In this document: positions 1-64,000 of the stretch, one piece after another | How the letters are laid out: each line of letters starts with the position of its first letter | How positions within the stretch are numbered: position 1 is the stretch's first letter | From: a virus | Taxonomy: Duplodnaviria; Caudoviricetes | DNA length: 64,000 nt | IMG/VR virus record: IMGVR_UViG_3300030330_004772 | Coordinates: 1 to 64,000 of that record | Strand: one strand, 5' to 3' | Notes under the pieces: generated by a model | The model's input: the letters and a program-made list of their open reading frames with translations, nothing else | Databases searched by the model: none | What the model was told of the DNA's origin: nothing | Position numbers and translations under genes: made by a program

Positions 1-111
1 GATGGACAATGGTTTGAAAATGAAGAGGGTTATTCTATGTCCACTAAAAAACAAATGAGTCAAATGAGACCATGGAATCAGGGTGAAATAATTAAAACTA
101 ATAAAAATAAA
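1..111 (+). CDS. C-terminal fragment of a CDS running in from the window edge
   Basis: Frame 1 is open from base 1 (DGQWFENEEGY...TNKK) to TAA at 109-111; not in the ORF track. Confidence 0.55.
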
Positions 112-131
112 TTGTGGGATATTATTAGAGG

Positions 132-611
132 ATGAAAAAATTAATTAAAAAAATTTTAAAGGAAGAGTATAGTGAAAGAATTGAGGACTATAAAAAAATT
201 ATGTCTACACAATGGCAAGAATACTTCACTAACAAAAAAATATTACCTTCAATAATAAAATATTTAGATAGTATCATTAATATAGATATGATTGTTAAAT
301 CCGATAATTCCACAACGTATACCGTTTATTTTGACGATGTAGAACCTATCGCTAAAAATTATTGTTATGGGTGTAGTGGTACATTCCATTACCCTACAGG
401 TACACACGACATATATAATGTAGTACATGCGGAAGATAACGATCAATTTGTTAGTGCAGTTGAGTTAGCGATACTAGATATGTTCGGTGGTAAATCAAGT
501 GATATGGAATTTTATAGTATTATTTATCAATATTTATTTGATAAAATAAAAAAACATATGGATAATGATCCCATAAATGATTATCCTGAAGAACACGATA
601 TGGATTGGTAA
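132..611 (+). CDS. Hypothetical protein with MKKLIKKILKEE leader (putative internal head protein)
   Basis: 159-aa ORF; TAATG stop/start overlap with the next gene; leader shared with three neighbours. Confidence 0.8.
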   Translation: MKKLIKKILKEEYSERIEDYKKIMSTQWQEYFTNKKILPSIIKYLDSIINIDMIVKSDNSTTYTVYFDDVEPIAKNYCYGCSGTFHYPTGTHDIYNVVHAEDNDQFVSAVELAILDMFGGKSSDMEFYSIIYQYLFDKIKKHMDNDPINDYPEEHDMDW

Positions 612-1231
612 TGAAAAACCTTATTAGAAAAATATTAAAAGAGGAAACTGATGATTTAAGTAGAACAAAAAAAATCGATGCGTTAAATTCTATTGATTGG
701 ACAGGATATGGGGGAGTTATAGATTCTTTTGATGTTTTACAATACCATGGGGCATCTAATATGTTAGGGGAGATAACATTAGACAATTTAATCTTAACTA
801 GAAAACCCATTCAGTTAAAAGACTCTGGCAGATACGGATCTAGTAAGTCTGGTTGTATGGGATTTTATTTAACACCAAATAAAGGAGACTTGTTTAATCC
901 CAGTAAACGTATATATCCTAAAGCTTCATCTAAATACGCTTTTGAGAAAGCTTTTAAAAATGCAGACTATGTGGGAAGGGCAAATTCAAAAGCAATGATA
1001 TACGAAGTCATAATCGATCCAAATGCAATCATTGTAGATTATTATCCTGGTGGTTGTTTAGGTAAAGCATTTAGTAAAGGTCAACAGGACGCAGAACAGA
1101 TAATGTTAGATAATGCAGATGGTTTTTATGGTGCGGGCGAAATTGCAATAACAAATAAAAATGTTATAAAATCTATTACACTAATTGAGAGTGCATCGGT
1201 TGAAAATATAATGAGTAAATGGAGAAGTTAA
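611..1231 (+). CDS. ADP-ribosyltransferase-fold protein (H-Y-E type) with MKNLIRKILKEE leader
   Basis: Start moved to ATG 611 (TAATG overlap). Motifs YHGAS ... GFYLT ... KYA ... ADGFYGAGEIAITNKNVIK match the ART core pattern; recognised by eye. Confidence 0.6.
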   Translation: MKNLIRKILKEETDDLSRTKKIDALNSIDWTGYGGVIDSFDVLQYHGASNMLGEITLDNLILTRKPIQLKDSGRYGSSKSGCMGFYLTPNKGDLFNPSKRIYPKASSKYAFEKAFKNADYVGRANSKAMIYEVIIDPNAIIVDYYPGGCLGKAFSKGQQDAEQIMLDNADGFYGAGEIAITNKNVIKSITLIESASVENIMSKWRS

Positions 1232-2097
1232 TTAGGAAAATATTAAAAGAGGAGACACCAAACTTTAACAAGTTTGAATCGGGTGTATTTAAAATTATCG
1301 ATAAGGTTGGTATTGAAAAGTTTATTGGTGAGTATCTTAGAGATATGGGGCTAGATGTTGACGAAGAGGAAAATATTCTTTTTGAATACTTTAATGCGTA
1401 TGGTGGTGGATGTGATGACTATATTAATTTTGTATTAGAGGCAGAGGAAATTTCAAATATGTTTTACGATGGCGATTATGGTATACAAAATATGGTAAAA
1501 AGGTTTTTAGAAGATGATTATGATTATACGTATGATGGTTACGAATGTTATTATGACGAATATCAATTAGATGATATTAATGAAGAGAACATGAAAATCA
1601 TAATAAAAATATATAAATCACAAAAAGATGAAGATGAAACCTTAAGAGAATTTATTAAAAATGGTGATTTAGAAAGTGCGATTGGTTGTGCATATAGTGA
1701 CGCACAACAAAATGCCGATATAAATGCATTACATGAAGACTTTTTAGATGGGGTACATGAAGTAACCGATAAAATAGAGGGTAAATGGGATTGGGATACC
1801 CACACATTAAAAGGTAGAATATCGGTTTGTGAGATAATGAATCATGAAGACGCATTAGAGATACTATCAGAAAGTTTACAACACGGCTATGACTGGAATG
1901 AAGTCGTTAGTGCCATAGTTGAAAGGGAGTGGGAAGATGTTTGGAATGGTGATGAAGGAGATGTTTTATTCGGTGAACCAGTAACTATAGATGAGTATAG
2001 ACATTTCAGATATGGTGGTGCAGGAACAATAGATAAACAAGAATTTAATGAGTACTTATATAGTAGATTACATGATGAGTATAGATCTTTTATGTAA
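1219..2097 (+). CDS. Very acidic hypothetical protein with MEKLIRKILKEE leader
   Basis: 292-aa ORF, D/E/Y-rich, overlapping the previous stop. Confidence 0.8.
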   Translation: MEKLIRKILKEETPNFNKFESGVFKIIDKVGIEKFIGEYLRDMGLDVDEEENILFEYFNAYGGGCDDYINFVLEAEEISNMFYDGDYGIQNMVKRFLEDDYDYTYDGYECYYDEYQLDDINEENMKIIIKIYKSQKDEDETLREFIKNGDLESAIGCAYSDAQQNADINALHEDFLDGVHEVTDKIEGKWDWDTHTLKGRISVCEIMNHEDALEILSESLQHGYDWNEVVSAIVEREWEDVWNGDEGDVLFGEPVTIDEYRHFRYGGAGTIDKQEFNEYLYSRLHDEYRSFM

Positions 2098-2149
2098 TTA
2101 CACATATTTATTTATATATAAGACACTTATAATCTAAATTTTTTATAAT

Positions 2150-2269
2150 ATGAAAACAAGAAGAGGTTCTATTAGACTAACTGAACAAGACTTAGTAAAG
2201 TTGGTTAAGGATTTAAATGTTAAGACAAAGACTGTAAAATCTAAAGTTTTAGCAACAAGTTCAAAATAA
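2150..2269 (+). CDS. 39-aa basic micro-protein (MKTRRGSIRLTEQDLVKLVKD...)
   Basis: Read manually; ATATTTAT motif upstream (2104-2111); leader resembles those at 7822, 23650 and 24989. Confidence 0.6.
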   Translation: MKTRRGSIRLTEQDLVKLVKDLNVKTKTVKSKVLATSSK

Positions 2270-2353
2270 AAGATTATATCATATAATCAAAAATATTCAC
2301 TTTATTAATAAAAGTACGCAAAATTTTATCCACTTAACTCATATTTATATTAT

Positions 2354-3223
2354 ATGAAATCTCTCATCAGAAAAATACTTAAAGAAGAAACGCAACAAAG
2401 ATCACTAAGTGATGTAATATTTGATGATTTAGTTAGTACATTTAACGAAGAAGTATTAATTTATGATTGGGGTCCTGAATATAGTAATATGATTAAGGCA
2501 ATTAAGAATATTATTAATAATGCTGCCATACCACATATTGAGGATGTTTATAGTTTAGAGTATTTTGAAAATGAGGATTTAATTAAACCTATTTTAGATA
2601 AATTTGTTAGATATTTGTATAACGATGATTATCCATTGGTTGGGGACACCATTGAAATGATTGAAATGGATGGAGAAGATCCAAACCCAATACTACCAGG
2701 AACAAAGGGTGTAGTAACTAGAATAGAGTCACAAGTTATTTCAGGTATACCTGAAGAACATTTATGGATTAATTGGGAAAATGGTAGAACTTTAAAAGTT
2801 TTATTACCACATGATAAAATTAAAATAATCAAAAGAGGTGAAAGCAGTAGAGGTGTTATTGAACGATTAGAGTTAATGGAAGATAAAATAGATGATTTTG
2901 TTGATTTTGTAAGTGATGATTTAGAATTAGATGATAACTTTACCGTAGATATTACAAATGATTCTGACGATGTAGAAACATTGGCAAGTTACGATATTAA
3001 CAATAATGAAGTAACAGTATTAGGTAAAGATAGAGCTTTACCAGATATCATTCGTTCTGTTGCACATGAATTAGTTCACCATAAACAAAATGAGAGAGGT
3101 GAATTAACAGGTAGACAAGAAGAGGGTGAAGATGGTTCACCATGGGAAGATGAAGCCAATGCAAAAGCCGGAGAACTTGTTCGTAAATATGGTAGAGAGA
3201 ATCCTGAAATTTATGAAACGTAA
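2354..3223 (+). CDS. DUF4314-like domain plus zincin metallopeptidase-like domain, MKSLIRKILKEE leader
   Basis: GDTIEMIEM...PGTKGVV...INWENGRTL (DUF4314-like); HELVHHKQ (HExxH) with downstream EDEA third ligand. Confidence 0.65.
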   Translation: MKSLIRKILKEETQQRSLSDVIFDDLVSTFNEEVLIYDWGPEYSNMIKAIKNIINNAAIPHIEDVYSLEYFENEDLIKPILDKFVRYLYNDDYPLVGDTIEMIEMDGEDPNPILPGTKGVVTRIESQVISGIPEEHLWINWENGRTLKVLLPHDKIKIIKRGESSRGVIERLELMEDKIDDFVDFVSDDLELDDNFTVDITNDSDDVETLASYDINNNEVTVLGKDRALPDIIRSVAHELVHHKQNERGELTGRQEEGEDGSPWEDEANAKAGELVRKYGRENPEIYET

Positions 3224-3615
3224 ATAACGTCTCCTTTATTTATATTATTTTTATCACAAAAACCACCATTAACTTCTATGTTATATGACGATCCGTTCGG
3301 TGGATAAACGTTATCACCATCAGGTTCCGCAGTAACAATGTCTAAAATAGTACCATTACTATCACAAAAAATCATATCTAAGGGAAATTTTACACCCTGC
3401 ATATGATAATATGTGGGTGATATCTCATCGAATAATATACCACAATAATCACACATAGAATTCATCCCTAAAGCGCCTGTCATTTTTTGTTTATTTGTTT
3501 GTGCATATTCACACTCAATAGTAACATCATTATCATCACTATTTTTTATAACAACGTTTTTTTTATTTGGAAAGGGGTGTTTAACCATTTCATTTAAAAT
3601 ATCTATAAATTTCAT
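3211..3615 (-). CDS. DUF192-family protein
   Basis: Start moved to ATG 3615 (MKFIDILNE), right after an ATATTTAT motif. EYAQT...GA..., HMQGVKFPLDMIF, EVNGG...GD motifs. Confidence 0.7.
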   Translation of the reverse strand: MKFIDILNEMVKHPFPNKKNVVIKNSDDNDVTIECEYAQTNKQKMTGALGMNSMCDYCGILFDEISPTYYHMQGVKFPLDMIFCDSNGTILDIVTAEPDGDNVYPPNGSSYNIEVNGGFCDKNNINKGDVIYVS

Positions 3616-3676
3616 ACTAATAAATATTTGACATTTAAATAAAAGAAGATTATATTTAAATAAAAAAATTAAAGTA

Positions 3677-3871
3677 ATGCCAAAAAGTAAACATAGAAAA
3701 AACCAAAAACAAAAATCCAAAGCTAGAACCGAAAGATTAAAAACCCAAAAAAGATCTATGGAAAAGAAAATGCAAGAACAATTTATGAAATATATGGAAG
3801 ATATGAAAAATAGACAGATGGAGATTGAGGAGGTTGGCGATATTAATACATTTACTGGAGAAACAACTTAA
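3677..3871 (+). CDS. Small basic hypothetical protein (early)
   Basis: 64 aa, K/R-rich N-terminus; host-type promoter at 3627-3658. Confidence 0.7.
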   Translation: MPKSKHRKNQKQKSKARTERLKTQKRSMEKKMQEQFMKYMEDMKNRQMEIEEVGDINTFTGETT

Positions 3872-3882
3872 ATATTTATAAT

Positions 3883-4095
3883 ATGAATAAAGATTCTTAT
3901 ATGATAAAAAAGTGTTATAGAGATAACACAGGAAAAAACTTACATGTACTAATAACTGATGGTTACAGTCAAGTTTTAGAATTAACAACATTAAGTAAAG
4001 CAGAATATTTAGTAGGTTTATTAAATGAAAACACTGATAACGGTTGTAGATATGAAATAATAGTTATCAGTAATAATAAAAAAGTAAAAAAATAA
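3883..4095 (+). CDS. Hypothetical protein
   Basis: 70-aa ORF tightly packed in an operon. Confidence 0.65.
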   Translation: MNKDSYMIKKCYRDNTGKNLHVLITDGYSQVLELTTLSKAEYLVGLLNENTDNGCRYEIIVISNNKKVKK

Positions 4096-4097
4096 AA

Positions 4098-4310
4098 ATG
4101 AATAACGATCAAAAAGCAGAGTATTATCATAGTTTATTATTAAAACATGATAAATTAGATGGACAAGTTGCAGATATTAAGTCAGAGGCAGCAGGAATGA
4201 CATTAAATAAAGATCAATTAAAGAGAATTGATGAATTGGAAAGAAAAAAGGCTATATTAGTAGATGAAGCTCAAAAACTATTCCACACATACAAACCAAC
4301 TAAAGCATAA
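4098..4310 (+). CDS. Hypothetical coiled-coil protein
   Basis: 70-aa ORF, 2 bp after the previous stop. Confidence 0.65.
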   Translation: MNNDQKAEYYHSLLLKHDKLDGQVADIKSEAAGMTLNKDQLKRIDELERKKAILVDEAQKLFHTYKPTKA

Positions 4311-4316
4311 TTTAGG

Positions 4317-4739
4317 TTATTTTAACCTTTTTAACCTTCGTAAGGCGTTTCTCGACTCGTTAGTGATAGAAGAACCCTTACTTAGGTTCTCTTTGTATGG
4401 GATAAATCGTAAATTTTTAATATTACCCATCTTTTTAGGTGGTATTTTGTTATGAAAACCCAAAGAAATGGGATAAATATGGTCTAAATGATGATTTTTC
4501 CACCCTCTTTTATTAAAATTCTCTAAAATTTGTAGTGGTTGTTCTTCAGTAACCTCCCACACCATAGCATAATACAATTTTTTCTCTAAATTCTTAATAT
4601 TTTTGATTTTTTGTTTAATTTTTGGGTATTTTTTGGTTATTTTACGTATTTTATAGTAAATTTTACCTTTATTTTTAAGAATTTTATTTTTTACACTTGT
4701 TTTTTTACTATTTACAATTTTTTTAAGTGGTTTTTTCAT
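4317..4739 (-). CDS. HNH endonuclease-like protein with Lys-rich N-terminus
   Basis: HHLDHIYPIS...GNIKNLRFIP...ENLSKG matches an HNH core. Confidence 0.6.
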   Translation of the reverse strand: MKKPLKKIVNSKKTSVKNKILKNKGKIYYKIRKITKKYPKIKQKIKNIKNLEKKLYYAMVWEVTEEQPLQILENFNKRGWKNHHLDHIYPISLGFHNKIPPKKMGNIKNLRFIPYKENLSKGSSITNESRNALRRLKRLK

Positions 4740-4792
4740 AATTTATACTATTATTATTATATTTATAATTATAAATAATAAAAATTCATAAA

Positions 4793-5620
4793 ATGAAGGT
4801 ATATTTAACAGAAAAACAGTTAAAAAAGTTAGTTATTAACGAAGAAACTTTAGGTAATATACAAAAAGACTATATTTCTTTGAATGATATTTGGTATGGT
4901 TTCGATAAACTGTATCATGGGGATTTTCAGAGTAGTGACGATGGACCATTACACCTAGTACAACAAAAATTATTTAAAAAATTCCCTGAATACGCAGAAG
5001 AAATAAATTTTCGTCCAGATAAAGATTTTGGGGATAAAACATCTAAAATGATTGGTAAATTATTTGGTGTAAAATTTAAGAACTTAAAATCTGTTTCTAT
5101 CGGACCAAAAACACTAGAAAAATTAGGTTTTAAAAGACCACCCTCTTTAACATTAGAGGAATTGATATTGGTACTTAATTTTGTTATGGAAGAATCTGAA
5201 AATAAAGAGTCAGACATTAAAGGGATTGCTAATGTGATTTTAAATAGGAGTAAAGCAGGAAGAGGTAGTGTAGTAGATGTGGTTTTAGAACCCAGTCAAT
5301 TCTCAGGATGGAACAAACACCAACCAGTTAGTCGTAATAAAGAAACTATGAGGAATATTATGTTGAATAGACCTAAGGATGACAGGTATCAAAATAGAAA
5401 ATCTTGGGAATTAGCGGTTAAATACGCAAAACTACTTTTAAATGGTGGTAATATTTCTGATAATACTAAAGGTGCAACACATTATTATAACCCAAATAAA
5501 ATAGAACCACCATGGGGACAAGAAAGTAAAACTTGGATACCTCACCCACCTAAAGGTTTAGATCATATCTTTGGTAGGGATACAACAACTAAATGGTCCA
5601 AAAATTTTACTGGAAGATAA
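4793..5620 (+). CDS. SleB/Hydrolase_2-family cell-wall hydrolase with PG-binding-like segment and MKVYLTEKQLKKLVINEE leader
   Basis: E...GIANVILNR...VVLEPSQFSGWN...DNTKGATHYYNP...PPW pattern; LVQQKL...DKDFGDKT resembles PG_binding_1. Confidence 0.8.
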   Translation: MKVYLTEKQLKKLVINEETLGNIQKDYISLNDIWYGFDKLYHGDFQSSDDGPLHLVQQKLFKKFPEYAEEINFRPDKDFGDKTSKMIGKLFGVKFKNLKSVSIGPKTLEKLGFKRPPSLTLEELILVLNFVMEESENKESDIKGIANVILNRSKAGRGSVVDVVLEPSQFSGWNKHQPVSRNKETMRNIMLNRPKDDRYQNRKSWELAVKYAKLLLNGGNISDNTKGATHYYNPNKIEPPWGQESKTWIPHPPKGLDHIFGRDTTTKWSKNFTGR

Positions 5621-5877
5621 TGGGTGAAGAATTAGAACATATCTATAAAGTATTTGTGTTTGAACAAATTAAAGGTGCGAGAACAGAAATAAAAAGAAAA
5701 TGGATAAATTATGATAACATATTAGACGAATTATATATGTTAAATGAAAAAACTTTAATTGATGAAATTAAATATAGAATTACTGACAAAGAAGACGATA
5801 AAAAAGTTTTTAAAGATGCCCTATCAAAAGTAGAAAAAAAAAGTAATAGGTTAGATTTGTTAATTAAATCAATTTAA
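5620..5877 (+). CDS. Hypothetical protein
   Basis: Start moved to ATG 5620 (TAATG overlap with the hydrolase gene). Confidence 0.7.
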   Translation: MGEELEHIYKVFVFEQIKGARTEIKRKWINYDNILDELYMLNEKTLIDEIKYRITDKEDDKKVFKDALSKVEKKSNRLDLLIKSI

Positions 5878-5904
5878 GATATATTTATATAAAAAGATTA
5901 TAAA

Positions 5905-7551
5905 ATGAAATACGTAATTAGTGAAAATCAATATACTATTCTATTAAGGGAAGATAGAATAGATTTTTTAAAAAATCAGTTCGTAATAGATCCAAAATTA
6001 TTGGATAGATCGACAAATGGTGAAAACGATGAAGAAGAATTTGAAGATGGTGATAGACCTGCTGGTGGGATGAAAAAATCTAAAGAAAAAGTAGAACCAA
6101 TACAGGGTCATGATGGTTTAGATATTGCATATATAGTAACAAATAAAAAAGGCAAAAGTAAAGTAGTTTTAACAGATGAAATCTTTACTGATATAGTAGA
6201 TGCAGATCCAACTAGGAAAAAAGAATTTGTACAGTGGATGATTACGGTATTTATGAGACATCTAAAAGAAGGAGATATTGAACAAGCAATTAGATTTATA
6301 ACCGAAGATTTACCTGAGGCAAATGAATTTTTAACTGTCTTTGATAGGGTAAGAAAGAAAAAATCATTTAAAAGAGACGCGTCTAATAGGGCAAATGCAC
6401 CTGAAAATGTAGCCGATATCACCCAATACAATGATTTAGCACAATTATATGATGTAGTTAGTCCATTTATGGGAGATGATTCCGAAGATAATTCCTTATG
6501 GAATAAACTAAAGAAGCATATTGATTTAGGTACTGCTAAATTAGCATATAGAGATAATGATGTATTAGTATACATGCCACAAACATTAGAAGCTAGTTGT
6601 GAACCATTGGGTGGTGGTATGGCATCTTGGTGTACGGCTAACCGTAATGCATTAAATAGTAATCATGATAGTTCTTATTTTGCTAGATATAGAAGAAATA
6701 ACCCTAAACCAGATGGTAGTTTGTCAGATTACTATGTGGTAATGCCTAAGAAGTTATTTGATGGTGAAAACGAAGATATATACCCACTACAGTTTCATTT
6801 TGAGTCTGGACAATTACACGATAGGAGTAATAGAAGTATTGAAAGGGGCGAATTACCAAACATACTTTCTAGATTTCCGAAGTTAACTGAATTTTTTAGA
6901 AAAGAATTAGGGGCATTAGCAACAGGTGATATTAAAAATGGTTCAGGATTAATGAATAGTAAATACTTAACTTACTTAACTAAGTTTGGAGGTAACATTA
7001 AAGATGTAATTGATGACGAAATATGGGATGCAGGTGTCCAGTCAATACGTAAATTGGCAAGTGAACAAAAAGGTGCATTACAAAACAACAAATATTTAAA
7101 GTGGTTAATGGAAAACACTGAAGGTGTAGAAATTACTGATTATCTTAATAAAGATATGGCGACTTTAGACTTTAGTGATATGGACTTAAAAGTTTTTCCA
7201 GATGTTTCAGAATTTACAAAAGCAGAAAGAATATCTTGTAATAATTGTGGATTAAAGAGATTACCATCTACAGAACATTTACCTGATAATATAGAAGTAT
7301 TAACTATGAAAAATAACCAAATATCTGAAGCACCTTTAGATGGATACGGAAAATTTAAAAATATGTTCGTAATTAATTTACAGGAAAACCCAATAACTAA
7401 AGTTAATATAGAACCACTAAATCAATTAGTGAATGAAAGATTAGCGAGATTTGTTGGATCTATTGATGTGGATAAGTTATCACCTGAAAACCAAAAAGAG
7501 TGGAATACGTTTTTAGAGGATCCTAATAATATAGGATATTTAGTTGCTTAA
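5905..7551 (+). CDS. Large protein with C-terminal leucine-rich repeats and MKYVISENQYTILLRED leader
   Basis: About four LRR-like units (LDFSDMDLKVFP, ISCNNCGLKRLP, LTMKNNQISEAP, INLQENPITKV); central SWCTA...LQFHFESGQ..D..N segment. Confidence 0.7.
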   Translation: MKYVISENQYTILLREDRIDFLKNQFVIDPKLLDRSTNGENDEEEFEDGDRPAGGMKKSKEKVEPIQGHDGLDIAYIVTNKKGKSKVVLTDEIFTDIVDADPTRKKEFVQWMITVFMRHLKEGDIEQAIRFITEDLPEANEFLTVFDRVRKKKSFKRDASNRANAPENVADITQYNDLAQLYDVVSPFMGDDSEDNSLWNKLKKHIDLGTAKLAYRDNDVLVYMPQTLEASCEPLGGGMASWCTANRNALNSNHDSSYFARYRRNNPKPDGSLSDYYVVMPKKLFDGENEDIYPLQFHFESGQLHDRSNRSIERGELPNILSRFPKLTEFFRKELGALATGDIKNGSGLMNSKYLTYLTKFGGNIKDVIDDEIWDAGVQSIRKLASEQKGALQNNKYLKWLMENTEGVEITDYLNKDMATLDFSDMDLKVFPDVSEFTKAERISCNNCGLKRLPSTEHLPDNIEVLTMKNNQISEAPLDGYGKFKNMFVINLQENPITKVNIEPLNQLVNERLARFVGSIDVDKLSPENQKEWNTFLEDPNNIGYLVA

Positions 7552-7595
7552 TTTGAGTTTGTAATTATTTATTCTTATATTTATAAAAAATAGAT

Positions 7596-7751
7596 ATGGG
7601 AAAATATATTTTAACACATAAAGAAACTGAAGAAGTTATACACACACATCAGTCACATAGTTTAGAACTAGCCATTATTTATTTCGCAGCAATTAAAAAT
7701 TTAAGTGAAATAGATTTAATTAAAATCTATAACGTTATAAAAACAAAGTAA
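7596..7751 (+). CDS. 51-aa hypothetical protein
   Basis: Read manually (MGKYILTHKE...IKTK); ATATTTAT at 7577-7584. Confidence 0.55.
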   Translation: MGKYILTHKETEEVIHTHQSHSLELAIIYFAAIKNLSEIDLIKIYNVIKTK

Positions 7752-7821
7752 AATTTAATTTTTTTTATTTTATTAGTATATTTATAGTATATAATAACAT
7801 ATATTGTAAAAATATTAAGAC

Positions 7822-7956
7822 ATGTCAAATAAAAAAACAGTAAGATTAACAGAATCTGAGATGGTTACTTTAATCGAAAACATTGTAAATCAAGTTAAAT
7901 CTGAAAAGAAAAGAAAAATAAACGAGTCTAAGAGAAGAGTTGCTCGTAGAAGGTAA
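7822..7956 (+). CDS. 44-aa micro-protein: leader plus Arg-rich tail (...KINESKRRVARRR)
   Basis: Read manually; ATATTTAT at 7778-7785; VRLTESEMVTLIE leader. Confidence 0.65.
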   Translation: MSNKKTVRLTESEMVTLIENIVNQVKSEKKRKINESKRRVARRR

Positions 7957-7966
7957 TTCTTTTAAT

Positions 7967-9568
7967 ATGAAATCATTAACTGAAGAACAGAAACGTATGA
8001 GAGAACTTATGGGATTTACCTATAAGGATAATTCACATGATATATTATCGGAACAAAATATGGATTTACTTTTAGAGGGTAAATTAAAAGGTAGAGGTGA
8101 TACAAGAACAGGTATTGCGAATTTTACTGCTTATAGTCAGGAAGTTGCATACTTTAAAAATATAAAGATGTTCGATGATTTTAGAAGAGGTCAAAGATTT
8201 GAAATTACTAGCCATAGGGATAATACTGCAGGACCTACACAACAAAATATGATAATTGATCCCCCAAAACCTAAACCTGAGCCTATTGACGTAATAGAAG
8301 AAGAACCAATTAGTATTAATATACCATTTAGTGTAGATGATCCATTTCAATTTGATGATGATGTGTTATATACTGAAGCAGAAAATAAATTAAATAAATT
8401 TATTTCTGATGTTAACAATTTAAGAGAAAATAAATTATATGACTCAAAAGTTATAGACGCATATTATGAATTTTTAAAATCTAAACCTATTTCAGTTTTT
8501 GGTTACGCATCTATAGACGCATTATCAAACTATAAAATAACTGGTAGTGACAACACATCTTGTGGTGGTAAAGAAAGGCTTAGACATGACTATAATAAGT
8601 GTTTATCTAAAGTTAGAGCAGAAGCAATTATAGAAAAATTAAAAGCTAGTGATGGTATATTAAGTGAATTAAATTATATTGCAAAAGGAATGGGTGAAAC
8701 TAATAAATTTAGTGGTAAAAAATGGAATAATAATGTGGCAGATCCCACAACAGACAAAAATTCACCATTCACTACGAAAGATACTAAAAAAGATAGAAAA
8801 TTTAGTGTTGTTTTACCTACTTTCACATACGAAGAACCTGCACCGCCCACACCAGAACCCATTGATGATACATATCCAGGATGGGTAGAACCTAGAATTA
8901 CTCTATATAATCCTGAAGCATTAAAAGTGTTACATAGTGATCCAGACTACTCCCAAAGAGATGAAAGGGGACAATATAAGGATGAGAACATTCAGAATAT
9001 AAACACAATTTCTTTAATGGATAATAAGTGTATTACATTTGATGAAACAATAGAAAATAAACAACACCCACATAAATTAAAAGATGGTAGAGTGGTCTAC
9101 CCATTGAAGGGGGATTTGCGAATTATGTCTCCTGATGAATGTTACAAAAATAAATTTGATATAGGTTCTTTTTTAGGAATAGGTAAAAAAATTATTGGTT
9201 GTACTGTTGATCAAAACAGTAAAAATTTATTATTTAGAGAATCACAATTAGATCATGTCTTAGGTAAAGGCTGGATGGAAAAATATTTTTTCCCATTCTG
9301 GGTATTTGAGACGGGGAAATACCCAATGGAAATATCTAAAAAAGAAATAACCGTTTATGATAACTCTAATACGGCATATACATTTCCTTATAAATCAGAT
9401 AATTTATTATATGGTAATGTTTCTACACCAAAAAAATGGATTGCAAGACCCTTTGGAAGTAACCAAATCATTATAAATAATAGGGGATGGTATACCATTA
9501 AGAAACAAGAAAATTATTCAATACAAGACGATGGTAATAATGGTCAATTTCCATTTGGTGGGGGGTAA
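7967..9568 (+). CDS. Protein with degenerate OmpA/MotB C-terminal-like domain, MKSLTEEQKRMRELMG leader
   Basis: Start moved to ATG 7967. FQFDDDVL...GYAS...NKCLSKVRAEAI...AKGMGET...DRKF follows the OmpA_C pattern. Confidence 0.6.
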   Translation: MKSLTEEQKRMRELMGFTYKDNSHDILSEQNMDLLLEGKLKGRGDTRTGIANFTAYSQEVAYFKNIKMFDDFRRGQRFEITSHRDNTAGPTQQNMIIDPPKPKPEPIDVIEEEPISINIPFSVDDPFQFDDDVLYTEAENKLNKFISDVNNLRENKLYDSKVIDAYYEFLKSKPISVFGYASIDALSNYKITGSDNTSCGGKERLRHDYNKCLSKVRAEAIIEKLKASDGILSELNYIAKGMGETNKFSGKKWNNNVADPTTDKNSPFTTKDTKKDRKFSVVLPTFTYEEPAPPTPEPIDDTYPGWVEPRITLYNPEALKVLHSDPDYSQRDERGQYKDENIQNINTISLMDNKCITFDETIENKQHPHKLKDGRVVYPLKGDLRIMSPDECYKNKFDIGSFLGIGKKIIGCTVDQNSKNLLFRESQLDHVLGKGWMEKYFFPFWVFETGKYPMEISKKEITVYDNSNTAYTFPYKSDNLLYGNVSTPKKWIARPFGSNQIIINNRGWYTIKKQENYSIQDDGNNGQFPFGGG

Positions 9569-10204
9569 TTAATAAATAAAATTGATAAATGCCCAATGTT
9601 TGCCATGTGCATATCTAACACAACAGGCAACTTGACTTTTCATTTCCACTTTATCAACACCCCAAGTCCTATACTCATAGGTATCAAATAAATTAGATCT
9701 TTGTGTTCCTTTATGCATTGATGAACTCTCCCATATTTTAATCATATGTGATGCCATTTCTTGATACGTATCAAATTTCTTATTGGTTTTTAACCCATTC
9801 TCCATATAATGGAGATTATCAGGTATATCAAAACCGGTTTCATATTTTATATATACATCTTCACTAAAAGGTTTTTTATTTTTTAAATCATACCACCAGT
9901 CTACTCTATCCACATGATGTAGTCTATTTTGTCTAACATTTTCTTCGGTATTAGGTTTAGATATCAATTCATACACTCTGTCGGACCAGTATAATTTTCT
10001 TTTTTCTTTGTAGTTAGGTATATCTTTTAATACCTCAGATATTAAATCACCAGTAACATAATATTGGATAGTGTCTCTAAAGTGTTGGAATGTTTCAAAT
10101 AATACCTCTTCTGCTCTCTTACTATCAAAGTTATTATAGTCTATTGGTTGACTATAACTGTTTAAGGCTACTAATACTAATAATAATGTGATTAACTTTT
10201 TCAT
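9569..10204 (-). CDS. Secreted CAP/SCP-like domain protein
   Basis: ATG 10204; signal peptide MKKLITLLLVLVALNSYSQ; C-terminal IWESSSMHKG...VACCVRY resembles CAP W..S..H. Confidence 0.55.
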   Translation of the reverse strand: MKKLITLLLVLVALNSYSQPIDYNNFDSKRAEEVLFETFQHFRDTIQYYVTGDLISEVLKDIPNYKEKRKLYWSDRVYELISKPNTEENVRQNRLHHVDRVDWWYDLKNKKPFSEDVYIKYETGFDIPDNLHYMENGLKTNKKFDTYQEMASHMIKIWESSSMHKGTQRSNLFDTYEYRTWGVDKVEMKSQVACCVRYAHGKHWAFINFIY

Positions 10205-10236
10205 ATTGTTTGATTTATACAAATATAAGAAAAATA
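10169..10236. repeat. 68-bp perfect direct repeat, copy 1 (promoter -7 element, leader and first 12 codons of a signal peptide)
   Basis: Identical to 12162-12229 by base-by-base comparison. Confidence 0.9.
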
Positions 10237-10251
10237 ATCCTAATATCCAAA
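10220..10251 (-). promoter_or_regulatory. Bacteroidota-type sigma70 promoter (TTTG-N20-TATATTTG)
   Basis: Exact consensus with a 20-nt spacer upstream of ATG 10204. Confidence 0.75.
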
Positions 10252-10305
10252 CTATAATGTATTTTTTTTAGTATTATGTTATATTTATATAAAAATACGT
10301 CCACA

Positions 10306-11535
10306 ATGAAAAAAATAAAAACATTAAACGAAGAAATAAAAAGAATAAAATCCCTTTTTCACTATGAAGAAGGTTCTACTATTCTTGAAACTATAGACAT
10401 TTATGAACAAGATGAACAAAATGAACTAGGTTTATTAGGTCCCCCAAACTGCAATGTATCCGAAGAAATTAACCATATTGGTGAATTTAGTGCAACAAAA
10501 TCAGATGCAACTAAACCATTTACAGATTTTATAACTAAGATGAAGACACAAATTGATGGTAATGCAAAATTAAAGAAGTTGATTGATGAGGGTGGTAAAG
10601 TTTTTATTAGTGAATTAACTGTTATGGGTGGTGCTAGTAATCATTATAATAAAAAAGCAACTGCTGCAGATGTAGAAAATGATTATAAAACACCATACGC
10701 TGGTAATATTAAACAGGATTCAGGTTATAAAGCCAATCGTGGATATGCGAAAAGTAGGGCGTTGAATTTAGTAAATGCAATGGTTAAGAAATTACCTGAA
10801 ATGGGAGTTAAAGTAGCTGAGGAAGTATTAGAAAATGCCAAAAACAATATAGACGTTAAAGTTATCAACACAGGAGGTAAAAATGATAGTAGTAGTACTG
10901 CAAAAAATCCTGGTCAGATTGTTAAAATTTATATGAAAATTTGTGGTGAAGGTGGTGATCCAGATATTCTAAAGTGTTTTGAGTCTGCAACTATTAGGGT
11001 AGATTATGATAGTAATAGTCCTGATCAGACACATGTTTGTAATCATGCAGTTTATGATATTTACGCCAATGGGGTTAAATTAGAAAGAACCGATGGTGTG
11101 TCATATGCTAGTTTAAATAATGATTATAGACAATCGACAAATTTTAAACCACAAAAAATATCAAATGATGGAAACAATAAGGGTGGTGCTTATGTTTATA
11201 ACGAATTTAAATTAACTATGGATGGTGTAAACAAAGAATTTTTTAATGAGGAAAATTTATATAAATATAATGGTGGTTTAGTTGTTAGTGCTAAATGTGT
11301 GAGGACAAGTCACGGTTCATGGGCAAATAACAGTGATTGTCACGAATGGGTGGGAGACATTAAATTATCGACTTCAGACGGGGTAGAAACAGTAGAAGTA
11401 GGACAAACTGATCTTTCAGGAACTGGATTAAAATTTAGTACACCTAATAATTTTGACGCGATAGTACCACTTGCAGGATTTGAGGCTTGTAAAGATTTGG
11501 CAAATAACAATGATAAACCAGTGGGGGATCAATAA
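10306..11535 (+). CDS. Protein with highly degenerate OmpA-like segment, MKKIKTLNEEIKRIKSLF leader
   Basis: Start moved to ATG 10306, after ATATTTAT at 10281. MGGAS...NRGYAKSRALNL...GQIVKI segment; Cys/His-containing C-terminal domain. Confidence 0.55.
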   Translation: MKKIKTLNEEIKRIKSLFHYEEGSTILETIDIYEQDEQNELGLLGPPNCNVSEEINHIGEFSATKSDATKPFTDFITKMKTQIDGNAKLKKLIDEGGKVFISELTVMGGASNHYNKKATAADVENDYKTPYAGNIKQDSGYKANRGYAKSRALNLVNAMVKKLPEMGVKVAEEVLENAKNNIDVKVINTGGKNDSSSTAKNPGQIVKIYMKICGEGGDPDILKCFESATIRVDYDSNSPDQTHVCNHAVYDIYANGVKLERTDGVSYASLNNDYRQSTNFKPQKISNDGNNKGGAYVYNEFKLTMDGVNKEFFNEENLYKYNGGLVVSAKCVRTSHGSWANNSDCHEWVGDIKLSTSDGVETVEVGQTDLSGTGLKFSTPNNFDAIVPLAGFEACKDLANNNDKPVGDQ

Positions 11536-12197
11536 TTATAGTGTATCTTGATTATTGCTTTATCTAATTCACTTAATTCAGATAAATCGTTATAGTGTTC
11601 ATAAAATATACTATTTTTATAATCGTATGAATCAGCTATAAGACCAAAACATTGGGTTATCTCCTCATACATCACATGTTTAGTTCTTTTTTGTGATTCA
11701 GTATTTTCTAAATTAATAAACGCTTCGGCTTGATAAATATAACCACTCCAACCAGGAACCCAATTCAAACCGTTACATAAATGATAATAATTTTTAATAG
11801 TTCTATTACCACTATATTCCATATAACCTTCACCAGAACCGAAATAAACCAATATGTCACAACCTTTTCTTTCGGAAACTAATTTCACCTCAATAGAATC
11901 TAATAATTCATTCATTGTCTTTACGTATTGAGTAATATCATTCATAATACTATCAGAAACATCTCCCACAATAAAAATATCTACATCGTGTAACCATTTT
12001 TTGGGTCTTACTCTTTTGGTTGGGTATTTAAAAGAACTCCTATAATTTGTAATTTGATAATAATAGTGTAATACTGAATCAGGATATTCGTAATTAGTTT
12101 TAACCCTTAAACGTTCTATAATAGAATCTGGATAAGTTTTCTGTGAATACCCATTTAGGGTTACTAATACTAATAATAATGTGATTAACTTTTTCAT
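11529..12197 (-). CDS. Secreted DUF2927-like metallopeptidase-fold protein
   Basis: ATG 12197; signal peptide MKKLITLLLVLVTLNGYSQ; YEEITQCFGLIAD...SIF...LSELDKAII motif. Confidence 0.65.
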   Translation of the reverse strand: MKKLITLLLVLVTLNGYSQKTYPDSIIERLRVKTNYEYPDSVLHYYYQITNYRSSFKYPTKRVRPKKWLHDVDIFIVGDVSDSIMNDITQYVKTMNELLDSIEVKLVSERKGCDILVYFGSGEGYMEYSGNRTIKNYYHLCNGLNWVPGWSGYIYQAEAFINLENTESQKRTKHVMYEEITQCFGLIADSYDYKNSIFYEHYNDLSELSELDKAIIKIHYNY

Positions 12198-12229
12198 ATT
12201 GTTTGATTTATACAAATATAAGAAAAATA
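12162..12229. repeat. 68-bp perfect direct repeat, copy 2
   Basis: Identical to 10169-10236. Confidence 0.9.
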
Positions 12230-12244
12230 TTTTAATCTACCAAA
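12213..12244 (-). promoter_or_regulatory. Bacteroidota-type sigma70 promoter (TTTG-N20-TATATTTG)
   Basis: Exact consensus with a 20-nt spacer upstream of ATG 12197. Confidence 0.75.
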
Positions 12245-12260
12245 TAAAAAGATAAAAAGA

Positions 12261-14729
12261 TTATATAACCTTAACGTCTATCTTTTCTTTTACCTTACTA
12301 TATGACACCATAATAGTTTGTCCTTCTTTAATATTATCTTTTAATATTTCTTCAGATATTGGGTCTTCAATGTATTTTTGTATTGCCCTATTAAGTGGTC
12401 TAGCACCGTATTCTTCATCATAACCTATATCACTTAGGAAGTCTTTGGCGGATTTTAATATTTTCAAACCAAAACCTAATTCTTTAATACGTTGTGTTAT
12501 ACTAACAACTTCTAAATCTACAATCTTTTTAATTTCATCTGATTTAAGTGAATTAAATATTACCACATCATCTAGTCTATTTAAAAATTCTGGTGGGAAA
12601 TGTTTCTTTAATTCTTTATTTAGAAAATTAGACTTCTCTTGATCTTTATTTTTCTCTAAACTTTTTGTACTGAAACCAACACCGCTACCGAACTCTTGTA
12701 GTTTTTTAATTCCTACATTTGATGTCATAATAACCATACAGTTTTTAAAGTTAACTTTTCTACCTAAACTATCTGTTAATTGTCCATCATCCAACAATTG
12801 TAATAAAACATTGTAGATATCTTTATGTGCTTTCTCAATCTCATCAAATAGAATTATTGAATATGGTTTTCTTCTTACTTTTTCTGTAAGTTGTCCACCT
12901 TCTTCATGACCTACATATCCCGGAGGTGCACCTACCATTCTAGATAATGCGTGTTTCTCTTGATATTCTGACATATCAATTCTTATTAGTGAATCCTCAT
13001 CACCAAACATATATTGTGCAAGTTTTTTGGCTAAGTGTGTTTTACCTGTACCTGTAGGTCCTAAGAACATAAATGTACCAATAGGTTTTTTAGGGTTTCT
13101 GATACCCACTCTATTTCTTCTTAATGATTTAGCAATTTTAACTACCGCATCATTTTGTCCTATAACACTACCTTTCATTTCTTTTTCCATCCCTAACAAT
13201 CTCTTACCTTCATCATTGGTAAGTCTTTTTAGTGGTATACCAGTCATAGTAGCAACTACTTCACTTACATCTTCCGGATTAATTACAGTTCTCTTTTTAT
13301 CTAAACTATTTTTCCACTCTTCTTTTTTAGCGTCTAGTTTATCTATAACCTGTCTTTCCTTATCACGTAGTTTTGCTGCCTCTTCATATTTTTGACTTCT
13401 CACTACTCTATTTTTTTCCTCTTTAATGGATATGATCTCTTGCTCTAAATCACTAATAATTTTAGGTGGTTTTGCATTAACTTGAGATCTAGCACCAACC
13501 TCATCCATAATATCAATCGCTTTATCAGGAAATTCTCTATCTGTAACATAACGATCCGCCAGTTTAACACATTGAATTATAGTATCTTCTAAATAAGTAA
13601 CTTTATGGTACTTTTCATATGAAGATTTTATTTTCTCTAAAATTTCTATGGTTTCATTTATTGAAGGAGGTTCAATTACTACCTGTTGAAATCTTCTTGT
13701 TAATGCACCATCTTTTTCAATATGTTCTCTAAACTCATCTAGTGTAGTTGCACCTATTATCTGTATATCTCCTCTGGATAAAGCAGGTTTTAAAACATTT
13801 GCAGCATCCATTGAACCGGATGCATTACCTGCACCCACTAAAGTATGTAATTCATCGATAAATAAAATAATATTATCTGTATCCACTAATTCATCTACCA
13901 AACCTTTTATTCGTTCTTCAAACTGACCTCTATATTTAGTACCAGCAACTAATGAAGTTAAATCTAAAGAAATTAATCTTTTATCTAATAATGTTCTTGG
14001 TGCATCACCCTCATTTATTTTTAATGCTAACCCCTCAATAACTGTAGTTTTACCAACTCCTGGATCACCAATTAAAACAGGATTATTTTTTTTCTTTCTA
14101 GACAATATTTGTGCAACTCTCTGAATTACATCATCCCTACCAATTACAGGATCAATTTTACCTTCTGACGCTTTTTTAGTTACATCCACAGAAAAGTTAT
14201 CTAATATAGGTGTATTAGAATTTTTGTTTTTCTTTTTTGGTGGTCTATTACTAAACATATTTTCTTCTTCATCCATAGAATCAAAAGAATTATCGATAAG
14301 ATGTTTTTTAACTGTTTTATTATATTCTTTATAATTTGCTCCCATTTTCTCCAATATTTTACTTATTTTATTTTTTTCTTTAAGTATAGATAACATTATA
14401 TGTGCAGTATTAAGATATAGCTCTTTTAATTTATCACATTCTATTTCCGCTTCTGCAATAATTTTTTTAGTGTACTCAGACATAGGTAATAACGAAACAT
14501 TTATAACACTATCATCTTCAGTTGGGGAATATACTATTTTCTCAACTTTACTATGAAATTTATTTATATCTACACCTAACTCTATTAGATACTTAATTGC
14601 TTCGTTATCATAATCATTAATTAGTGCAATAACTATGTGTTCAATATTTATTTCCATATCACCATATAGTTTAGCTTCCTCAATAGATTTATTTATGATT
14701 TTTTTTACTTTTGGTTGTACTTTTTTCAT
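12261..14729 (-). CDS. clpC: ClpC-type AAA+ unfoldase (Clp_N, two AAA modules, UVR middle domain)
   Basis: Walker A GDPGVGKT and GPTGTGKT; Walker B FIDELH and FDEIEK; UVR-like SQKYEEAAKLRDKE; ClpP-docking-like GVGF loop. Confidence 0.92.
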   Translation of the reverse strand: MKKVQPKVKKIINKSIEEAKLYGDMEINIEHIVIALINDYDNEAIKYLIELGVDINKFHSKVEKIVYSPTEDDSVINVSLLPMSEYTKKIIAEAEIECDKLKELYLNTAHIMLSILKEKNKISKILEKMGANYKEYNKTVKKHLIDNSFDSMDEEENMFSNRPPKKKNKNSNTPILDNFSVDVTKKASEGKIDPVIGRDDVIQRVAQILSRKKKNNPVLIGDPGVGKTTVIEGLALKINEGDAPRTLLDKRLISLDLTSLVAGTKYRGQFEERIKGLVDELVDTDNIILFIDELHTLVGAGNASGSMDAANVLKPALSRGDIQIIGATTLDEFREHIEKDGALTRRFQQVVIEPPSINETIEILEKIKSSYEKYHKVTYLEDTIIQCVKLADRYVTDREFPDKAIDIMDEVGARSQVNAKPPKIISDLEQEIISIKEEKNRVVRSQKYEEAAKLRDKERQVIDKLDAKKEEWKNSLDKKRTVINPEDVSEVVATMTGIPLKRLTNDEGKRLLGMEKEMKGSVIGQNDAVVKIAKSLRRNRVGIRNPKKPIGTFMFLGPTGTGKTHLAKKLAQYMFGDEDSLIRIDMSEYQEKHALSRMVGAPPGYVGHEEGGQLTEKVRRKPYSIILFDEIEKAHKDIYNVLLQLLDDGQLTDSLGRKVNFKNCMVIMTSNVGIKKLQEFGSGVGFSTKSLEKNKDQEKSNFLNKELKKHFPPEFLNRLDDVVIFNSLKSDEIKKIVDLEVVSITQRIKELGFGLKILKSAKDFLSDIGYDEEYGARPLNRAIQKYIEDPISEEILKDNIKEGQTIMVSYSKVKEKIDVKVI

Positions 14730-14735
14730 ACTTGA

Positions 14736-14767
14736 TTTGTTTTTTTATATAAATATCTGTATATTTG
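14736..14767 (+). promoter_or_regulatory. Bacteroidota-type promoter for the methyltransferase, with an opposite-strand ATATTTAT motif (14749-14756) in its spacer
   Basis: TTTG 14736-14739, 20-nt spacer, TATATTTG 14760-14767. Confidence 0.7.
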
Positions 14768-14789
14768 TATTAAAGATATAAAATAAATT

Positions 14790-15713
14790 ATGAAAAGTCA
14801 ATATAAATTACACCTAGGAGACACAAAAAAAATAATTTCTTCTATGATCGAAGAAAACAAAAAAGTAGATATGATATTTACATCGCCACCCTATTTTTCT
14901 ATGAGAAAAAACTATAGTGGTAATGACGATGGTGAAATAGGATCAATACATGTTGATGATTACGCTGACTGGTTTTTGGAATTTACAGAATTATTTTTAA
15001 AAGTATTAAAACCCAATGGTAGTTTTTTCTTAAATATTAATGATAAAATAGATAATGGAGTAGTACATCCTGTGATTGATGAATTAAAATATAAAATGAG
15101 AAGACAGGGATGGTATATGGTTGCTAAACCGTATATATGGTTTAAGAAAAACGCTATACCAACCAATTGCAAATATAGGGCAATAGATAGATATGAATAT
15201 GTGTTTCACTTTTCTAATTCTAATAAACCTAAATTTGTTGCAGATAACTGTAGAACAGAACATTCAGAAGTTACCAAAAAAAGATTCAAAAAACCAGTTA
15301 CTACTATTAATTCTAGAGATGGTGTATATGATTCACAAATGAGAGAGTTAAATAAAAAAGGTTCTTTACCACACAATGTTGTAATTGCAGCATCAGAAAC
15401 AAATTCAGGAATACTTCACCCTGCACCATTTAGTGTTGAATTGGCGGAATGGTTTGTTAAAATAGGTAGTAATGAAAACGATGTGGTTTTAGATCCATTC
15501 GCTGGATCATCAACAACAGGTGTATCCTCATTAAAAAACAATAGAAACTTTATTGGTATAGACTTAGTAGAATTTAATATTAATTTCGGAAGAAAAAGAA
15601 TGAATCACTATTTAGAAACTGGTGAAACTTTTATCCCTAAAAATTTATTAGAGGAAAAGGGTATTGATGTAAACTATTATAAAATAAAAGGTAAACACAT
15701 AAACAACCCTTAA
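14790..15713 (+). CDS. Orphan beta-class amino-DNA methyltransferase (SPPY, probably m4C)
   Basis: FTSPPY precedes HPAPF and VLDPFAGSSTT (beta order); no cognate endonuclease adjacent. Confidence 0.9.
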   Translation: MKSQYKLHLGDTKKIISSMIEENKKVDMIFTSPPYFSMRKNYSGNDDGEIGSIHVDDYADWFLEFTELFLKVLKPNGSFFLNINDKIDNGVVHPVIDELKYKMRRQGWYMVAKPYIWFKKNAIPTNCKYRAIDRYEYVFHFSNSNKPKFVADNCRTEHSEVTKKRFKKPVTTINSRDGVYDSQMRELNKKGSLPHNVVIAASETNSGILHPAPFSVELAEWFVKIGSNENDVVLDPFAGSSTTGVSSLKNNRNFIGIDLVEFNINFGRKRMNHYLETGETFIPKNLLEEKGIDVNYYKIKGKHINNP

Positions 15714-15753
15714 TGACAAAATGTCACAAAAATTCTATTGGCATTTATTTTGA
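15714..15753 (+). promoter_or_regulatory. TGACA-N3-TGTCA palindrome plus sigma54-like -24/-12 site upstream of hsp20
   Basis: Palindrome at 15714-15726; TGGCAT-N5-TTGA at 15739-15753. Confidence 0.5.
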
Positions 15754-15793
15754 TTATATAGGTTTATAATAATAATAATTTAAAATAAAAAAA

Positions 15794-16252
15794 ATGTATA
15801 ATAGAAATTTAAACGATTTTATAAAAGAATTTATGAATGATGATTTTTTCGGTAGAAGTTATGAAATAAGTATACCAAGAATCAGAACTAATAATCTTAA
15901 AACAAGAGATTATAGTGATAACACACCATCTACTAACGTATATGAGGATGAATGGTCATATAGATATGAATTATCAACACCAGGATTTACCAAAAAGGAT
16001 TTAACTATTAAAATAGAAGAAAATATTTTAGAAGTTAAAGGTGAGAGAAAAACTGAAAATAAAAAAGACAAAGGTGAATATATTTCTAAAGAATATCATA
16101 CCTCTAAATTTTTTAGATCATTTAATCTACCAGAAAATGTTGTATTAGATGAAGTACACGCAAAAGTTGAAAATGGTATTACTATTTTGTTTTTACCTAA
16201 AGTAACACCAACCAAAAAGAAAAGTGGAAGTAGAACTGTAGATATCGCTTAA
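15794..16252 (+). CDS. Hsp20/alpha-crystallin small heat-shock protein
   Basis: ELSTPGFTKKDLTI...LEVKGER...FFRSFNLPENV...AKVENGITILFLPK. Confidence 0.93.
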   Translation: MYNRNLNDFIKEFMNDDFFGRSYEISIPRIRTNNLKTRDYSDNTPSTNVYEDEWSYRYELSTPGFTKKDLTIKIEENILEVKGERKTENKKDKGEYISKEYHTSKFFRSFNLPENVVLDEVHAKVENGITILFLPKVTPTKKKSGSRTVDIA

Positions 16253-16275
16253 ACTATTTAATAACTAAAAAAAAT

Positions 16276-16309
16276 AAACCCATAACTTTACTTGTTGTGG
16301 GTTTTTTTT
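16276..16309 (+). terminator. Intrinsic terminator after hsp20
   Basis: AAACCCATAAC / GTTGTGGGTTT stem followed by a T-run. Confidence 0.8.
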
Positions 16310-16320
16310 ATATTTATAAT

Positions 16321-16992
16321 ATGAAAAAAGTAATAAACGTATTGGATATTGAATCCTCTTTAGACGGTGATCCAAATGTTAAAATAATTAATGGAAAATT
16401 GTCTGTTTTAAATATTAAACAACATGTATATAACACACCGTTGATTCCTAATTTTATAATAAATAATACAGAAAAATTAAAAATATTTAATGAGATTAAT
16501 AAGGTTTATGGGAAAAAAGATAAAAACTTAAAGAAATATTTATTATTGTTTATATTTTTTGGTGTTTTTCTTGTGACTATATCACCCAAAAAAACATTTA
16601 ACTTTTTTTACCTTAAAACTAAAAATAAGTATATTGAAGACTTTCAAGACGCTTTTAATTATAATATTTTTAAAATTAAAAATAAAATACTAAAAAGAAT
16701 TTTTTTTATTTTTTATAGTTTTTTTATTATTTTAAGTTTTATTAAATTTTTAATGACTAAAAACCCAACTAATGATGAGTGGGGTTGGGAGGAATCTTAT
16801 AATTGGACTGCAATTTATGATTCTTTAGTAAAGTATGGTTACGATAGTAACACCACATACCCAATAAGGGTGGGAAGAAATTTAAATGGATCTAACTATT
16901 TGTATTATGCAAAAGATGGTAATCATAGAACATTTTTATTAAAACAAATGTACCCTGAAGGAAAAGAAATTGAAGTATTATTTGAAAATTAA
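16321..16992 (+). CDS. Hypothetical protein with two hydrophobic segments and a C-terminal ParB/Srx-like DGNHR motif
   Basis: ATG 16321 follows ATATTTAT at 16310; YYAKDGNHRTFLL motif. Confidence 0.5.
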   Translation: MKKVINVLDIESSLDGDPNVKIINGKLSVLNIKQHVYNTPLIPNFIINNTEKLKIFNEINKVYGKKDKNLKKYLLLFIFFGVFLVTISPKKTFNFFYLKTKNKYIEDFQDAFNYNIFKIKNKILKRIFFIFYSFFIILSFIKFLMTKNPTNDEWGWEESYNWTAIYDSLVKYGYDSNTTYPIRVGRNLNGSNYLYYAKDGNHRTFLLKQMYPEGKEIEVLFEN

Positions 16993-17012
16993 AAATTAAT
17001 TTATTATATTTG
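16981..17012 (+). promoter_or_regulatory. Bacteroidota-type promoter (TTTG-N20-TATATTTG)
   Basis: Exact consensus just upstream of ATG 17017. Confidence 0.7.
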
Positions 17013-17016
17013 AAAT

Positions 17017-17256
17017 ATGTTAAACACTGCACCAAAATTTAAAAAAATAGTTTTACTAATAAAAAGTAAAATACCATCTAGTGATATTTCCTCTAATATT
17101 AGAGTTACACACGAAGATTGTGCTATGGTAATAACTGGAGATTATGTTATTATAACGGAAGATTTTCAAGGGAATAATATAGACGATGAACATTCAGTAG
17201 TGGGAAAAATTTATGAATTAAAAGAAATAGATAGTTATAAATTATATAAAAATTAA
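17017..17256 (+). CDS. Hypothetical protein
   Basis: 79-aa ORF, first gene of a small early operon. Confidence 0.7.
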   Translation: MLNTAPKFKKIVLLIKSKIPSSDISSNIRVTHEDCAMVITGDYVIITEDFQGNNIDDEHSVVGKIYELKEIDSYKLYKN

Positions 17257-17259
17257 AAT

Positions 17260-17553
17260 ATGTTATTAAATAAACACATCGATAAAGAATCAATAGAAAA
17301 TTTATACGAATCTAGTAATATACTAGCATCTCGTTATAATACAATAAGTCAAAAGTTGGCGATTATATTTAAAGGTGGTAGACAATATCTTTATCATGAC
17401 GTAAAAAGAACAGATTATAATGAGTTTGAGTCTGCAAACAGTCAAGGTAAAATATTAAATAGTAAAATTAAAAACTATAAGACAGAAAAGATTGAAGGTA
17501 TTGTAGATACTACACCAATATTAGAACAGATAGAAAACCTTAAAAACCAATGA
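17260..17553 (+). CDS. KTSC-domain protein
   Basis: SSNI...YN...KLAIIFKGGRQYLYHDV...Y..F..A.SQGK..N..IK. Confidence 0.8.
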   Translation: MLLNKHIDKESIENLYESSNILASRYNTISQKLAIIFKGGRQYLYHDVKRTDYNEFESANSQGKILNSKIKNYKTEKIEGIVDTTPILEQIENLKNQ

Positions 17554-17720
17554 TAGTCGCAGAAGAACAAAAAATTCTAGGTGAATTATATAATTTAGAA
17601 GAATCATTAAGTGATATTTTAATTAAACACGAAATGTACGAAGAAATTAGAAAACTTCATTTAATAATAGAAAAATTAGAATATAGAATTATTAATAAGG
17701 TAGGCACTCTTGGTATTTAG
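17550..17720 (+). CDS. 56-aa protein with UVR-like helix
   Basis: Read manually; ATGA overlap with the KTSC stop; LIKHEMYEEIRKLHLII segment. Confidence 0.55.
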   Translation: MIVAEEQKILGELYNLEESLSDILIKHEMYEEIRKLHLIIEKLEYRIINKVGTLGI

Positions 17721-17762
17721 AATTTATATAAAATACAAGTATTTATATAAAAAAAGATACCA

Positions 17763-18554
17763 ATGAAAATAAATAATTTAGAAGAACAAGAAGTTAATGA
17801 TATTATTGAAAAGGAAAACATTGATTTATCCTCTTTCAGAATCAAAGAAACATTAAACCCAAAAATATTCGATAGAGAACAACAAATGTATAAAGAAATA
17901 AGAAAGAGACTGTTAATGATTGCAGATGACTTTTTTGAAACTTTGGATATTGGTTATGTAGAAATAAGTGATATAATTTTAACTGGTAGTTTAGCGAACT
18001 TTAATTGGTCTCGTTTTTCTGACGTAGATTTACATATACTTTTAGATTTTGGTGACGTAGATGAAAACGAAGAATTAGTTCGTTCATATTTTAACTCAAA
18101 GAAAAATTTATGGAATGAAAAACATAATATCACAGTAAAAGGATATGATGTAGAATTATATGTACAAGATCAAGATGAACCACATGTCGCTAGTGGAGTA
18201 TATTCAGTATTATGGGACAAATGGAATGTAAAACCTGAAAGAGAAAATTTCCAAATAGATAATAAGAAAGTAAAAGAAAAAGCTAACAGTTTAATTGATA
18301 CAATAAAACATTTTTTTGAACTTTATAAAGGCGGTGACTATGATAAATTAATTAGATCAATAAAAACCCTTAAAGAAAAAATTAAAAAAATGAGACAAAC
18401 GGGATTAGATAGAGAAGGAGAATACTCTTACGAAAATATTACATTTAAGGTATTAAGAAGAATGGAATTTTTAGATAAGTTAAGTGAGTTAGAAACTTTG
18501 GCATATGATAAATCATTAACATTGGATGAATCAATACAATTTATAAGAAACTAA
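17763..18554 (+). CDS. Pol-beta-superfamily nucleotidyltransferase
   Basis: ILTGSLANFNWSRFSDVDLHI (GS-x10-DxD) and downstream VELYVQD; GTATTTAT variant motif upstream. Confidence 0.8.
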   Translation: MKINNLEEQEVNDIIEKENIDLSSFRIKETLNPKIFDREQQMYKEIRKRLLMIADDFFETLDIGYVEISDIILTGSLANFNWSRFSDVDLHILLDFGDVDENEELVRSYFNSKKNLWNEKHNITVKGYDVELYVQDQDEPHVASGVYSVLWDKWNVKPERENFQIDNKKVKEKANSLIDTIKHFFELYKGGDYDKLIRSIKTLKEKIKKMRQTGLDREGEYSYENITFKVLRRMEFLDKLSELETLAYDKSLTLDESIQFIRN

Positions 18555-18615
18555 ATATATACTATTTCGAGTTTTTTTATTGAATTTGTAATATTTATTA
18601 AATAAAAACATAATT

Positions 18616-18909
18616 ATGGGAACATATTTAACAGGTGAGATATCAGTGATACATAATGCAACTACTGCAGACTTTGATAATTTTGTATATAGTGCAATCT
18701 ATTTTAATGGTACTGGTCCATTTGAAATAAATGGAAACGCAGGGATAACAGGAGTAGTTGGTGAAACTTTAGAAGTTATAGTAAATGGTGATACTACTAC
18801 ATTATCAGGTAACAATTTTCTTCTATTAGGAAATCCAATTGCACCACAAACAAAAGTAGGTATAGGGGAATATGTGAATATTAAAAACGGTAATCCAATA
18901 CAAAGCTAA
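18616..18909 (+). CDS. Small late hypothetical protein (beta-rich, possibly structural)
   Basis: 97 aa, G/N/T/V-rich; ATATTTAT at 18591. Confidence 0.65.
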   Translation: MGTYLTGEISVIHNATTADFDNFVYSAIYFNGTGPFEINGNAGITGVVGETLEVIVNGDTTTLSGNNFLLLGNPIAPQTKVGIGEYVNIKNGNPIQS

Positions 18910-18933
18910 AAAAAAATTAAAAAAAAAAATAAA

Positions 18934-20637
18934 ATGAAAAATTTTGTAAATCCAAAAAAAATAAAAGGTCAAGACAAATTAGATAGAATTAAAGATCTAA
19001 TGGGTAAAATGAGTACCCTAAATGAGAGCACTTCACTTTCAGAAATAGAAAATGTGAAAAAAGGTGCGAATGGAGTAATCTATGGGATAATAAGAGAAAA
19101 TCATAGTTATTTTATTAAAACTACTGAAAAAACTTCTGGTACATTAGTTGCAGAAGATTTTAATTATATCGGTGGTTTACAAAACAAAAATATTGAGAAA
19201 TATGGTTCTTATGCTGAAGCATTAAAACAATTGAATTTAAAATTTGATATGCTGAATGAATCTTTTGGTATTAAATCTAATACTAATTTGTTTGAGTCTG
19301 ATGCGGTAGAAGTAAAAGAAGCAAATGCTAGTGGAGTTGTAGTTAAAGAAGAACCTGAAGTTATTGAAGATCAAAAAACGGTAATTAAAGTAGATGCCCC
19401 CAAGTCAGAGCCGGCACCAGTAGAAGATGAAGTAGGTGGTGAAGATCCATTTGCTGACGAAGAAGGTGGTGAAGATCCATTTGCTGATGAAGAAGGTGGA
19501 GAGGAAGAAATATCGATGGATGTAGAAGAAGAAGGTGAAGAAGATGGAGACGGATATACTAAAAAAATTCAAAAACTAACTGGTAAAATCGGTCAGATGT
19601 TAAGAGATAAAGATGAACCAGATGCGGAATTAGATAAATACGTTATTAATTCTATAGTATCTGCAATTGATTGGGAGGAAATTCCTGATGAAGATGTTGA
19701 AGACATTATTGCTAAAATTGAGGGTGAAGATGAAGAAGATGGTGAATTAGAAGGTGGTGATGAAGTAGGTGGTGAAGATCCATTTGCTGACGAAGAAGGT
19801 GGTGAAGATCCATTTGCTGACGAAGAAGGTGGTGAAGAAGAATTAGCAGAATCTGAAGAAATTAAAGAAGAAAAAGAGACAATTAATATTTCTAAAAAAC
19901 AAATGGAAATGTTAAAAAAAGATGGTAAGTGTGATTGTGGTGATGTAACTCTTAAATTAGATGAATCTGATGATGAACTAGAAGAAGGAAATAAATTTAG
20001 TGGTGAATTAGCTAAAGCTAAAAAAGAAGGTAAAGATGAATTCGAAGTAGATGGTAAAACATATAAAGTAAAAGAATCTAGAAAATTTTCTAAAAAACAA
20101 TTAATGGAAAATTTTTTAAAAAAAAACATTAATGAGTCTTTAAACAAAATTCTTAAAGAGAATGAATTAGTTTGTGAAGTATGTGGTGAAATGCATGAAG
20201 GTGATTGTCATGTCGATGAAGATCTAGATATTACAAATCAAACTTCAGAATTAGCGGGTGACGATGTAGGTGTAGTACACGAAGAAAATATGTCTGTAGT
20301 AGATGCAATTGCTACAGGACAAAATTACTTACAAGCGTCTGGAGATTTAGATAGAGATGGTGATCAAATACCAAATAGATTAGATATGGATAGTAATATG
20401 GATGGTGACTTAGATCACCCAACTTTTGATGATGAGGAATTTATAGAAATAGATTTTGATTCATTAATGGGTAATTCACCAGCACCAACTAAAGAACCAG
20501 GAATTGCGCCACCATCAACTAGACCGGGTAAAAAGAAACCAAGATGGAAAAAAATACCTAGACCAGAAGTTAACCCAAAACCAAAGGCAACAGATAGAAG
20601 AAAATTTCATTTAGGTAGAAAAGGTATGTATAGATAA
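18934..20637 (+). CDS. Acidic, repeat-rich putative prohead core/internal protein
   Basis: Many (I/L)xE sites; GGEDPFADEE repeats; DLDRDGDQIPNRLDMD Ca-binding-like motif; Pro/Lys-rich C-terminus. Confidence 0.6.
   Translation: MKNFVNPKKIKGQDKLDRIKDLMGKMSTLNESTSLSEIENVKKGANGVIYGIIRENHSYFIKTTEKTSGTLVAEDFNYIGGLQNKNIEKYGSYAEALKQLNLKFDMLNESFGIKSNTNLFESDAVEVKEANASGVVVKEEPEVIEDQKTVIKVDAPKSEPAPVEDEVGGEDPFADEEGGEDPFADEEGGEEEISMDVEEEGEEDGDGYTKKIQKLTGKIGQMLRDKDEPDAELDKYVINSIVSAIDWEEIPDEDVEDIIAKIEGEDEEDGELEGGDEVGGEDPFADEEGGEDPFADEEGGEEELAESEEIKEEKETINISKKQMEMLKKDGKCDCGDVTLKLDESDDELEEGNKFSGELAKAKKEGKDEFEVDGKTYKVKESRKFSKKQLMENFLKKNINESLNKILKENELVCEVCGEMHEGDCHVDEDLDITNQTSELAGDDVGVVHEENMSVVDAIATGQNYLQASGDLDRDGDQIPNRLDMDSNMDGDLDHPTFDDEEFIEIDFDSLMGNSPAPTKEPGIAPPSTRPGKKKPRWKKIPRPEVNPKPKATDRRKFHLGRKGMYR
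19426..19842 (+). repeat. Duplicated coding block (19426-19509 and 19759-19842), each with two 30-bp GGEDPFADEE units
   Basis: gaagatccatttgctga(c/t)gaagaaggtgg(t/a) at 19441, 19471, 19774 and 19804. Confidence 0.85.
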
Positions 20638-20638
20638 A

Positions 20639-21037
20639 ATGAACTTAGTTTATATAAATAAGGTTGGACAAAATTGGAAAGGGAACTTCATATATGAATT
20701 TCTCTTTTCTGATATTATAACCGATATAGACGGTGAGGGATGGGATGCGTATCCCGCATCGGGAAATCCTGAATCACCAGAAGAAAAATTTATAAAAAAA
20801 ACAGGTTCATTAACGAGTGAATTAAAATTAGATGTTATACAAGAATCTGATTCATTTGCTATGTGGGATGCCGTAGATGGTATTATAGCAATGGCTTGGG
20901 AAAACTTAGAGGGATATGATGAATATCCTGAAAAAAGATTATTCTTTGAGTTTGGTGAAGAAATAGACTCAGTAGAATCTAAATTATATGAAAAAGATAT
21001 GGTACTATCTTATAACAATGAATTAATAAATGGATAA
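20639..21037 (+). CDS. Hypothetical protein
   Basis: 132-aa ORF in a late operon. Confidence 0.75.
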   Translation: MNLVYINKVGQNWKGNFIYEFLFSDIITDIDGEGWDAYPASGNPESPEEKFIKKTGSLTSELKLDVIQESDSFAMWDAVDGIIAMAWENLEGYDEYPEKRLFFEFGEEIDSVESKLYEKDMVLSYNNELING

Positions 21038-21521
21038 AATGAAAAAAGTAAGAATTTACGAATCAGAAATTAAAAGGGCAGTTAGAAGAAAATTGATGGA
21101 AAATATTTTAGATGAAGAAGAACAAATGACTGTATATGAAAAAGGTTCTAATCCTGATCTAGAACAAATGGAAAAAGGGGAACAGTTTGGTGTTAAAGAT
21201 AACGAAGGTACTATACGTACTTTTACTGCAAATGAATCTGAAGAGATGACTGAAGAGTTTGAAATGAAAGATACATATAGTAGAAAAAATTATAGACAAT
21301 CTCCTAGAGAAAGAGATATTGAGGGGGTATTCGGACAATATGGTGAAGAAATCCCACCATCAGTATTAAGATATATGAGAAAAAATCCAGAGAAGATAGT
21401 TAAAAGATTATATGATATATATGGACAACAAATGTTTGATTATATATCACCTAACTTACCTGATAACCCACAATACGAAGTTAGTATTGAGGATATCGTT
21501 AGAGAGAACCTAAGAAAATAA
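21030..21521 (+). CDS. Hypothetical protein with VRIYESEIKRAVRRKLME leader
   Basis: 163-aa ORF overlapping the previous stop. Confidence 0.75.
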   Translation: MDKMKKVRIYESEIKRAVRRKLMENILDEEEQMTVYEKGSNPDLEQMEKGEQFGVKDNEGTIRTFTANESEEMTEEFEMKDTYSRKNYRQSPRERDIEGVFGQYGEEIPPSVLRYMRKNPEKIVKRLYDIYGQQMFDYISPNLPDNPQYEVSIEDIVRENLRK

Positions 21522-21539
21522 TTTTTATACTTTATTCAG

Positions 21540-22133
21540 ATGAAAACAGTAGATAAATATACCAAACCAAAAATGAAGAAAAAGGATTTAATAGAATACA
21601 TTAAATTCAAAAAAGATGGTGGGTATAAAAAATACAAAAAATCTGATTTACTAGGTGAAGCACGAAGAGATCAATATGATTTTCCTAGATTTACCAATGA
21701 ATTAAGTGGTCCAGAAGTTAAAATGTTAATTAAGTATTTAGAGAAAATTAAAGATAGTGGATTAACTAATATGTTTGGTGCACATCCTATCTTAAATTGG
21801 GCTAAAGATGATTTACATAGATGGTTATATGGTATGAGAAAAGATTTAGATTCTTTAGAACAACAAAAAGAAGATTTAGAGTACGATATAGAAAATGAAG
21901 GTGAAGATAGGGGTATATATGAATCAGAATTAGATTCATTAGAAGAACAAATAGAGATTATAAAATATTTATTAGATAATAAAAGAGAAGTAAGAGACAT
22001 ATTAATAAGGGGAGCATTAAAAAGGATTGATAATACTGATGGAAATCATGAAACTAGAAATGTACAAAAAGTGTTTGAGAGAATGGCGAAAGATGCTTGG
22101 GTTATGTGGACTTCATTATATAGTATAGGTTAA
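21540..22133 (+). CDS. Hypothetical protein
   Basis: 197-aa ORF with a central acidic coiled coil. Confidence 0.75.
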   Translation: MKTVDKYTKPKMKKKDLIEYIKFKKDGGYKKYKKSDLLGEARRDQYDFPRFTNELSGPEVKMLIKYLEKIKDSGLTNMFGAHPILNWAKDDLHRWLYGMRKDLDSLEQQKEDLEYDIENEGEDRGIYESELDSLEEQIEIIKYLLDNKREVRDILIRGALKRIDNTDGNHETRNVQKVFERMAKDAWVMWTSLYSIG

Positions 22134-22143
22134 AACAAAATAA

Positions 22144-23571
22144 ATGAAAAAGGTAAAAATTAAAATAGACTTAGATAAAATTACTAAAAAAGTAATTAAA
22201 GAACACCAAATGTTAAAAGGTGAGTTAAAAAGAATTGAAAAACTTAATGAAGGTATAGAATATGACCCTAATCACCCAGAAAGAATGAATCCTAATTTAG
22301 AAGATAAATTAAGAAGTGGTGAACATACCTTTGGTAGAAATAAGGGTTTACCTGCGACAGGTACTAATCAAAACTTTTCAGAAAAATTAGCAAGTTCTCG
22401 TTTTAAAGATATTATTAATAAAGTCAAAAGGTATCACGGTATTCAACAAATCGATCCTCAAATGATGATGCAGATGATGATGATTATGCAACAAGTTGCA
22501 CAAATAGAGTCACAACACAAAGATGCATTAGAAAGATTAGCAGTAGAAATTGTAAGTGAGGAATTTGATATTCCAGATGATATGTTAGATGCGGAATTAT
22601 TACCTCCGGGTTCACCATTAGATTTAGATCAAGATGAAGGTGGGGAAGAAGAAGAACAGGAAGAGTTTCAGTCTAAGAGTGCTGAACGAATGGAGGAATT
22701 AGAAATTGAGGTAGATAAAAGAAATGTAATTAATGCATTAATGCAGGGAGCAGCCAAAAAAGGACACTATATCTTCCATATGGTTGCAGATGAGTTAGAC
22801 AGTATTGATCCTAGATTAATGAGTTTATATGGTAAACTAATGTCTTTAGCTGATTTCCAATATTGGGTAATACCTGATCAAGCAATGGGTGGACAAATAG
22901 GTGGAACAGAAAAAATTAAATGGGAAAAACCTAAAGATGAAGAAGGTAATGAACAAGAGGATGAAGAAGAAGAACCAGTGGTAGAAGCTAAAGCTTGGAT
23001 ATTCCCATTATTAGTACATGAACTTATTAAAGGTGCTATGGAATTAGCCGCATCCAATTGGGGGGAAGGTCATTTAGATTTTGAAGAACAGAAACATGTT
23101 ATTGATAGAGCGGACACAATAGAGAATGAAATATGGGGAATGAGATTAGGTCCAGGTATGTGGGAAAAATTTGTAGCTTGTATAGATGATGATGATTACA
23201 AATTAAAACAATGGTTCTTTCATGAACTTACTAAGTTACCGGCACAACAATTTCATACCTTTATGAAAGAGATATTGTCTAATAGTGCAAAATGTAAAGA
23301 AGTGATTGCACACTTAAAAGAACTACACTTAGCAGACGAAGATGAAGAATTAGATGATTTAATTATTGGTGATGAAGGTAACTTTGAGGATGGTTTAGAT
23401 GACTTAATGGTTGACGCAGGTGTTGCACCACCACAAGATGAACCAAGTGAAGAAGTAGATGTAGAAGTTGATTATAGTGAAATGTCACCTAGAGAAATAC
23501 AAGATCTTATAGATGATGCATTAGATGCGGGTGATTTTGATACCGTAGGTATGTTATCTAAGTATTTATAA
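22144..23571 (+). CDS. Acidic hypothetical protein (putative internal head protein)
   Basis: 475 aa; N-terminal KKVIKE...KLNE; followed by a terminator. Confidence 0.75.
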   Translation: MKKVKIKIDLDKITKKVIKEHQMLKGELKRIEKLNEGIEYDPNHPERMNPNLEDKLRSGEHTFGRNKGLPATGTNQNFSEKLASSRFKDIINKVKRYHGIQQIDPQMMMQMMMIMQQVAQIESQHKDALERLAVEIVSEEFDIPDDMLDAELLPPGSPLDLDQDEGGEEEEQEEFQSKSAERMEELEIEVDKRNVINALMQGAAKKGHYIFHMVADELDSIDPRLMSLYGKLMSLADFQYWVIPDQAMGGQIGGTEKIKWEKPKDEEGNEQEDEEEEPVVEAKAWIFPLLVHELIKGAMELAASNWGEGHLDFEEQKHVIDRADTIENEIWGMRLGPGMWEKFVACIDDDDYKLKQWFFHELTKLPAQQFHTFMKEILSNSAKCKEVIAHLKELHLADEDEELDDLIIGDEGNFEDGLDDLMVDAGVAPPQDEPSEEVDVEVDYSEMSPREIQDLIDDALDAGDFDTVGMLSKYL

Positions 23572-23590
23572 AATTATAAAAAAATAATAT

Positions 23591-23615
23591 ATCCCACTTA
23601 GGTGGGATTTTTTTT
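23591..23615 (+). terminator. Intrinsic terminator
   Basis: ATCCCAC-TTAG-GTGGGAT plus T-run. Confidence 0.8.
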
Positions 23616-23649
23616 GCTCTTTCGTAATATTTATTAATAAAACATTGCG

Positions 23650-24978
23650 ATGAAAATTAAATTAACAGAATCACAACTGAAAAGAGTTTTAAATGAAATG
23701 CGTTTTGATGGTAAATCTACCGGTTTATTTTCAGAAGAAGAACATATAGACGAAGGTAGAAAGAAAAGAAGAAAAAAACGTAAATCAAGAAAACGTAAAT
23801 CTACAAGAAGTAAATCTAAGAAAAAGAAAAATACATTATGCGCTAGAGGTAAGAGTGCTGCTAAGGCTAAGTTTGATGTTTACCCATCTGCTTATGCTAA
23901 CGGGTATGCAGTTCAAGTGTGTAAAGGTAAAATAAAAGGTTTAGATGGTACTAAAAAATGTAGTGGAAGTTACTGTAGAGGAAAAAAAAATGAATCTTAC
24001 GAAATAGGTGAGGTAGAAGTTGTAGAAAGGTTAGACGAAGATTTAGCCGTATGGTTCGGTACAAAAAAAAAGAAAAAAGGGGGTAAACAACCACAAGGAC
24101 CATGGGTAAACATATGTAGAAAAAAGAAAGGTGGTGGACACCCTACATGTGGGAGAAGTGATTCAGATAAAGGAGGTTATCCCGTATGTAGAGCAAAAAG
24201 TGTTGCGGCTAATATGTCACAATCTGCAAAAGATTCAGCATGTAGACGTAAAAGAGAAAAAGAAAAGAATGATGGTAAATCGGGTAAAGGACAATCCCCT
24301 AGCCCAATTAAAGTAAAAAATTACAAACCAAGAAAAAGAAAAACTTCTAAGAGAAAATCTAAAAAGAATGAATCAGTAAACATCAACAGAATGATGATTA
24401 CTGAAAACAGAACAATTGTTAGTGAAGGATTAAGATATCATTTAGATAATCAAATACCTTTATCAGAAAACATTTATAGATACGGTAGTGAATCTTTTTT
24501 TAATTTAATTAATGAAGTAAGAAAATTACATAGTAGTAATAAAGTTAATTTATCTTATTTAGATGAAGAATTACTTAAAACAGATATTGGTAGGAAAGCA
24601 GTATTTGAGGGTAAAGAAGTTTGGTTAGATATCCCAATGGAAGACAATGAAATTTTAACTGAAGCAAAATTTAGAGGTAAGACAGTAAAGACTAATTCTC
24701 CACAAAGAAGTTCTTCTGGTGGTAAAGCATATAGAGTATATGTAAGTGGATGTGTTAATAAAACCAAATCCAACCCATCTGGAGTAAAACAAATTAGATT
24801 TGGTTCTGGTGGATTAAAGGCTAAGTTAAGTAATAAAGATGCTAAGAAATCTTACAACGCTAGACACGGTTGTTCTAAAGGTAGACATAACGATAAATGT
24901 AAGGCAGGATATTGGTCTTGTAGGTTACCAAGATACGCCAAGAAATTAGGTTTATCTGGTGGTGGAACATGGTGGTAA
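23650..24978 (+). CDS. Multi-module, very basic Cys-containing protein with MKIKLTESQLKRVLNE leader
   Basis: RKKRRKKRKSRKRKS tract; modules KFDVYPSAYANGY, WVNIC...CGR...YPVCR and RFG...ARHGC...YWSC. Confidence 0.75.
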   Translation: MKIKLTESQLKRVLNEMRFDGKSTGLFSEEEHIDEGRKKRRKKRKSRKRKSTRSKSKKKKNTLCARGKSAAKAKFDVYPSAYANGYAVQVCKGKIKGLDGTKKCSGSYCRGKKNESYEIGEVEVVERLDEDLAVWFGTKKKKKGGKQPQGPWVNICRKKKGGGHPTCGRSDSDKGGYPVCRAKSVAANMSQSAKDSACRRKREKEKNDGKSGKGQSPSPIKVKNYKPRKRKTSKRKSKKNESVNINRMMITENRTIVSEGLRYHLDNQIPLSENIYRYGSESFFNLINEVRKLHSSNKVNLSYLDEELLKTDIGRKAVFEGKEVWLDIPMEDNEILTEAKFRGKTVKTNSPQRSSSGGKAYRVYVSGCVNKTKSNPSGVKQIRFGSGGLKAKLSNKDAKKSYNARHGCSKGRHNDKCKAGYWSCRLPRYAKKLGLSGGGTWW

Positions 24979-24988
24979 AAAAAAAGAT

Positions 24989-25255
24989 ATGAAAAAGATA
25001 AAATTAACAGAAAAAGATTTATTGAGGATAGTTAAGGAAACTATCAAAGAAGATAGGAAAACTGAAAATTATATGTTTTTTAGTAATCTTAAACAAATGA
25101 GAAGACAGATTGATATGATGTTGGAAAATTTAAATCCTCATTGGGTAGATTCAACATTGGCAGATGGGCACGACTGGGCAGATGATAAGATAAGTGAATC
25201 TAAAACAAATATTGATAGTGTATTCGATTTCTTCATGAATAAAAAAGAAGAGTAA
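24989..25255 (+). CDS. Small protein with MKKIKLTEKDLLRIVKETIKE leader
   Basis: Start moved to ATG 24989. Confidence 0.75.
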   Translation: MKKIKLTEKDLLRIVKETIKEDRKTENYMFFSNLKQMRRQIDMMLENLNPHWVDSTLADGHDWADDKISESKTNIDSVFDFFMNKKEE

Positions 25256-25515
25256 TGAGTTTACCATTTAAAGAAAAGTTAGAAAATGGATATCACATTA
25301 GAACATTCTCTAATGAAACTGATAGTGGTGAATTAGTGTGGCATAGAGACAAAGAAGATAGAATTGTAGAATCTATAGGTGACACTAACTGGATGATTCA
25401 ATTAGACAACGAAATACCTAAACCTTTAACTGAAAGAACATTTATACCTAAAGAGGTATATCATAGAGTAATAAAAGGGGATGGAGATTTAAAAGTAAGA
25501 ATTAAAAAACTATGA
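25255..25515 (+). CDS. Small cupin-like beta protein
   Basis: ELVWHRDKEDR...W.IQLDNE.P...FIPKEVYHRVIKG resembles cupin motifs; TAATG overlap. Confidence 0.6.
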   Translation: MSLPFKEKLENGYHIRTFSNETDSGELVWHRDKEDRIVESIGDTNWMIQLDNEIPKPLTERTFIPKEVYHRVIKGDGDLKVRIKKL

Positions 25516-26765
25516 ATTTAAACTTCCAACATATAATTAACGAAAGTACTGAGGATAATCCTAAAATAGAAAACATGATGTTTCGTCTGTTTAATAGGGA
25601 GTTTTTTCCTATGTGGAGAGATAATGATAGTAACCCACATAGAACCGGTTTTAGATATGATAATCTTGGACAGGTATTAAATGTTTTTGTAGAAATGGTG
25701 TCATTAGACTATGAAGTTATTTTATATTTTTTCATAAAATGGACATTAGACCCTAATTCTAAATGGAATGAGGAAGATGGTGGTAACTTATTTAGTGAGT
25801 TTCAGGTAGATGAGGTAAGTGGTTGGTATGGAGCAAAAAGTACAAACATATATAGTATATTAAAAAAGTTAGATTTTTTTAATAAAAGTTTTAAGACAGG
25901 AAAAACTGATGAGGATGGCAATCCAATAAAACTTAATTATTATGATACTATGTCATTTAACGACACCGAAGGATTATACCCTAATATGGTATTATCTGTT
26001 GATGGATGGGATGAGTTCGCAGAATTATTTAAGGATAGGGATTTGGCGGAAGAGGCATTTAGTGAAGATCATAGTGATTTCTTTTCTTATTACGATACCC
26101 CAATGGATGAGATAGTCTCAGATATGACAGGAAAGGCAATGGATAGTGTAATAGAATCTATACCTGCATATACAGACAAAATTATGATGGGTGGTGCAGG
26201 ATTAGAAGAGTTATATGAATTGGGTATCCCTGAAGAGGTTTTAGGTGATGATGGGGATTTCTTAGATATTAACCCAACTTTTATAAATACATTAAGAACA
26301 CAGATAAAAAATAATGAAGTAGATGGGGAAGTTGTTTTAGATTTTTTATTAGATCATAGAGAATTATATGAATTAGTGAGAGATATTAGAAGTGCATATG
26401 AAAGAACAATGAATGATGTGGTAGAATCGGATGTAAGAAATCGAGGAATAGAAGAAATTACTGAGTTATTTGGTGGTAAACCAGATTGGGTACAAAATAC
26501 TAAGAGTGAAAATACTAATAGGTATGATTTAAAAGTACCAATTCCTACTGAATTAATAGATAGGGTAATTGAACATTATATTGATGTTGAAACCGCTTTT
26601 GTTGAGGAACAAGAATCATACTTTTTAGATGCGGTTGCAAGGATGTTAGATGAGGAATATGAAAAATTATCCTTACCTAATTTAGATTACTACTATCCTG
26701 ATACTACAAAGGCGAAAGAGTGGTTTGAAGAAAGTTTATATAATTATTTAGAAATGAGTGCGTAA
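25512..26765 (+). CDS. Acidic hypothetical protein (MNLNFQHIINES leader)
   Basis: 417-aa ORF, D/E/Y-rich. Confidence 0.75.
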   Translation: MNLNFQHIINESTEDNPKIENMMFRLFNREFFPMWRDNDSNPHRTGFRYDNLGQVLNVFVEMVSLDYEVILYFFIKWTLDPNSKWNEEDGGNLFSEFQVDEVSGWYGAKSTNIYSILKKLDFFNKSFKTGKTDEDGNPIKLNYYDTMSFNDTEGLYPNMVLSVDGWDEFAELFKDRDLAEEAFSEDHSDFFSYYDTPMDEIVSDMTGKAMDSVIESIPAYTDKIMMGGAGLEELYELGIPEEVLGDDGDFLDINPTFINTLRTQIKNNEVDGEVVLDFLLDHRELYELVRDIRSAYERTMNDVVESDVRNRGIEEITELFGGKPDWVQNTKSENTNRYDLKVPIPTELIDRVIEHYIDVETAFVEEQESYFLDAVARMLDEEYEKLSLPNLDYYYPDTTKAKEWFEESLYNYLEMSA

Positions 26766-26769
26766 TACT

Positions 26770-27612
26770 ATGAAAATTAAATTAACAGAGGAACAATATC
26801 GTAAGTTTGTATCGGAAGATACTAACCGCACTAACTTTATGAATAAAGTCTATAAAGAAATTGAAGGTCATGATTTTGAACATGTTTGGGATTTAATAGT
26901 AAATGTATATGGGTTTACTGTAGATGAAATTATAGAAGATGAGATGTTATATCACTTATTAGGTTATAAAATGTTAGATAGAGTACGAAATTCGGGTTAC
27001 TTAGGTTTTAATCCTAGACCTTATAGAAGGTATATGAATGCGATTGCAGAAAAACTTAGTGATGAAGTATTTGAATCCAATATCCCATCCCCACAGATGG
27101 CAATAGAACTGAAGCAAATACTTTATCTATTTGATGATACAGTTGCAAGAGATGAAACTGTAGAAAGAATATTAAATACTGTAGATTCAGCATTAGAGTA
27201 TTTTTTTGAACATAACTCACCTAAAAAAGCAATACAATTAGCATCACTTTTATATAAAAAAATAAGAGGTGGAGGTATTGTTTTTGATAGAGATGTTATA
27301 AATAAAATTAGAAATTTTGCAGAAAGACAAGGACTAATACTATTCCCTAAAACTGCGGGACTAACTTTTGAGAAAAAGGATGGTATGATACAGTCACTAA
27401 TAAATTACATTCAAGATAAACCTAAGAAAACTAAAGAAGGATTTTTAAAATATATAAATTCTAGAGGTAGATCATCAGGACAACACTCAACATTTTTTAG
27501 AGCGGCAGTACATGCGGGTATTATTAAAAAAGTTAGGGATGGTAGAACAATCACTTACGAATTAGGTCCCAATTACGAAGCGTGGAAAAACGGTAATTTA
27601 GTTGCGTTTTAA
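26770..27612 (+). CDS. Hypothetical protein with MKIKLTEEQYRKFVSE leader and possible C-terminal winged-helix-like segment
   Basis: Start moved to ATG 26770; C-terminal SGQHSTFF.A...AGII...R.G...YELGPN. Confidence 0.7.
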   Translation: MKIKLTEEQYRKFVSEDTNRTNFMNKVYKEIEGHDFEHVWDLIVNVYGFTVDEIIEDEMLYHLLGYKMLDRVRNSGYLGFNPRPYRRYMNAIAEKLSDEVFESNIPSPQMAIELKQILYLFDDTVARDETVERILNTVDSALEYFFEHNSPKKAIQLASLLYKKIRGGGIVFDRDVINKIRNFAERQGLILFPKTAGLTFEKKDGMIQSLINYIQDKPKKTKEGFLKYINSRGRSSGQHSTFFRAAVHAGIIKKVRDGRTITYELGPNYEAWKNGNLVAF

Positions 27613-27653
27613 CGATTTATTTACATTTTGATATTTATTAATAAACTTATCTT

Positions 27654-29447
27654 ATGGATAGAGGTGAAAAATTAAAATTATATGCGAAGTGTTTAGGTGA
27701 TCCGATATATGCAATAGAAACATTTCTTAAAACTTATGACTTAACTCAAAAAGGGTTCGTTCCTTTTAAACTATTTCATAAACAAAAAGAAATAATTAGT
27801 TCATACGAAAAATACAATCGTAATATTGTAACTAAACCTAGACAGGCTGGTGTATCAACTACCACTGCAGCATATATTGCGGCAAAGATTGCATTTGGTG
27901 ATCCTAATAATCCATGGAAAGTACTAGTATTAGCAAATAAACAAACATTAGCACAAGAGTTCCTTAAAAAAATAAAAGATTTTCTAGATCAAATACCATC
28001 ATGGGTATGGGGAATAGATGAAGATGAATCTTATTTATCTATTGAATCTAAGGGACATATTAAAACTAAAGACACTCAATGTGAAGTAAAAGCGTTAGCA
28101 ACCTCTAAAGATGCATTAAGGGGGTATACACCAACATTTTTAGTTATGGATGAAGCGGCATTTATCGATAAAGGAGCAGAAGTATTTGGTGCCGCACTAA
28201 CTTCGTTAGGTACAGGTGGTAAAGTAACTTTAATTTCAACACCTAACGGACAAGATGCATTATACTATAAAACTTATGATGGTGCTAAACAAGGCGATAA
28301 TAACTTCAATATAATCGAAATGAGGTGGCATGAAGATATTAGATATAATAGGGGTTTAAAATGGTTAAGAGGTGAAGACGAAGTTATTGAATGTGAAACG
28401 GTAGGTAGAGAAACATTGAGATGGGAATACAGTGGTAAAACATATGAAACTAATAGTATTGATATAAGCGACTATAATGTAATGGTAAAAGATGGGTGGA
28501 AAGGTTCTTCTCCGTGGTATGAAGAAATGTGTAGAGATATGAATGGGGACAAAAAACAAATAGCACAGGAATTAGACGTATCCTTTGTTTCTTCAGGAGG
28601 TAATGTAATAGATGAAGAATACATAGAGTTTCAAGAAAAAAATAATGTACAAGAACCAAAATATAAGGCAGAGATGGAAAAATCTATGTGGATATGGAAA
28701 GAACCTGAAGAAGGACATAAATATATTATGGGTGTAGATGTTTCTAGAGGAGATGGGAAAGATAGTTCTACTATTGTAATATTAGATTTTGAAAACTTAG
28801 AACAAGTTGCAGAATTTAAGTATAAATTACCTCCAGATCTATTGGCAGAAATAGTTTATAAGTATGGTAATTTATATAATGCATATACTGTTGTAGATAT
28901 TACAGGTGGTATGGGAGTTTCTACTGTAATGAAATTATTAGAGATGGGGTATGAACATTTACATTATGATGATCCTAAAAGTAGAAAATTAAGTGAAAAA
29001 TATGTTAAAACATTATATAAACAAGGTGATAAAGTACCTGGTTTTAATGTTGGTAGTAGTAGATTACAAATGGTTAGTGATTTAGAAGAACACATAAGAG
29101 AAAATAAAACAATAATTCGTTCTGTTAGGTTAATATCGGAATTAAAAACTTTTGTTTATAGAAATGGTAGACCTGATCATATGGATGGATATCATGATGA
29201 TATCATTATGGCATTGGCAATGCCATTATTCGTAGTTCAAACAACTTTTAAAAAACTAAAACAGGCAGAAAATCAAACAAGGGCAATGTTAGATAGTTGG
29301 ACAACTGTTAGTAATAGTAGTAATAAAATTACCCCTAAACCTATTCATACTAACCCATTTTATAGTAATACGCCCACTTATCATCCTAAACAAAACCATA
29401 ATAATACAGATAGTGGTGATTATAATTGGTTATTTGGTATAAAGTAA
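27654..29447 (+). CDS. terL: Terminase large subunit (T4 gp17-like)
   Basis: KPRQAGVST, FLVMDEAAF, ISTPNG, MGVDVSRG, HDDIIMALA. Confidence 0.95.
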   Translation: MDRGEKLKLYAKCLGDPIYAIETFLKTYDLTQKGFVPFKLFHKQKEIISSYEKYNRNIVTKPRQAGVSTTTAAYIAAKIAFGDPNNPWKVLVLANKQTLAQEFLKKIKDFLDQIPSWVWGIDEDESYLSIESKGHIKTKDTQCEVKALATSKDALRGYTPTFLVMDEAAFIDKGAEVFGAALTSLGTGGKVTLISTPNGQDALYYKTYDGAKQGDNNFNIIEMRWHEDIRYNRGLKWLRGEDEVIECETVGRETLRWEYSGKTYETNSIDISDYNVMVKDGWKGSSPWYEEMCRDMNGDKKQIAQELDVSFVSSGGNVIDEEYIEFQEKNNVQEPKYKAEMEKSMWIWKEPEEGHKYIMGVDVSRGDGKDSSTIVILDFENLEQVAEFKYKLPPDLLAEIVYKYGNLYNAYTVVDITGGMGVSTVMKLLEMGYEHLHYDDPKSRKLSEKYVKTLYKQGDKVPGFNVGSSRLQMVSDLEEHIRENKTIIRSVRLISELKTFVYRNGRPDHMDGYHDDIIMALAMPLFVVQTTFKKLKQAENQTRAMLDSWTTVSNSSNKITPKPIHTNPFYSNTPTYHPKQNHNNTDSGDYNWLFGIK

Positions 29448-29499
29448 CATTTAGTTTTTACCAGATATTTATTATAATAGTAAAAGATAATATATAAAA

Positions 29500-31479
29500 A
29501 TGGCAAAAAAAACAATATTTCAACAATTAGGTGACTTATTTGGTCCGGAAAGAAAACAGACTACTAATAAATCTAGATATTCTTTAAATGATAAAGAATT
29601 ATTAAAAACTAAATCACAAGAAGAATATAACTATGAGTTATTACAAAAACAACAAGACGCTTATTTATCTAATCAATGGAAGAAGGTTGATAACGAAATA
29701 TATCAACATTCTATTTATTACGAAACTACGAGATTAGCTTCTTATGCTGATTTTGAAGGTATGGAATTTTTTCCTGAAATTGCGGCAGCATTAGATATTT
29801 TTATGGAAGAATCTACTACACCTAATGGTGAAGGGAGAATATTAAATATATTCTCTGAAAGTAAAAGAGTAAGAAGAATATTACAAGATTTATTTTTTAA
29901 CAGATTAGATATACACACTAATTTACCTATGTGGGTAAGAAATACATGTAAATATGGTGATAATTTTTTATATATGTCGATAGATAGTGAAAATGGAGTA
30001 CAAAGTGTAAAACAATTACCTAATATTGAAATTACGAGAAAAGAAAATGATGGTTTTGGTGAAAATGCAAATACTAGTAGTGATGATAAGTTTAACCCTG
30101 TTAAGTTTGTTTGGGGACAAAAAGATATGGAATTTAATGCGTGGCAAGTTGCCCATTTTAGGTTATTGGGAGATGATAGAAGATTACCTTATGGAACATC
30201 AATTTTAGAAAAGGCAAGAAGAATATGGAAACAATTACTTCTTTCTGAGGATGCAATGTTAATATATAGAGTTACTAGAGCACCTGAAAGAAGAATATTT
30301 AAAATATTTGTTGGTAATATAGATGAGAAAGATGTTCCTGCATATGTTAATAAAATTGCAGATAACTTCAAAAGAAGCCCGGTAATTGATCAACAAACCG
30401 GTCAAATAGATACACGTTACAATCAAATGGCACAAGATCAAGATTACTTTGTACCAGTTAGAGATCCCAACGCCCCTAGTCCAATAGATACTCTTCCAGG
30501 CGCAACTAACCTTTCAGAAATTGCGGATATACAGTTTTTACAAAAGAAATTATTTACTGCCCTTAGAGTACCTAAACCATTTTTAGGTTTTGAGGAGGTT
30601 GCAGGTGAAGGTAAAAACTTAGCTTTACAGGATATTAGATTCGCTAGAACAATCAATAGAGTTCAACAAGCAATTATACAAGAATTAAATAAAATTGCAA
30701 TTATACATTTATATATCTTAGGATTAGAAGACGATTTAGAAAATTTCACTTTAACACTTAATAATCCTTCTACACAGGCTGAGATGTTGAAGATAGAACA
30801 GAATCAGCTCAAAGTAACTCTTTATAAAGATGCAGTATCTGATGCAGGTAATGGTTTTGGTGCGTATTCTATGACTAGAGCTAAAAGAGATATTTTAGGG
30901 ATGTCTGAAGAAGAAATTAGAGTCGATTTAGAACAACAAAGAATGGAAAAAGCTGCAAGTGCAGAAATGGAACAAACCTCAACAATAATTAAGAAAACTG
31001 GTTTATTCGATAGAGTAGATACCTTATATGGTGATCCTTTAGGTATGAGCAATGGTGATGCAGGTGGAGACGCAGGTGGAGACGCAGGTGGTGATGCAGG
31101 TGGAGACGCAGGTGGAGACGCAGGTGGATTTGGTGATATTGGAGGTGGATTTGGTGATATTGGAGGTGCAGCAGATAGTGCAGCAGATAGTGCAGCAGAT
31201 AGTGCAGCAGGTGGTGAGGCAACTGAAGCGGAAGCAGGTGCGGCAACAGAGTCCACAGAAAAAAAGGAAAATTTACTTTTAGAACAAGAAAAAAATAAAT
31301 TAAATGAAAAAACTAAAAAATATCAAAATCTATATTTAAAAAGATTAATAGAAAGTATAGATTCAGATGATAGAGTTTTTAAAGTGGAGGGTATAGATGA
31401 AGAGGTAGATACTATAAACTCTAAAATAAGTAAAATGTCTGCAGATATAGATAATATTTTAAAGGAAGAAGAAAAATAA
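29500..31479 (+). CDS. Portal protein (T4 gp20-like) with long low-complexity C-terminal tail
   Basis: IYRVTRAPERRIFKIFVGN, QDYFVPVRD, IDTLPGATNL, KKLFTALRVP, DIRFARTI. Confidence 0.93.
   Translation: MAKKTIFQQLGDLFGPERKQTTNKSRYSLNDKELLKTKSQEEYNYELLQKQQDAYLSNQWKKVDNEIYQHSIYYETTRLASYADFEGMEFFPEIAAALDIFMEESTTPNGEGRILNIFSESKRVRRILQDLFFNRLDIHTNLPMWVRNTCKYGDNFLYMSIDSENGVQSVKQLPNIEITRKENDGFGENANTSSDDKFNPVKFVWGQKDMEFNAWQVAHFRLLGDDRRLPYGTSILEKARRIWKQLLLSEDAMLIYRVTRAPERRIFKIFVGNIDEKDVPAYVNKIADNFKRSPVIDQQTGQIDTRYNQMAQDQDYFVPVRDPNAPSPIDTLPGATNLSEIADIQFLQKKLFTALRVPKPFLGFEEVAGEGKNLALQDIRFARTINRVQQAIIQELNKIAIIHLYILGLEDDLENFTLTLNNPSTQAEMLKIEQNQLKVTLYKDAVSDAGNGFGAYSMTRAKRDILGMSEEEIRVDLEQQRMEKAASAEMEQTSTIIKKTGLFDRVDTLYGDPLGMSNGDAGGDAGGDAGGDAGGDAGGDAGGFGDIGGGFGDIGGAADSAADSAADSAAGGEATEAEAGAATESTEKKENLLLEQEKNKLNEKTKKYQNLYLKRLIESIDSDDRVFKVEGIDEEVDTINSKISKMSADIDNILKEEEK
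31054..31203 (+). repeat. Coding tandem repeats in the portal tail: 6x12 bp (GDAG), 2x21 bp (GFGDIGG), 3x12 bp (AADS)
   Basis: Units counted directly in the sequence. Confidence 0.9.
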
Positions 31480-31519
31480 ACTTTTTATCTTATTCTAATA
31501 TTTATTAATAAACAATACT

Positions 31520-32287
31520 ATGAATAACTTTGGAAACATAAAAGATACTTTTAATGATATTTTAACAGAATCATTATTAAATAAAGATAAAAAAGGTAAA
31601 AAACTTTTTTCCCAATATCTTAACATATTAAAAGAAGATAATAATTTAAGAAACGAATATCTTATATTTAAAAATTTGACATCTGTTAAATTTAAAAACG
31701 AAACAGATGCGATACATTTTATCAATGAGAATATTGAATTATTAAAAAATAATGATTCATCACAAGGGCTTAAAAAGTTAAAGTCGTTGTTAAAAGGTAA
31801 AAATATAAATGTAAGTAATTCTGAGTTATATGAACACATAAATACCTTAAGAAATACTGAAAAAACACCTGAAACTTTAATTAAATTACAAAAATCATTA
31901 AATTATTTAAGTGAGAATATGTTAAAAGAAGTTGTTGTAGAAAAAAATGAGTTTGACACAGTAGATGTACCACCAAGTGTACTAACGAAAATGGCGACAA
32001 ATAGATTTAATTTAAAATATCAAGATATTACTGAGGGAGAAAAAGAAATCATTAAAACTATATTAAATGGGAATGATGAAGATAAAAAAGAAGTTTATAA
32101 TAACTTAAAAACTGAATGTATCGATATCATAGATAAAAAACTAAATGAAAATGTTGATCTGGACATCAAAGATAAGTTACTCAAAGTCAAAGATAAATTA
32201 TTAAGGATGACTTATAGTTCAGATGAATATGTTAAGGACATAAATAATGTTTATGAACTTAAAAATTCAGTGGCCACTGAGGAATAA
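31520..32287 (+). CDS. Helical hypothetical protein in the head module
   Basis: 255 aa; ATATTTAT at 31498; N-terminal ILTES. Confidence 0.75.
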   Translation: MNNFGNIKDTFNDILTESLLNKDKKGKKLFSQYLNILKEDNNLRNEYLIFKNLTSVKFKNETDAIHFINENIELLKNNDSSQGLKKLKSLLKGKNINVSNSELYEHINTLRNTEKTPETLIKLQKSLNYLSENMLKEVVVEKNEFDTVDVPPSVLTKMATNRFNLKYQDITEGEKEIIKTILNGNDEDKKEVYNNLKTECIDIIDKKLNENVDLDIKDKLLKVKDKLLRMTYSSDEYVKDINNVYELKNSVATEE

Positions 32288-32306
32288 CAAAAAATAAATT
32301 TATATT

Positions 32307-32531
32307 ATGGAAGAAATTTTTAATAAAGTAAAAGGTTTTTTCGCGGGTATTACTGACCTATTAATGACATTTTTAAGTGTCGGTATCTTAGTACAAGTAC
32401 TTTTTGGAGGTGCGGTATTTGGGATGGATGTAGTAGGTAACGTTACTAATCTAATTGAATCTTTAGGTAATTCTGGTTTTGTTGGACTATTAGCAGTTGT
32501 AGTATTAGTGAATATCTTAAATAAAAAATAA
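32307..32531 (+). CDS. Small two-helix membrane protein
   Basis: 74 aa with two hydrophobic segments; followed by its own terminator. Confidence 0.7.
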   Translation: MEEIFNKVKGFFAGITDLLMTFLSVGILVQVLFGGAVFGMDVVGNVTNLIESLGNSGFVGLLAVVVLVNILNKK

Positions 32532-32555
32532 CAACATAATTAATAACTAAATATT

Positions 32556-32583
32556 AACCCACACTTAAGTTGTGGGTTTTTTT
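32556..32583 (+). terminator. Intrinsic terminator
   Basis: AACCCACA-CTTAAGT-TGTGGGTT plus T-run. Confidence 0.8.
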
Positions 32584-32599
32584 ATGCGGTTATCTGCGA

Positions 32600-32631
32600 T
32601 TTGACATATAGACATAAAATGATTATCTTTA
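32600..32631 (+). promoter_or_regulatory. Bacteroidota-type promoter variant (TTTG-N20-TATCTTTA)
   Basis: Follows the terminator and precedes ATG 32665. Confidence 0.6.
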
Positions 32632-32664
32632 TATAAAAATAATATATAAATAAAGTAATTATGA

Positions 32665-33099
32665 ATGAAACGAGGAAAAGAATTAAAATTAAATTTAAAC
32701 CCAAATTACAAAATAAAATTGGGTACGGTAGATAATAAAAATCCAAAAACAATATATATAAATTTAACCGCTTGGGGTCAATTAAAAAAATATGATATAG
32801 ATTTAAATTACGATAATGTCATTAATAAGTTAAGAACAAAAATTAAACATAAAATTAATAGTTATAATGTAGATGCATTTCATAATGGTAAATATATAGT
32901 AGATTTAGATATGAGATCTTCAGGTATTAAACCTACTAAAAGAAGTTTTATGTCTTGTGAAATCACACTATTCCAAAGAAATATAACACCAGTTAATAAT
33001 CCCACTTTAGTACATACAACTTCAGAATTAATAAATGATGTAATTAAAAATTGTTTAGATAAGAGTGAACATTTCACTTTTTATAAAACTAAAAATTAA
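32665..33099 (+). CDS. Hypothetical protein
   Basis: 144-aa basic ORF between the portal region and the protease. Confidence 0.75.
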   Translation: MKRGKELKLNLNPNYKIKLGTVDNKNPKTIYINLTAWGQLKKYDIDLNYDNVINKLRTKIKHKINSYNVDAFHNGKYIVDLDMRSSGIKPTKRSFMSCEITLFQRNITPVNNPTLVHTTSELINDVIKNCLDKSEHFTFYKTKN

Positions 33100-33146
33100 A
33101 GTTTTTTATAATAAAGATATATTTATTACTAAAGAATATCGTTATT

Positions 33147-33833
33147 ATGGAAATATTAAAAAACAATGACTTAAATAAAAAAGGTATACTAGTAGAATAT
33201 GATGCTGGTTATATATCACCTAAAGATAACAGACACTTTATTAACGAAATAAATAAACTAACTAAAGGAGAGCAGATTATTGAAGATCCTTTAGTTGTTT
33301 ATGCAGTTATGCAAAAATATGGTGTTGAGAATAGAAACGGTAGAGTATATCCTGAAGATATTCTAAAAAGAGAGGGTGAAAATTATACAAAACTAATAAA
33401 AGAAAAAAGAGCAATGGGTGAAGCGGATCATCCAGAATCTTCTATAGTAGCAATAAGTAGGATATCCCACAATGTCATAGATTTATGGTGGGAAGGAAAT
33501 GTAATGATGGGGAAATTAGAAATAATTATGTCACCAGGATTTATAACACAAGGAATTATTTCATGCGAAGGAGACCAAGTGGCGAATTTATTACGTAAAG
33601 GTTTAAAGATTGGTGTATCATCTAGAGGTGTAGGTTCACTAAAAAAAGAAAGCGGCAAAAACGTAGTACAAGATGACTTCGAATTAATTTGTTGGGACGT
33701 TGTTACGTCCCCGTCAACTCCCGGTTCTTGGATATATAATGAAGAGCCTAGTAGAGAACAACAAATGTCAGAATCTAAAAAATCTGATAAGACTTTATTA
33801 GTAGACGGATTAAATAATTTTTTGTCTGATTAA
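33147..33833 (+). CDS. Prohead maturation protease (T4 gp21-like)
   Basis: NRNGRVYP, MGEADHP (catalytic His), GVSSRGVGSL (catalytic Ser), DVVTSPSTP. Confidence 0.93.
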   Translation: MEILKNNDLNKKGILVEYDAGYISPKDNRHFINEINKLTKGEQIIEDPLVVYAVMQKYGVENRNGRVYPEDILKREGENYTKLIKEKRAMGEADHPESSIVAISRISHNVIDLWWEGNVMMGKLEIIMSPGFITQGIISCEGDQVANLLRKGLKIGVSSRGVGSLKKESGKNVVQDDFELICWDVVTSPSTPGSWIYNEEPSREQQMSESKKSDKTLLVDGLNNFLSD

Positions 33834-33947
33834 TTTCATAATAAAGTAACACTTTTATCATTTTTTGCATATTTATAAAAAAAACAGCGCACTTAGTGCC
33901 TGCATTTTTTATTATAATAACAAAATGTAAAAAAAATAAAATTTACA

Positions 33948-35291
33948 ATGGCGACAAAAAGAAAATCAATCATCGAAGAGGCTTTGTTAGAAGCAAAGTC
34001 TTTAGAGGATGCCTTAAAAGCCAACACGAAAGAAATGCTTGCCGCTCATATGAAGCAAGAAATTGAGAACATCGTAGAGTCATCTTTAAAAGAACAAGAT
34101 GAAGAAGAAATTGAAATCGATGTGGAAGGATCCGATGAAGAAATGGAAGAAATGCCAGCGTTAGAAGCTGGAGACGATTCAGAAGGGGATGCTGATGAAG
34201 CAGACTCAGAAGAGTCAGAATTAATGGATTTAGATGTCGATCTTGACGCTTTAGCGGGAGACGATGATGAAGATGTTGAATTAGATGTTGTTGAATTACC
34301 CTCAGATCTAGATATGGGTGATGAAGAAGAATTAGATTTAACTGGTGCATCAGACGAAGAAGTAATCGCAGTATTTAAGAAAATGAGCGATGAAGACGAA
34401 GTTGAGGTTGTTAAAGACACAGAAGGAATCCACTTAACAGATAACGAAACCGGTGCAGAATACTACATTAAAGAAGGTGACGAACATTATGAAGAATCTT
34501 ACGACAAAATGGATGAAGAGAAAGATTGTATGAAAGAGGAAGCAGGATGTGGAAAACGTTACGAAGAAGGACATGATCATATGGACGAAGAAGTAATGTA
34601 TGAGATCGAACTAGATGAAATGGATGACATGGAAGAAGGTTATGACATGGAAGAAGGTTATGATATGGAAGAAGGTTATGATATGGAAGAAGGTCACGAT
34701 ATGGAAGAAGGTCACGATATGGAAGAAGGTCACGATATGGAAGAAACTTTAGATTTAGATGAAGAAGAAACTATCGAAGAAGATAAACTTAAAAGACACC
34801 AATCTAATGGATATAATAAATATCATGGTGCCAAAGCAGGATCAGATCAAGTATCAGAATCTAAAAGAAGAACACCTAAAAATGTAAAAAAAGTAACGGA
34901 ATCAAAAATTATGAAAGAATACAAAGAGTTAAAATCCAAAAACGAAGAGTATAAAGGAGCACTTAAAGTATTCAAGAATAAATTAAACGAAGTTGCTTTA
35001 TTCAATACAAATTTAGCATACGTTAATAGATTATTTACTGAACATTCTACTACTAAATCAGAAAAGATGGAAATCTTAAAAAGATTTGATAGTGCGGAAT
35101 CGATTAAAGAATCTAAAACTATCTATAAATCAGTAAAAAGTGAATTAGATTCTAAATCACCAATTACTGAATCTGTTGAGAATAAGGTTAACAAGACTGT
35201 TAAGTCTTCTAAATCGGATTTGAATGAATCTACGGCATACGTAGATCCACAAATAACTGCGATTAAAGATTTGATGAAAAGAATATCATAA
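33948..35291 (+). CDS. Prohead scaffold/core protein (T4 gp22-like position)
   Basis: Acidic, lies between protease and MCP, many (I/L)xE sites, C-terminal coiled coil. Confidence 0.85.
   Translation: MATKRKSIIEEALLEAKSLEDALKANTKEMLAAHMKQEIENIVESSLKEQDEEEIEIDVEGSDEEMEEMPALEAGDDSEGDADEADSEESELMDLDVDLDALAGDDDEDVELDVVELPSDLDMGDEEELDLTGASDEEVIAVFKKMSDEDEVEVVKDTEGIHLTDNETGAEYYIKEGDEHYEESYDKMDEEKDCMKEEAGCGKRYEEGHDHMDEEVMYEIELDEMDDMEEGYDMEEGYDMEEGYDMEEGHDMEEGHDMEEGHDMEETLDLDEEETIEEDKLKRHQSNGYNKYHGAKAGSDQVSESKRRTPKNVKKVTESKIMKEYKELKSKNEEYKGALKVFKNKLNEVALFNTNLAYVNRLFTEHSTTKSEKMEILKRFDSAESIKESKTIYKSVKSELDSKSPITESVENKVNKTVKSSKSDLNESTAYVDPQITAIKDLMKRIS
34626..34745 (+). repeat. 18-bp coding tandem repeat (DMEEG[Y/H] x6 plus a partial unit)
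   Basis: ga(c/t)atggaagaaggt(tat/cac) units counted directly. Confidence 0.9.
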
Positions 35292-35327
35292 AAATAACAA
35301 ATAACAAAAAAATAAAAAACTCAAAAC

Positions 35328-37076
35328 ATGGGACATTTATTAAATTCAGGTGAAGTTGGAAATATCGGACTTGAACACTTGAAACAAATCAGATCTAAAA
35401 CTATCGGAAAATGGGATTCATTAGGATTCTTAGATGGTTTAAAAGGTCACGTAAAAGAGAACATCGCTCAGTTATACGAAAACCAAGCTTCTTCATTATT
35501 AAATGAGGCTACTGATGCAAATTCATCAGGTTCTTTCGAAACTGTAGTTTTCCCTATCGTAAGAAGGGTATTCTCAAAATTATTGGCTAACGATATCGTA
35601 TCGGTACAAGCGATGAACATGCCAATTGGAAAATTATTTTATTTCGTACCAAAAACTTCTGGAAGAAATCATGCTCCACTTAACGGACCAGCACTTCCAG
35701 GTCAAGAATGTGTGTTCAGTGCATGTGCAGGAACACAACAATCAGAGTTCTTAGAAAAATCATTATATGATGTATTCTATAACGATGGTATGTTTGATGC
35801 ATCTAAAGGTACTGCTACACAAGTTCCTTATTCAACTACTAACCCAGTTATTGTAAGTGCTAACGGACAAACTGTTGCTACTGCATACGCAGATCAACCA
35901 GTTGCTGCTGATGGTTCAATCAGAAGCCTTACAATGTGTGTTACTGGATTTACTTCAACAGGTGCTGGAAGATTAACAGGTCCTGATGGAAACGAAATGG
36001 ATACGGAATCTTTCTTATCTTCATTAACAGTTATTGCTGATGATAATGTTGAAAACCCAGCAGGTGATATAGTTATTGCAGCGGGTGAGTCAATTCCATT
36101 TACCTTAACTGCACAAAAATACGGTAGAGGTATCGTTGATTACGGTGACATTTGTACTCCTGATGGATGTTTAATGATTACTGTTGATTTAACATCTCCT
36201 AACTGTGTTGACTGTAATGGAAGTTCTTTTGATGGTTACATCGGTGCTAAAAACGGTACTGAAACCACAGATTTAAATTTCTCTGCAGCATGGATGAGAT
36301 ACGAATCTTTAGAATTCGCAACTGAAATGGGAGAAGTTTCTTTCGAACTTGACGAAGTAGTTGTTTCTGTAACGGAAAGAAAATTAAGAGCAACTTGGTC
36401 TCCTGAACTAGCACAAGATGTTAGTGCATTCCATAACATTGATGCTGAAGCTGAATTAACGGCTTTATTATCTGAGCAAGTAGCAGCTGAAATCGATAGG
36501 GAAATTCTTAGAGATTTAAGAACTGGTTCAGCTTGGTCATTAAGATGGGATTATAACGGATGGAAAAGAGCTGCTGCAGGTGGTGGATTCAACGCTTATA
36601 CACAAAAAGAGTGGAATCAAACGTTAATTACTAAAATTAACCAATTATCTGCACAAATCCATAAATCAACTCTAAGAGGTGGTGCTAACTTTATCGTAGT
36701 TTCTTCTGAAGCTTCAGCGATATTTGATGATTTAGAATACTTCCACGTATCTAACGCAGCACCTGAGCAAGATCAATACAATATGGGTATTGAGAAAGTA
36801 GGTTCATTAGGAGGAAGATACACTGTATATAGAGATCCTTACGCACCAGCTAACTCAATCATTGTTGGACATAAAGGGAAGTCATTATTGGATACTGGGT
36901 ACATTTACGCACCTTACGTACCATTACAATTGACTCCAACGTTACAAAACCCATTCAACTTTGCACCAACTAAGGGTATCATGACTAGATACGCTAAGAA
37001 AATGGTTAATAACCGTTTCTATGGTACAGTAACAATTGATGGAGTTGTAACATTTGATACTAACTTATTAAGATAA
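35328..37076 (+). CDS. Major capsid protein (T4 gp23-like)
   Basis: LLNEA processing site; VQAMNMPIGKLFY; RKLRATWSPELAQD; EIDREI; YAPYVPLQ; GIMTRYA. Confidence 0.95.
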   Translation: MGHLLNSGEVGNIGLEHLKQIRSKTIGKWDSLGFLDGLKGHVKENIAQLYENQASSLLNEATDANSSGSFETVVFPIVRRVFSKLLANDIVSVQAMNMPIGKLFYFVPKTSGRNHAPLNGPALPGQECVFSACAGTQQSEFLEKSLYDVFYNDGMFDASKGTATQVPYSTTNPVIVSANGQTVATAYADQPVAADGSIRSLTMCVTGFTSTGAGRLTGPDGNEMDTESFLSSLTVIADDNVENPAGDIVIAAGESIPFTLTAQKYGRGIVDYGDICTPDGCLMITVDLTSPNCVDCNGSSFDGYIGAKNGTETTDLNFSAAWMRYESLEFATEMGEVSFELDEVVVSVTERKLRATWSPELAQDVSAFHNIDAEAELTALLSEQVAAEIDREILRDLRTGSAWSLRWDYNGWKRAAAGGGFNAYTQKEWNQTLITKINQLSAQIHKSTLRGGANFIVVSSEASAIFDDLEYFHVSNAAPEQDQYNMGIEKVGSLGGRYTVYRDPYAPANSIIVGHKGKSLLDTGYIYAPYVPLQLTPTLQNPFNFAPTKGIMTRYAKKMVNNRFYGTVTIDGVVTFDTNLLR

Positions 37077-37101
37077 TAATTAGTTATACAATTCAATTAT
37101 T

Positions 37102-37134
37102 AAAAGGGTGGAATTATTTCTACCCTTTTTTTTT
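37102..37134 (+). terminator. Intrinsic terminator after the MCP gene
   Basis: AAAAGGGTGGAA-TTAT-TTCTACCCTTTT plus T-run. Confidence 0.85.
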
Positions 37135-37169
37135 GTTTTAAAAGATATTTATTAGTATATTAGCACACT

Positions 37170-38060
37170 ATGAGAATTAAAAAGAAAAATATATTATTAG
37201 AATCCCTTTTAATTGATATAATTGGTGAATTTACACCACAAGAAAAGAAAATATTATCAGTATTACACAATAAATTTGGTATGGGATCTGGTAAAATAGA
37301 AAAATCTTGGAATTTTGATAAGTGGGCAGCAGCTGCATTTTTAATTGAGGAGTTTGAGTTACCGTATGATATAGCACATGATTTAGCATCTACGTACTTT
37401 TGGAATGGTGAAAAATTGTTTAATGAGTTTGAACCACTTAGGAAAAAAAATAATAGAAGTGACTTATTTATGAATCACGCATTTAGAGATATACTAGATG
37501 ACTACATTGAGTCAAACAAAACTGAAGATAATAATTTTTATCTAACAAATCCCGTAGAATATAACGTTAAAACTCAAAATGAAAGTGAGGTACTTCCCGG
37601 CATTATATATCAAAGTTTTCCACCAAGAAGTTATAAAGAATTGGAGGAGTCTAGAAAAGAAGCAAATGAAGTAAAATTATCTGTAAGACCTATGGTTTGG
37701 TCTACCTATAACGGTGTTATGTTATATATCCAACCTAGTCAAGAAGATATTATAGAACCAAAGGATATAGAGACTACTAGTTGGGATACGATGCGTAATA
37801 TGGGTCTAACTGCTGCAATACGATTAGATTATTATAAAGATGAAGATGAAAAATCTCAAAATTATCTTCAAGGTAAATGTGAATATAAATTTGGGCATGA
37901 GTATAAAGATGAGGGTATAATATGGAATGAGGACATAAAATTACCTGAAGTTTTATCTAAGGAAAAGGTTCATGAATTTATAGATATGTTACTAGAAAGA
38001 TTACGTTCTACACTTAATGGAATGACGTTTATTTATGGTAAAGGTGTAAAAGACGACTAA
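37170..38060 (+). CDS. Late hypothetical protein (MRIKKKNILLES leader)
   Basis: 296 aa; ATATTTAT at 37145. Confidence 0.75.
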   Translation: MRIKKKNILLESLLIDIIGEFTPQEKKILSVLHNKFGMGSGKIEKSWNFDKWAAAAFLIEEFELPYDIAHDLASTYFWNGEKLFNEFEPLRKKNNRSDLFMNHAFRDILDDYIESNKTEDNNFYLTNPVEYNVKTQNESEVLPGIIYQSFPPRSYKELEESRKEANEVKLSVRPMVWSTYNGVMLYIQPSQEDIIEPKDIETTSWDTMRNMGLTAAIRLDYYKDEDEKSQNYLQGKCEYKFGHEYKDEGIIWNEDIKLPEVLSKEKVHEFIDMLLERLRSTLNGMTFIYGKGVKDD

Positions 38061-38129
38061 ATGACGTAAATTCTGTCTTATATGTATATACATATAAGAC
38101 TGTTAAAAACCCCCTAAAATAGACTAAAA

Positions 38130-39536
38130 TCAGTGTAAATCGTCAACTTGATTGACAATATTGAACTCCATTTGATTGGTGTACGTCTTAACTTCTTGAT
38201 TTGATGTTAATTTTATATCGATATAGTATCTATTTGGTATCATCCATGAAGTATCTAATAAAAAGTAATTTTTAAGATATGCCATATTTACATCTTGCCA
38301 ATCTATAACATTCACTTGTGTATTACCTTCTCTTACCCATAATCTATATTGTAAATTATCTATCACTTCACTTTCATTGATAGTGTAAGGTATTCTAGCG
38401 GATACCATAACTTTTCTTATATCACCCCTTTTAATTTTTTCATCTCTTCTAATACCACTGATTGACATCACATATTCTACAGGTAATGATTCACTAGTAC
38501 CTATTTGGTAATACTCAGTATCGGATTTAATTTCAAAATCTAATTCTATATCATTTAATTGTACCCCATCTATTTTAATATCCCCCCAATTGTCAAAATA
38601 TAATACACCATCTTCTGCAGTAGGTGGTACAAATACATTTGCGTAATACACACCCTCCGTTGCTTGTATAGTTTGTCCTGTCGTAATTGCAGAATATACA
38701 ACACCATTATTATCTAAAATAGTAACACTAGGATTATTATCTAAATTTTTAGGTTCACCATTAACATTACTATAAAGATATAATCTATTAGTTCTATTTT
38801 TATAGAAATTTTTTCTATTGTCTTTGATTGGATTATTGTATACAGTTTCTAAAAATGGTTCATAATATGTTTGTGTGTGTCTAGTGAAAAACCCAACATA
38901 TTGTGCGGGTACAGTAACTAAATTTTCTAATTCATAATCAAATGATAACCCATAACCATTATTAGGTGTCCCACCAGTTATTAAATCATTTACCTCATCA
39001 GTAATATCCATTTCAATATTCTCATTACCTTTATCAAAATGTTGTGTTACTACAGTGTTTCCTGTTACACCCGTATATACACCATCTTCGTCCCATTCTG
39101 TAAGTGTAGTGGCATTATACCAATTACTAGCACTTTCAACAAAAGTAACATTATTATCACTTCCTTGTTGTATTTCAAATTTTTGATAGTCTAATCCAGT
39201 ACCTTCATCCCAAAATTGGTTTATACGAAATAAATTTAAATCAAAAGAAGAAGTTCTTTGTTTACCATCTAATAATTTTTGTGCCTGTAGATTTTGATCA
39301 AAATAAGAACTATTACACATTTTCAAGGTGTGTTTAACTTTAGAAAGATTACCTAATTTTCCTGCTTGATATCTTTCCTGTAAATCTAAAATATCAAAAT
39401 ACAATAAATGTCTCGTAAAATCTGCCATATTATTTTTACCTCCGTAAAATAATTCTGCGATTCTACTTCGTCCCGTGTTAACTTCACTATTATATATAAT
39501 TGTGTTATTTTTTTCTATGTACGTTCTTATTACCAT
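38130..39536 (-). CDS. Late beta-rich putative structural protein
   Basis: 468 aa; ATATTTAT upstream on the minus strand (39549-39556); adjacent to the baseplate spike gene. Confidence 0.6.
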   Translation of the reverse strand: MVIRTYIEKNNTIIYNSEVNTGRSRIAELFYGGKNNMADFTRHLLYFDILDLQERYQAGKLGNLSKVKHTLKMCNSSYFDQNLQAQKLLDGKQRTSSFDLNLFRINQFWDEGTGLDYQKFEIQQGSDNNVTFVESASNWYNATTLTEWDEDGVYTGVTGNTVVTQHFDKGNENIEMDITDEVNDLITGGTPNNGYGLSFDYELENLVTVPAQYVGFFTRHTQTYYEPFLETVYNNPIKDNRKNFYKNRTNRLYLYSNVNGEPKNLDNNPSVTILDNNGVVYSAITTGQTIQATEGVYYANVFVPPTAEDGVLYFDNWGDIKIDGVQLNDIELDFEIKSDTEYYQIGTSESLPVEYVMSISGIRRDEKIKRGDIRKVMVSARIPYTINESEVIDNLQYRLWVREGNTQVNVIDWQDVNMAYLKNYFLLDTSWMIPNRYYIDIKLTSNQEVKTYTNQMEFNIVNQVDDLH

Positions 39537-39557
39537 TTCTTTTTATTAATAAATATC

Positions 39558-40865
39558 TTAATTACTGTTAATGTTTTTATTTAATATACTATCTAAGTCA
39601 AATCTTAGGACATCTAGTTTAACTTCAGACGGATCTGCAGGTAAACCATTGTAATTATGAACATGTAAATTTACATAATTCCTCATTAATTCTAAAAATT
39701 CTACTAATTTATCCCCATAAACTAAAGGGTGTGCTTGACTATTTATTTCTTTCTGTTCATCATCTGTAATTAAACCTTTGGGGTTAGTTAAATCAAAAGT
39801 ATGTTCACCGTTATGACTTATTAAATTTATTTTATTGGCGACTACATTTACCACACTAGTTTTACTATCATTATTTGCAATAAATTTATTTTGTGTTACA
39901 ATTTTAGTAGATTTAACGGGATTAATTGAAAATATTGCAACATTGTTTGACGCATTAGGAAATTTATTTAATAAATCTGAAGCATTACTTCTAATAATCC
40001 ATTTACTACCTCTATTAAGTTTAATATAATTTTCTGCCGATAATATTGCAAGTTCTCTAGAATTCTGTCCTAAAAATTCTTGACTAATATTACTTACTTC
40101 TTTACCTGTTTTAATATTTCTAATTTTTATACCCAATACTGTTTTAGTAATATATGGACTTTTAAAAGATTCAGGAGGTAAGTCATTAGATAATGGTCCA
40201 TTTGCATTATATGTAATCATTTCTACAATAATAGATGTTTCTGGTTTTGGATCTACATAATTTACTACTTCTTTTGTTTCGGTAGTCCTTTTTAGTTTTT
40301 CACCACCATATTTTAATTGTATATAACCAATATCTTCAGTGTTAAATTTATTATTAGCACCCTCAATAAATTTACCCGCTCTTAACCATATTTGTCTATC
40401 TTTTTGAATTATATCAGTATTATATCTTCCCTGTAATACAATATCGTTTTCTCCTCCTCCATATGCACCAATTTCTAAATTTGGGTCTCTTAATTTAGTA
40501 TAACCATCAGGTAAAATTGCATTTGCTTCATCGGCAGGTTCTCCAGATAATTTAGTAGGTTGACTAATTAAGGGACCAATCCAAAACCTTTTAGTGTTAA
40601 AGGATGCATCTGGTGATGAATCTTTATGTTCTGATTGAAAAACAAATACTAATTCACCTACTTTAGGTATTACATTAAGAAATTTAGGTAATAGTGGGAC
40701 ACAATCTATAAGATTTTTAGTGGATTCTTTAGAATCTACACCAGTAATCCTTACTTTTAATAACCCAGCTTTATTGGAATCACTATTATCAACTACTTTT
40801 GCAATTTTTAATATGGGGATTACACCTTGATTTACACTATCATTATAATAATTATTTTTTGACAT
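39558..40865 (-). CDS. Baseplate hub/central spike protein (gp5/gpV OB-fold-like)
   Basis: IAKVVDNSD...GLLKVRI...VIPKVGELVFV...FWIG OB-fold pattern; C-terminal HVH tip motif. Confidence 0.7.
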   Translation of the reverse strand: MSKNNYYNDSVNQGVIPILKIAKVVDNSDSNKAGLLKVRITGVDSKESTKNLIDCVPLLPKFLNVIPKVGELVFVFQSEHKDSSPDASFNTKRFWIGPLISQPTKLSGEPADEANAILPDGYTKLRDPNLEIGAYGGGENDIVLQGRYNTDIIQKDRQIWLRAGKFIEGANNKFNTEDIGYIQLKYGGEKLKRTTETKEVVNYVDPKPETSIIVEMITYNANGPLSNDLPPESFKSPYITKTVLGIKIRNIKTGKEVSNISQEFLGQNSRELAILSAENYIKLNRGSKWIIRSNASDLLNKFPNASNNVAIFSINPVKSTKIVTQNKFIANNDSKTSVVNVVANKINLISHNGEHTFDLTNPKGLITDDEQKEINSQAHPLVYGDKLVEFLELMRNYVNLHVHNYNGLPADPSEVKLDVLRFDLDSILNKNINSN

Positions 40866-40866
40866 C

Positions 40867-41058
40867 TTATAACCCTTTATATCTTTTTATTATTTCTACA
40901 TTACCGTCATGATATTCTTTTTCAATATCTGAAAGTTTAGTTAGTAATTTATCTATTTGTTTTTTTAGAGATTTATGTTCATTACTAAGAACAATTAATT
41001 CTTCTTTAATTTTACTTGTTGGTAAATTACCCCATTTTATGTCTTTTACTTTTTCCAT
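40867..41058 (-). CDS. Small coiled-coil protein
   Basis: 63 aa, packed 1 bp from both neighbours. Confidence 0.65.
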   Translation of the reverse strand: MEKVKDIKWGNLPTSKIKEELIVLSNEHKSLKKQIDKLLTKLSDIEKEYHDGNVEIIKRYKGL

Positions 41059-41059
41059 A

Positions 41060-41458
41060 TTAACTTATTACTCCAAATCCTGACGCTGGTGTTGTTGTTG
41101 CCCCATTTGAGAATACGGGACCACCAGCATTTGCACCTGCTGCAGTAATGTTAGTACCTGGTGGTATGGCTATTTGTACTCTAGCATCTCTAATTAATGC
41201 TTCAACTATAACCTCTACCCTAATAGTTTCCATCATTAAATCTAAGTTATCTGCACCACTAGGTAAAGGACCAATAGGAATACCAATATCCTTCTTTCTT
41301 TTTATTATTTCACTTGCAATATCAATTGCGCTAAGTCCAGGTTTTGTTCTCGCAGCTAATACTGCAGGTACCGGTAAAGGTTTATTGGGAAGTGGGGGTG
41401 TAATAAACCCCTTTAAAATTCCCATAACTGTTTTTATTGCTCCCATTTCTGCCGCCAT
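41060..41458 (-). CDS. Pro/Gly/Ala-rich putative baseplate-associated protein
   Basis: 132 aa, in an operon with the spike gene. Confidence 0.6.
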   Translation of the reverse strand: MAAEMGAIKTVMGILKGFITPPLPNKPLPVPAVLAARTKPGLSAIDIASEIIKRKKDIGIPIGPLPSGADNLDLMMETIRVEVIVEALIRDARVQIAIPPGTNITAAGANAGGPVFSNGATTTPASGFGVIS

Positions 41459-41474
41459 AATTCATATTTTTTTT

Positions 41475-43115
41475 TTAATCACAAAAACGTCCTCTCTTAC
41501 CTCTTTGTAAATTTACGTTATTTAATGAGTTAAGATTTAACCTATCAGTAAATCCTTGTGCGTCCCCAACAATATCACCGGCTTTGCCCAATAATTGGTT
41601 AACCTCATCTAAAGCGTCTACTAACCCACCTGGTAATAAACTTTCTAAAGATAATCTATAATTAATACCCTTTTCTTTTAATTTTTTTGCAATATAACAT
41701 AAAACTATTTGTTTTAATGCATTAATTGCCATAGGTAGAAGATACTCATATATTATTTTTCTTATTATTTCTTTTAATATTTCTCCCAAAATACATTGTA
41801 AATTCTTTAAAAAACCTTTTATTCCTTCTTCATTAGGTAATGATTTTTTATTAACTAAATAAAACATTGTATTGAATAACATTAAATTTTTAGGGGATAA
41901 AACTAATTTAGTAAGTGCTATCTGAAGTGATTTAACAAAGTTATACCAAAACTCTCCATCTGCTGCAGTTTTTTCTATATCACTTACTTGTTCAGACGCT
42001 TCTTTTTGTAAATCTTCCATTGCAGTTGTCAATAAATCTATTTTTTCATTTATAACTCCACCCGCATTAACTAAATCGTCATTTAATGTTTTTAGTGTAT
42101 TAATTGAGACATCACTAGTTTGTTTTTTACAACACGTTTGGAATTGTATTCCACCATTTTTAATTCCATTTACCTTAGATTTAATATTAGTTATTTGTTC
42201 TGGTGTAAACTCATAAAAACTATCTTCTATAATAACTTCAGGATCATTTAAACCCACATTTATATAATCAGATATAGCCTCCTCAAATTCCACTTGTTTT
42301 ATAAGACATTGATCAGATAAATCTACTTCTTTTGTTAATGTACCAAAAATCAAATTTATAACGTTAGGTATTACTTTGTCTGCATCAAATAACGGGGTTA
42401 AACTATTAATATAATCATTAATAAAAGTTATAATCGATGTATTTTGGAAGGATGGATGTATTTGCATTTTAATGACTTCAGGTTTCGCGTTAGTAGTCTG
42501 TGGTACACCACCCTCAGTAAATGCAGTACTATCGTCTTCTAAGTAAGTAAAATACGCAATTTCTTGTCCTGTCACAGGATCTTTCCATATATCTGGTACT
42601 CCATTTAATTGTATTACATCCCATAAAAATACATTTAGATCATTAGATGAATTTCCATCATATCTTAATTTACCAACATCACTGTTGGGGTTCACTCCAA
42701 ATAAACATTCTAAATCTATCTTAGAAACTTCTATATTAATACCAGGACCACTACCATATAATAACCAATCAGGCATTAAAGGGGAAATTTTACATGCATA
42801 ACATTCTTTTAACCCTAACTTAATATTTAATGTGAGATTTTTTTCTAAGGGTCGAGTCTGTTCTACTAACCAATCTATAAGTTGCATTCTCATTTGATCA
42901 AAGTTTATACTATTTAATAAACTTATAACATCCATTAACAACTCTACTACTGCCTGTTTTGGGTTTATGGATGGGATAGAGGGTAAGGATAAATCAATAG
43001 TAGGTAAATTATTACAAGTGATTTTTTTTAATTGAATGAGCTCCAATATTTGTTGTTTTAATTGATCTATTGCATCATCTGGTTTACATACGGTATTTTT
43101 TAAATTTAAACTCAT
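41475..43115 (-). CDS. Large late hypothetical protein
   Basis: 546-aa ORF in a late operon. Confidence 0.75.
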   Translation of the reverse strand: MSLNLKNTVCKPDDAIDQLKQQILELIQLKKITCNNLPTIDLSLPSIPSINPKQAVVELLMDVISLLNSINFDQMRMQLIDWLVEQTRPLEKNLTLNIKLGLKECYACKISPLMPDWLLYGSGPGINIEVSKIDLECLFGVNPNSDVGKLRYDGNSSNDLNVFLWDVIQLNGVPDIWKDPVTGQEIAYFTYLEDDSTAFTEGGVPQTTNAKPEVIKMQIHPSFQNTSIITFINDYINSLTPLFDADKVIPNVINLIFGTLTKEVDLSDQCLIKQVEFEEAISDYINVGLNDPEVIIEDSFYEFTPEQITNIKSKVNGIKNGGIQFQTCCKKQTSDVSINTLKTLNDDLVNAGGVINEKIDLLTTAMEDLQKEASEQVSDIEKTAADGEFWYNFVKSLQIALTKLVLSPKNLMLFNTMFYLVNKKSLPNEEGIKGFLKNLQCILGEILKEIIRKIIYEYLLPMAINALKQIVLCYIAKKLKEKGINYRLSLESLLPGGLVDALDEVNQLLGKAGDIVGDAQGFTDRLNLNSLNNVNLQRGKRGRFCD

Positions 43116-43116
43116 A

Positions 43117-43506
43117 TTAATCTAAAGTATAGTCAGTATTAGATTTAGATTTTTTTTCGTTAAATAATTCTCTTAATAAACTTTTATCTGAATCAGTGAA
43201 GTTATTATTACTATCGTTACCAGATTTTTGTTCTGACTTATCGTCATTACCCACTATTTGTGTTTGTAATTTTGCTAACGCCAATTTCCTATCAATAGTT
43301 GCCTCAATAATTTTTAATGTATCATTGTTGACTTTACCAATTAATGATTCATCATTTACATCTTCTATCTCTGCCCTATTTTTACGTTCATTTAATTCTT
43401 TACGAGCACTATTCATTACGTTTACACAATCATTATATATTTCTTGCATAAATTCTTGTAAACTATCTTTATCTAAATTTATTTTAGTTTTCTTAGGTCT
43501 ACCCAT
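43117..43506 (-). CDS. Late coiled-coil hypothetical protein
   Basis: 129 aa; GTATTTAT variant motif upstream (43528-43535, minus strand). Confidence 0.7.
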   Translation of the reverse strand: MGRPKKTKINLDKDSLQEFMQEIYNDCVNVMNSARKELNERKNRAEIEDVNDESLIGKVNNDTLKIIEATIDRKLALAKLQTQIVGNDDKSEQKSGNDSNNNFTDSDKSLLRELFNEKKSKSNTDYTLD

Positions 43507-43551
43507 ATTAATAATGTTTTATACTATATAAATACTATTAAAGGTATTTTT

Positions 43552-44289
43552 TTAAAGTAAACCTTTATCTATTTTAAAGTTCTTAATAGCAATATATATT
43601 TTTTTATATCTCCTCATAGATACTCGAATATCTTTTGTAGTCAATCCAGAAATTTCTCTAATATAAGAAAGTATTAAATTTTTATTATATTTATTACCAC
43701 TTTCTACTTGTTCAAAAATAGTTTCCCAATTATCTAAAACCATAATTAATGCATTACCGACTAATTTTTCATTTTCAGATATCTTACCGTGTTCTATTTC
43801 TGCTTTTATATTTGATGATACTTCTTTGATAAATTCTTCTAATGGTGTTTTATCAACGTCTTCTAAATCGTATTGATAGTCATCCATTTCCTCCACTGTT
43901 TTATAAACATCGTCATAACACAAATCGGATTTCATTCTTTTATCTGCTTTTAATAATTGACCTAACAAATAATTTTTACAAATCGTACCAAAATAAGAAT
44001 AAGCTTTTTTACCTTCTTCCGGTCTGAACTTCTCCATTTTAGTAGCTAAAAAGGATAGTGTATCCGTATGAATATCCTCAAAAGTATCAGACTTACGATA
44101 TAATTTATAACGTCTAATGATAGACTCAATCATTTTATTTAGAGGGGCTCTAAGAAATTTATTATAAATTCTATTACGTTCATGATAGTCATCAGAATTT
44201 AAAAAAGCAACTACGGCTTTTTCCTCTTCTGGCCCAAAATACAAATTAGTTGTTCTTTTACGACCTCTTTTTTTAGGTTCTTCAGACAT
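43552..44289 (-). CDS. Phage sigma factor (T4 gp55-like, region 2-like core)
   Basis: LYF...E...; DIHTDTLSFLATKMEKFRPEEGKKAYSYFGTICKNYLL resembles sigma region 2 / gp55. Confidence 0.7.
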   Translation of the reverse strand: MSEEPKKRGRKRTTNLYFGPEEEKAVVAFLNSDDYHERNRIYNKFLRAPLNKMIESIIRRYKLYRKSDTFEDIHTDTLSFLATKMEKFRPEEGKKAYSYFGTICKNYLLGQLLKADKRMKSDLCYDDVYKTVEEMDDYQYDLEDVDKTPLEEFIKEVSSNIKAEIEHGKISENEKLVGNALIMVLDNWETIFEQVESGNKYNKNLILSYIREISGLTTKDIRVSMRRYKKIYIAIKNFKIDKGLL

Positions 44290-45087
44290 TTATACTGTTT
44301 CTAACTCATATGTTATTTCTCTATCTTCAGTGAAAAAATATTCTTTTTTTGCTTTATTAACCCAAAATTTACTTTCTAAAACGTCAATAGTATTCTTATA
44401 TTCAACAAATAAAGAACCTTCTCTATTATTTAAATGTTTATAGCCTAATTTAGGTATAACCATAACTGGTATATCTTGATATGTTAACCTTAATAAAAAC
44501 TCATATGTAAAAGTCAATTTCATGTTGGTTTTTAACCCACCGCATTCTTGATATGCAGTTTTTTTAATAACCATACCATCAAAATTAAAATTTTGCATTT
44601 TAACCAAAGTTTCATTATCTAAAAATCCCATTTCAGAAGAAACACCTTTAACCCAAACATTTTCATTAGTAAATGATAAGAAATTACCTTTTTCATCACT
44701 TTCAAAAATTATTGGTAAGAACGCACCTACTTCAGGAAATGAGTTGATATATGTGTTGGCGGAATTTAACCATATTTTAGATAATTCATCATCATATTCT
44801 AAAAAAGTAAAGTATTCTGATTCTACGTTATTTGCACCAAAATTTAACTGGTTTTGAAATGAGGTGTCTTTACTTTTATTCTCAATAACTCTTATTTTAT
44901 CTTTCACACCACCAAAATCAAAATCATCTAAAAAAGTTTTTAATTTTTTATCTTTTGACCTCACAATTAATATTTCAGAGGGTTCTAATGTTTGTTGTTC
45001 TACACTCAGTAATGCATTTTTTAAATATTTATCTAAATTTTTTTGTACCTTATGAATTGGTATAATTACAGTGATATTATTTGTCAT
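44290..45087 (-). CDS. GT-A fold glycosyltransferase (GT2-like)
   Basis: ITVIIPIH...QLNFGA...FLEYDDEL. Confidence 0.8.
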   Translation of the reverse strand: MTNNITVIIPIHKVQKNLDKYLKNALLSVEQQTLEPSEILIVRSKDKKLKTFLDDFDFGGVKDKIRVIENKSKDTSFQNQLNFGANNVESEYFTFLEYDDELSKIWLNSANTYINSFPEVGAFLPIIFESDEKGNFLSFTNENVWVKGVSSEMGFLDNETLVKMQNFNFDGMVIKKTAYQECGGLKTNMKLTFTYEFLLRLTYQDIPVMVIPKLGYKHLNNREGSLFVEYKNTIDVLESKFWVNKAKKEYFFTEDREITYELETV

Positions 45088-45109
45088 TTTTAATTATTTT
45101 TTTTATATA

Positions 45110-46234
45110 TTATTGGGTTACTTCTTCAGTAACTTTATTTTCTTCTCTTTTAATGATTGTTTCTAGTTCTTCAGTTCTTCTTGTAAATATTCCATTATAA
45201 ACCTCTTTTAAAATACCTTTAGATTCATCTTCACTAAATTGTAATTTCATTTCTTCCATTTTTTCTATAAGATTTTGTGGGATGGAGTCCTCAATATATA
45301 AACCAACCATAGTTGCAATTAAATCAGGTATAGAATTTAAATTTGCAGTCCATACACCGTTATCATTTAAATTAAGATTACCATTTTTATCTAAATTACC
45401 CATCCACTCAGGAACCATTCTAGGAATTTTACCTATAACAGGAGTATCGCTTTTCATACACTCAATTGGAAATGTACCAAAACTAGATAATTCATCTACC
45501 CACACACCTAAAAATGACTTACTTAATTCTTTTGCAAATTCTTTTCTAGACATACCAGACATATCCCTAAACGTTACAAACCTATATTGTGGATATTTTT
45601 GGAAGAATACTTTAACTATTTTTAAAAGTTCTCTATTATCCCTTACACTAATACTAACTGTTGGTATTTTAGGTTTGTCACTGTTTTTAAAATATGATGG
45701 TATACCTACTGGTATAATTTCAGTATTTAAATTATTAAACACACTATTTATATATTCTTTTAATGTGTTAGAAGTGGTTATAACCTCATTTATCCCAAAA
45801 TTTCCCCAACTTTCACCTATTTCTAACATCTCAAAGACATATTCATAAGACTGTAAAAATACTACTCTTTTACAAGGAAAATTAACAGTTTGTTTCATTA
45901 TACTAGCAAATGCTTCAGGTATAATTACAAAATCTTGAGGTCCTACTTGTAATTGTTGTGATTCAATAGAAACATGTGGAATTTCACCATATTCTTCACC
46001 TAACCAATCAGTAACACCCATACCTTCTTCATTACCTTTAAGTCTATAATCATTTTTATCATGTAAAATATGTGCATTATACCCTAAATCTAGTAATGTT
46101 TTTGCGTGTTCATAAATATTAGCAACTCCTGCAGTAGGATTACCTTTAGTATCAATAGTGAAAAAGTAGATACCAAAATTTTTATTGTTAATCTTCTCAA
46201 TAGAGTCTTTTAAATTTTTAATTTTTTCTTCCAT
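45110..46234 (-). CDS. GT-B-like glycosyltransferase
   Basis: GVANIYEHAK.L...G.NAHIL; EFAKELSKS...DELSSFGTFPIECMKSDTPVIG. Confidence 0.65.
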   Translation of the reverse strand: MEEKIKNLKDSIEKINNKNFGIYFFTIDTKGNPTAGVANIYEHAKTLLDLGYNAHILHDKNDYRLKGNEEGMGVTDWLGEEYGEIPHVSIESQQLQVGPQDFVIIPEAFASIMKQTVNFPCKRVVFLQSYEYVFEMLEIGESWGNFGINEVITTSNTLKEYINSVFNNLNTEIIPVGIPSYFKNSDKPKIPTVSISVRDNRELLKIVKVFFQKYPQYRFVTFRDMSGMSRKEFAKELSKSFLGVWVDELSSFGTFPIECMKSDTPVIGKIPRMVPEWMGNLDKNGNLNLNDNGVWTANLNSIPDLIATMVGLYIEDSIPQNLIEKMEEMKLQFSEDESKGILKEVYNGIFTRRTEELETIIKREENKVTEEVTQ

Positions 46235-46245
46235 TTTGTTTTTTT

Positions 46246-46560
46246 TTAAAGTTCTTTTATAATTCCTTTCATTAAAAGGGTGTTAAATGATAATTTAAAT
46301 GGTATTGGTAATTCATTTAATGCCATCATTCCCATTTTATTATCTATTATCATTTCGTTAGGGGTTAACATCGTACCTATTAAATCTCTATACATTTCAT
46401 ATTTAGTAACATCAATTTTTAATGCAGATAAATCATCTTTATCATCACATTCTTTTTCAACTTTTGTTTTAGTATCAACATCATATTGAACTTCTTTCGC
46501 TAGTTTATCAATATCGAAATAAAATTCTTTTCCACCAACTTCTAATAATATATTATCCAT
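46246..46560 (-). CDS. Hypothetical protein
   Basis: 104-aa ORF in the operon. Confidence 0.7.
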   Translation of the reverse strand: MDNILLEVGGKEFYFDIDKLAKEVQYDVDTKTKVEKECDDKDDLSALKIDVTKYEMYRDLIGTMLTPNEMIIDNKMGMMALNELPIPFKLSFNTLLMKGIIKEL

Positions 46561-46609
46561 ATTTTTTTTTATTAATTTAAACTATTATTATTATAAGTAA
46601 ATATTATTT

Positions 46610-47233
46610 TTATACATCTTCAAATTCTATAGTTTCTGTATTTAATATTTTACTTAATGTGTTTTTATCTTCTAGTAATTCTTTTAAATCTACAATCGTA
46701 TAATCTGATTTACAATCTTTATTATAGGTATTTATAACTTTAATAGAAACTTTATCTAAAGGTTTAGATAATAATGTTTCAGGTGAGGCAGTAATTAATA
46801 CGTCTACATGTTCCCATTTATGAGAATAATCCCTAACAAATTTTATATTACTAACTTTACAAGATAGTTTGGATAAGAAAAATAATGTTGCGGGTTTACT
46901 ATTATTTAATTCTTTACTTATTATCATTGGAGTGTGTCCCATATCCTCAATTAGGTTATGTAATTGATTTAAGTGTTCTACAGAATTTAATTTAACTTCA
47001 CCAGCGTGTCCGAATATTTCTAACGATGCATCCACATACATAAAATTATTTAAGTCTTTTGTTCCACCAGTAAATTCAAAATGATTTAATAATTCTAAAT
47101 TTTTTATATCTCTTTCTATTGTTATATTTTCACCTGTTTCTTCATCAATAATAGGATAGTATTTATCATACACCGATTCAAATTTTGTTATAAAATCCCT
47201 TACAACACCGTCTATTGTTATACCTATTTTCAT
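46610..47233 (-). CDS. HAD/5'(3')-deoxyribonucleotidase-like protein with non-canonical motif I
   Basis: MKIGITIDGVVRDF (TxDG instead of DxDG); KVSIKVINTYN C-terminal motif. Confidence 0.6.
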   Translation of the reverse strand: MKIGITIDGVVRDFITKFESVYDKYYPIIDEETGENITIERDIKNLELLNHFEFTGGTKDLNNFMYVDASLEIFGHAGEVKLNSVEHLNQLHNLIEDMGHTPMIISKELNNSKPATLFFLSKLSCKVSNIKFVRDYSHKWEHVDVLITASPETLLSKPLDKVSIKVINTYNKDCKSDYTIVDLKELLEDKNTLSKILNTETIEFEDV

Positions 47234-47979
47234 TTTTCTAAATTTTCAAATACATCTTCTATTTTTTTTATTATTGGGTTTCTAACCACATCATTAGGAT
47301 TTCTAAGTTCTACACAACCAAAACCTTCTACATTTTTAAATTTTTCCAATACTATTTCTAAAGAAGAATCTTTTTTATTTCTTATATCTTTTTGTCTAAC
47401 ATCTCCCATAATAACCATTTTGGAGTTATCTCCTATTCTTGTCATTAAAGTTCTTATATTATCCATAGATATGTTTTGTGCCTCATCAATTAGTATAATT
47501 GAATTATCGATACTTCTACCTCTAGCAAACGCTATTGGTACAATTTCTATGACACCTAACTCAATTAATTTTTCCATCCTACTTCTACCTATTAGTTTCC
47601 TAATATTATCAGTAAACGACTCCATAATTGGTGCCATTTTATCTTTTAACTCACCAGGTAAATGTCCAATTTCCTCACCTTTTAATGCAGTAATAGATTT
47701 TACTAATACAATTCTTTTGTATTTAGGTCTAGATTTTATTAATTTAAGTGCTTCTGCACATGATAAAAATGTTTTACCGGATCCTGGTAAACCACTACAA
47801 ATAGTGATTTCATTTTGTTTGATTGAATTAACTAATTTTTTTTGGTTTTCTGTTTTACATTTAATATGTACAGATATTGTCTGAAATACTTTTTCTTCTT
47901 CTACGTTATTCCTATTAAGGAAAAACTCCATTTCTTCAATTTCTTCTTGTGAAAGTTGTTTGTTTTTTCTTCTACCCAT
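47230..47979 (-). CDS. phoH: PhoH-family ATPase
   Basis: GLPGSGKT, IGHLPGELKDK, RGRS, IDEAQN, LMTRIG, MGDVRQKD. Confidence 0.93.
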   Translation of the reverse strand: MGRRKNKQLSQEEIEEMEFFLNRNNVEEEKVFQTISVHIKCKTENQKKLVNSIKQNEITICSGLPGSGKTFLSCAEALKLIKSRPKYKRIVLVKSITALKGEEIGHLPGELKDKMAPIMESFTDNIRKLIGRSRMEKLIELGVIEIVPIAFARGRSIDNSIILIDEAQNISMDNIRTLMTRIGDNSKMVIMGDVRQKDIRNKKDSSLEIVLEKFKNVEGFGCVELRNPNDVVRNPIIKKIEDVFENLEK

Positions 47980-48089
47980 ATATCTTTTTTATGTTATTAA
48001 TATATGAACAAAATTAAATAAAGTATATGGTTATTTAAAATAGTTTTATAAAATTGATCCTAGTACCAACTATATGAAAAAACTTTAAT

Positions 48090-49106
48090 TTATCTTTTGT
48101 CATATATTTTATTAATTATCTCAACAACTTTAAGTCCTTCTAATGCATTTGTTGTAATAGTTCCATTACCCCTTAAAGTATCTACAACATTTTCAATTAT
48201 ATAGTGATGATTTGCAGCACTACCTTTATATTGTCCGTAATCATTGGGTGGGTTCGATGGTGGTAATGTAGGCATTTTATAATCTTTAATGTTACAATAT
48301 TCAATCTCATTCATGTATTGTCCACCTACTTTAACACTACCATTACTTCCTATAATGGTTATACTACTTTCTAAGTTAGATCCCCAAACCGCAGTAGAAT
48401 AATTAATACACCCCATACCACCTTCTGAAAAATCAAAAGAAACAAATCCAGAATCTTCGAAATCAGTACTTTCTTTATGTGTGAAATCATTGAATTTTCC
48501 TTGAATATTTTCTATATCACCAAAAAGCCAATACATAATATCTATAAAATGAGAAAACTGAGTAAACAATGTGCCCCCATCTAAATCTTGTGTTCCTTTC
48601 CAACCACCTTTTTTATAATACCTATCATCACGATTCCAATAACAATTTACTTGTACCATAAAAATATCCCCAATAATTTTATTCTCTACAATTTCTTTTA
48701 ACCATACACTTGGAGGAGAATACCTATTTTGCATTACCGCAAAAATTTGTTTATGCTTTCTAAGTGCAGTATATAAGACTTTTTCTGAATCAATTTTTTT
48801 TAACCCTATTGGTTTTTCTATTACAACATGTTTATTATTTTCTAATACTTTAATTGAATGTTCTGAATGTAATCCATTAGGTGTACATACACACACTATT
48901 TCAATCTCTGGATGATGAGATAACATTTCATCTAAATTATTATAAAAAGGTATATCTTTAAACTCATCTAAATTTAAATCTTTTTTATCTTTTATATCAC
49001 AAAATGATATTAATTCACAATTTTCATTGTTTAATATCATATTACTGTGTCGTTTACCAATGTGTCCAACACCTACGACACCAAAACTAATTTTTTTTGT
49101 TTTCAT
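48090..49106 (-). CDS. Gfo/Idh/MocA oxidoreductase, WlbA/WbpB-like nucleotide-sugar 3-dehydrogenase
   Basis: GVGHIG, CTPNGLH, EKP, QNRY, WNRDDRYY...WKGT..LDGG.L..Q.SHF.D. Confidence 0.85.
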   Translation of the reverse strand: MKTKKISFGVVGVGHIGKRHSNMILNNENCELISFCDIKDKKDLNLDEFKDIPFYNNLDEMLSHHPEIEIVCVCTPNGLHSEHSIKVLENNKHVVIEKPIGLKKIDSEKVLYTALRKHKQIFAVMQNRYSPPSVWLKEIVENKIIGDIFMVQVNCYWNRDDRYYKKGGWKGTQDLDGGTLFTQFSHFIDIMYWLFGDIENIQGKFNDFTHKESTDFEDSGFVSFDFSEGGMGCINYSTAVWGSNLESSITIIGSNGSVKVGGQYMNEIEYCNIKDYKMPTLPPSNPPNDYGQYKGSAANHHYIIENVVDTLRGNGTITTNALEGLKVVEIINKIYDKR

Positions 49107-50263
49107 TTTTTTCCTCTATTTGATCTTATATTTATAAACTTTTTTGTGGTTTGTCTTTTAACTGATTTAATTTCTTGTTTTTTAACTGGTTTAACTTCTT
49201 GTTTTTTAACTGGTTTAACTTTTGGTTTTTTAACTGATTTAACTTCTTGTTTTGGTTCTTGCTTTGAGTTAGTAATGGTTAAATCTTTTATATTTGTTAC
49301 TTCATTTTTTTTTATTTTTTTTACTGATTCACTTTGTTTTTGAGGTAAAACTTTTGTAATTTTAGGTTTGATACTTTCTAAAACATTTAAATCTTCTTTA
49401 CTTTTTATTTTTTTAATTGGTGTATTAATAAAAAATTGTTTTTTTAATTTATCTATTATATGAGATTCTAAAATATCTTCTACCTTTTGAGTTGGGTTTT
49501 TAAAATATCTTTTATAATTTCCTTTTTCTTTATATAAATTTCTTCTGGTTTTTGATATTTTATTAGCTCCGTCAGTAAAAAGACATTTTAATAATCCATT
49601 AAACCTATATCTTTTAATTTTACCTATTTTAGTGAACAACCAATTATCTACAAATTTTTTAGGCCATGGTGAACTCATATTTTTTACTAAATTTGTTTTA
49701 GTCGCAATTAGAACACCTGTTTTAGGTATTTCATTTGTGTATGATGCAGTTACAAAAGTATTTAAATTAAAAAATAATGCCTCCCCTATTTCAAACCAAT
49801 TATAACCACTTTCTAAGATAGTATGAGTTATTTCTATTCTGTTAGGTGGTGAGTAATCATCTGATGCAGTAAGTAGAAAACTACTACCTAATGATGCGTG
49901 AGCAATTATCCACCATTTTTTAGATAAAGGTGTACGAAATTCTATTACTTTTTCAGTCTCTGAACAAATCTCTTTTTTAATTGGGATGGGTATATAAGAA
50001 ATTCTAGCACATCCCGCTTCTTTTAATCTATCACTATACGATAATATCATTTCTTTTCCTGCCATATTTGGTGTTACGTCTTCACATACAACTAATTCCC
50101 ATATATACTGGGTTTCTTGTCTACATAAACTTTCTAATTGTAACCATATTATATCTTTGTTTTCCCATGTTGGTAGGGCAACTGTTACTTTAATATTAGA
50201 GACATATTTTTCATTCAACCACACTGTCCCTCCCCATGACCGAAGATTTTTTATATTTTTCAT
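49103..50263 (-). CDS. GT2-like glycosyltransferase with Lys-rich repeat tail
   Basis: VTVALPTWE...WELVVCED...ASDDY; paralog of 50303-51052; ATATTTAT 8 nt upstream. Confidence 0.65.
   Translation of the reverse strand: MKNIKNLRSWGGTVWLNEKYVSNIKVTVALPTWENKDIIWLQLESLCRQETQYIWELVVCEDVTPNMAGKEMILSYSDRLKEAGCARISYIPIPIKKEICSETEKVIEFRTPLSKKWWIIAHASLGSSFLLTASDDYSPPNRIEITHTILESGYNWFEIGEALFFNLNTFVTASYTNEIPKTGVLIATKTNLVKNMSSPWPKKFVDNWLFTKIGKIKRYRFNGLLKCLFTDGANKISKTRRNLYKEKGNYKRYFKNPTQKVEDILESHIIDKLKKQFFINTPIKKIKSKEDLNVLESIKPKITKVLPQKQSESVKKIKKNEVTNIKDLTITNSKQEPKQEVKSVKKPKVKPVKKQEVKPVKKQEIKSVKRQTTKKFINIRSNRGKK
49157..49252 (-). repeat. Four 24-bp coding units (K[QP][EK][VI]K[SP]VK)
   Basis: tttaactg(a/g)tttaa... 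units at 49157, 49181, 49205 and 49229. Confidence 0.85.
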
Positions 50264-50302
50264 ATACCCTATAAATATTTAATATGATCATTAAAAAAAA
50301 AA

Positions 50303-51052
50303 TTATATTGTAATTTGTTTGTAAAATTTATTCTTTAATTTATCAATTAAATTTGGGGGTAAAATATCCTCTAAATTTTGTTTAGGTTCACTAAAATATG
50401 TATTTATTTTTTTTAAATATCCATTTTTTCTACCTAAAGAAATTTTATTTTGTCCGTCTGTATGTAAACCTAAAAATGGTTGCGTATGTCTATATCTTGG
50501 ATATATATTGTACTTATTTCTAATCCAAGAATCTACACCTTTTTCTGGCCAAGGACCAACTAATCTTTTCATATACGAAGTTTTAGTACCCATATATAAA
50601 CCTGTATCATTGGGTTGATTATTAAATGTCGCGGAAACAAATGTATTTAAATCTAAAAATAAACCACAACTTACGTCTACCCAATTAAAACCATCTTTTA
50701 TTTTATTATGTGTAAACTCTATTCTATTAGGTGGTGAGTAATCATCAGATGAGGCAAGTAAAAAAGTACTCCCTACAGAATTATCTGCAATTATTTTCCA
50801 TTTTTTAGATAGGGGAATGTGGTTTTCTAAAGATAAATAACTAATTTGTTGACATCCCGCTTCTTTTAATCTATCACTATACGATAATATCATTTCTTCT
50901 CCTGCCATATTATTAGTTTGTTCTTCACAGACAACTAATTCCCACTTATACTGTGTTTCTTGTCTACATAAACTTTCTAATTGTAACCATATTATATCTT
51001 TATTTTCCCATGTCGGTAAACCTACAGTTACCTCTATATTATTTTTTACCAT
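50303..51052 (-). CDS. GT2-like glycosyltransferase (paralog of the adjacent gene)
   Basis: ATG 51052; VTVGLPTWE...SSDDYSPPNR; 162-bp near-identical segment shared with the neighbour. Confidence 0.65.
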   Translation of the reverse strand: MVKNNIEVTVGLPTWENKDIIWLQLESLCRQETQYKWELVVCEEQTNNMAGEEMILSYSDRLKEAGCQQISYLSLENHIPLSKKWKIIADNSVGSTFLLASSDDYSPPNRIEFTHNKIKDGFNWVDVSCGLFLDLNTFVSATFNNQPNDTGLYMGTKTSYMKRLVGPWPEKGVDSWIRNKYNIYPRYRHTQPFLGLHTDGQNKISLGRKNGYLKKINTYFSEPKQNLEDILPPNLIDKLKNKFYKQITI

Positions 51053-51797
51053 GATAAACAATATTACTGACTTCTTGTAATTTTTTCACAAATGGAGAAT
51101 ATTTACTGTTTCTTACATCATTTAATTTAGTTTTATCCCAAACCCAATTATTTCTTTCACCCTCTAAGTAATGTGTGCCGTGCCCTCTAGGTTCTCCATT
51201 ATCCCAAGCTTTTCTTCTTCTTTTTAACGTTTCTGCCCTTTCTTCTTTAGTCTTAGTATTACCATAATTAATCATTATACCATTAATGTTACCTGTTCTT
51301 TGACCAGGAAATGAAACATCGTCAGCCAAATATCTCATCTGTGGATTATATTTATGTATCATTTTAAATCTATTAACAGTCCCATAATAAAAATAAGTGT
51401 TAAAAGGGTCAAAATTATCTCTTATTTCTCCAGTATTGAAGAAATTTACACATTCTATCCATGCTAAGTTAAAACCCTGTCTATCTAACTTTTCTAACTC
51501 ATCATGTAAAGGATTTAAGGTGACAGGAAATAAATCACATCCATTATATATTGCCCAATCAGGTTTTAATCTATGTAAAGTTTTAACTATATCGTCTTGA
51601 AGTGCTCTTAAATCAAAAGAATTGTCAGTATCAATTCTATGAGAAGGTATATTATTTTCTTGTAACCATTCCCATGTACCATCATCCGACATATTATCAA
51701 TAAAATAGGGTTCTAATTTATTTTGTCTACAATATTCTACCTTTAATGGTAAATATTCAATCTCATTCCATACTGTTAATATACATACTACTCTCAT
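51039..51797 (-). CDS. GT2-like glycosyltransferase (Glyco_tranf_2_4-like)
   Basis: VWNEIEYL...FIDNMSDDGT...WAIYNGCDLF. Confidence 0.75.
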   Translation of the reverse strand: MRVVCILTVWNEIEYLPLKVEYCRQNKLEPYFIDNMSDDGTWEWLQENNIPSHRIDTDNSFDLRALQDDIVKTLHRLKPDWAIYNGCDLFPVTLNPLHDELEKLDRQGFNLAWIECVNFFNTGEIRDNFDPFNTYFYYGTVNRFKMIHKYNPQMRYLADDVSFPGQRTGNINGIMINYGNTKTKEERAETLKRRRKAWDNGEPRGHGTHYLEGERNNWVWDKTKLNDVRNSKYSPFVKKLQEVSNIVYHGKK

Positions 51798-53329
51798 TGT
51801 ATTATTTTTATATGTTGTTGTAATTTGTTTACATTAGAAGACACAAAAGGAAATAATCTCTCTCTATAATCATTTTGTAACCGATCAATTTTTTTATCAT
51901 CTTTATCTCTAGATTTACTTTCATAATGATACGCCACTGCAGAATGACATAAAATATTAGTTTTATTTAATTTTAATACTTCTAAATTTAATTCTACATC
52001 TTCAAAACATTCAGTATATGTTGGGTTAAATCCATTAACTTTACTAAATAAATTTTTATTTATTAATAAAAGTGCGCCAGTATTACCAATGACACTAGAA
52101 TAACCTGTTTTTTCATACTTGTAATATTGTTTTAATTTATCATGTGTAATCTCAAAACGAGTTAATTTATTATCTTGTACCCATTCTCTTTTGATAAACA
52201 TTAACATACCATAATGTTGTAAACTATTGTCTTCGAAATGTAGTCTTGCCCCCACAGTACCTACTGTATTTTTATTCCTATTATAAACATTTACCATTTC
52301 ACTAATTGCATCATTTATTAATTCAATATCATTATTACAAAATAATAATAATTCACTATCTTGATCAATATAATGATTAGCCATTTCATTATTGATTTGG
52401 GCGAAATTATAATAATCAAACTCAACTAATTCTAAAATATCTTCATTTTTAACTCTTTCCCTTATTAAATCTATGTTTTCACTATTACTTCCTGTGTCTG
52501 CAATATAAATTTTATAATTAGTATATTGTGTTTTATTTAAAATAGAATTAATACAACCAAATAATAACTCAATATTATCTTTAGTTGGGATTATTATTGA
52601 TAATTTTGGTTGTTTATTGATTTTTTTAGTGTTGTTTTCATACAATACTTTAGTTGGTAATGTTTTAGGTAAAAATTCATCGTAAATATCAACAAATTGT
52701 TTTCTATTATTTTCCCAATCTTCGTTAGTGGGACCCGGAGACTTATGAGTAATCTTTAAATCATAAACAACCCCTACTTTAACGCCTGATAAATGATTAT
52801 TGAAGGTGAAATCTAAATCATAAAAATGAAATCCTTTAATCTCTTCATTAAAATTTTTCTTTATCCTATTTTTTTCCACTACAAAAAATAACCCATCTAA
52901 ATTTAATGTTTCTAAAATATCATTACTATAATTACCCGAATATTTAGACACCCATGTTTTACCATTAACTGAATGAGTAACAACACCAACCACTTTATTT
53001 AAATGATTCCCTTCTTTATCTTGCCACCATATACCATTTTGTGGTATTTCTGTTGTACCTGCAACACCTAAAATACCAAAATCACTATTAGTAAAATGTG
53101 TTTGTATCTTTTTACCCCATTTAGGTTTGTTAAACCATATATCATCATGACAAAAAACCACTATATCATTAGTAGAATCTTTTAACCCTTTATTATAAAT
53201 TTCAGTAAGAGAATATTCTCCATTATTAATATATTCTAATATTTCTATATTTTTTATTCCACAACTTTTTTTTAAATGTTCTTTAAAATTATGTTGCTCC
53301 TCTCTCGTAGAATATACTATACTAATCAT
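51794..53329 (-). CDS. Two-domain GT-A glycosyltransferase
   Basis: N-domain YNKG...VFCHDD...GVAG...LDG.F...FHFYDLD; C-domain SIIIPTKD...ADTGS...CNNDIE...GA.L...EDVEL. Confidence 0.85.
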   Translation of the reverse strand: MISIVYSTREEQHNFKEHLKKSCGIKNIEILEYINNGEYSLTEIYNKGLKDSTNDIVVFCHDDIWFNKPKWGKKIQTHFTNSDFGILGVAGTTEIPQNGIWWQDKEGNHLNKVVGVVTHSVNGKTWVSKYSGNYSNDILETLNLDGLFFVVEKNRIKKNFNEEIKGFHFYDLDFTFNNHLSGVKVGVVYDLKITHKSPGPTNEDWENNRKQFVDIYDEFLPKTLPTKVLYENNTKKINKQPKLSIIIPTKDNIELLFGCINSILNKTQYTNYKIYIADTGSNSENIDLIRERVKNEDILELVEFDYYNFAQINNEMANHYIDQDSELLLFCNNDIELINDAISEMVNVYNRNKNTVGTVGARLHFEDNSLQHYGMLMFIKREWVQDNKLTRFEITHDKLKQYYKYEKTGYSSVIGNTGALLLINKNLFSKVNGFNPTYTECFEDVELNLEVLKLNKTNILCHSAVAYHYESKSRDKDDKKIDRLQNDYRERLFPFVSSNVNKLQQHIKIIQ

Positions 53330-53477
53330 TTTTTATCTCTTCTAGTTCCTTCTCTAAAACTTTTAACTTTTTTTTATAGTCTTCAGTCATCATATGTCCG
53401 TTATAGTCCCCCATAACAATTTCTAATTTTACTCTTTGAATTTCTTTTAATAATTCATCTAATAATCTTTTTTTCAT
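53322..53477 (-). CDS. 51-aa coiled-coil protein
   Basis: Read manually (MKKRLLDELL...EEIKND, TAG); fills the gap between dUTPase and the GT gene. Confidence 0.55.
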   Translation of the reverse strand: MKKRLLDELLKEIQRVKLEIVMGDYNGHMMTEDYKKKLKVLEKELEEIKND

Positions 53478-53482
53478 TTCAT

Positions 53483-54070
53483 TTATATTTTACCAGTACT
53501 ACCAAATCCAGACACCCCTCTTTCTGTGTTACTTAAATTATCTTTATTAATTAATTTTGAAAAATTAGAGTTTATTACATTAGCAATAACACCCTGAGCA
53601 ATTCTGTCTCCTGCATTAATAATATAGGGTTCGTTACTTAAATTTACTAAAATAATACCCACTTCTCCTCTATAATTAGAATCTACAGTACCTGGTGTAT
53701 TTAAAACAGTAATACCGTGTTTTAATGCCATACCCGATCTAGGTCTAACTTGTAACTCAATATTTTTAGGTAATTCAAAATACAAACCAGTTGGGATTAA
53801 TTTTCTTTCTAATGGATTAAGTGTTATTGAAGAATCTATATCTGCTCTAAAATCAAAACCACTATCGTCTACGTGCTGATATACGGGATTATCGTTTTGG
53901 GATGTGTTTTTATAATATATTTTTATAAGATTATCACCTTTTTCACTTATCTTTTCTAATTCTTTTATGGTTTCACTATAATCTATATCTTCATTAACAC
54001 CCATTTTATTTAAACCACTAATAATATCAGTCATTTTTTTTAAGTCTTCTAGTTCTTCTTTAATGTTCAT
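53483..54070 (-). CDS. dut: Trimeric dUTPase with N-terminal extension
   Basis: GFDFRA, RPRSG, GTVDSNYRGE, RIAQG, RGVSGFGSTG. Confidence 0.93.
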   Translation of the reverse strand: MNIKEELEDLKKMTDIISGLNKMGVNEDIDYSETIKELEKISEKGDNLIKIYYKNTSQNDNPVYQHVDDSGFDFRADIDSSITLNPLERKLIPTGLYFELPKNIELQVRPRSGMALKHGITVLNTPGTVDSNYRGEVGIILVNLSNEPYIINAGDRIAQGVIANVINSNFSKLINKDNLSNTERGVSGFGSTGKI

Positions 54071-54072
54071 AT

Positions 54073-54636
54073 TTATAAAGTTTTTTCTTCTATTATTGCT
54101 AATTCATTAGCTTGTTTAAGAATAGTTGATAGTGTACTACTATACCATTTAGATTGTTTATCATCTTCTGGTTTATCGTAATTTACTATGGCCTGATATT
54201 CTTCTTCAGTTAAAGAAATCCCATATTTCATTGCATAATAAACCGATCTTTCCCCAACTCTCATTGATGTTAGTTCTTCATTAAAATCATACATTTTTCC
54301 TTGATTATTACGATGCCATTCTGATTCACACCATTTGTAGAGAAATGTTTTACCTATTTGATGAAGAAAGCATACTTTTACTATTGATTGTGCATCTACC
54401 TCTATAGATTTAGGTAATAATTTATTAATCCCTATTGCATATTTGGTTGTTTTTAATACATGATCTATTAACCCACCAGGAAATGCATTATGTAAAGATT
54501 TCATAGTAGATGCAGGTGCAGTCAGTAAATCTTCACCTAAATACTCTAATAATTCTTTATTTAAAATTCCATATAATTCATTCTTTTCTAAAAAAGTTTG
54601 ATTATTCTTATTGATTTTTTCTTTTAGTTCTATCAT
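54073..54636 (-). CDS. HD-domain-like protein (YhaM-like) with HQ instead of HD
   Basis: APAS...HNAFPGGLIDHVL...CFLHQIGK. Confidence 0.65.
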   Translation of the reverse strand: MIELKEKINKNNQTFLEKNELYGILNKELLEYLGEDLLTAPASTMKSLHNAFPGGLIDHVLKTTKYAIGINKLLPKSIEVDAQSIVKVCFLHQIGKTFLYKWCESEWHRNNQGKMYDFNEELTSMRVGERSVYYAMKYGISLTEEEYQAIVNYDKPEDDKQSKWYSSTLSTILKQANELAIIEEKTL

Positions 54637-54666
54637 ATTATAATATTTTTAATAAAGATAGGTATT

Positions 54667-55926
54667 TTAATTTACAACGTCAAATACCTCTTCTTCTTTT
54701 TTTATTATAATTTGTTTATATAATTTAGCTCTTTCTGTACAAACACTTTTCATGTCGTATTTACCATTAACTGTATTATATAAATTTTCACCTAAAGTTT
54801 TTATCAATGAAGGATTTTCAATTAACATTTTTATATGTTTAAACCAAAACTTATGATTTTTATTTTCAGGTATAAGAATAGCGTTTCCATTTTCTAAATC
54901 CATTTCCCCACCTCTTTGATATGCATTAATAATATCAATTTGATATGGTCCTATGTCTTGTGCAATCAAAGCTTTTTTATGAAATCCTGCCTCAATTACC
55001 TTAAGTTGTGATTTTACTTTATTAAAAGTACTATCTTTAAGTGGTGCTAATGATACATCAAATAAGTTATAATTACTAGCGTAAGAAGTTATTGGTTTAG
55101 TCCACACTCTTCTATATGGTTCATTGTTAACATTATCGTATTCTTTATTTTCAAAACGTAATAAAAAATCTTTATATTCATCACTAACAATTTTATAATT
55201 ATCTGTAAATATCTTTTCATATTTATACCATACACTCTCCTCTGGTTTTATATCTCTTTGTGTTTGTTTACCAGTTTTCCTATCTATAGTTGTCATAGTC
55301 CCTCTTAAATCATAACCACATAAAACAAATTGCACCTTATCTATAAGTCCTGCAGATTTAATATTATTAACTACGTTATTAAGGATTTCTAAATCTTTTA
55401 AATGTGAAGAACCCCCTAACCACCCAATTCTTACTCTATCACTTTTTTCTGTATTATTTTGATATTGTTTTTCTTTTGGATTTATTGCGTTAGGTAATAC
55501 AAAAACGTTTTTATTTAATCTTGATATTTCATCAGCAAAAATCTGAGTGGTAGTAGTGATATTTCTTGCCACTTTTAAATTATGTACAATTTTTTTATCT
55601 AAACCATTTTTTTTAATTATTTCCCATGCAGGATGGTTAGGTCCGGGAGACCAATGATCATCTAAATCCATAATAGTTTTAACACCTAATTTATCACACC
55701 TATCTAATACTTCTTCCATTTTTTCATACGAACCTAAAGTTCTATGATAATGTATTAAATCATATTTTTTTAAAAAATTTTCATTTTCTAATTCAGGTTC
55801 ATAATCTATATCTACATAAAAATCATTAGGAAAATATTCTTCTAATTTAATATGTGGAATTGTAGAACGGTAATATGATACACCAGTTCTATCACTAGGT
55901 ACTACTAATACTTTAATTTTTGACAT
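54667..55926 (-). CDS. GT-B (GT4-like) glycosyltransferase
   Basis: GVSYYRSTIP, MDLDDHW, VLPNAI, IGWLGGSSH..DL, DVSLAPL...FN..KSQLKVIEAG. Confidence 0.85.
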   Translation of the reverse strand: MSKIKVLVVPSDRTGVSYYRSTIPHIKLEEYFPNDFYVDIDYEPELENENFLKKYDLIHYHRTLGSYEKMEEVLDRCDKLGVKTIMDLDDHWSPGPNHPAWEIIKKNGLDKKIVHNLKVARNITTTTQIFADEISRLNKNVFVLPNAINPKEKQYQNNTEKSDRVRIGWLGGSSHLKDLEILNNVVNNIKSAGLIDKVQFVLCGYDLRGTMTTIDRKTGKQTQRDIKPEESVWYKYEKIFTDNYKIVSDEYKDFLLRFENKEYDNVNNEPYRRVWTKPITSYASNYNLFDVSLAPLKDSTFNKVKSQLKVIEAGFHKKALIAQDIGPYQIDIINAYQRGGEMDLENGNAILIPENKNHKFWFKHIKMLIENPSLIKTLGENLYNTVNGKYDMKSVCTERAKLYKQIIIKKEEEVFDVVN

Positions 55927-55989
55927 ACTTTTAAATTTTATTAAAATATAAGTTATTTTATTAACAAATTAAAGTTTTTAATGGTATTA

Positions 55990-56021
55990 TTTGGTAGTTT
56001 AAAATATTTTTTGTAATTTAG
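55990..56021 (+). promoter_or_regulatory. Bacteroidota-type promoter variant (TTTG-N20-TAATTTAG)
   Basis: Shares TTTGGTAGTTTAAAA with the promoter at 56344. Confidence 0.6.
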
Positions 56022-56042
56022 TATTATAAAAATTAAATAACT

Positions 56043-56327
56043 ATGAAATATTTTAATAGACATGAATGTATGAGTAAAGAAACTCTAAGGATAATTGGTG
56101 AGGCAACAACGGAACTATTTGGTGTAGATGGTGTTAGCCCTTTTGGTGGTGTAGGTAATATGTTATACGGTTTGTATGACGGTTTTGACTACTCAGATAA
56201 AATTCGTTCACACGAAGATATGGAAACCATTAAAAATCAAAAAATGGATTTGTATGAAAAGATTTTAAATATCTGTAAGGATATAGATACATACCCTAAA
56301 CACGAACATGATGTAACAGTACATTAA
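56043..56327 (+). CDS. Early hypothetical protein
   Basis: 94 aa with its own host-type promoter. Confidence 0.75.
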   Translation: MKYFNRHECMSKETLRIIGEATTELFGVDGVSPFGGVGNMLYGLYDGFDYSDKIRSHEDMETIKNQKMDLYEKILNICKDIDTYPKHEHDVTVH

Positions 56328-56343
56328 AAAAACTTCTAAAAAG

Positions 56344-56374
56344 TTTGGTAGTTTAAAAATTTTTTGTATCTTTA
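56344..56374 (+). promoter_or_regulatory. Bacteroidota-type promoter variant (TTTG-N19-TATCTTTA)
   Basis: Shares TTTGGTAGTTTAAAA with the promoter at 55990. Confidence 0.65.
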
Positions 56375-56394
56375 CAATATCAAATCAAATAACT

Positions 56395-56961
56395 ATGGGA
56401 AATTCAGAAATAACAATCAGAGTACAAAACTACAACGGTAATAACGGATTTATTAATTCATTACAGAATGGGTTAAAAAAATATGGTAAATTAACCGAAA
56501 GACAACTTTTGTCGGCAGGTAAATTTTTTACTAAACTTAATAATCCAACTCAAACACAACAACCTAAAGAGGTTAATGTGGATATCAAAATTACTAAATT
56601 CATTGCTAAGAGAGTTGCGGAAGAGAATGAATTAGAGTTTAGACCTTTTTTAATGACTATTAGTAAGGTTTTGAAAGAGACTGAAAGAGCGTATCAAGTA
56701 GTTGGTAAACTAACTGTCTCAGATGTTTCATCTTGTAGAGTATGTGGTAGAGATTTAACGGATTGGAGATCACAGGCTACTGGTGTAGGACCAGTTTGTT
56801 CTAAAACATTAGGCATACCATATGTAAAGAATGAATTAGATGTTGCAGTTTATAAGAAACTACTTAAAATGAAAATTGATAAAATTGGAGATTTAACTTT
56901 TTGGTTGGCAAAATCACAAATTGTGGAAGGAAGGGAAGATTTAGAAAATAGTCTAAAATAA
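56395..56961 (+). CDS. Early protein with DUF6011-like zinc finger
   Basis: CRVCGRDLTD..S...GVGPVCSK. Confidence 0.7.
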   Translation: MGNSEITIRVQNYNGNNGFINSLQNGLKKYGKLTERQLLSAGKFFTKLNNPTQTQQPKEVNVDIKITKFIAKRVAEENELEFRPFLMTISKVLKETERAYQVVGKLTVSDVSSCRVCGRDLTDWRSQATGVGPVCSKTLGIPYVKNELDVAVYKKLLKMKIDKIGDLTFWLAKSQIVEGREDLENSLK

Positions 56962-56963
56962 AA

Positions 56964-56988
56964 AAACCCTCTTCGGAGGGTTTCTTTT
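56964..56988. terminator. Bidirectional terminator with TTCG tetraloop between convergent genes
   Basis: AAACCCTC-TTCG-GAGGGTTT flanked by A- and T-runs. Confidence 0.85.
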
Positions 56989-57542
56989 TATACTCTTTTT
57001 TTCTTTTTTGTTGGTAGTGGTTTTAATTTACCACCGAATATTGTATCACCTATTTTGATTTTAATATCTTCAGTTACTAAAGATTTATCTAAATACTCTT
57101 CTACAACCTCTCTAACTACATCCCCTATCTCTTCTCTAACTATTTGTCTAATATCATTAGTTTCATAATTAGGTGTAGGTGTTGGTAATGGTTGTTGTGT
57201 GGGTACACTTTCATTTACTAAATCTTGTACATCCGCCAATTCAAAAGTATGATTAGGAGACTCAGGAATCTCTATTGGGTTGTTTACCATTGCGTCTAAT
57301 ACTTCTTTAGGCATTTTAGATGTTTTTAAGTTTCTATATTGTCCCCCTTGTGGTGCAACTGATCTTGTTACCCCTTTACTATGTTTATTAATAAAATTTT
57401 CTGTTAGATTAGGAACTTCTTTCTCAATGTTTGTAGATGTCGGTGTATTACCATTGGAAGTAGTTCCGTGATTTTCTTCTGCCTTTTGCATCACTGCCCT
57501 AGATCTACTTAATATGTCTGCTAATTTATTTGCGTTACTCAT
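56988..57542 (-). CDS. Late hypothetical protein
   Basis: 184 aa; last gene of the minus-strand operon starting at 59645. Confidence 0.75.
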   Translation of the reverse strand: MSNANKLADILSRSRAVMQKAEENHGTTSNGNTPTSTNIEKEVPNLTENFINKHSKGVTRSVAPQGGQYRNLKTSKMPKEVLDAMVNNPIEIPESPNHTFELADVQDLVNESVPTQQPLPTPTPNYETNDIRQIVREEIGDVVREVVEEYLDKSLVTEDIKIKIGDTIFGGKLKPLPTKKKKRV

Positions 57543-57544
57543 AA

Positions 57545-57913
57545 TTAATCAAATTGTGTTATATTATATATTTTTATCATATCTTTATCACCAGTAGGGT
57601 TAAATAATGGTTTAGCCTCGTTAAATGTACCACCTAATGTTCTTAAATTTTGCATTCTATCAACCCTAAACAATTTCCATCCTGGTTGTATAGTTTTAGT
57701 ATCTCCACCTACTTGGTAAACTCTAACTACATCATTTCCTGCTTTCGAAACACCATAACAATACATTTGTATCCATCTTCTACCTTTTCCTCCTGGATCT
57801 TCTTCATCATCATAATTTAATTCCATGATTCTTCGCTTAAACATACCATTCATTATGTCGCCCCTACTAGCAACTTCTAATATAAGACTTTCTGCTAAAT
57901 TGTAAAGTTTCAT
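57545..57913 (-). CDS. Stand-alone WYL-like domain protein with MKLYNLAESLILE leader
   Basis: LNYDDE...RWIQMYCYG...VRVYQ...WKLFRVDRM. Confidence 0.65.
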   Translation of the reverse strand: MKLYNLAESLILEVASRGDIMNGMFKRRIMELNYDDEEDPGGKGRRWIQMYCYGVSKAGNDVVRVYQVGGDTKTIQPGWKLFRVDRMQNLRTLGGTFNEAKPLFNPTGDKDMIKIYNITQFD

Positions 57914-57933
57914 AAATTAATAATTATTCTTAA

Positions 57934-58284
57934 TTAATTATTATTTTGGTTTTGTCCACTAATATAATCAGGATAATAAGGTTTGTTAGGTCCATAACCG
58001 TTTGGTCCTGTAGTTGATCCATACTTAGCTTCGTTTTTCGCTATTAATTGATTTCTACCAGTTCCTGGTTCAGATGGGTTACCGTTTATATCAATATCAG
58101 TACCCCCTTCAGTGGTATTAATTAAATCACTATTTCCACCTGTACCTTTACCTTTATCATCTCCGTCACTCATTGCGTTAGGAACACCTTCACCATATTT
58201 TTTACCATCTGAGTTTTGGTATTCATTTACTCGTAAATTATCTACTCTAAATTTTTCACCTAATTCTTCTAATTTTGTTGGCAT
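57934..58284 (-). CDS. G/N/D-rich hypothetical protein
   Basis: 116-aa ORF in the operon. Confidence 0.7.
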   Translation of the reverse strand: MPTKLEELGEKFRVDNLRVNEYQNSDGKKYGEGVPNAMSDGDDKGKGTGGNSDLINTTEGGTDIDINGNPSEPGTGRNQLIAKNEAKYGSTTGPNGYGPNKPYYPDYISGQNQNNN

Positions 58285-58288
58285 AATT

Positions 58289-58825
58289 TTATATTTTTGA
58301 TTTATATGTTATTAATTCTTTTATTTTTTCTACTTCTTCATAAACTGGTTTACCTCTTTCTATTTGTCCACTTATATCTTTATGTAGTTTTGGTAGTTTA
58401 ATTTGTATAGTGTCTCTATTAACTTTATTTACATTTTTATTATGTGTTTTAATAAACTGATTAGATAATCCTGTTTTACTTTTAATTTCTTTTGGTTTTT
58501 TAATTGCTTCTCTTTCTTTATTGAGTGTAGACTCAACCCAATTATTCATAGTTTTACCACCATTTAATCTATACTCCATGTCTTTATAATCACCATCGAA
58601 AGAATCAAACCAATTTTTAATTCTCTTCATTTGAGCGTATTCTATTTTTTTAACTTCTAAAATACCTCTTGCCCTTTTATAACCTTCAGATGGTTTACCA
58701 TCTTTATTTAAAGATTCATAAGTTTTAACCGCATTAGATAAACAATTAAGTACATAGTCTGGACAATTCCAATACTTACCTCTCAATTCACTATTACCAC
58801 CTTTATTATTCTTTCGATTCGCCAT
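58289..58825 (-). CDS. Basic hypothetical protein
   Basis: 178-aa ORF overlapping the previous stop. Confidence 0.7.
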   Translation of the reverse strand: MANRKNNKGGNSELRGKYWNCPDYVLNCLSNAVKTYESLNKDGKPSEGYKRARGILEVKKIEYAQMKRIKNWFDSFDGDYKDMEYRLNGGKTMNNWVESTLNKEREAIKKPKEIKSKTGLSNQFIKTHNKNVNKVNRDTIQIKLPKLHKDISGQIERGKPVYEEVEKIKELITYKSKI

Positions 58826-59645
58826 ATTTTATTTTATCCCCTAATATTTCTTTATGTTTATCACTTAATTCACTTATCGAAACATTTTTTAATAAATGAT
58901 TTAAAATAATTGCTAATTCTTCTCCGTTAATATCTTCTTTTTCAATTAAATCTAATAATAAATTTAATTTTCTAATAACCATAGGTTTTTCAAAAGTTCT
59001 CTTTAATTCAACTATATCCGCAATCTCCACATCATCACCCACTAAATCTTGTTCGTTAGTTTTTTTAACCATACCTTTATCATCTTTTTTAGATAAAAAC
59101 ATTTCGTCAACTAAACCTTTCATTTTTTCTTCACTTAAATAGTCAAAATTAAATTCTGTATCATAAGGTAAAGAATAACTTGCCCAATCTTCCGAAGGAT
59201 TTAAATCATAATTTGGTGCTTTTGGTTTATAAAAGTGTTTAGTAATATCTTTTTTTGCAAATTTTCTTCCTCTCTCTCTATCATCTCTACTATATTTTTT
59301 CTTAGAAGAATGAAATGCATCTAAATCTTGTAAAGACTCAGGTGATATATCCTCATCCATTAAAGTTGTTTTAGTGTCGCCAGTTGATTCTTCTTCATTT
59401 ACCACATAACTATAATTAATACCGTAATAAGGTCCACCATAAATAAAATATGCTTCAGGACCTTGTGTTGCTCCTCTAACAAAATCATCAGTAGTTTTTT
59501 TAGATTTAATAACTGAAGGAGTTGCCTTGTAATTATCATTTCTATCTATCATAGAACCATCTACATCAATTAATTCATTAATTTCTTCTTCTTTCATTTC
59601 ATTAATATATTTATCAATGTCGGACTTTTTATATGTTTTATTCAT
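58806..59645 (-). CDS. Late hypothetical protein (...KYINE...EINE leader)
   Basis: 279 aa; ATATTTAT upstream on the minus strand (59662-59669). Confidence 0.75.
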   Translation of the reverse strand: MNKTYKKSDIDKYINEMKEEEINELIDVDGSMIDRNDNYKATPSVIKSKKTTDDFVRGATQGPEAYFIYGGPYYGINYSYVVNEEESTGDTKTTLMDEDISPESLQDLDAFHSSKKKYSRDDRERGRKFAKKDITKHFYKPKAPNYDLNPSEDWASYSLPYDTEFNFDYLSEEKMKGLVDEMFLSKKDDKGMVKKTNEQDLVGDDVEIADIVELKRTFEKPMVIRKLNLLLDLIEKEDINGEELAIILNHLLKNVSISELSDKHKEILGDKIKYGESKE

Positions 59646-59706
59646 CTTTAAAGTTTTTTATATAAATATAACAGAAAACTAAATATTTATTATTAAAGTA
59701 TAAAAT

Positions 59707-62007
59707 ATGGCTCAATGTAAAACTAAATATACAACTTTATTAGATTTATCTAGACAAGCAAAAGTAATAACTGGTGATACTGCTTGTTTTGATGGTAAAA
59801 TTCAGGCGGGTATACCGTTTAGTGGTTACCCAACAGGTGTAGATTTAACGACTGTAGTAGAAACTGGTATAATAGATGGGGAAAATGCAATTTTATCTGG
59901 TAATAGTGTAACTACTTTATTTGATGTTGCTAATCCCATATCACCTAATTACTCCACTATTTTTAGTGGTGCGACATATAGTGGAAAAACTTGGACTAAT
60001 CCTGTTTTTTCTGCAAATACAACATTTTTAAGTTTACCAATAACACCTTTAAGTGCAGAAACACAGACGACACCAATATCTTGGACATTAACACAAACTG
60101 GTATGACTGGTGACTATGTTATTGGTACAGAATATACTGGTTATAGTGTAAGCTATAATTTTACAATAAACAATTTAGGTGATTCTATAACTGGTTTAAC
60201 AGGTGCAGTTCAAGTAGCGTATTCTGCACAAAGTTTAGACTATAAAGGTCCTTTAGATTACATTAGTAGTAAAGAAAATATTACGGTAGAAAATAAATTA
60301 ATCACTAATAAATTACAAGTTACACATGGAGCTGACGCATCGACTATTGGTTATGTTTTAAAACAATCAGATAGTGAAGGAAATGTAGAATGGGGTCCAG
60401 ATACAAGTGGTAGCACATCTAATTTTACTGGAAACACATCAGGTAATTGTATTAATGATTTATGGGTAAATAATATTAGTGGTTGTACAACTGATGATTT
60501 AAATATTGGTAGTTCTTCTGGAAATAGAATTAACCTAACTAGTGATCGAATAGCGTTTTTCAGTGAAGACGTAGTGGTAAGGAAAGATTATAATGATATA
60601 ACTGTTTTAGAAGTTAGAAATACAGATACTGGCGCAGAAGCTAGAGCTTCTTTGGGTTTCGCAGCAACTGGATTAGGTGGGGTTATAACTAACGGTGTTT
60701 TAACATATATAGGTGAAAATTTTAATTCGGTAGGTACATTTCAAGGACAATACTTACCAAACTCACTTAATTTAACTACGGGTGGTGGTGCACCAGCGGA
60801 TAGAGCAAATATTAATATTGGTCCTAGATCAACTACTGGAGAAACAAGATTTTTTAGTGGTGGTGATAATTTTGACAACTCAACTTACTTAGGTAAATTT
60901 TCTCCTGATGGTTTATATGTAAAAGGAAATGTTGGTATTGGGACGGATACACCTTTAAGTAAAATACACGTAGACGGTAATATATTAGTTGCCAACCAAT
61001 CTGGGTCAGCTCAACTAACATTAAGTGGTAGTGGGGTGTCAGATGCGGCAATTAATTTTGATAATACCGGTTCTGCCACACCATTCTCACAAATAGTTGG
61101 ACAAACCTTTGGGGCGGGATCATCAGGTAATATAGAATTCAATACTAATCCAGGTGCTGGTTTAACAAAACGTATGACAATATCTACTGGAGGTAGGGTA
61201 GGAATTGGTAATATTAATAATAATGATATTGAACAGAAATTACATGTTGATGAAGGTAATTTATTAGTTGATTTTACAAATGCGAAGTTTAGTACTGATT
61301 TATCGGGTGTATCACCTATAACTAGAATAAGTGCGAAGACTAGTAACAATTTAGTTTCTATGGGTGTATCCACACCTGGTGCTGGTGGTATGAGTTTGGG
61401 TTGTAGAGGTTTAACTGAACCTACTTTTGGTGGGTATGGAAAACAAGGTGACGGTTATATTTATTCTTCTATGGATCAAAATGGGTTGAACATTATTAGT
61501 CAACCAACAAGTCCACAAACAACGGAAGATTATGTTAGGTTTTATGTAGGACAAAATAATGGTGCGGAAGGTACTGCAGATTTACATATACAAGGTAGTG
61601 GTGTAACTAGAGGTTATATAGGTATTCAGACAGAAACCCCTACTACTGAATTGGATGTAAATGGTGATGTTAATATTAGTGGGACTTTAACTGTAGGTAC
61701 TCAAATAATAGGTGGCACTACTACTGTAGATTCTTCTACTGATCCTAATGTAAATAATGTAGATGTAGTATTTTACACTGCAACTGCAGGTGGCGGTACA
61801 ATAACTTTAAATAGTAATATGAATGTGGCAGGAAAAAAGATTACGTTAATAAGAACCTCAACAGTAAACTCTGCTACTTTATCAGGAAGTGGAGGTGCAC
61901 AAATTAACGGATCACTTACTGAATCTTTACCTGTAACAGTTAACTCAGTAGTATCATGTATAAGTGACGGTACGGATTGGTATTGTTATGAAAATAACGT
62001 ATTATAA
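59707..62007 (+). CDS. Tail fibre/spike-like protein
   Basis: T/G/S/N-rich; repeated GNVGIGTDTP / GRVGIGN / GYIGIQTETP..ELDVNG fibre motifs; ATATTTAT at 59683. Confidence 0.75.
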   Translation: MAQCKTKYTTLLDLSRQAKVITGDTACFDGKIQAGIPFSGYPTGVDLTTVVETGIIDGENAILSGNSVTTLFDVANPISPNYSTIFSGATYSGKTWTNPVFSANTTFLSLPITPLSAETQTTPISWTLTQTGMTGDYVIGTEYTGYSVSYNFTINNLGDSITGLTGAVQVAYSAQSLDYKGPLDYISSKENITVENKLITNKLQVTHGADASTIGYVLKQSDSEGNVEWGPDTSGSTSNFTGNTSGNCINDLWVNNISGCTTDDLNIGSSSGNRINLTSDRIAFFSEDVVVRKDYNDITVLEVRNTDTGAEARASLGFAATGLGGVITNGVLTYIGENFNSVGTFQGQYLPNSLNLTTGGGAPADRANINIGPRSTTGETRFFSGGDNFDNSTYLGKFSPDGLYVKGNVGIGTDTPLSKIHVDGNILVANQSGSAQLTLSGSGVSDAAINFDNTGSATPFSQIVGQTFGAGSSGNIEFNTNPGAGLTKRMTISTGGRVGIGNINNNDIEQKLHVDEGNLLVDFTNAKFSTDLSGVSPITRISAKTSNNLVSMGVSTPGAGGMSLGCRGLTEPTFGGYGKQGDGYIYSSMDQNGLNIISQPTSPQTTEDYVRFYVGQNNGAEGTADLHIQGSGVTRGYIGIQTETPTTELDVNGDVNISGTLTVGTQIIGGTTTVDSSTDPNVNNVDVVFYTATAGGGTITLNSNMNVAGKKITLIRTSTVNSATLSGSGGAQINGSLTESLPVTVNSVVSCISDGTDWYCYENNVL

Positions 62008-62009
62008 TT

Positions 62010-63860
62010 ATGAGTAATATTAACCAAAATAATTTCAATAATTGTATGAATTTACAATTAAGTAATTCTGATTATTGGGATTTGTTTATATGTAATGATT
62101 GTGGATGTGGACTAGATCATGATTTTATTTTAGATGAATGTTTAATTGTAGATATTAATATTGATTCAGATGAATGTGTTACAGAAAAAACATTATGTAG
62201 TTTAGTTGGTTGGACAGGAGATACGTGTTTTGAATCTTTGTCTATACCTAAAAGTGGTGTTACATTAAATGATATTGGATTAACAGGTATTGATAATGGA
62301 TTCATTACATATAATTGTAATTCTTCTACCACAGGAAGTACTTTTATTGATACCTATACTGGATCATCGATAACTATATCTTCTGCAGATACTAAATTTT
62401 GTTTTACTAGAGTAAGTGGTTGTACCTATGATTATACATATAATTTTGTATCGTCTGCAAATACTGTAGGTAGGTATGTTGAATTGTGTGGTGGTTTTTA
62501 TCAAGGATTCTTTAAATTATCTGATAGAACATTTTTTAAAAATATTTCTGATAATATGTTTGTTTGGCCGATGGAATGGTTTAATTGTCCACCATCTTGT
62601 GACACTGGTGATACTAAAACAGTAACTGTAGATTGTAGTTGTAATAGTAATAACAATTCTATTTTTATACCGGGAAGTGAAGATGATTGTTTAAATAGTA
62701 ATAACCCACCTTGTAATGGCGAATTAAATCCTAAAAAATCTTATAGGTGTTATAAAGAAGAGAAACCCATTGACTGGAATTATCAAATATTACCTACTCG
62801 TTATGAAAAAGGGTGGACTGCAGAATTTTGGTTAAGAAAAAATACTACCATATGTAGTGGTATAACCGCAACAACATTAAATGATATATACCCTAATAAC
62901 AAAGGTTTATTTTATTATATGGGTACTAGATCAGAAAATAAGTTTTGGGATGTATTCAGTGGTGAAACTGGACACACAACTACTTCAGGTTACCCATTAT
63001 CACCACCTAAAGAGGTAAATGAAGAATTATTAAACAATCCGTTTTTAGTATATCAACCACAAGGTGAATGTTGTTATAGTGGTGTGACATGTGTTAACAA
63101 AGACGAAAGAGATAAAAATTTAGATATTGTAGATAATGCATTAGGATTTAGAATAAAAGATGATGGTTCTATAGGTTATAGATCATTAAGTGTAAGTGGT
63201 GAATGTGTTACTGTAACTTCTAAAACAAATACTGATTGTTGTGAAGATTGTGATTCTGATTGTTGTAAATGTATTAAAACAGGAAGTACTACAACAGAAA
63301 AATATATAACCGGTGTGACTATTAATGAAGAATATTCAGAACCTAATATTATTCCAGATAATGAATGGTTTATGTTAAGTATTAGGTTTTGTGCGTACGA
63401 AGGATATGAATTAGAAGAAATGAAGAACATACCTAGACGTAAAGGTAGGTTAGACTTTTTTGTTAACGGATATTTAAAATATTCTATAAACGACTTTGAT
63501 GAATTTATATTTAAAGATTTAATTGAATATAGAGAAAAACAAGAAGGTGTACCATTTAATTATAGTTTAGGTGGTGGAACACAAGGTTTAATAGAATCTA
63601 ACACAATAGGTGGCCCAGATGAGTTAGACAATAATTTAATAATACAAAATAATTTTGCAGGAACGTTTATCGGTGACATTTCTAGATTTAGATTATATGA
63701 GTGTTGTTTAGATATAACAACCATTAGATATAGATTCAAAGAACTATGTTTAAACTATGGTATTTGTCCACAAGAACTTATATGTTATATTCTTTCGGAA
63801 CAAGATAATATTATTTCTAGTGAAGATGGTGATGATTTCTTAGTGTGGTGTAGTGAATAA
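62010..63860 (+). CDS. Cys-rich putative virion protein with C-terminal LamG/concanavalin-like segment
   Basis: WTAEFWLR...WFMLSI...DFFVNG...FIGDISRFRLYE; C-terminal ILSEQDNIISSEDG motif. Confidence 0.6.
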   Translation: MSNINQNNFNNCMNLQLSNSDYWDLFICNDCGCGLDHDFILDECLIVDINIDSDECVTEKTLCSLVGWTGDTCFESLSIPKSGVTLNDIGLTGIDNGFITYNCNSSTTGSTFIDTYTGSSITISSADTKFCFTRVSGCTYDYTYNFVSSANTVGRYVELCGGFYQGFFKLSDRTFFKNISDNMFVWPMEWFNCPPSCDTGDTKTVTVDCSCNSNNNSIFIPGSEDDCLNSNNPPCNGELNPKKSYRCYKEEKPIDWNYQILPTRYEKGWTAEFWLRKNTTICSGITATTLNDIYPNNKGLFYYMGTRSENKFWDVFSGETGHTTTSGYPLSPPKEVNEELLNNPFLVYQPQGECCYSGVTCVNKDERDKNLDIVDNALGFRIKDDGSIGYRSLSVSGECVTVTSKTNTDCCEDCDSDCCKCIKTGSTTTEKYITGVTINEEYSEPNIIPDNEWFMLSIRFCAYEGYELEEMKNIPRRKGRLDFFVNGYLKYSINDFDEFIFKDLIEYREKQEGVPFNYSLGGGTQGLIESNTIGGPDELDNNLIIQNNFAGTFIGDISRFRLYECCLDITTIRYRFKELCLNYGICPQELICYILSEQDNIISSEDGDDFLVWCSE

Positions 63861-63900
63861 TAAAAATATTAACATATTTATATAAAAAAGAAAAAATAAA

Positions 63901-64000
63901 ATGGGATTTCCAAAAAAAATAAGTCAATTTCCAATTAATCCAGATTTAACGGGTCAGGATTTATTAGTAACAGTTAATGAGTTTGATGTCACTAGTAGAA
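63901..64000 (+). CDS. N-terminal fragment of a late (fibre-like) gene running off the window
   Basis: MGFPKKISQFP...; ATATTTAT at 63874. Confidence 0.6.
   Translation, partial: MGFPKKISQFPINPDLTGQDLLVTVNEFDVTSR

Follow-up and report, generated by a model that had tools for sequence, protein, structure and literature searches.

The stretch of DNA analysed here (the window) comprises the first 64 kb of a 74.7-kb contig (29% GC) from an uncultured, distant T4-like phage. Its head and packaging set consists of a gp17-type terminase, a gp20-type portal, a gp21-type protease, an acidic scaffold and a gp23-type capsid protein. The following features belong to this module or adjoin it:

31520..31570, + strand: head-module protein with a kept h-h-x-E (h, hydrophobic) at residue 17, from conservation in relatives
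33147..33833, + strand: prohead protease, Peptidase_S77 (T4 gp21 family), from Pfam and PDB matches; His and Ser present
33948..35291, + strand: scaffold-like protein, 31% Asp+Glu, 16 [ILV]-x-E sites, C-terminal helix kept in relatives
35328..37076, + strand: major capsid protein, Gp23 family (PF07068 at 244 bits)
37170..37202, + strand: short leader of 11 amino acids ending L-L-E|S, on the gene after the capsid gene; kept in relatives

The protease matches Pfam family PF03420 (Peptidase_S77) at 82.7 bits (cut-off 27) and T4 gp21 (PDB 5jbl) with an E value of 1.5e-16, and its catalytic His and Ser align with two Ala of the crystallised chain. Asp and Glu make up 139 of the 447 scaffold residues. 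The capsid protein has the L-L-N-E|A reported in an initial annotation of this DNA, at residues 57-61. Its candidate maturation sites are V-K-E44, L-Y-E51 and L-N-E60|A61 (the last at nucleotides 35496-35510), all three just upstream of the block that aligns with residues 28-62 of mature T4 gp23; as cuts, the first two are no less possible than the last.

Leader classes of unrelated late proteins

In at least 16 late proteins (about sixteen to twenty in all), whose bodies are unrelated, the N-terminus is a conserved leader of one of at least five classes. These tags are 11-30 residues long, and each class ends in hydrophobic-x-Glu, which is the rule of the T4 head protease gp21. The window has classes A, B (which includes a long form), C and E; class D comes from relatives. 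Class A, with the consensus M-K-x-L-I-R/K-K-I-L-K-E|E and a net charge of +4, opens four proteins; at these, as at all other coordinates named in the initial annotation, the N-terminus is the one it had described:

132..164, + strand: class A leader of 11 amino acids, ending L-K-E|E, on a 159-aa protein
611..643, + strand: class A leader on a 206-aa protein with an ADP-ribosyltransferase-fold body (611-1231)
1219..1251, + strand: class A leader on a 292-aa acidic protein
2354..2386, + strand: class A leader on a 289-aa protein (DUF4314 and an HExxH motif)

Class B has the consensus K-I/L-T/S-E-x-Q/D/E-h-x-x-h-h-x-E and a net charge of +2:

2150..2269, + strand: class-B-like leader (R-L-T-E) with a short basic tail, a 39-aa ORF; leader ends in D; kept in relative L083
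4793..4843, + strand: class B leader, 17 aa, on a Hydrolase_2 cell-wall hydrolase
5905..5952, + strand: class B variant leader, 16 aa, on a 548-aa homologue of a PA5oct virion protein
7822..7878, + strand: class B leader, 19 aa, on a 44-aa basic peptide
21039..21101, + strand: class B variant leader, 21 aa, ending L-M-E, on a 160-aa protein
22144..22203, + strand: diverged class B leader, 20 aa, ending V-I-K-E, on a 475-aa protein
23650..23697, + strand: class B leader, 16 aa, on a 442-aa protein
24989..25039, + strand: class B leader, 17 aa, on an 88-aa protein
26770..26817, + strand: class B leader, 16 aa, on a 280-aa protein directly upstream of the terminase

Six of these sites (4793, 5905, 7822, 23650, 24989 and 26770) agree with the initial list. 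Two others needed amendment: the leader at 2150 ends in D, not E, and the leader assigned to 21030 is real but its true start is 21039, inside the 21030 ORF. The diverged member at 22144 was absent from that list; the orthologue of its product in relative L041 has a canonical class B leader. An AF2 model of the 26770 product gives low pLDDT for residues 1-20, and a short helix there (residues 7-15) breaks at Glu16.

When a class B profile was searched against 1063 proteins from 81 sources (80 related loci plus the contig), 110 of 112 significant hits fell within the first 25 residues, a region that holds 8.5% of all residues. Anchored on residues 1-9 only, 58 of 60 distinct leaders, a set spanning 16 body families, have an [LIVM]-x-E that ends at residues 15-18 (at residue 16 in 46 of the 58), against 9.5% of interior control windows.

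Class C and the shorter forms comprise the following:

7967..8053, + strand: class C leader, about 29 aa, with L-x-E-E and an R-M/I-K/R-x-L-M-x-F helix, ending I-L-S-E, on a 533-aa protein
10306..10389, + strand: class C leader, about 28 aa, ending I-L-E, on a 409-aa protein
18934..19026, + strand: conserved 31-aa N-terminus with R-I-K-D-L-M, ending L-N-E|S, weakly class-C-like
25512..25544, + strand: class E leader, 11 aa, ending I-N-E|S, on a 417-aa protein; similar in length and pattern to the capsid-targeting sequence (CTS) of T4
3589..3615, - strand: possible short leader, 9 aa, ending L-N-E, on a DUF192 protein; ambiguous, as one relative has K for E

Membership of class C is clear at 7967 and 10306; the N-terminus at 18934, also placed there initially, is weakly related (E about 1-9 with the class C profile) and has I-K-D-L-M in common with the C-terminal end of the scaffold. 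These leaders had been taken to end at L-x-E|E, but the conserved helix comes after that site, and an end some 28-30 residues in, at h-L-S/T-E, seems more likely. Among the short forms, those at 25512 and 37170 are kept in relatives, that at 3615 is ambiguous, and those at 57913 and 59645 occur at background frequency, in keeping with the original caution that short forms are weaker evidence than classes A-C.

Conservation and position of the leaders

N-terminal 30-mers of the contig proteins yielded 15 pairs with an ungapped score of at least 40, whereas shuffled N-termini, internal windows and C-terminal windows each yielded 0-1. Motif cores searched with no Met anchor lay within the first 30 residues in 38/40 cases for class A, 94/97 for class B and 12/12 for class C. 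The leaders are kept in more than 90 related viral contigs, nearly always N-terminally, and there precede dozens of body families that have no BLAST link, with a hydrophobic-x-Glu end far above background. By class, the body families number 11-14 for A, 15-16 for B, 6 for long-form B, 9 for C and 5 for D. BLAST between the leader-bearing bodies found no related pair (all pairwise E > 0.2), and the bodies differ in folds or domains. Information content falls right after the terminal Glu; P3 is L/I/V/M in all leaders tabulated, which the selecting patterns partly required.

These results bear on whether the leaders could be an artefact of composition and paralogy, that is, K/I/L/E-rich N-termini of an AT-rich genome together with diverged paralogues. 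Some neighbouring leader genes are indeed paralogues (25512 with 26770, and 21039 with 21540), and the forms at 57913 and 59645 do not exceed background. Against this stand the absence of similarity in shuffled and internal controls, the extreme positional enrichment at N-termini and the different folds of the bodies, and we consider an artefact highly improbable as a general account: for classes A-C it is refuted by the controls and positional tests, and it stands for short forms only.

Leader genes share a late-type ATATTTAT box with the genes for terminase, portal, protease and fibres; the association proposed at the outset holds. Head, fibre and leader genes have the box 3-38 nt upstream, and 24 of its 46 sense copies fall within the 2% of the sequence just upstream of starts. 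As the A/T-rich codons of the leaders adjoin this box, the conserved element might act on RNA or translation, as an A-rich start for high late expression, with the peptide incidental. The class A copies, however, differ in their synonymous codons and have unrelated upstream DNA, which places the signal in the peptide rather than the DNA. Conservation extends over 16-30 codons and tracks amino-acid similarity (the terminases of the relatives are 75-99% identical), highly expressed late genes such as those for capsid, portal and fibres lack the element, and an internal in-frame copy exists. An RNA-level role is therefore very unlikely.

That internal copy is found in relative L003, in the order leader-module-leader-body, and the two leader copies share 47 identical nucleotides; it makes most sense as a joint that would be cut. 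Fused forms such as those of L003 and L041 are exceptional, most candidate cargo being encoded by separate genes with a tag each. Leader and body also combine in further ways: one body family bears different leaders in different lineages, one locus has retained its leader while the body was swapped, and in relatives the leader of the 4793 gene precedes other wall hydrolases.

The leader genes form a cluster immediately upstream of the head module. A strict hydrophobic-hydrophobic-x-E with its end at residues 8-20 is present in 20/44 genes to the left of position 38130 and in 4/36 to the right (Fisher p = 0.0012), where tail, glycosyltransferase and fibre genes lie; the looser h-x-E at residues 9-20 is found in 42% of all other N-termini of this AT-rich proteome. 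Within the window, leaders were not found on tail, fibre, terminase, portal, protease or glycosyltransferase genes, which for the glycosyltransferases bears out the initial annotation. The leaders are charged and amphipathic, and a Sec/Tat-type hydrophobic h-region after a basic n-region was not found in them. By contrast, the N-termini at 10204 and 12197 of this window are true signal peptides.

Identity of the candidate cargo

The initial annotation had named a varied cargo, not all of which was upheld. A Pfam scan of the 611 body gave no hit. Its predicted structure, of low confidence (pLDDT 58.8), was compared using VIA-align, and almost all of the best 40 matches listed were ADP-ribosyltransferases (ARTs), headed by the catalytic domain of diphtheria toxin (Z 7.0, rmsd 3.6 Å, 141 aligned); H46, Y86 and E177, candidates for an H-Y-E-type triad, are invariant. 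The claim of an ART has support at the level of the predicted fold. Distant homologues of this body in another lineage begin with a different 10-residue leader, which ends in L-R-E. The wall hydrolase was confirmed by the Hydrolase_2 match of the 4793 product, and the 'zincin' of the 2354 product reflects its HExxH motif and a weak M78 match. The LRR and OmpA matches are below Pfam cut-offs, and for the 'WYL' domain winged helix is the better term. The 26770 product combines a helical domain with a C-terminal winged helix, and the 442-aa protein of 23650 is a chain of basic Cys-rich modules with h-x-E sites between them.

The 5905 body matches EST35_0205 of phage PA5oct (E 7e-6, 24.6% identity over 48% of the query), which is annotated 'structural protein, ESI-MS/MS' and has been confirmed in virions by mass spectrometry. 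EST35_0205 begins with a CTS-like 11-mer of its own that ends in L-Y-E, and it sits beside EST35_0204, annotated as hypothetical, which we read as a terminase from its sequence. The two proteins are thus alike in their homologous bodies and in a CTS-like start next to head packaging genes; they differ in phage lineage and in leader sequence type.

Discussion

The leaders are probably capsid-targeting propeptides of this distant T4-like phage, cut by its gp21-type protease; from the sequences we infer both targeting to the prohead and cutting after the Glu. The idea of a multi-class capsid-targeting code, put forward in the initial annotation, fits every computational test run as regards classes A, B and C and the leader at 25512, but does not extend to 57913 and 59645 or to 18934 as a member of class C.

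The leaders could instead be uncut docking helices for some other late partner, such as the tail, the baseplate, a membrane complex or the ClpB-like and Hsp20 chaperones, with no head cargo. They are amphipathic and helical, the contig encodes a ClpB-like ATPase and has an Hsp20 hit, and envelope-directed bodies (wall hydrolases, weak OmpA-like matches) would suit a role outside the head. We nevertheless regard this as unlikely, given that it offers no role for the near-invariant terminal h-x-E or the drop in conservation behind it, that leaders are missing from the recognisable tail, baseplate and fibre genes, that the leader genes are grouped directly upstream of the head module and that the L003 copy is best understood as a cut joint. 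Short, shared, N-terminal leaders might also be recognition tags for a modifying enzyme. Yet no radical-SAM or other peptide-modifying family was present among the best 25 of 36 Pfam families from 53 further proteins of the window, on a contig that is itself partial, or among the Pfam hits of the scanned leader-bearing and head proteins, and the S77 protease is the one enzyme whose specificity matches; we give such tags very little credence.

In T4, gp21 follows a defined cleavage rule and a 10-residue CTS (PMC9026906), whose sequence has been confirmed (10.1101/2021.01.19.427310), is removed by this protease from IPI, IPII and IPIII, as is the propeptide of Alt (PMC9026906). The present phage resembles T4 in its head module (gp20, gp21, gp22-like and gp23 families) and in N-terminal leaders, of about 10-17 residues, that have helix-spaced hydrophobics, end in L/I/V-x-E and precede unrelated bodies. 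Its ART cargo would parallel Alt, and its small basic proteins the IPs. Classes A-D, however, share with the CTS only a pattern (a Met-Lys start, hydrophobics spaced as in a helix and an h-x-E at the end), and class E resembles it in length and pattern yet has other residues; the resemblance is thus functional and not one of leader homology. In T4 there is in essence a single CTS family besides the Alt propeptide, whereas here at least five classes co-exist, with leaders that reach about 30 residues, net charges of +4 (A) and +2 (B) against -1 for the T4 CTS, and sixteen or more candidate cargo proteins per genome, far beyond T4's handful. Wall hydrolases and winged-helix proteins as candidate cargo, and an internal leader copy as joint, are further differences.

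The processed head and ejection proteins of the giant phages phiKZ, 201phi2-1 and SPN3US offer a second comparison: a diverged gp21-like protease acts after Glu on many (8-19) head proteins, whose propeptides are thought to aid incorporation (PMC5694885, PMC10052503, PMC9026906). There the cut follows S/A/G-x-E and the propeptides are long and family-specific, whereas here P3 is L/I/V/M, as in T4, and a few short tags are shared. Polyvalent proteins, known from phages and from conjugative elements, have ART, peptidase and lysozyme-type effector domains that are predicted to be delivered with DNA and are encoded beside virion genes (PMC5512222); there the domains are fused in a single giant polypeptide, unlike the mostly separate tagged genes found here.

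Two points speak against head cargo for individual proteins. Wall hydrolases behind a leader could simply be the endolysin, unpackaged, and the 26770 gene occupies the position of a small terminase subunit and encodes a DNA-binding-type winged helix. For the set as a whole, a cargo of sixteen or more species, well above the T4 number, and the frequency of h-x-E in an AT-rich proteome likewise count against this reading.

Targeting to the capsid for delivery with the DNA is the most likely function of the tags. During prohead assembly, a leader would dock its protein onto the scaffold core; most leaders are basic amphipathic helices and the scaffold is extremely acidic. As the leaders are not homologues of the T4 CTS and classes A and B have the opposite charge, the docking partner may differ from that in T4. 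After closure of the shell, the protease would cut behind the Glu and free the cargo inside the head, and upon infection an ART-fold enzyme, wall hydrolases, winged-helix proteins and basic Cys-rich peptides would exit with the DNA. With a tag that is short and separate from the body, a gene placed behind a leader could become new cargo.

A T4-type head module in an uncultured clade

The 64-kb window is the first part of a single contig of 74,685 bp with a GC content of 26–31%, and it encodes a T4-type head module:

27654-29447, large terminase
29500-31479, Portal_T4 portal
33147-33833, Peptidase_S77 prohead protease
33948-35291, very acidic scaffold-like protein
35328-37076, Gp23-family major capsid protein

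The prohead protease is similar to T4 gp21 (solved chain 5jbl, E = 1.5e-16), and its His and Ser align with two positions that are Ala in the crystallised chain, which we take to be engineered catalytic residues. Judged by capsid protein, the cultured phages nearest to this one (~30–43% identity) are Rhodothermus RM378, Microcystis Mel-JY01 and Flavobacterium phage immuto; a megablast search of the head module against cultured phages gave no match. Because a related terminase is encoded on 229 IMG/VR stretches, of which 80 (74–99% identical) were kept, the phage is a member of a large uncultured clade. The signal peptides of the window's secreted proteins end in S-Y-S-Q, a hint of a Bacteroidota host. 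Tandem M-E-E-G-Y/H-D repeats occur in the scaffold-like protein, whose central 245 residues comprise 108 acidic and 13 basic ones. Beyond the window, all ORFs at the contig end (G000:C1:72400-74413) are of low complexity, on the minus strand and rich in L, S, Y and R; a repeat-rich gene read in reverse may account for them.

Leader classes on unrelated late proteins

The initial annotation had described short N-terminal leaders, ending in hydrophobic-x-Glu (h-x-E), on about 20 unrelated late proteins. Each coordinate that it named was checked and largely stood as described. The leader-bearing genes, designated by start coordinate, are as follows; the true start lies a few codons within the longest ORF at 611, 7967, 10306, 21039, 24989 and 26770.

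132, 611, 1219 and 2354: class A, all present
2150 (39-aa ORF), 4793, 5905, 7822, 21039, 23650, 24989 and 26770: class B, all present
22144: diverged class B member, with an orthologue in the related contig L041 that starts with canonical class B
7967 and 10306: class C, clear
18934: proposed as class C but matched by the class C profile at an E of only about 1–9

The similarity between N-termini was all but absent from shuffled sequences. Fifteen protein pairs reached an ungapped BLOSUM score of at least 40 among N-terminal 30-mers, versus 0–1 pairs in each control (residues 31–60, residues 61–90, C-termini and three shuffles). A class B profile built from seven copies in the window was run against the contig and 80 related loci (1063 proteins); of its 112 significant matches, 110 begin within residues 1–25, a stretch that makes up 8.5% of the residues searched. 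When motif cores were searched without a Met anchor, 38/40 (A), 94/97 (B) and 12/12 (C) fell within the first 30 residues. An artefact of composition has in its favour that h-x-E is common in this proteome; set beside these controls, it seems very improbable for classes A–C. Upstream DNA differs among leader copies and class A copies differ in synonymous codons, so the conserved signal is the peptide and not the DNA, and we give an RNA-level element hardly any credence.

Around relatives of the 2354 gene, ten loci have class A on many more bodies (the protein parts after the leader), class C on nine or more body families, a long form of class B (M-K-I-K-K-N-G ... L-T-E-S-D-L-K-R-I-V-K-R-x-L-x-E) and a class D (M-G-R-I-E-K-Q-K-R ... 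A-N-K-R-L-L-G-E|S). Together with class E, the 11-residue leader of the 25512 family, the variety of classes in the clade exceeds that listed initially. By conservative single-linkage, the body families number 11–14 for A, 15–16 for B, 6 for long B, 9 for C and 5 for D. The classes themselves were defined by patterns; when N-termini were clustered by single linkage at score 40, K-rich low complexity joined them all. A literature search with leader strings and motifs returned no biological paper.

Leader ends and the protease-type site

To avoid circularity, class B was anchored on residues 1–9 only. In 58 of 60 distinct class B leaders (16 body families), [LIVM]-x-E ends at residues 15–18, and in 46 it ends at residue 16; the rate in interior windows is 9.5%. 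Leaders that remain in place as uncut docking helices are a minor alternative that we consider improbable. The AF2 model of the 26770 product (pLDDT 85) has a short helix at residues 7–15 that breaks at Glu16, within a low-confidence stretch (residues 1–20), and classes A and B, aligned on the terminal Glu, carry ~2–4 bits up to that residue and ~0.5–1 bit directly after it. Class B has a second conserved site, L-T-E, at residue 7; in T4, a 7-residue propeptide is removed from Alt (PMC9026906).

The class C end first proposed, L-x-E|E, was not borne out, as the conserved R-I/M-K/R-x-L-M-x-F helix comes after that site. Conservation extends to h-L-S/T-E about 28–30 residues in, which is more likely to be the leader end. 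Class C as a copy of the scaffold C-terminal helix was rejected, the scaffold C-end giving no score with the class C profile; the I-K-D-L-M pentamer common to that end and the N-terminus of the 18934 product is a lead only. The C-terminal region of the portal has G-D-A-G-G and A-A-D-S repeats and a terminal I-L-K-E-E-E-K that resembles the end of class A. This resemblance is probably chance, with I-L-K-E-E expected ~0.2 times per proteome by a rough residue-frequency estimate, and I-L-K-E is found inside the 18934 and 31520 products too.

Short forms had been listed with more reserve. A strict h-h-x-E ending at residues 8–20 occurs in 20 of 44 genes left of 38130 versus 4 of 36 to the right (Fisher p = 0.0012), where tail, baseplate, sigma-like, glycosyltransferase and fibre genes lie; the looser h-x-E at residues 9–20 occurs in 42% of other N-termini. 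Individually, the short forms of 25512 and 37170 are kept in relatives, as is that of 31520, those of 57913 and 59645 are at background, and 3615 (a DUF192 protein) is ambiguous.

Genomic context and the late-type box

The box ATATTTAT was observed 43 times in the window versus 27.6 ± 5.1 expected. Of the 46 copies in sense orientation on the whole contig, 24 have their end no more than 40 nt ahead of a start codon; such positions make up ~2% of the sequence. The box stands in front of the terminase, portal, protease, 37170 and fibre genes, and also of the leader genes or operon heads 2150, 2354, 3615, 4793, 5905, 7822, 10306, 18616 (whose operon contains 18934) and 23650; by these positions, the proposed association of leaders with the box holds. 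Since the late terminase, portal, capsid, tail and fibre genes have the box and no leader, the leader is not a general feature of late translation.

The head module is immediately preceded by leader genes at 21039-27612. The last of them, 26770, is adjacent to the terminase gene and could encode the small terminase. Of 25 distinct orthologues, 24 keep its class B leader, even at body identities as low as 30%; VIA-align with the 26770 model detected no more than a winged helix at the C-terminus (last 80 residues; Z about 8, rmsd 2–3 Å over about 70 residues), and Foldseek returned nothing at E ≤ 0.001.

Other genes were noted in the same window:

9569-10204 (−): secreted protein, converging on the class C leader gene at 7967-9568
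11529-12197 (−): paralogue of the former, with a near-identical signal peptide, converging on the class C leader gene at 10306-11535
12261-14729 (−): full-length ClpB-like AAA+ chaperone (Clp_N, two AAA modules, ClpB_D2-small), with a late-type box in front (14749-14756)
44290-55926 (−): ~12 kb of glycosyltransferase genes and a GFO/IDH/MocA oxidoreductase, all without a leader

An Hsp20 match was also found among the window's proteins. Chaperones of the ClpB and Hsp20 kind are unusual phage cargo.

Proposed cargo bodies and their exchange

Stripped of their leaders, the bodies of the window give no pairwise BLAST match below E 0.2, and PHROGs and Pfam gave no family for most of them. Those with an assignment are:

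611: candidate ADP-ribosyltransferase (ART) fold, from a weak AF2 model
2354: DUF4314 with an HExxH motif
4793: Hydrolase_2
23650: basic Cys-rich modules
26770: helical domain and C-terminal winged helix

The model of the 611 body is weak (pLDDT 58.8) and the alignment shallow; among 1.84 billion proteins, a profile search turned up just two distant relatives. ADP-ribosyltransferases fill nearly all of the 40 best VIA-align rows, exotoxin A, PARPs, ParT and DarT among them; the diphtheria-toxin catalytic domain scores Z 7.0, and no more than 66 of the 48,161 chains score Z 2 or higher. H46, Y86 and E177 are invariant positions. Both distant homologues, from another lineage, have other short leaders ending in h-x-E, one being M-V-K-L-L-D-L-L-R-E. 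One homologue lies in tandem with a paralogue: L108:8001-9857, in an AT-rich lineage other than that of the window, encodes two ART-like bodies with a common 10-residue leader ending in L-R-E, followed by two small proteins with an M-K-K-S-E-L-K-x-M-I-K-E-E-type leader that also occurs in phage immuto. The 23650 gene (23650-24978) encodes a 442-aa chain of Lys/Arg/Cys-rich modules with acidic spacers that contain h-x-E sites; two modules match PHROGs of unknown function, and in relatives some of the modules stand alone as small genes, again preceded by this leader.

Among the window and two related loci, the body at the 4793 locus varies behind a constant class B leader:

4793-5620 in the window: Hydrolase_2
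11867-12418 in L085: T4-type Phage_lysozyme (E = 1.4e-24)
10459-11043 in L082: third body, with an A-T-E-S motif

No BLAST link joins these three bodies, each wall-active or a candidate for it; such leader-bearing hydrolases might be endolysins. Leaders are also found in fusions. L003:5739-7511 reads leader-module-leader-body, with an inserted P-loop-like module of ~300 residues that has a Walker-A-like G-x-x-x-x-G-K-S and no Pfam match; 47 nucleotides are identical in both leader copies, and the second has lost its Met. L041 holds an in-frame fusion of two adjacent leader genes. Tags for a modifying enzyme would be expected to have such an enzyme nearby; no radical-SAM or similar enzyme is among the Pfam families listed (best 25 of 36, plus other window scans), and we regard this explanation as highly unlikely.

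Comparison with known phages

The 5905 body matches EST35_0205 of phage PA5oct (E = 7e-6), which is annotated 'structural protein, ESI-MS/MS' and has its own 11-residue start, ending in L-Y-E, that resembles the T4 capsid targeting sequence (CTS). It is flanked by further MS-confirmed virion proteins and by EST35_0204, annotated as hypothetical, which we read as terminase-like. Searches (tblastn) with the 25512 and 18934 products gave no match among cultured phages and the 22144 product had one weak metagenomic match, so virion-proteome support is confined to the 5905 body. In cultured phage immuto, genes located upstream of the terminase gene bear similar leaders and the capsid protein contains I-V-S-E|A, and exact class B starts recur in other AT-rich viral contigs, in one case beside a portal gene. 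The class E leader is like the T4 CTS in length and hydrophobic spacing. In T4, gp21 cuts after Glu in (I/L)-x-E, and the 10-residue CTS is proposed to let T4-like phages load varied proteins (PMC9026906).

Interpretation

We think it probable, from these sequence patterns, that the leaders form a T4-style capsid-targeting or propeptide system expanded to several classes. The sequence tests fit the capsid 'address-label' proposal of the initial annotation in this form, with 57913, 59645 and the class C membership of 18934 taken out. Net charge is +4 for class A and +2 for class B, and 31% of scaffold residues are acidic, which suggests that basic leaders could dock electrostatically on the scaffold.

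A further, rather doubtful proposal is that the classes are distinct addresses and not drifted copies of one tag, each docking on a different prohead partner; these partners would be the acidic scaffold, the portal-proximal core and the inner shell surface. Classes A, B, long B and C occur together in 20-kb loci of the closest relatives, with D beside them in others (2354 homologues 57–96% identical across these loci), and the pairing of class and body is maintained in orthologues; we count both in support. If true, class would set cargo copy number, position and ejection order, a combinatorial code readable from sequence.

If the capsid-targeting reading holds, genomes would reveal directly which proteins are injected by uncultured T4-like phages of marine and fresh waters, a large and widespread group; among these proteins would be enzymes acting on the host in the opening seconds of infection. 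The T4 capsid-targeting principle would be old and general, diversified into several tags, and not a T-even peculiarity. It would permit quick exchange of cargo, as with three wall-active or candidate wall-active bodies behind one leader and the ART body behind different ones, and the leaders could be natural packaging tags for phages of Bacteroidota.

Follow-up and report, generated by a model that had tools for sequence, protein, structure and literature searches.

Four neighbouring genes at the left end of the window, which here means the whole 64,000-nucleotide stretch analysed (positions 1 to 64,000 of the IMG/VR virus record IMGVR_UViG_3300030330_004772), open with nearly the same twelve residues, MKxLI(K/R)KILKEE, and encode otherwise unrelated proteins. 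We conclude that this class A leader is probably the analogue, specific to this lineage, of phage T4's capsid targeting sequence (CTS), a tag that would bring its proteins into the head and be removed there by cleavage after Glu11.

The four genes lie on the plus strand at 132-611 (gene 1, 159 aa), 611-1231 (gene 2, 206 aa), 1219-2097 (gene 3, 292 aa, acidic) and 2354-3223 (gene 4, 289 aa). The exact 36-nt strings given for their leaders in the preliminary description were recovered at codons 1-12 of each reading frame (132-167, 611-646, 1219-1254 and 2354-2389, all on the plus strand), and a degenerate back-translation of the leader peptide matches 4 sites in the window as against 0 in 100 dinucleotide-preserving shuffles. 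The ATG of gene 1 overlaps the stop of the ORF upstream, and the first 13 nt of the gene 3 leader lie within gene 2. Any two of the leaders match at 10-11 of 12 residues but at no more than 23-29 of 36 bases; they differ by 3-6 synonymous codons, and the non-synonymous differences fall at positions 2, 3 and 6, so that the near-identity is one of peptide spelled in different synonymous codons, as had been described. The bodies are unrelated past residue 12: the best BLASTP match among the four has E = 0.44, there is no homology along their length, and their Pfam content differs. A simple origin by paralogy, in which diverged duplicates kept their N-terminus, might be read from the tandem arrangement of the four genes and from some tagged families elsewhere that are true tandem paralogues, but it is exceedingly improbable and is effectively refuted by the dissimilarity of the bodies, which differ in length and domains, by the presence of the tag on at least 45 body clusters whose Pfam folds are distinct, and by the existence of leaderless homologues of tagged bodies.

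Orthologues of each of the four genes retain the leader, so that neither of the observations named in the preliminary description as refuting its proposal, homology along the bodies or loss of the leader in orthologues, is seen. Gene 1 orthologues in L003, L032 and L054 retain it with K10R or K10S, and each of these relatives has a 175-aa class A gene directly upstream; the ORF at 1-135 (plus strand), cut by the window edge, is by its position probably the 3' end of a fifth class A gene. Gene 2 is an insertion missing from 3 syntenic relatives, and all 6 of 6 clusters of its homologues retain the leader, with I5, R6, I8, L9, E11 and E12 invariant. The gene 4 leader is present on more than 100 homologues and is followed by a helical N-domain, DUF4314 (residues 92-159) and a C-terminal HExxH domain; in an AF2 model of this protein (pLDDT 78), residues 2-12 form a helix of low confidence that a 5-residue coil parts from the fold. 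Foldseek with the gene 4 model returned nothing at E <= 0.001, and weak matches of the C-domain to the minimal metallopeptidases selecase, abylysin and jannalysin are offered as a lead only. Searches of Pfam, PHROGs and PDB profiles gave no family for genes 1-3, and the AF2 model of gene 2 has a pLDDT of 38. For gene 2 an Atlas match to an ART-PolyVal cluster (rank 17, score 0.90) is a lead only, and the Alt-like ADP-ribosyltransferase that it would suggest has support from no other tool.

The preliminary description proposed that selection acts on the peptide and that dN/dS over leader and body should be compared. Pooled over orthologue pairs, pN/pS is 0.115 for the leader and 0.36 for the bodies, and the leader pS of 0.29 is not below the body pS of 0.18, which supports selection on the peptide. 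Among 118 unique genes listed there are 90 distinct 36-nt versions of the leader, every degenerate position varies synonymously, and Leu4 uses all six of its codons. The claim that the leader is not a DNA repeat thus stands in the main, with the qualification that some codon bias is present (ATA at Ile8 in 86% vs a background of 34%, and TTA at Leu9 in 88% vs 55%); codons 7-9 are more uniform than background, and some DNA-level constraint or recent copying is possible.

These data bear on a reading in which conservation is mainly of nucleic acid or of the translation start, the leader marking the boundary of a mobile 5' cassette (promoter plus first codons) or an A-rich unstructured start of near-leaderless mRNAs, with the peptide as a by-product. 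A TATTTAT box, a candidate late-type promoter element, lies at 2342-2348 (plus strand) and starts 12 nt before the gene 4 ATG, and is also found 21-34 nt before terL, the portal gene, ORF 31520, the protease gene and ORF 37170. In 30 of the 42 class A genes that have the box, its first base is 12-14 nt from the ATG, although overall it precedes 38% of class A genes vs 29% of other genes, a mild enrichment. Codons 7-9 are biased to AAA ATA TTA, the gene 2 insertion (611-1231) is bounded by leaders, and gene 3 compared with its orthologues has a leader pS of 0.71-0.75 and a body pS of 0.07-0.20 (0.75 vs 0.09 in one comparison), a contrast that, with the leader-bounded insertion, suggests recombination at the leader. 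Such recombination is, however, compatible with a protein-level function, and the many DNA versions and the low leader pN/pS, with pS at least equal to that of the bodies, make an origin of the conservation in nucleic acid very unlikely.

The tag is widespread in related phages. A scan of IMG/VR for it gave at least 119 loci, and the matches listed include at least 148 tagged proteins of 60 aa or more, which fall into at least 45 unrelated body clusters; among the Pfam matches of these proteins are Phage_lysozyme, GP88 with L5_gp82, a weak Acb1/2H phosphoesterase match, and DUF4314 with the HExxH domain. Of 171 six-frame occurrences of the core motif across 1.14 Mb of the loci listed, 170 are N-terminal, and the lone exception is also near an N-terminus. 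At least nine body families, counted as BLAST clusters in which members of class A and of class B are found together, occur with a class A leader, with the class B leader described below, or with none. This swapping, the number of unrelated body clusters and the gene 2 insertion bear out the proposal of a transferable tag. The exact leader pattern had no cellular match in 185,579 species genomes, where it occurs only once, on a contig of phage origin within the single-cell assembly of a Prochlorococcus, and a full-text literature search for the leader strings found no relevant paper. Positions 1-8000 had no blastn match among 50,697 phage records, and the closest cultured capsid and terminase proteins are ~28-43% identical. 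As clues to the host, psbA was sought in five records and tRNA genes in the window, and neither was seen.

A second leader, of MKIIITE type (class B), has I/L-T/S-E at residue 7 followed by a conserved helix, often with a second (I/L)-x-E near residue 16-17, and heads at least 30 body clusters among the matches listed. Class B genes in the window, all on the plus strand, are those at 4793-5620, whose body is a Hydrolase_2 (SleB-type) cell-wall hydrolase, 5905-7551 (548 aa), 23650-24978 (442 aa), which adjoins the head module, and 26770-27612 (280 aa), directly upstream of terL. A class B-like gene at 24989-25255 (plus strand, 88 aa) belongs to a body family that bears a class A leader in six other contigs, and a 39-aa basic micro-ORF at 2150-2269 (plus strand) reads I-R-L-T-E at its class B-like start. 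The class B leader is non-basic and has only (I/L)-x-E in common with class A, and the two appear to be interchangeable.

The pattern of variation within the class A leader points to a protease-site unit. Among 81 leader variants, gathered with every position left free to vary, changes are few at I5 (1), I8 (3), L9 (2) and E11 (4), as against 33 at position 10 and 28 at position 12. The leader end fits the (L/I)-x-E motif of the prohead protease: P3 and P1 are constrained, whereas P2 and P1' (position 12) vary freely, and all 4 of 4 E11Q variants read ILLQE, so that L-x-E is regained one residue downstream. Residues 1-10, with their basic and hydrophobic pattern, resemble bacterial membrane-targeting helices, and the detached helix of the gene 4 model would suit an amphipathic element that docks to a membrane or partner unrelated to the capsid, delivering early or late effectors, for example, to the inner membrane or to another phage assembly. 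We regard this as quite unlikely: it leaves unexplained the near-invariant Glu11, the compensatory ILLQE variants, and the swapping with a non-basic leader that shares only (I/L)-x-E. A Sec/Tat signal peptide or SAR anchor was rejected, as these need an uncharged hydrophobic core of ~10 or more residues and 5 or 6 of the leader's 12 residues are charged.

A protease of the appropriate kind is encoded in the window. The head module is of T4 type and, on the plus strand throughout, includes a T4 gp20-type portal protein (29500-31479; PF07230, E 1.6e-75), an ORF at 31520-32287 in the position of T4 gp67/gp68, a gp21-type prohead protease of the Peptidase_S77 family (33147-33833; PF03420, E 3.3e-23), a very acidic 447-aa ORF at 33948-35291 in the position of T4 gp22, and a gp23-type major capsid protein (35328-37076; PF07068, E 4.4e-72). 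The ORF at 31520, which has ILTE at residues 14-17 and ILKE at 36-39 and no family match, is by its position a putative core protein; the acidic ORF, likewise with no family match, is from position and composition a candidate scaffold and a possible docking partner for the basic leader. Since the leader of this phage is basic, whereas the net charge of the T4 CTS is ~-1, the two could have different docking partners. The protease shares 30% identity with T4 gp21, and their His, Ser and Asp blocks align; its catalytic residues H95, S158/S159 and D184 are intact and do not vary across 11 relatives, and it has an I-L-V-E site near its own N-terminus. L58-N59-E60 of the capsid protein (nt 35499-35507) aligns with the LTE65 cut site of T4 gp23, E60 being invariant in 5 clade members and T4; cleavage after this site during capsid maturation is predicted from the alignment, and the protease probably keeps (L/I)-x-E specificity.

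The protease and the tag also occur together. Of the 20 largest tagged contigs, the 13 that carry S77 are also the 13 that carry Gp23, and S77 is present in 27 of 69 tagged records vs ~20 expected, a figure obtained by summing completeness values on the assumption of one copy per genome and of fragments as random pieces. Among records at least 70% complete, 6 of 7 have S77, the exception being 71% complete and without an S77 match. In a near-complete relative the leader genes lie 65-85 kb from the head module, and as T4 IP genes are likewise away from theirs, distance counts neither way (PMC9026906, PMC3012670).

The leader could instead be a recognition tag for some other phage enzyme or chaperone, either a RiPP-like modifying enzyme or the ClpC-like AAA+ protein encoded at 12261-14729, a ClpC-type unfoldase with Clp_N, two AAA domains and a UVR motif that is present both in the window and in a 98%-complete relative. 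No untagged family, however, lies near tagged genes in more than ~10 of 120 loci listed, so no linked maturase is seen; the leader fits no Clp N-degron class that we know of; and the match to the capsid cleavage motif would be coincidence. On these grounds we consider a tag of this kind improbable. Recruitment into the virion is the best explanation that the sequences offer, fitting as it does the T4-type protease, the aligned capsid cut site and the (I/L)-x-E conservation pattern.

We infer the following course of events for core binding, cleavage after Glu11, presence in the virion and ejection. The leader would form a short N-terminal amphipathic helix, with M1, L4, I5, I8 and L9 on a hydrophobic face and K2, R/K6, K7 and K10 on a basic one, and would dock the tagged protein to the core of the prohead while the head is being built. 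Cleavage after Glu11 by the gp21-type (S77) prohead protease would follow, with Leu9 at P3 and Glu11 at P1, and the mature protein would stay in the head, from which it would be ejected with the DNA. As an autonomous tag at the extreme N-terminus, it would lead to the recruitment of any gene that gained it, which would explain the many unrelated, fast-turning-over tagged families. Conservation displays a cleavage-site-like unit more directly than it does docking, and several bodies are hydrolases that perhaps need masking (lysozyme, cell-wall hydrolase, HExxH domain); the leader might thus be a propeptide removed by the protease and not a targeting signal, with head entry directed by other features, or enzymes held inactive until maturation. 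This is unlikely, since I5 and I8, which lie upstream of P3-P1, are equally conserved, as expected of a docking face, the bodies have nothing else in common to target them, and in T4 ten residues suffice for both targeting and processing (PMC9026906), residues 8 and 10 governing processing and 4 and 7 targeting (PMC9026906).

The preliminary description also pointed to ILKE at the portal C-terminus and within ORF 18934. The motif is present in both, at portal residues 653-656 (in the C-terminal ILKEEEK) and at residue 406 of ORF 18934, and outside the leaders the window contains 6 occurrences vs ~1 expected from composition, a modest excess; its count is the highest of the 24 permutations of its letters, with the next at 4 and then 3. 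Membership of these two sites in the leader system is, however, unsupported; for the portal it was rejected, the portal C-terminus of the 98%-complete relative G002 having no ILKEE.

More broadly, these phages, an uncultured aquatic clade of T4-like phages of roughly 300 kb, may rely on two interchangeable N-terminal labels to bring a large repertoire of unrelated, rapidly exchanged proteins into the capsid, from which they would be injected along with the DNA, a proposal to which we give slightly less than even chances. The cargo would on that proposal span at least 45 body clusters for class A and at least 30 for class B, with lysozymes, cell-wall hydrolases, an HExxH peptidase-like protein and a 2H/Acb1-like phosphoesterase among them. 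If packaging by the leader is correct, a 12-residue motif would flag candidate ejected proteins, possible counter-defence enzymes included, straight from metagenomes, providing a sequence-only handle with which to catalogue the injected arsenal of unculturable phages, as well as a second, orthogonal packaging tag for engineering T4-type capsids.

The principle is not new. The T4 CTS is the textbook route by which accessory proteins such as the anti-restriction IPI* and the Alt ADP-ribosyltransferase enter the head, and reviews have already proposed that through it T4-like phages can take on new cargo. The logic seen here is the same, but the tag is unrelated, the lineage is an uncultured jumbo one, and the protein set is far larger and more varied. 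In both systems a tag of 10-12 residues stands at the extreme N-terminus of otherwise unrelated, fast-evolving proteins and ends in (I/L)-x-E, the cleavage motif that the major capsid protein bears as well. Each genome encodes a gp21-type S77 protease and has its tagged genes at a distance from the head module. In T4 the CTS of IPII and IPIII (and IPI) is removed by the prohead protease gp21 (PMC9026906, PMC3012670), and the N-termini in NC_000866 read as a 10-residue CTS ending I-A-E for IPII and IPIII, I-T-E at residue 6 for Alt, and L-R-E at residue 10 for gp24. There is, however, no sequence similarity beyond the initial M-K and the terminal hydrophobic-x-E form, for which reason we speak of an analogue and not a homologue; the leader here is basic where that of T4 is slightly acidic, it is one residue longer, and it heads at least 45 body clusters as against the three IPs of T4, with targeting and cleavage presumed here.

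The class B I/L-T/S-E at residue 7 has the form of the six-residue propeptide (ITE-6) of Alt, an enzyme packaged in the T4 head and ejected (PMC5694885), but unlike the Alt and gp24 (LRE-10) propeptides it runs on into a conserved helix with a frequent second (I/L)-x-E, and it heads at least 30 body clusters. Also comparable are phiKZ, 201phi2-1 and SPN3US, jumbo phages that pack many proteins into their heads and trim them after Glu at a short motif; their head and ejection propeptides are cut by S80 proteases at (S/A/G)-x-E (PMC5694885), a different protease family with another P3 preference. SPN3US paralogues share identical N-terminal propeptides (PMC5694885), although the propeptides of these phages are long and diverse and not one stereotyped 12-mer on unrelated families. 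RiPP-like shared leaders, which a linked maturase recognises, are likewise short conserved N-terminal sequences common to many small proteins that are otherwise unrelated, but at the loci listed here no enzyme family is linked to the tag, and the conserved unit matches the motif of the head protease.

Four genes of the window (genes 1-4, starting at 132, 611, 1219 and 2354 on the + strand) open with nearly the same 12 residues, MKxLI(K/R)KILKEE, which we refer to as the class A leader. A degenerate back-translation of this peptide finds exactly these four sites in the window and none in 100 shuffles. The ORFs encode 159, 206, 292 and 289 aa; genes 1-3 are translationally coupled, with overlapping stops and starts, and gene 4 is preceded by a 256-nt spacer containing a TATTTAT box (2342-2348, +; 12 nt before the ATG) and a basic 39-aa micro-ORF (2150-2269, +), which begins much like the second leader type (class B) and falls below the 40-aa threshold of the ORF listing. 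The preliminary description held that these leaders are near-identical as peptides with differing synonymous codons, and that the bodies then diverge wholly. Both points are borne out: leader pairs agree at 10-11 of 12 residues but at only 23-29 of 36 bases and differ by 3-6 synonymous codons, and once residue 12 is passed, no two of the four proteins match by BLASTP better than E = 0.44. Of the four, gene 4 alone matches Pfam (DUF4314), and its C-terminus includes an HExxH segment. In an AF2 model (pLDDT 78) its leader is a low-confidence helix (residues 2-12) followed by a short coil, and then by a confidently predicted helical N-domain, the DUF4314 beta domain, and an HExxH domain that, as modelled, weakly resembles minimal metallopeptidases. 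Leaderless homologues of the gene 4 domains are found, for example, in Synechococcus phage S-SRM01.

The leader is widespread and modular. A degenerate-pattern scan of IMG/VR yielded at least 119 tagged loci, and all 149 matches listed open ORFs, the upstream frame closing within a few codons. Across 1.14 Mb of sequence from these loci, translated in six frames, an eight-residue core has 171 occurrences. M-x-x-x precedes it in 170 of them, and the remaining one is also N-terminal, with a slightly longer start ahead of it. Tagged proteins no shorter than 60 aa among the matches listed number 148 (144 from IMG/VR loci and four from the window); they range from 88 to 552 aa and form at least 45 BLASTP clusters; with that many body clusters, and with the bodies of genes 1-4 unrelated, simple paralogy of the tagged genes is rejected. 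Pfam matches in tagged proteins include Phage_lysozyme, GP88 together with L5_gp82 and, weakly, Acb1/2H. Among 185,579 bacterial and archaeal species (one genome each) the class A pattern is matched once, in a 63,985-bp phage contig (QCKH01000009.1; loci L124 and L032) inside the Prochlorococcus single-cell assembly AG-409-L21.

That whole contig belongs to a close relative of the window phage. A search of five related records found no psbA, which leaves the link to a Prochlorococcus host as no more than a lead. Two paralogous ORFs (9569-10204 and 11529-12197, both on the - strand) have near-identical hydrophobic, signal-peptide-like N-termini ending in Y-S-Q. Signal peptides with endings of this style are common in Bacteroidota, and these sequences offer a second host hint, which conflicts with the first.

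Leaders of a second type, class B (M-K-I-I-I-T-E-x-Q), open many other genes, including those starting at 4793, 5905, 23650, 24989 and 26770 (all +) in the window; a scan for them gave at least 120 loci, partly on contigs already containing class A matches, and at least 30 body clusters. When the bodies of all genes are clustered, at least nine families (nine BLAST clusters in which the two classes occur together) hold class A, class B, longer third-variant or leaderless members, and the earlier proposal that the tag is transferable is upheld. The 88-aa product of window gene 24989, for example, has a class B-like leader, whereas class A leaders head its homologues in six contigs. A 2H phosphoesterase-like family, with an H-x-T motif and an Acb1 Pfam score of 20.4 bits (below the 27-bit cut-off), occurs with the class A tag (L016, L042, L053, L086, L101) and as a leaderless 168-aa form whose start lies just ahead of the conserved fold, by a few residues (L048, L056); the family is a candidate pre-packaged counter-defence enzyme. 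The third variant, M-N-L-Q/K-E-x-I-R-R/K-I-L-R/K-E-E, has two extra N-terminal residues (several loci, including L047, L078, L021, L115 and L017) and heads further families, some homologous to class A bodies. Were the leader simply a membrane-binding helix, its exchange with the non-basic class B leader would be unexplained, as would its invariant Glu.

Several observations argue that the peptide itself is under selection. The 118 unique tagged genes among the matches listed have 90 distinct 36-nt leader versions, in which every degenerate position varies and Leu4 appears in all six codons. When genes 1, 3 and 4 are paired with their orthologues in three syntenic relatives, the dN/dS-type comparison gives a pooled pN/pS of 0.115 for leaders versus 0.36 for bodies, a contrast that is indicative only, since the pairs are non-independent and some leaders were chosen by the search pattern; pS in the same pairs is 0.29 and 0.18, respectively. 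Compared pairwise, 22 representative members of this family for gene 4 (each <90% identical to the others) average 0.89 identity over the leader and 0.74 over the body. The leader could also, compatibly with peptide selection, serve as a DNA-level cassette boundary, as favored by a bias of Ile8 to ATA and Leu9 to TTA beyond background, by the tight spacing of TATTTAT, which begins 12-14 nt ahead of the ATG in 30 of the 42 class A genes that have the box (L001-L119), and by gene 2 (611-1231), which is missing from all three syntenic relatives (L003, L032, L054), where the gene 1 and gene 3 orthologues abut, and which is thus a cassette-like insertion with leaders on both sides. The variety of synonymous codons and the low pN/pS nevertheless point to selection on the peptide. 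The absence of gene 2, together with the high pS of the gene 3 leader relative to its orthologues (0.71-0.75, against 0.07-0.20 in the body), suggests recombination at leaders. TATTTAT also lies 21-34 nt before the window head genes; should it act as a promoter element, class A mRNAs would have almost no untranslated leader.

The window (29% GC), the first 64 kb of a 74,685-bp IMG/VR record (CheckV 23% complete), carries a T4-type head module: a large terminase (27654-29447), a gp20-type portal (29500-31479, +), a gp21-type Peptidase_S77 prohead protease (33147-33833, +), a very acidic 447-aa candidate scaffold without a family match, proposed from position and composition (33948-35291, +), and a gp23-type capsid protein (35328-37076, +). 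The closest cultured-phage terminase and capsid matches are ~28-43% identical, and blastn of 1-8000 against 50,697 phage records gave no match. Aligned with T4 gp21, the protease shows 30% identity and matching His, Ser and Asp blocks, and these residues are invariant in 11 clade members. Near residue 17 of the protease, G-I-L-V/I-E is conserved in the window and relatives (L125-L135), and its I-L-V-E may be likened to LIE-9, the candidate autocleavage site of T4 gp21 (PMC9026906). In three related records (G018, G035, G042; loci L137, L138) the S77 match falls within an open frame of 632 aa that also holds, ~1.1 kb further upstream, another weak S77-like stretch, possibly the result of protease fusion or duplication.

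Among the 20 largest tagged contigs, the 13 with S77 are also the 13 with Gp23, and S77 is present in 14 of 49 further records; the total of 27 of 69 compares with ~20 expected from summed completeness values, assuming one S77 per genome and fragments that are random pieces of a ~300-kb genome. Six of the seven records at least 70% complete have S77, and it was not found in one 71%-complete tagged record. If a linked modifying enzyme instead read the leader, its gene should accompany the tagged genes; among the matches listed, no untagged family lies near them in more than ~10 of 120 loci. A ClpC-type AAA+ unfoldase (12261-14729, -; Clp_N, AAA, UVR motif, AAA_2, ClpB_D2-small) is conserved in the clade, with a 58% identical copy in a 98%-complete relative, and may be a reader of the tag, although nothing links ClpC to it.

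How the leader varies accords with cleavage by the prohead protease. Among 81 variants gathered without fixing any position, changes are few at I5 (1), I8 (3), L9 (2) and E11 (4) and frequent at position 10 (P2; 33, to eight residues) and position 12 (P1'; 28); all four E11Q variants read ILLQE, restoring L-x-E one residue downstream. Such a pattern is what marks an (I/L)-x-E site combined with a hydrophobic docking face. The T4 LTE65 cleavage site of gp23 aligns with L-N-E60 of the window capsid protein, and T4 and five clade members all keep the Glu. Both ILTE and ILKE occur in the ORF that separates portal from protease. The first reading, of peptide-level selection on a transferable tag, stands in part: the ILKE copies that it had drawn into the same system, one at the C-terminus of the portal and one within ORF 18934, are present, but are not conserved in a relative and only modestly exceed permutation controls.

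The class A leader would target its protein into the capsid, where the protease would cut at (I/L)-x-E; leader cleavage, packaging of the tagged proteins and their ejection are what we infer by analogy with T4. There, the 10-residue tag common to IPII and IPIII ends in I-A-E, the six-residue propeptide of Alt in I-T-E, and the gp24 propeptide in L-R-E at residue 10 (NC_000866); Alt is cut at ITE-6 (PMC5694885). Ten residues of IPIII are enough for packaging, residues 4 and 7 of the capsid targeting sequence (CTS) controlling targeting and 8 and 10 processing, and the T4 internal proteins are diverse defence proteins with only the CTS in common (PMC9026906, PMC3012670). A 98%-complete 295-kb relative has ~11 leader genes by a strict pattern, ten within one 18-kb region 65-85 kb from the head module, an arrangement resembling T4's separate internal protein loci. 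By this analogy, the leader is most likely a lineage-specific counterpart of the T4 CTS, borne by a much larger set of cargo proteins.

What the first reader, a model, noticed from the sequence alone, without database searches (positions are those of the whole stretch)
7967..35291. Class C leaders resemble the C-terminal helix of the scaffold
Seen: the scaffold ends ...DPQITAIKDLMKRIS. N-termini read KLDRIKDLMG (18934), EQKRMRELMG (7967) and EIKRIKSLF (10306). Established: in several HK97-fold phages the scaffold C-terminal helix binds the coat protein. Inference: these cargos dock on the inner capsid surface by copying the scaffold's binding helix, which gives a concrete mechanism for one leader class.
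Basis: inference. Interest (0 to 1): 0.7.

Follow-up and report, generated by a model that had tools for sequence, protein, structure and literature searches.

The report
Cargo leaders copying the scaffold tail
In this uncultured T4-like giant phage of marine Bacteroidota, three late proteins begin with a clip-off helix that resembles the conserved last helix of the head-scaffolding protein, which suggests, without any binding test so far, that cargo enters the capsid by borrowing the scaffold's own docking peptide.

Summary
The quoted strings are all present at the quoted coordinates. The window is a fragment of a large T4-like phage with portal, S77 protease, acidic scaffold and gp23-type capsid genes.

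The scaffold tail (IKDLM + two basic residues + I/L + S) is invariant in about 35 relatives. It is the local form of a tail motif, R-phi-[KQ]-x-L-[AM]-G-phi, that ends scaffolds of distant T4-like phages (immuto, RM378, Mel-JY01, two megaphages).

Within this genome alone the resemblance is graded. It is clear for 18934, weak for 7967 and marginal for 10306. The three leader types are linked to each other by variants and by a leader swap on homologous bodies.

Independent support comes from Flavobacterium phage immuto. Its tail reads RWQKLAGII and two unrelated proteins start with RMQKLAGII (0 of 300 shuffles reach this score). Tail and leaders therefore change together between clades.

AlphaFold2 gives both tail and leader as short helices on floppy linkers that hold a protease-type site.

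This scan has already reported the same mimicry, in RMQKLAG form, on other DNA. I found no published description.

The parts
33948..35291 (+). Head scaffolding protein (gp22 analogue), 447 aa, acidic
   Evidence: It lies between the S77 protease and the gp23-type capsid gene. It shares a conserved helical block with the ORF at the same position in immuto, LR756508 and Mel-JY01. It has no Pfam or PHROG hit, so the role is inferred from position and composition.
35247..35288 (+). Scaffold tail helix PQITAIKDLMKRIS (residues 434-447)
   Evidence: P434, Q435, I439, K440, D441, L442 and M443 are invariant in 25 aligned relatives. AlphaFold2 gives a helix at 120-132 of the 133-residue C-terminal domain, after a disordered linker.
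35220..35228 (+). Predicted protease site L-N-E|S, 20 residues before the scaffold end
   Evidence: L425 and E427 are invariant. The site lies in the linker with pLDDT below 50. It matches the L/I-x-E rule of T4 gp21 (PMC9026906). Cleavage itself is inferred.
18934..20637 (+). Acidic 567-aa protein with the leader closest to the scaffold tail
   Evidence: R18, L22, M23, G24, N30 and E31 are invariant in 10 homologues. AlphaFold2 gives helix 12-29, a floppy linker, then a folded domain at 36-110.
18967..19026 (+). 18934 leader helix (GQDKLDRIKDLMGKMST) and predicted cut site LNE|S
   Evidence: The core RIKDLMGK is identical to the scaffold tail of relative L045.
7967..9568 (+). 533-aa protein, weak OmpA-like match, with a portable leader of about 29 residues
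   Evidence: One search gives OmpA at E 0.0077, below Pfam's cutoff. The same leader sits on at least 5 unrelated body clusters in metagenomes.
7967..8053 (+). 7967 leader MKSLTEEQKRMRELMGFTYKDNSHDILSE, ending in predicted cut site LSE|Q
   Evidence: The core RMRELMG recurs in the L057 homologue of the 18934 protein.
10306..11535 (+). 409-aa protein of unknown family with leader MKKIKTLNEEIKRIKSLFHYEEGSTILE
   Evidence: Homologue P0040 carries the 7967-type leader on this type of body. An ATATTTAT box at 10281-10288 supports the start at 10306.
33147..33833 (+). Prohead serine protease (Peptidase_S77, gp21-like)
   Evidence: Pfam E 3.3e-23 and phrog_207 E 1.8e-42.
35328..37076 (+). Major capsid protein (gp23 family), the candidate receptor
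   Evidence: Pfam Gp23 E 4.4e-72. There are 4,289 relatives at E <= 0.001. Binding was not tested.

Best explanation
The class C leaders are removable capsid-targeting propeptides whose helix is a copy of the scaffold protein's conserved C-terminal anchor helix. The shared pattern is phi-x-x-phi-[KQR]-x-L-[MA]-x-x-phi.

During prohead assembly the scaffold tail and the leaders use the same docking site inside the prohead. That site is most likely on the inner face or N-terminal arm of the gp23-type capsid protein, and possibly on the scaffold core. Unrelated cargo is carried in this way.

The S77 protease then cuts at the phi-x-E site that lies between helix and body in both cases. This frees the scaffold for removal and frees the cargo inside the head.

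What is shown: the motif, its conservation, its portability, the joint change of tail and leaders between clades, the helix-linker-site architecture and the presence of the protease. What is inferred: packaging, cleavage, a shared receptor and its identity.
For: - The scaffold tail is invariant in about 35 relatives whose scaffolds are otherwise only 52-76% identical.
- The same tail motif ends scaffolds of immuto, LR756508, LR756511, Mel-JY01 and RM378.
- In immuto two unrelated proteins start MKKQILSEQF[RK]RMQ[KF]LAGIITE, against a tail of SEQVSRWQKLAGIIK. Their scores are 49 and 42, the null mean is 27.8, and 0 of 300 shuffles reach 49.
- The L-A-G state (immuto) and the L-M state (this clade) are shared by tail and leaders in each clade.
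- L045 has the intermediate tail RIKDLMGK, identical to the 18934 leader core.
- The leader types are linked: RMRELMG occurs in a homologue of the 18934 protein, and there is a leader swap on a 10306-type body.
- The leader is portable, sitting on at least 5 body clusters.
- AlphaFold2 gives a helix, a floppy linker with the cut site, and then the body, for both the tail and the leader.
- A gp21-type protease is encoded here.
- The same upstream box precedes the head genes, 10306 and the 18616/18934 operon.
- Scaffold C-termini bind the capsid protein in P22 (PMC9965877) and in herpesviruses, where the protease cuts them off (PMC12474303).
Against: - Within this genome alone the tail-to-leader match is not significant (p about 0.09). 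The 7967 and 10306 leaders score weakly against tail profiles.
- The core pattern is a low-information amphipathic helix in a Lys-rich proteome.
- The joint change of tail and leaders rests on one or two evolutionary events.
- Mel-JY01 and RM378 have the tail but no leader copies. LR756508 and LR756511 are inconclusive.
- No proteomic, cleavage or binding data exist for any member.
- In T4, targeting peptides load proteins into the core before the shell forms, and those proteins co-purify with gp22 (PMC9026906).
- T4 copy numbers (about 580 gp22 plus more than 1,400 other core proteins, against 930 gp23; PMC9546572) argue against one capsid-protein site per cargo.
Confidence: 0.55

Rival explanations
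1. The leaders are capsid-targeting propeptides of the T4 kind, but their likeness to the scaffold tail is convergence of short basic amphipathic helices. Leader and tail then have different partners; for example, the leader binds the scaffold core while the tail binds the capsid protein.
For: The in-genome statistics are weak. T4 targeting peptides act on the core and bear no likeness to the gp22 tail (PMC9026906). Mel-JY01 and RM378 keep the tail without leader copies.
Against: Immuto shows 11 of 15 identical residues between tail and leader, beyond all 300 shuffles. The change from L-A-G to L-M is matched in tail and leaders. The L045 tail and the 18934 leader share eight residues in a row.
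Confidence: 0.25
2. The shared helix is not an address. It is a docking element for the S77 protease that steers cleavage to the neighbouring phi-x-E site. It occurs on the scaffold and on other substrates for that reason.
For: Every copy lies next to a predicted cut site. The few sequence determinants of T4 gp21 cleavage are an acknowledged puzzle (PMC9026906).
Against: The capsid protein and most other predicted substrates lack the helix. Scaffolds have many predicted sites but one tail. A strictly terminal position fits an anchor better than an exosite.
Confidence: 0.1
3. The leaders have nothing to do with the head. They could be, for example, an oligomerisation, localisation or export signal of late proteins.
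For: No virion data exist. The 7967 family is annotated OmpA-like by one source, which would also fit an envelope role.
Against: There is no hydrophobic signal-peptide core. Genuine signal peptides in the window look different (9569-10204 and 11529-12197). Protease-type sites bracket the leader. The leaders share an upstream box with the head genes.
Confidence: 0.05

Closest known systems
Phage T4 capsid targeting sequence (CTS) of internal proteins IPI-III and Alt (Mullaney and Black 1996, as reviewed in PMC9026906)
   Same: A short N-terminal peptide sits on unrelated proteins, is followed by an L/I-x-E site for a gp21-type protease, is portable between bodies, and occurs in a T4-type head module.
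   Different: The leader here is 25-30 residues long, not 10, and has no sequence likeness to MKTYQEFIAE. It resembles the phage's own scaffold tail, which is not the case in T4. Nothing here is shown by experiment.
P22 scaffolding protein gp8 C-terminal helix-turn-helix, and engineered cargo fusions to it (PMC9965877, PMC9962691)
   Same: A C-terminal helical element of the scaffold is tethered to the rest and docks on the inner capsid surface. Fusing it to foreign proteins loads them into the capsid, which is the engineered counterpart of what is proposed here.
   Different: In P22 there is no protease, the element has two helices, natural cargo is not known to copy it, and there is no sequence relation.
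Herpesvirus UL26 / UL26.5 (protease-scaffold and scaffold sharing one C-terminal capsid-binding tail, cut at the M site; PMC12474303)
   Same: A second protein enters the procapsid because it carries the scaffold's tail. The maturation protease cuts the tail off to release the scaffold.
   Different: There the sharing comes from nested in-frame genes and the tail stays C-terminal. Here the copies are N-terminal, on unrelated genes, and diverged.
Encapsulin cargo-loading peptides
   Same: A short terminal peptide on cargo binds the inner face of an HK97-fold shell (established knowledge; reviewed in PMC8229669).
   Different: Encapsulins have no scaffold and no proteolytic removal, the peptide is usually C-terminal and extended rather than helical, and they are not phages.
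Phage P1 DarA-Hdf bound to the inner capsid surface (PMC12810830)
   Same: Packaged anti-defence cargo sits on the inner face of the capsid shell of a myophage.
   Different: Folded proteins bind at penton-hexon junctions in the mature head. No scaffold-like peptide is involved.

Membership tests
T4-type capsid-targeting propeptide system | The same short N-terminal peptide on otherwise unrelated proteins | tested here: met
   The 7967-type leader of about 27 residues sits on at least 5 body clusters that are unrelated by BLAST. Three different bodies carry class C leaders in the window.
T4-type capsid-targeting propeptide system | Leader ends at a prohead-protease site (L/I-x-E) and the phage encodes a gp21-type protease | tested here: met
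   The sites LNE|S, LSE|Q and ILE|T follow the helices. A Peptidase_S77 gene lies at 33147-33833. This is evidence at sequence level only.
T4-type capsid-targeting propeptide system | Leader is sufficient for packaging and is removed in the head | not testable with these tools
   This needs virion proteomics or reporter fusions. I found no proteome for immuto or its relatives.
Scaffold C-terminal capsid-binding anchor (P22 gp8 / herpesvirus type) | Conserved helical element at the extreme C-terminus of the scaffold, tethered by a flexible linker | tested here: met
   Searches show conservation. One search shows a helix at 120-132 after a linker with pLDDT below 50.
Scaffold C-terminal capsid-binding anchor (P22 gp8 / herpesvirus type) | The element binds the major capsid protein | not testable with these tools
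The PDB holds no relative of the scaffold.
Scaffold C-terminal capsid-binding anchor (P22 gp8 / herpesvirus type) | Protease severs the anchor from the scaffold body (herpesvirus M-site logic) | tested here: inconclusive
   An invariant L-N-E-S lies 20 residues from the end. Equivalent phi-x-E sites precede the tail in immuto, LR756508, Mel-JY01 and RM378. Cleavage is not shown.
Scaffold-tail mimic leader | Leader matches the phage's own scaffold tail above chance | tested here: inconclusive
   In this genome 18934 matches (rank 1 or 5 of 22,516 positions), 7967 is weak and 10306 is marginal, and the BLOSUM test gives p about 0.09. In immuto the feature is clearly met (0 of 300 shuffles).
Scaffold-tail mimic leader | Tail and leaders change together between lineages | tested here: met
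   Tail and leaders read L-A-G in immuto and L-M in this clade, and L045 is intermediate. These amount to only one or two independent events.

The most novel reading that the evidence does not exclude
The scaffold's last helix is the general address for the prohead interior in a large, abundant group of T4-like phages of Bacteroidota and their relatives. Cargo, accessory core proteins such as the acidic 18934 protein and, in some lineages, the protease all carry copies. All bind one site on the capsid protein or core and are released by the same protease. This would identify the receptor logic of capsid-targeting sequences, which has been open since 1996, and would give a natural, programmable way to load proteins into phage heads.
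Probability: 0.35. Interest if true: 0.8.

Novelty: new variant of a known kind. Interest (0 to 1): 0.6.

Why it matters
How T4-type heads choose which proteins to package is known only as a phenomenon: a short N-terminal tag suffices, and its receptor is undefined (PMC9026906).

If the tag is a copy of the scaffold's own anchor helix, the receptor question becomes directly testable by peptide competition, tail deletion and prohead cryo-EM.

The cargo sets of very abundant marine phages could then be read from sequence. More than 7,800 scaffold relatives were scored at E <= 0.001.

It would also explain how new injected proteins are recruited, namely by acquiring a 25-30 residue module. Leader swaps are seen.

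Finally, it offers a natural design for loading proteins into phage capsids.

Tried and rejected
No binding test of any kind was therefore made.
- Pattern scans of viral contigs for relatives of the 7967 and 10306 proteins found nothing. Their relatives came from the protein database instead.
- The TARA contig that carries P0017 is not held, so its scaffold could not be read.
- Fine-scale joint change inside the clade was sought and not found. Genomes whose 18934-type leader reads RITDLMG still have the tail AIKDLMKRIS.
- Mel-JY01 and RM378 have no leader copies of their tails.
- In LR756508 the candidates MDKSRFQELAGVLSE and MKKRLQKLAGF exist, but their starts are uncertain and the BLOSUM test is null.
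- LR756511 shows only one KTLAG match, which is compatible with chance.
- The tails of T4 gp22 and cyanophage Syn1 gp22 are different, so the motif is not universal among T4-like phages.
- A PDB sequence search with the scaffold profile gave no hit.
- A Foldseek search with the 18934 N-terminal domain gave nothing below E 0.5.
- The likeness of the protease C-terminus to the tail (LLVDGLNNFLSD here) was considered and judged too generic. Only the L045 protease tail (SIDLMKKLS...) is suggestive.
- A recent DNA duplication as the source of the 18934 leader was rejected because the Leu codons differ and the shared codons are the common ones.
Full report
**What the window is.** The window covers the first 64 kb of a 74.7-kb IMG/VR virus record estimated to be 23% complete. 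Its G+C content is about 29%. It carries a T4-type head module:
- large terminase, 27654-29447;
- gp20-type portal, 29500-31479;
- Peptidase_S77 (gp21-type) prohead protease, 33147-33833;
- a 447-residue acidic protein, 33948-35291;
- a gp23-family major capsid protein, 35328-37076.

The acidic protein has no family hit. It occupies the gp22 position and shares a conserved helical block with the ORF at that position in Flavobacterium phage immuto, megaphage LR756508 and Microcystis phage Mel-JY01. I therefore accept it as the scaffold, by inference. Signal peptides of the Bacteroidota type and the nearest cultured relative (immuto) point to a Bacteroidota host.

**The observation.** Homologues start at the same methionines. 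The strength of the resemblance differs between the three leaders.
- The scaffold tail and the 18934 leader share IKDLM and the same hydrophobic spacing (positions 1, 4, 7, 8, 11).
- A BLOSUM62 scan of the tail against all N-termini puts 18934 first, but 9% of shuffled tails reach that score. 7967 and 10306 do not stand out.
- A profile built only from five foreign scaffold tails ranks 18934 5th, 7967 46th and 10306 268th of 22,516 positions. With all seven tails, 18934 is first by a wide margin.
- The pattern [IM][KR][DES]L[MF], written after the fact, occurs four times in 23,898 residues: the three leaders and the tail, all at termini. Shuffles give 0.29 on average.

**The tail is a conserved element.** In 33 IMG/VR relatives, and three more reached through other loci, the last residues read YVDPQI-x-AIKDLM-[KR]-[KR]-[IL]-S. 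The acidic middle of these scaffolds varies freely. A more distant relative (L045) ends RIKDLMGKIV.

The scaffolds of five distant T4-like lineages end as follows:
- immuto: SRWQKLAGIIK
- LR756508: SRMQKLADIS
- Mel-JY01: ERMKKLAGIVK
- RM378: ERIKRLAGL
- LR756511: TLKTLAGRKAK

The consensus is R-phi-[KQ]-x-L-[AM]-G-phi at the extreme C-terminus. T4 gp22 and cyanophage Syn1 gp22 end differently.

**The leaders are portable modules.**
- Homologues of the 18934 protein keep D-K-x-[DN]-R-[IM]-x-[DE]-L-M-G. One of them (L057) reads NRMRELMGQ, which is the 7967 core.
- The 7967 leader (MKSLTEEQKRMRELMGFTYKDNSHDILSE) recurs almost unchanged on at least five body clusters that BLAST does not connect. 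Diverged forms, such as LNEE-phi-x-[KR]-M-[KR]-x-L-M-x-F...NSHD-x-LSE, head the orthologues.
- 10306 orthologues carry TLNEEI-x-R-[IM]-K-S-L-F. One body of this family (P0040) carries the 7967-type leader instead.
- The three leader types are thus linked to each other. Through L045 and 18934 they are also linked to the tail.

**Independent support.** In the complete 160-kb immuto genome a loose pattern finds only the scaffold tail and an N-terminus. A full scan finds two unrelated proteins, gp187 and gp42, that begin MKKQILSEQF[RK]RMQ[KF]LAGIITE. The tail reads SEQVSRWQKLAGIIK. Their scores are 49 and 42 against a null of 27.8 +/- 3.1, and none of 300 shuffles reaches 49.

Tail and leaders therefore share L-A-G in immuto and L-M in the present clade. 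This is a joint change, though it rests on only one or two events. Mel-JY01 and RM378 have the tail without leader copies. LR756508 and LR756511 are inconclusive.

**Architecture.**
- For the scaffold C-terminal domain, AlphaFold2 gives three confident helices, a disordered stretch that contains the invariant L-N-E-S, and then the tail helix.
- For the 18934 N-terminus, it gives a helix over residues 12-29 at modest confidence, a floppy linker with L-N-E-S, and then a folded domain without a PDB match.
- In all copies, here and in the distant phages, a phi-x-E site of the kind cut by T4 gp21 (PMC9026906) lies between helix and body.
- The box ATATTTAT is enriched in the window: 43 matches against 27.6 expected. 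It precedes the terminase, portal, protease and scaffold genes, and also 10306 and the 18616/18934 operon.
- One neighbour with another leader class is a cell-wall hydrolase (Hydrolase_2). The 7967 family is weakly OmpA-like. Both fit proteins delivered to the host envelope.

**Mechanism.** The best reading is an anchor-and-release device. The helix holds scaffold and cargo at one site inside the prohead, and the protease cuts them loose.

The receptor is open. Scaffold C-termini bind the capsid protein in P22 (PMC9965877) and in herpesviruses, where the protease cuts the tail and itself rides in on the same tail (PMC12474303). This favours the capsid protein.

T4 data favour the core. Targeted proteins enter before the shell forms and co-purify with gp22 (PMC9026906). 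T4 also has far more core proteins than gp23 subunits (PMC9546572).

I put about 0.55 on a shared docking site, and about half of that on the capsid protein as the receptor.

**Comparison and novelty.** The system works like the T4 capsid-targeting sequence and meets its sequence-level criteria. It differs in length and sequence, and in copying the scaffold tail.

Literature searches found no description of such mimicry. The nearest ideas are the herpesvirus nested genes and the engineered P22 scaffold fusions.

Earlier notes of this scan, on other genomes, report the same mimicry in RMQKLAG, RLQQLAGI and RWxxLAG forms. I saw them after finding the immuto case, and I treat them as leads, not evidence.

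The present window adds three things: the diverged L-M form, the intermediate L045 tail, and the caution that in this clade only one of the three leaders matches its own scaffold tail convincingly.

Noticed in passing
window 12261-14729 (-), 15794-16252 (+), 9569-10204 (-), 11529-12197 (-): The phage encodes an 822-aa ClpB/ClpC-like double AAA+ chaperone and a small heat-shock protein (Hsp20 type). Around them lie two paralogous genes with near-identical Bacteroidota-type signal peptides; the orthologue of one is DUF2927 in a related contig. The whole block is syntenic in relatives.
   Followed up: partly
window 18934-20637: The 18934 protein is strongly acidic, has four copies of GGEDPFADEE and a very basic, Pro-rich C-terminus. 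It looks more like an accessory core protein (compare T4 gp67/gp68) than an enzyme cargo. Its N-terminal domain has no PDB fold match.
   Followed up: partly
locus L045 2761-3480 (protease) and 3968-5323 (scaffold): In this more distant relative the prohead protease ends ...SIDLMKKLSDYLGK. This contains DLMKKLS, close to the DLM-[KR]-[KR]-[IL]-S that ends the scaffolds of the main clade. The protease may carry the same address there.
   Followed up: no
proteins P0040 and P0044-P0058 (metagenomic relatives of window 10306-11535): Homologous bodies carry different leaders: the 7967 type, the TLNEEINRMKSLF type, and a third ITESEK-x-x-IR-x-LY type. Leaders are therefore exchanged between genes.
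   Followed up: partly
window 4793-5620: A protein with another leader class (MKVYLTEKQLKKLVINEE) contains a cell-wall hydrolase domain (Pfam Hydrolase_2, E 5.9e-11). It is a plausible packaged or injected lysin.
   Followed up: partly
window 58289-58825 (-) and 22144-23571 (+): Two further weak look-alikes of the motif exist. One is a C-terminal ...VEKIKELITYKSKI on a 178-aa protein among tail genes. The other is ELKRIEKLNEG at residues 27-37 of the 22144 protein. Neither is above background.
   Followed up: no
loci L013, L026, L028, L033 (minus strand, about 8 kb upstream of the scaffold): A small protein of about 130 aa in relatives ends ...[IVL]LRELFKEK + about 9 residues, which is a motif-like helix near a C-terminus. 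I saw no counterpart in this window.
   Followed up: no
window, 43 sites, e.g. 27631, 29465, 33119, 33869, 10281, 18591: The octamer ATATTTAT is enriched (43 against 27.6 expected; 0 of 100 shuffles reach 43). It lies 18-80 nt upstream of many starts, including the head genes, and is probably a late-promoter element.
   Followed up: partly
window 35328-37076: The capsid protein matches the Pfam Gp23 model in two stretches, the best covering residues 327-567. Most relatives likewise align in two stretches, N-terminal and C-terminal, so the middle of the protein looks lineage-specific.
   Followed up: no
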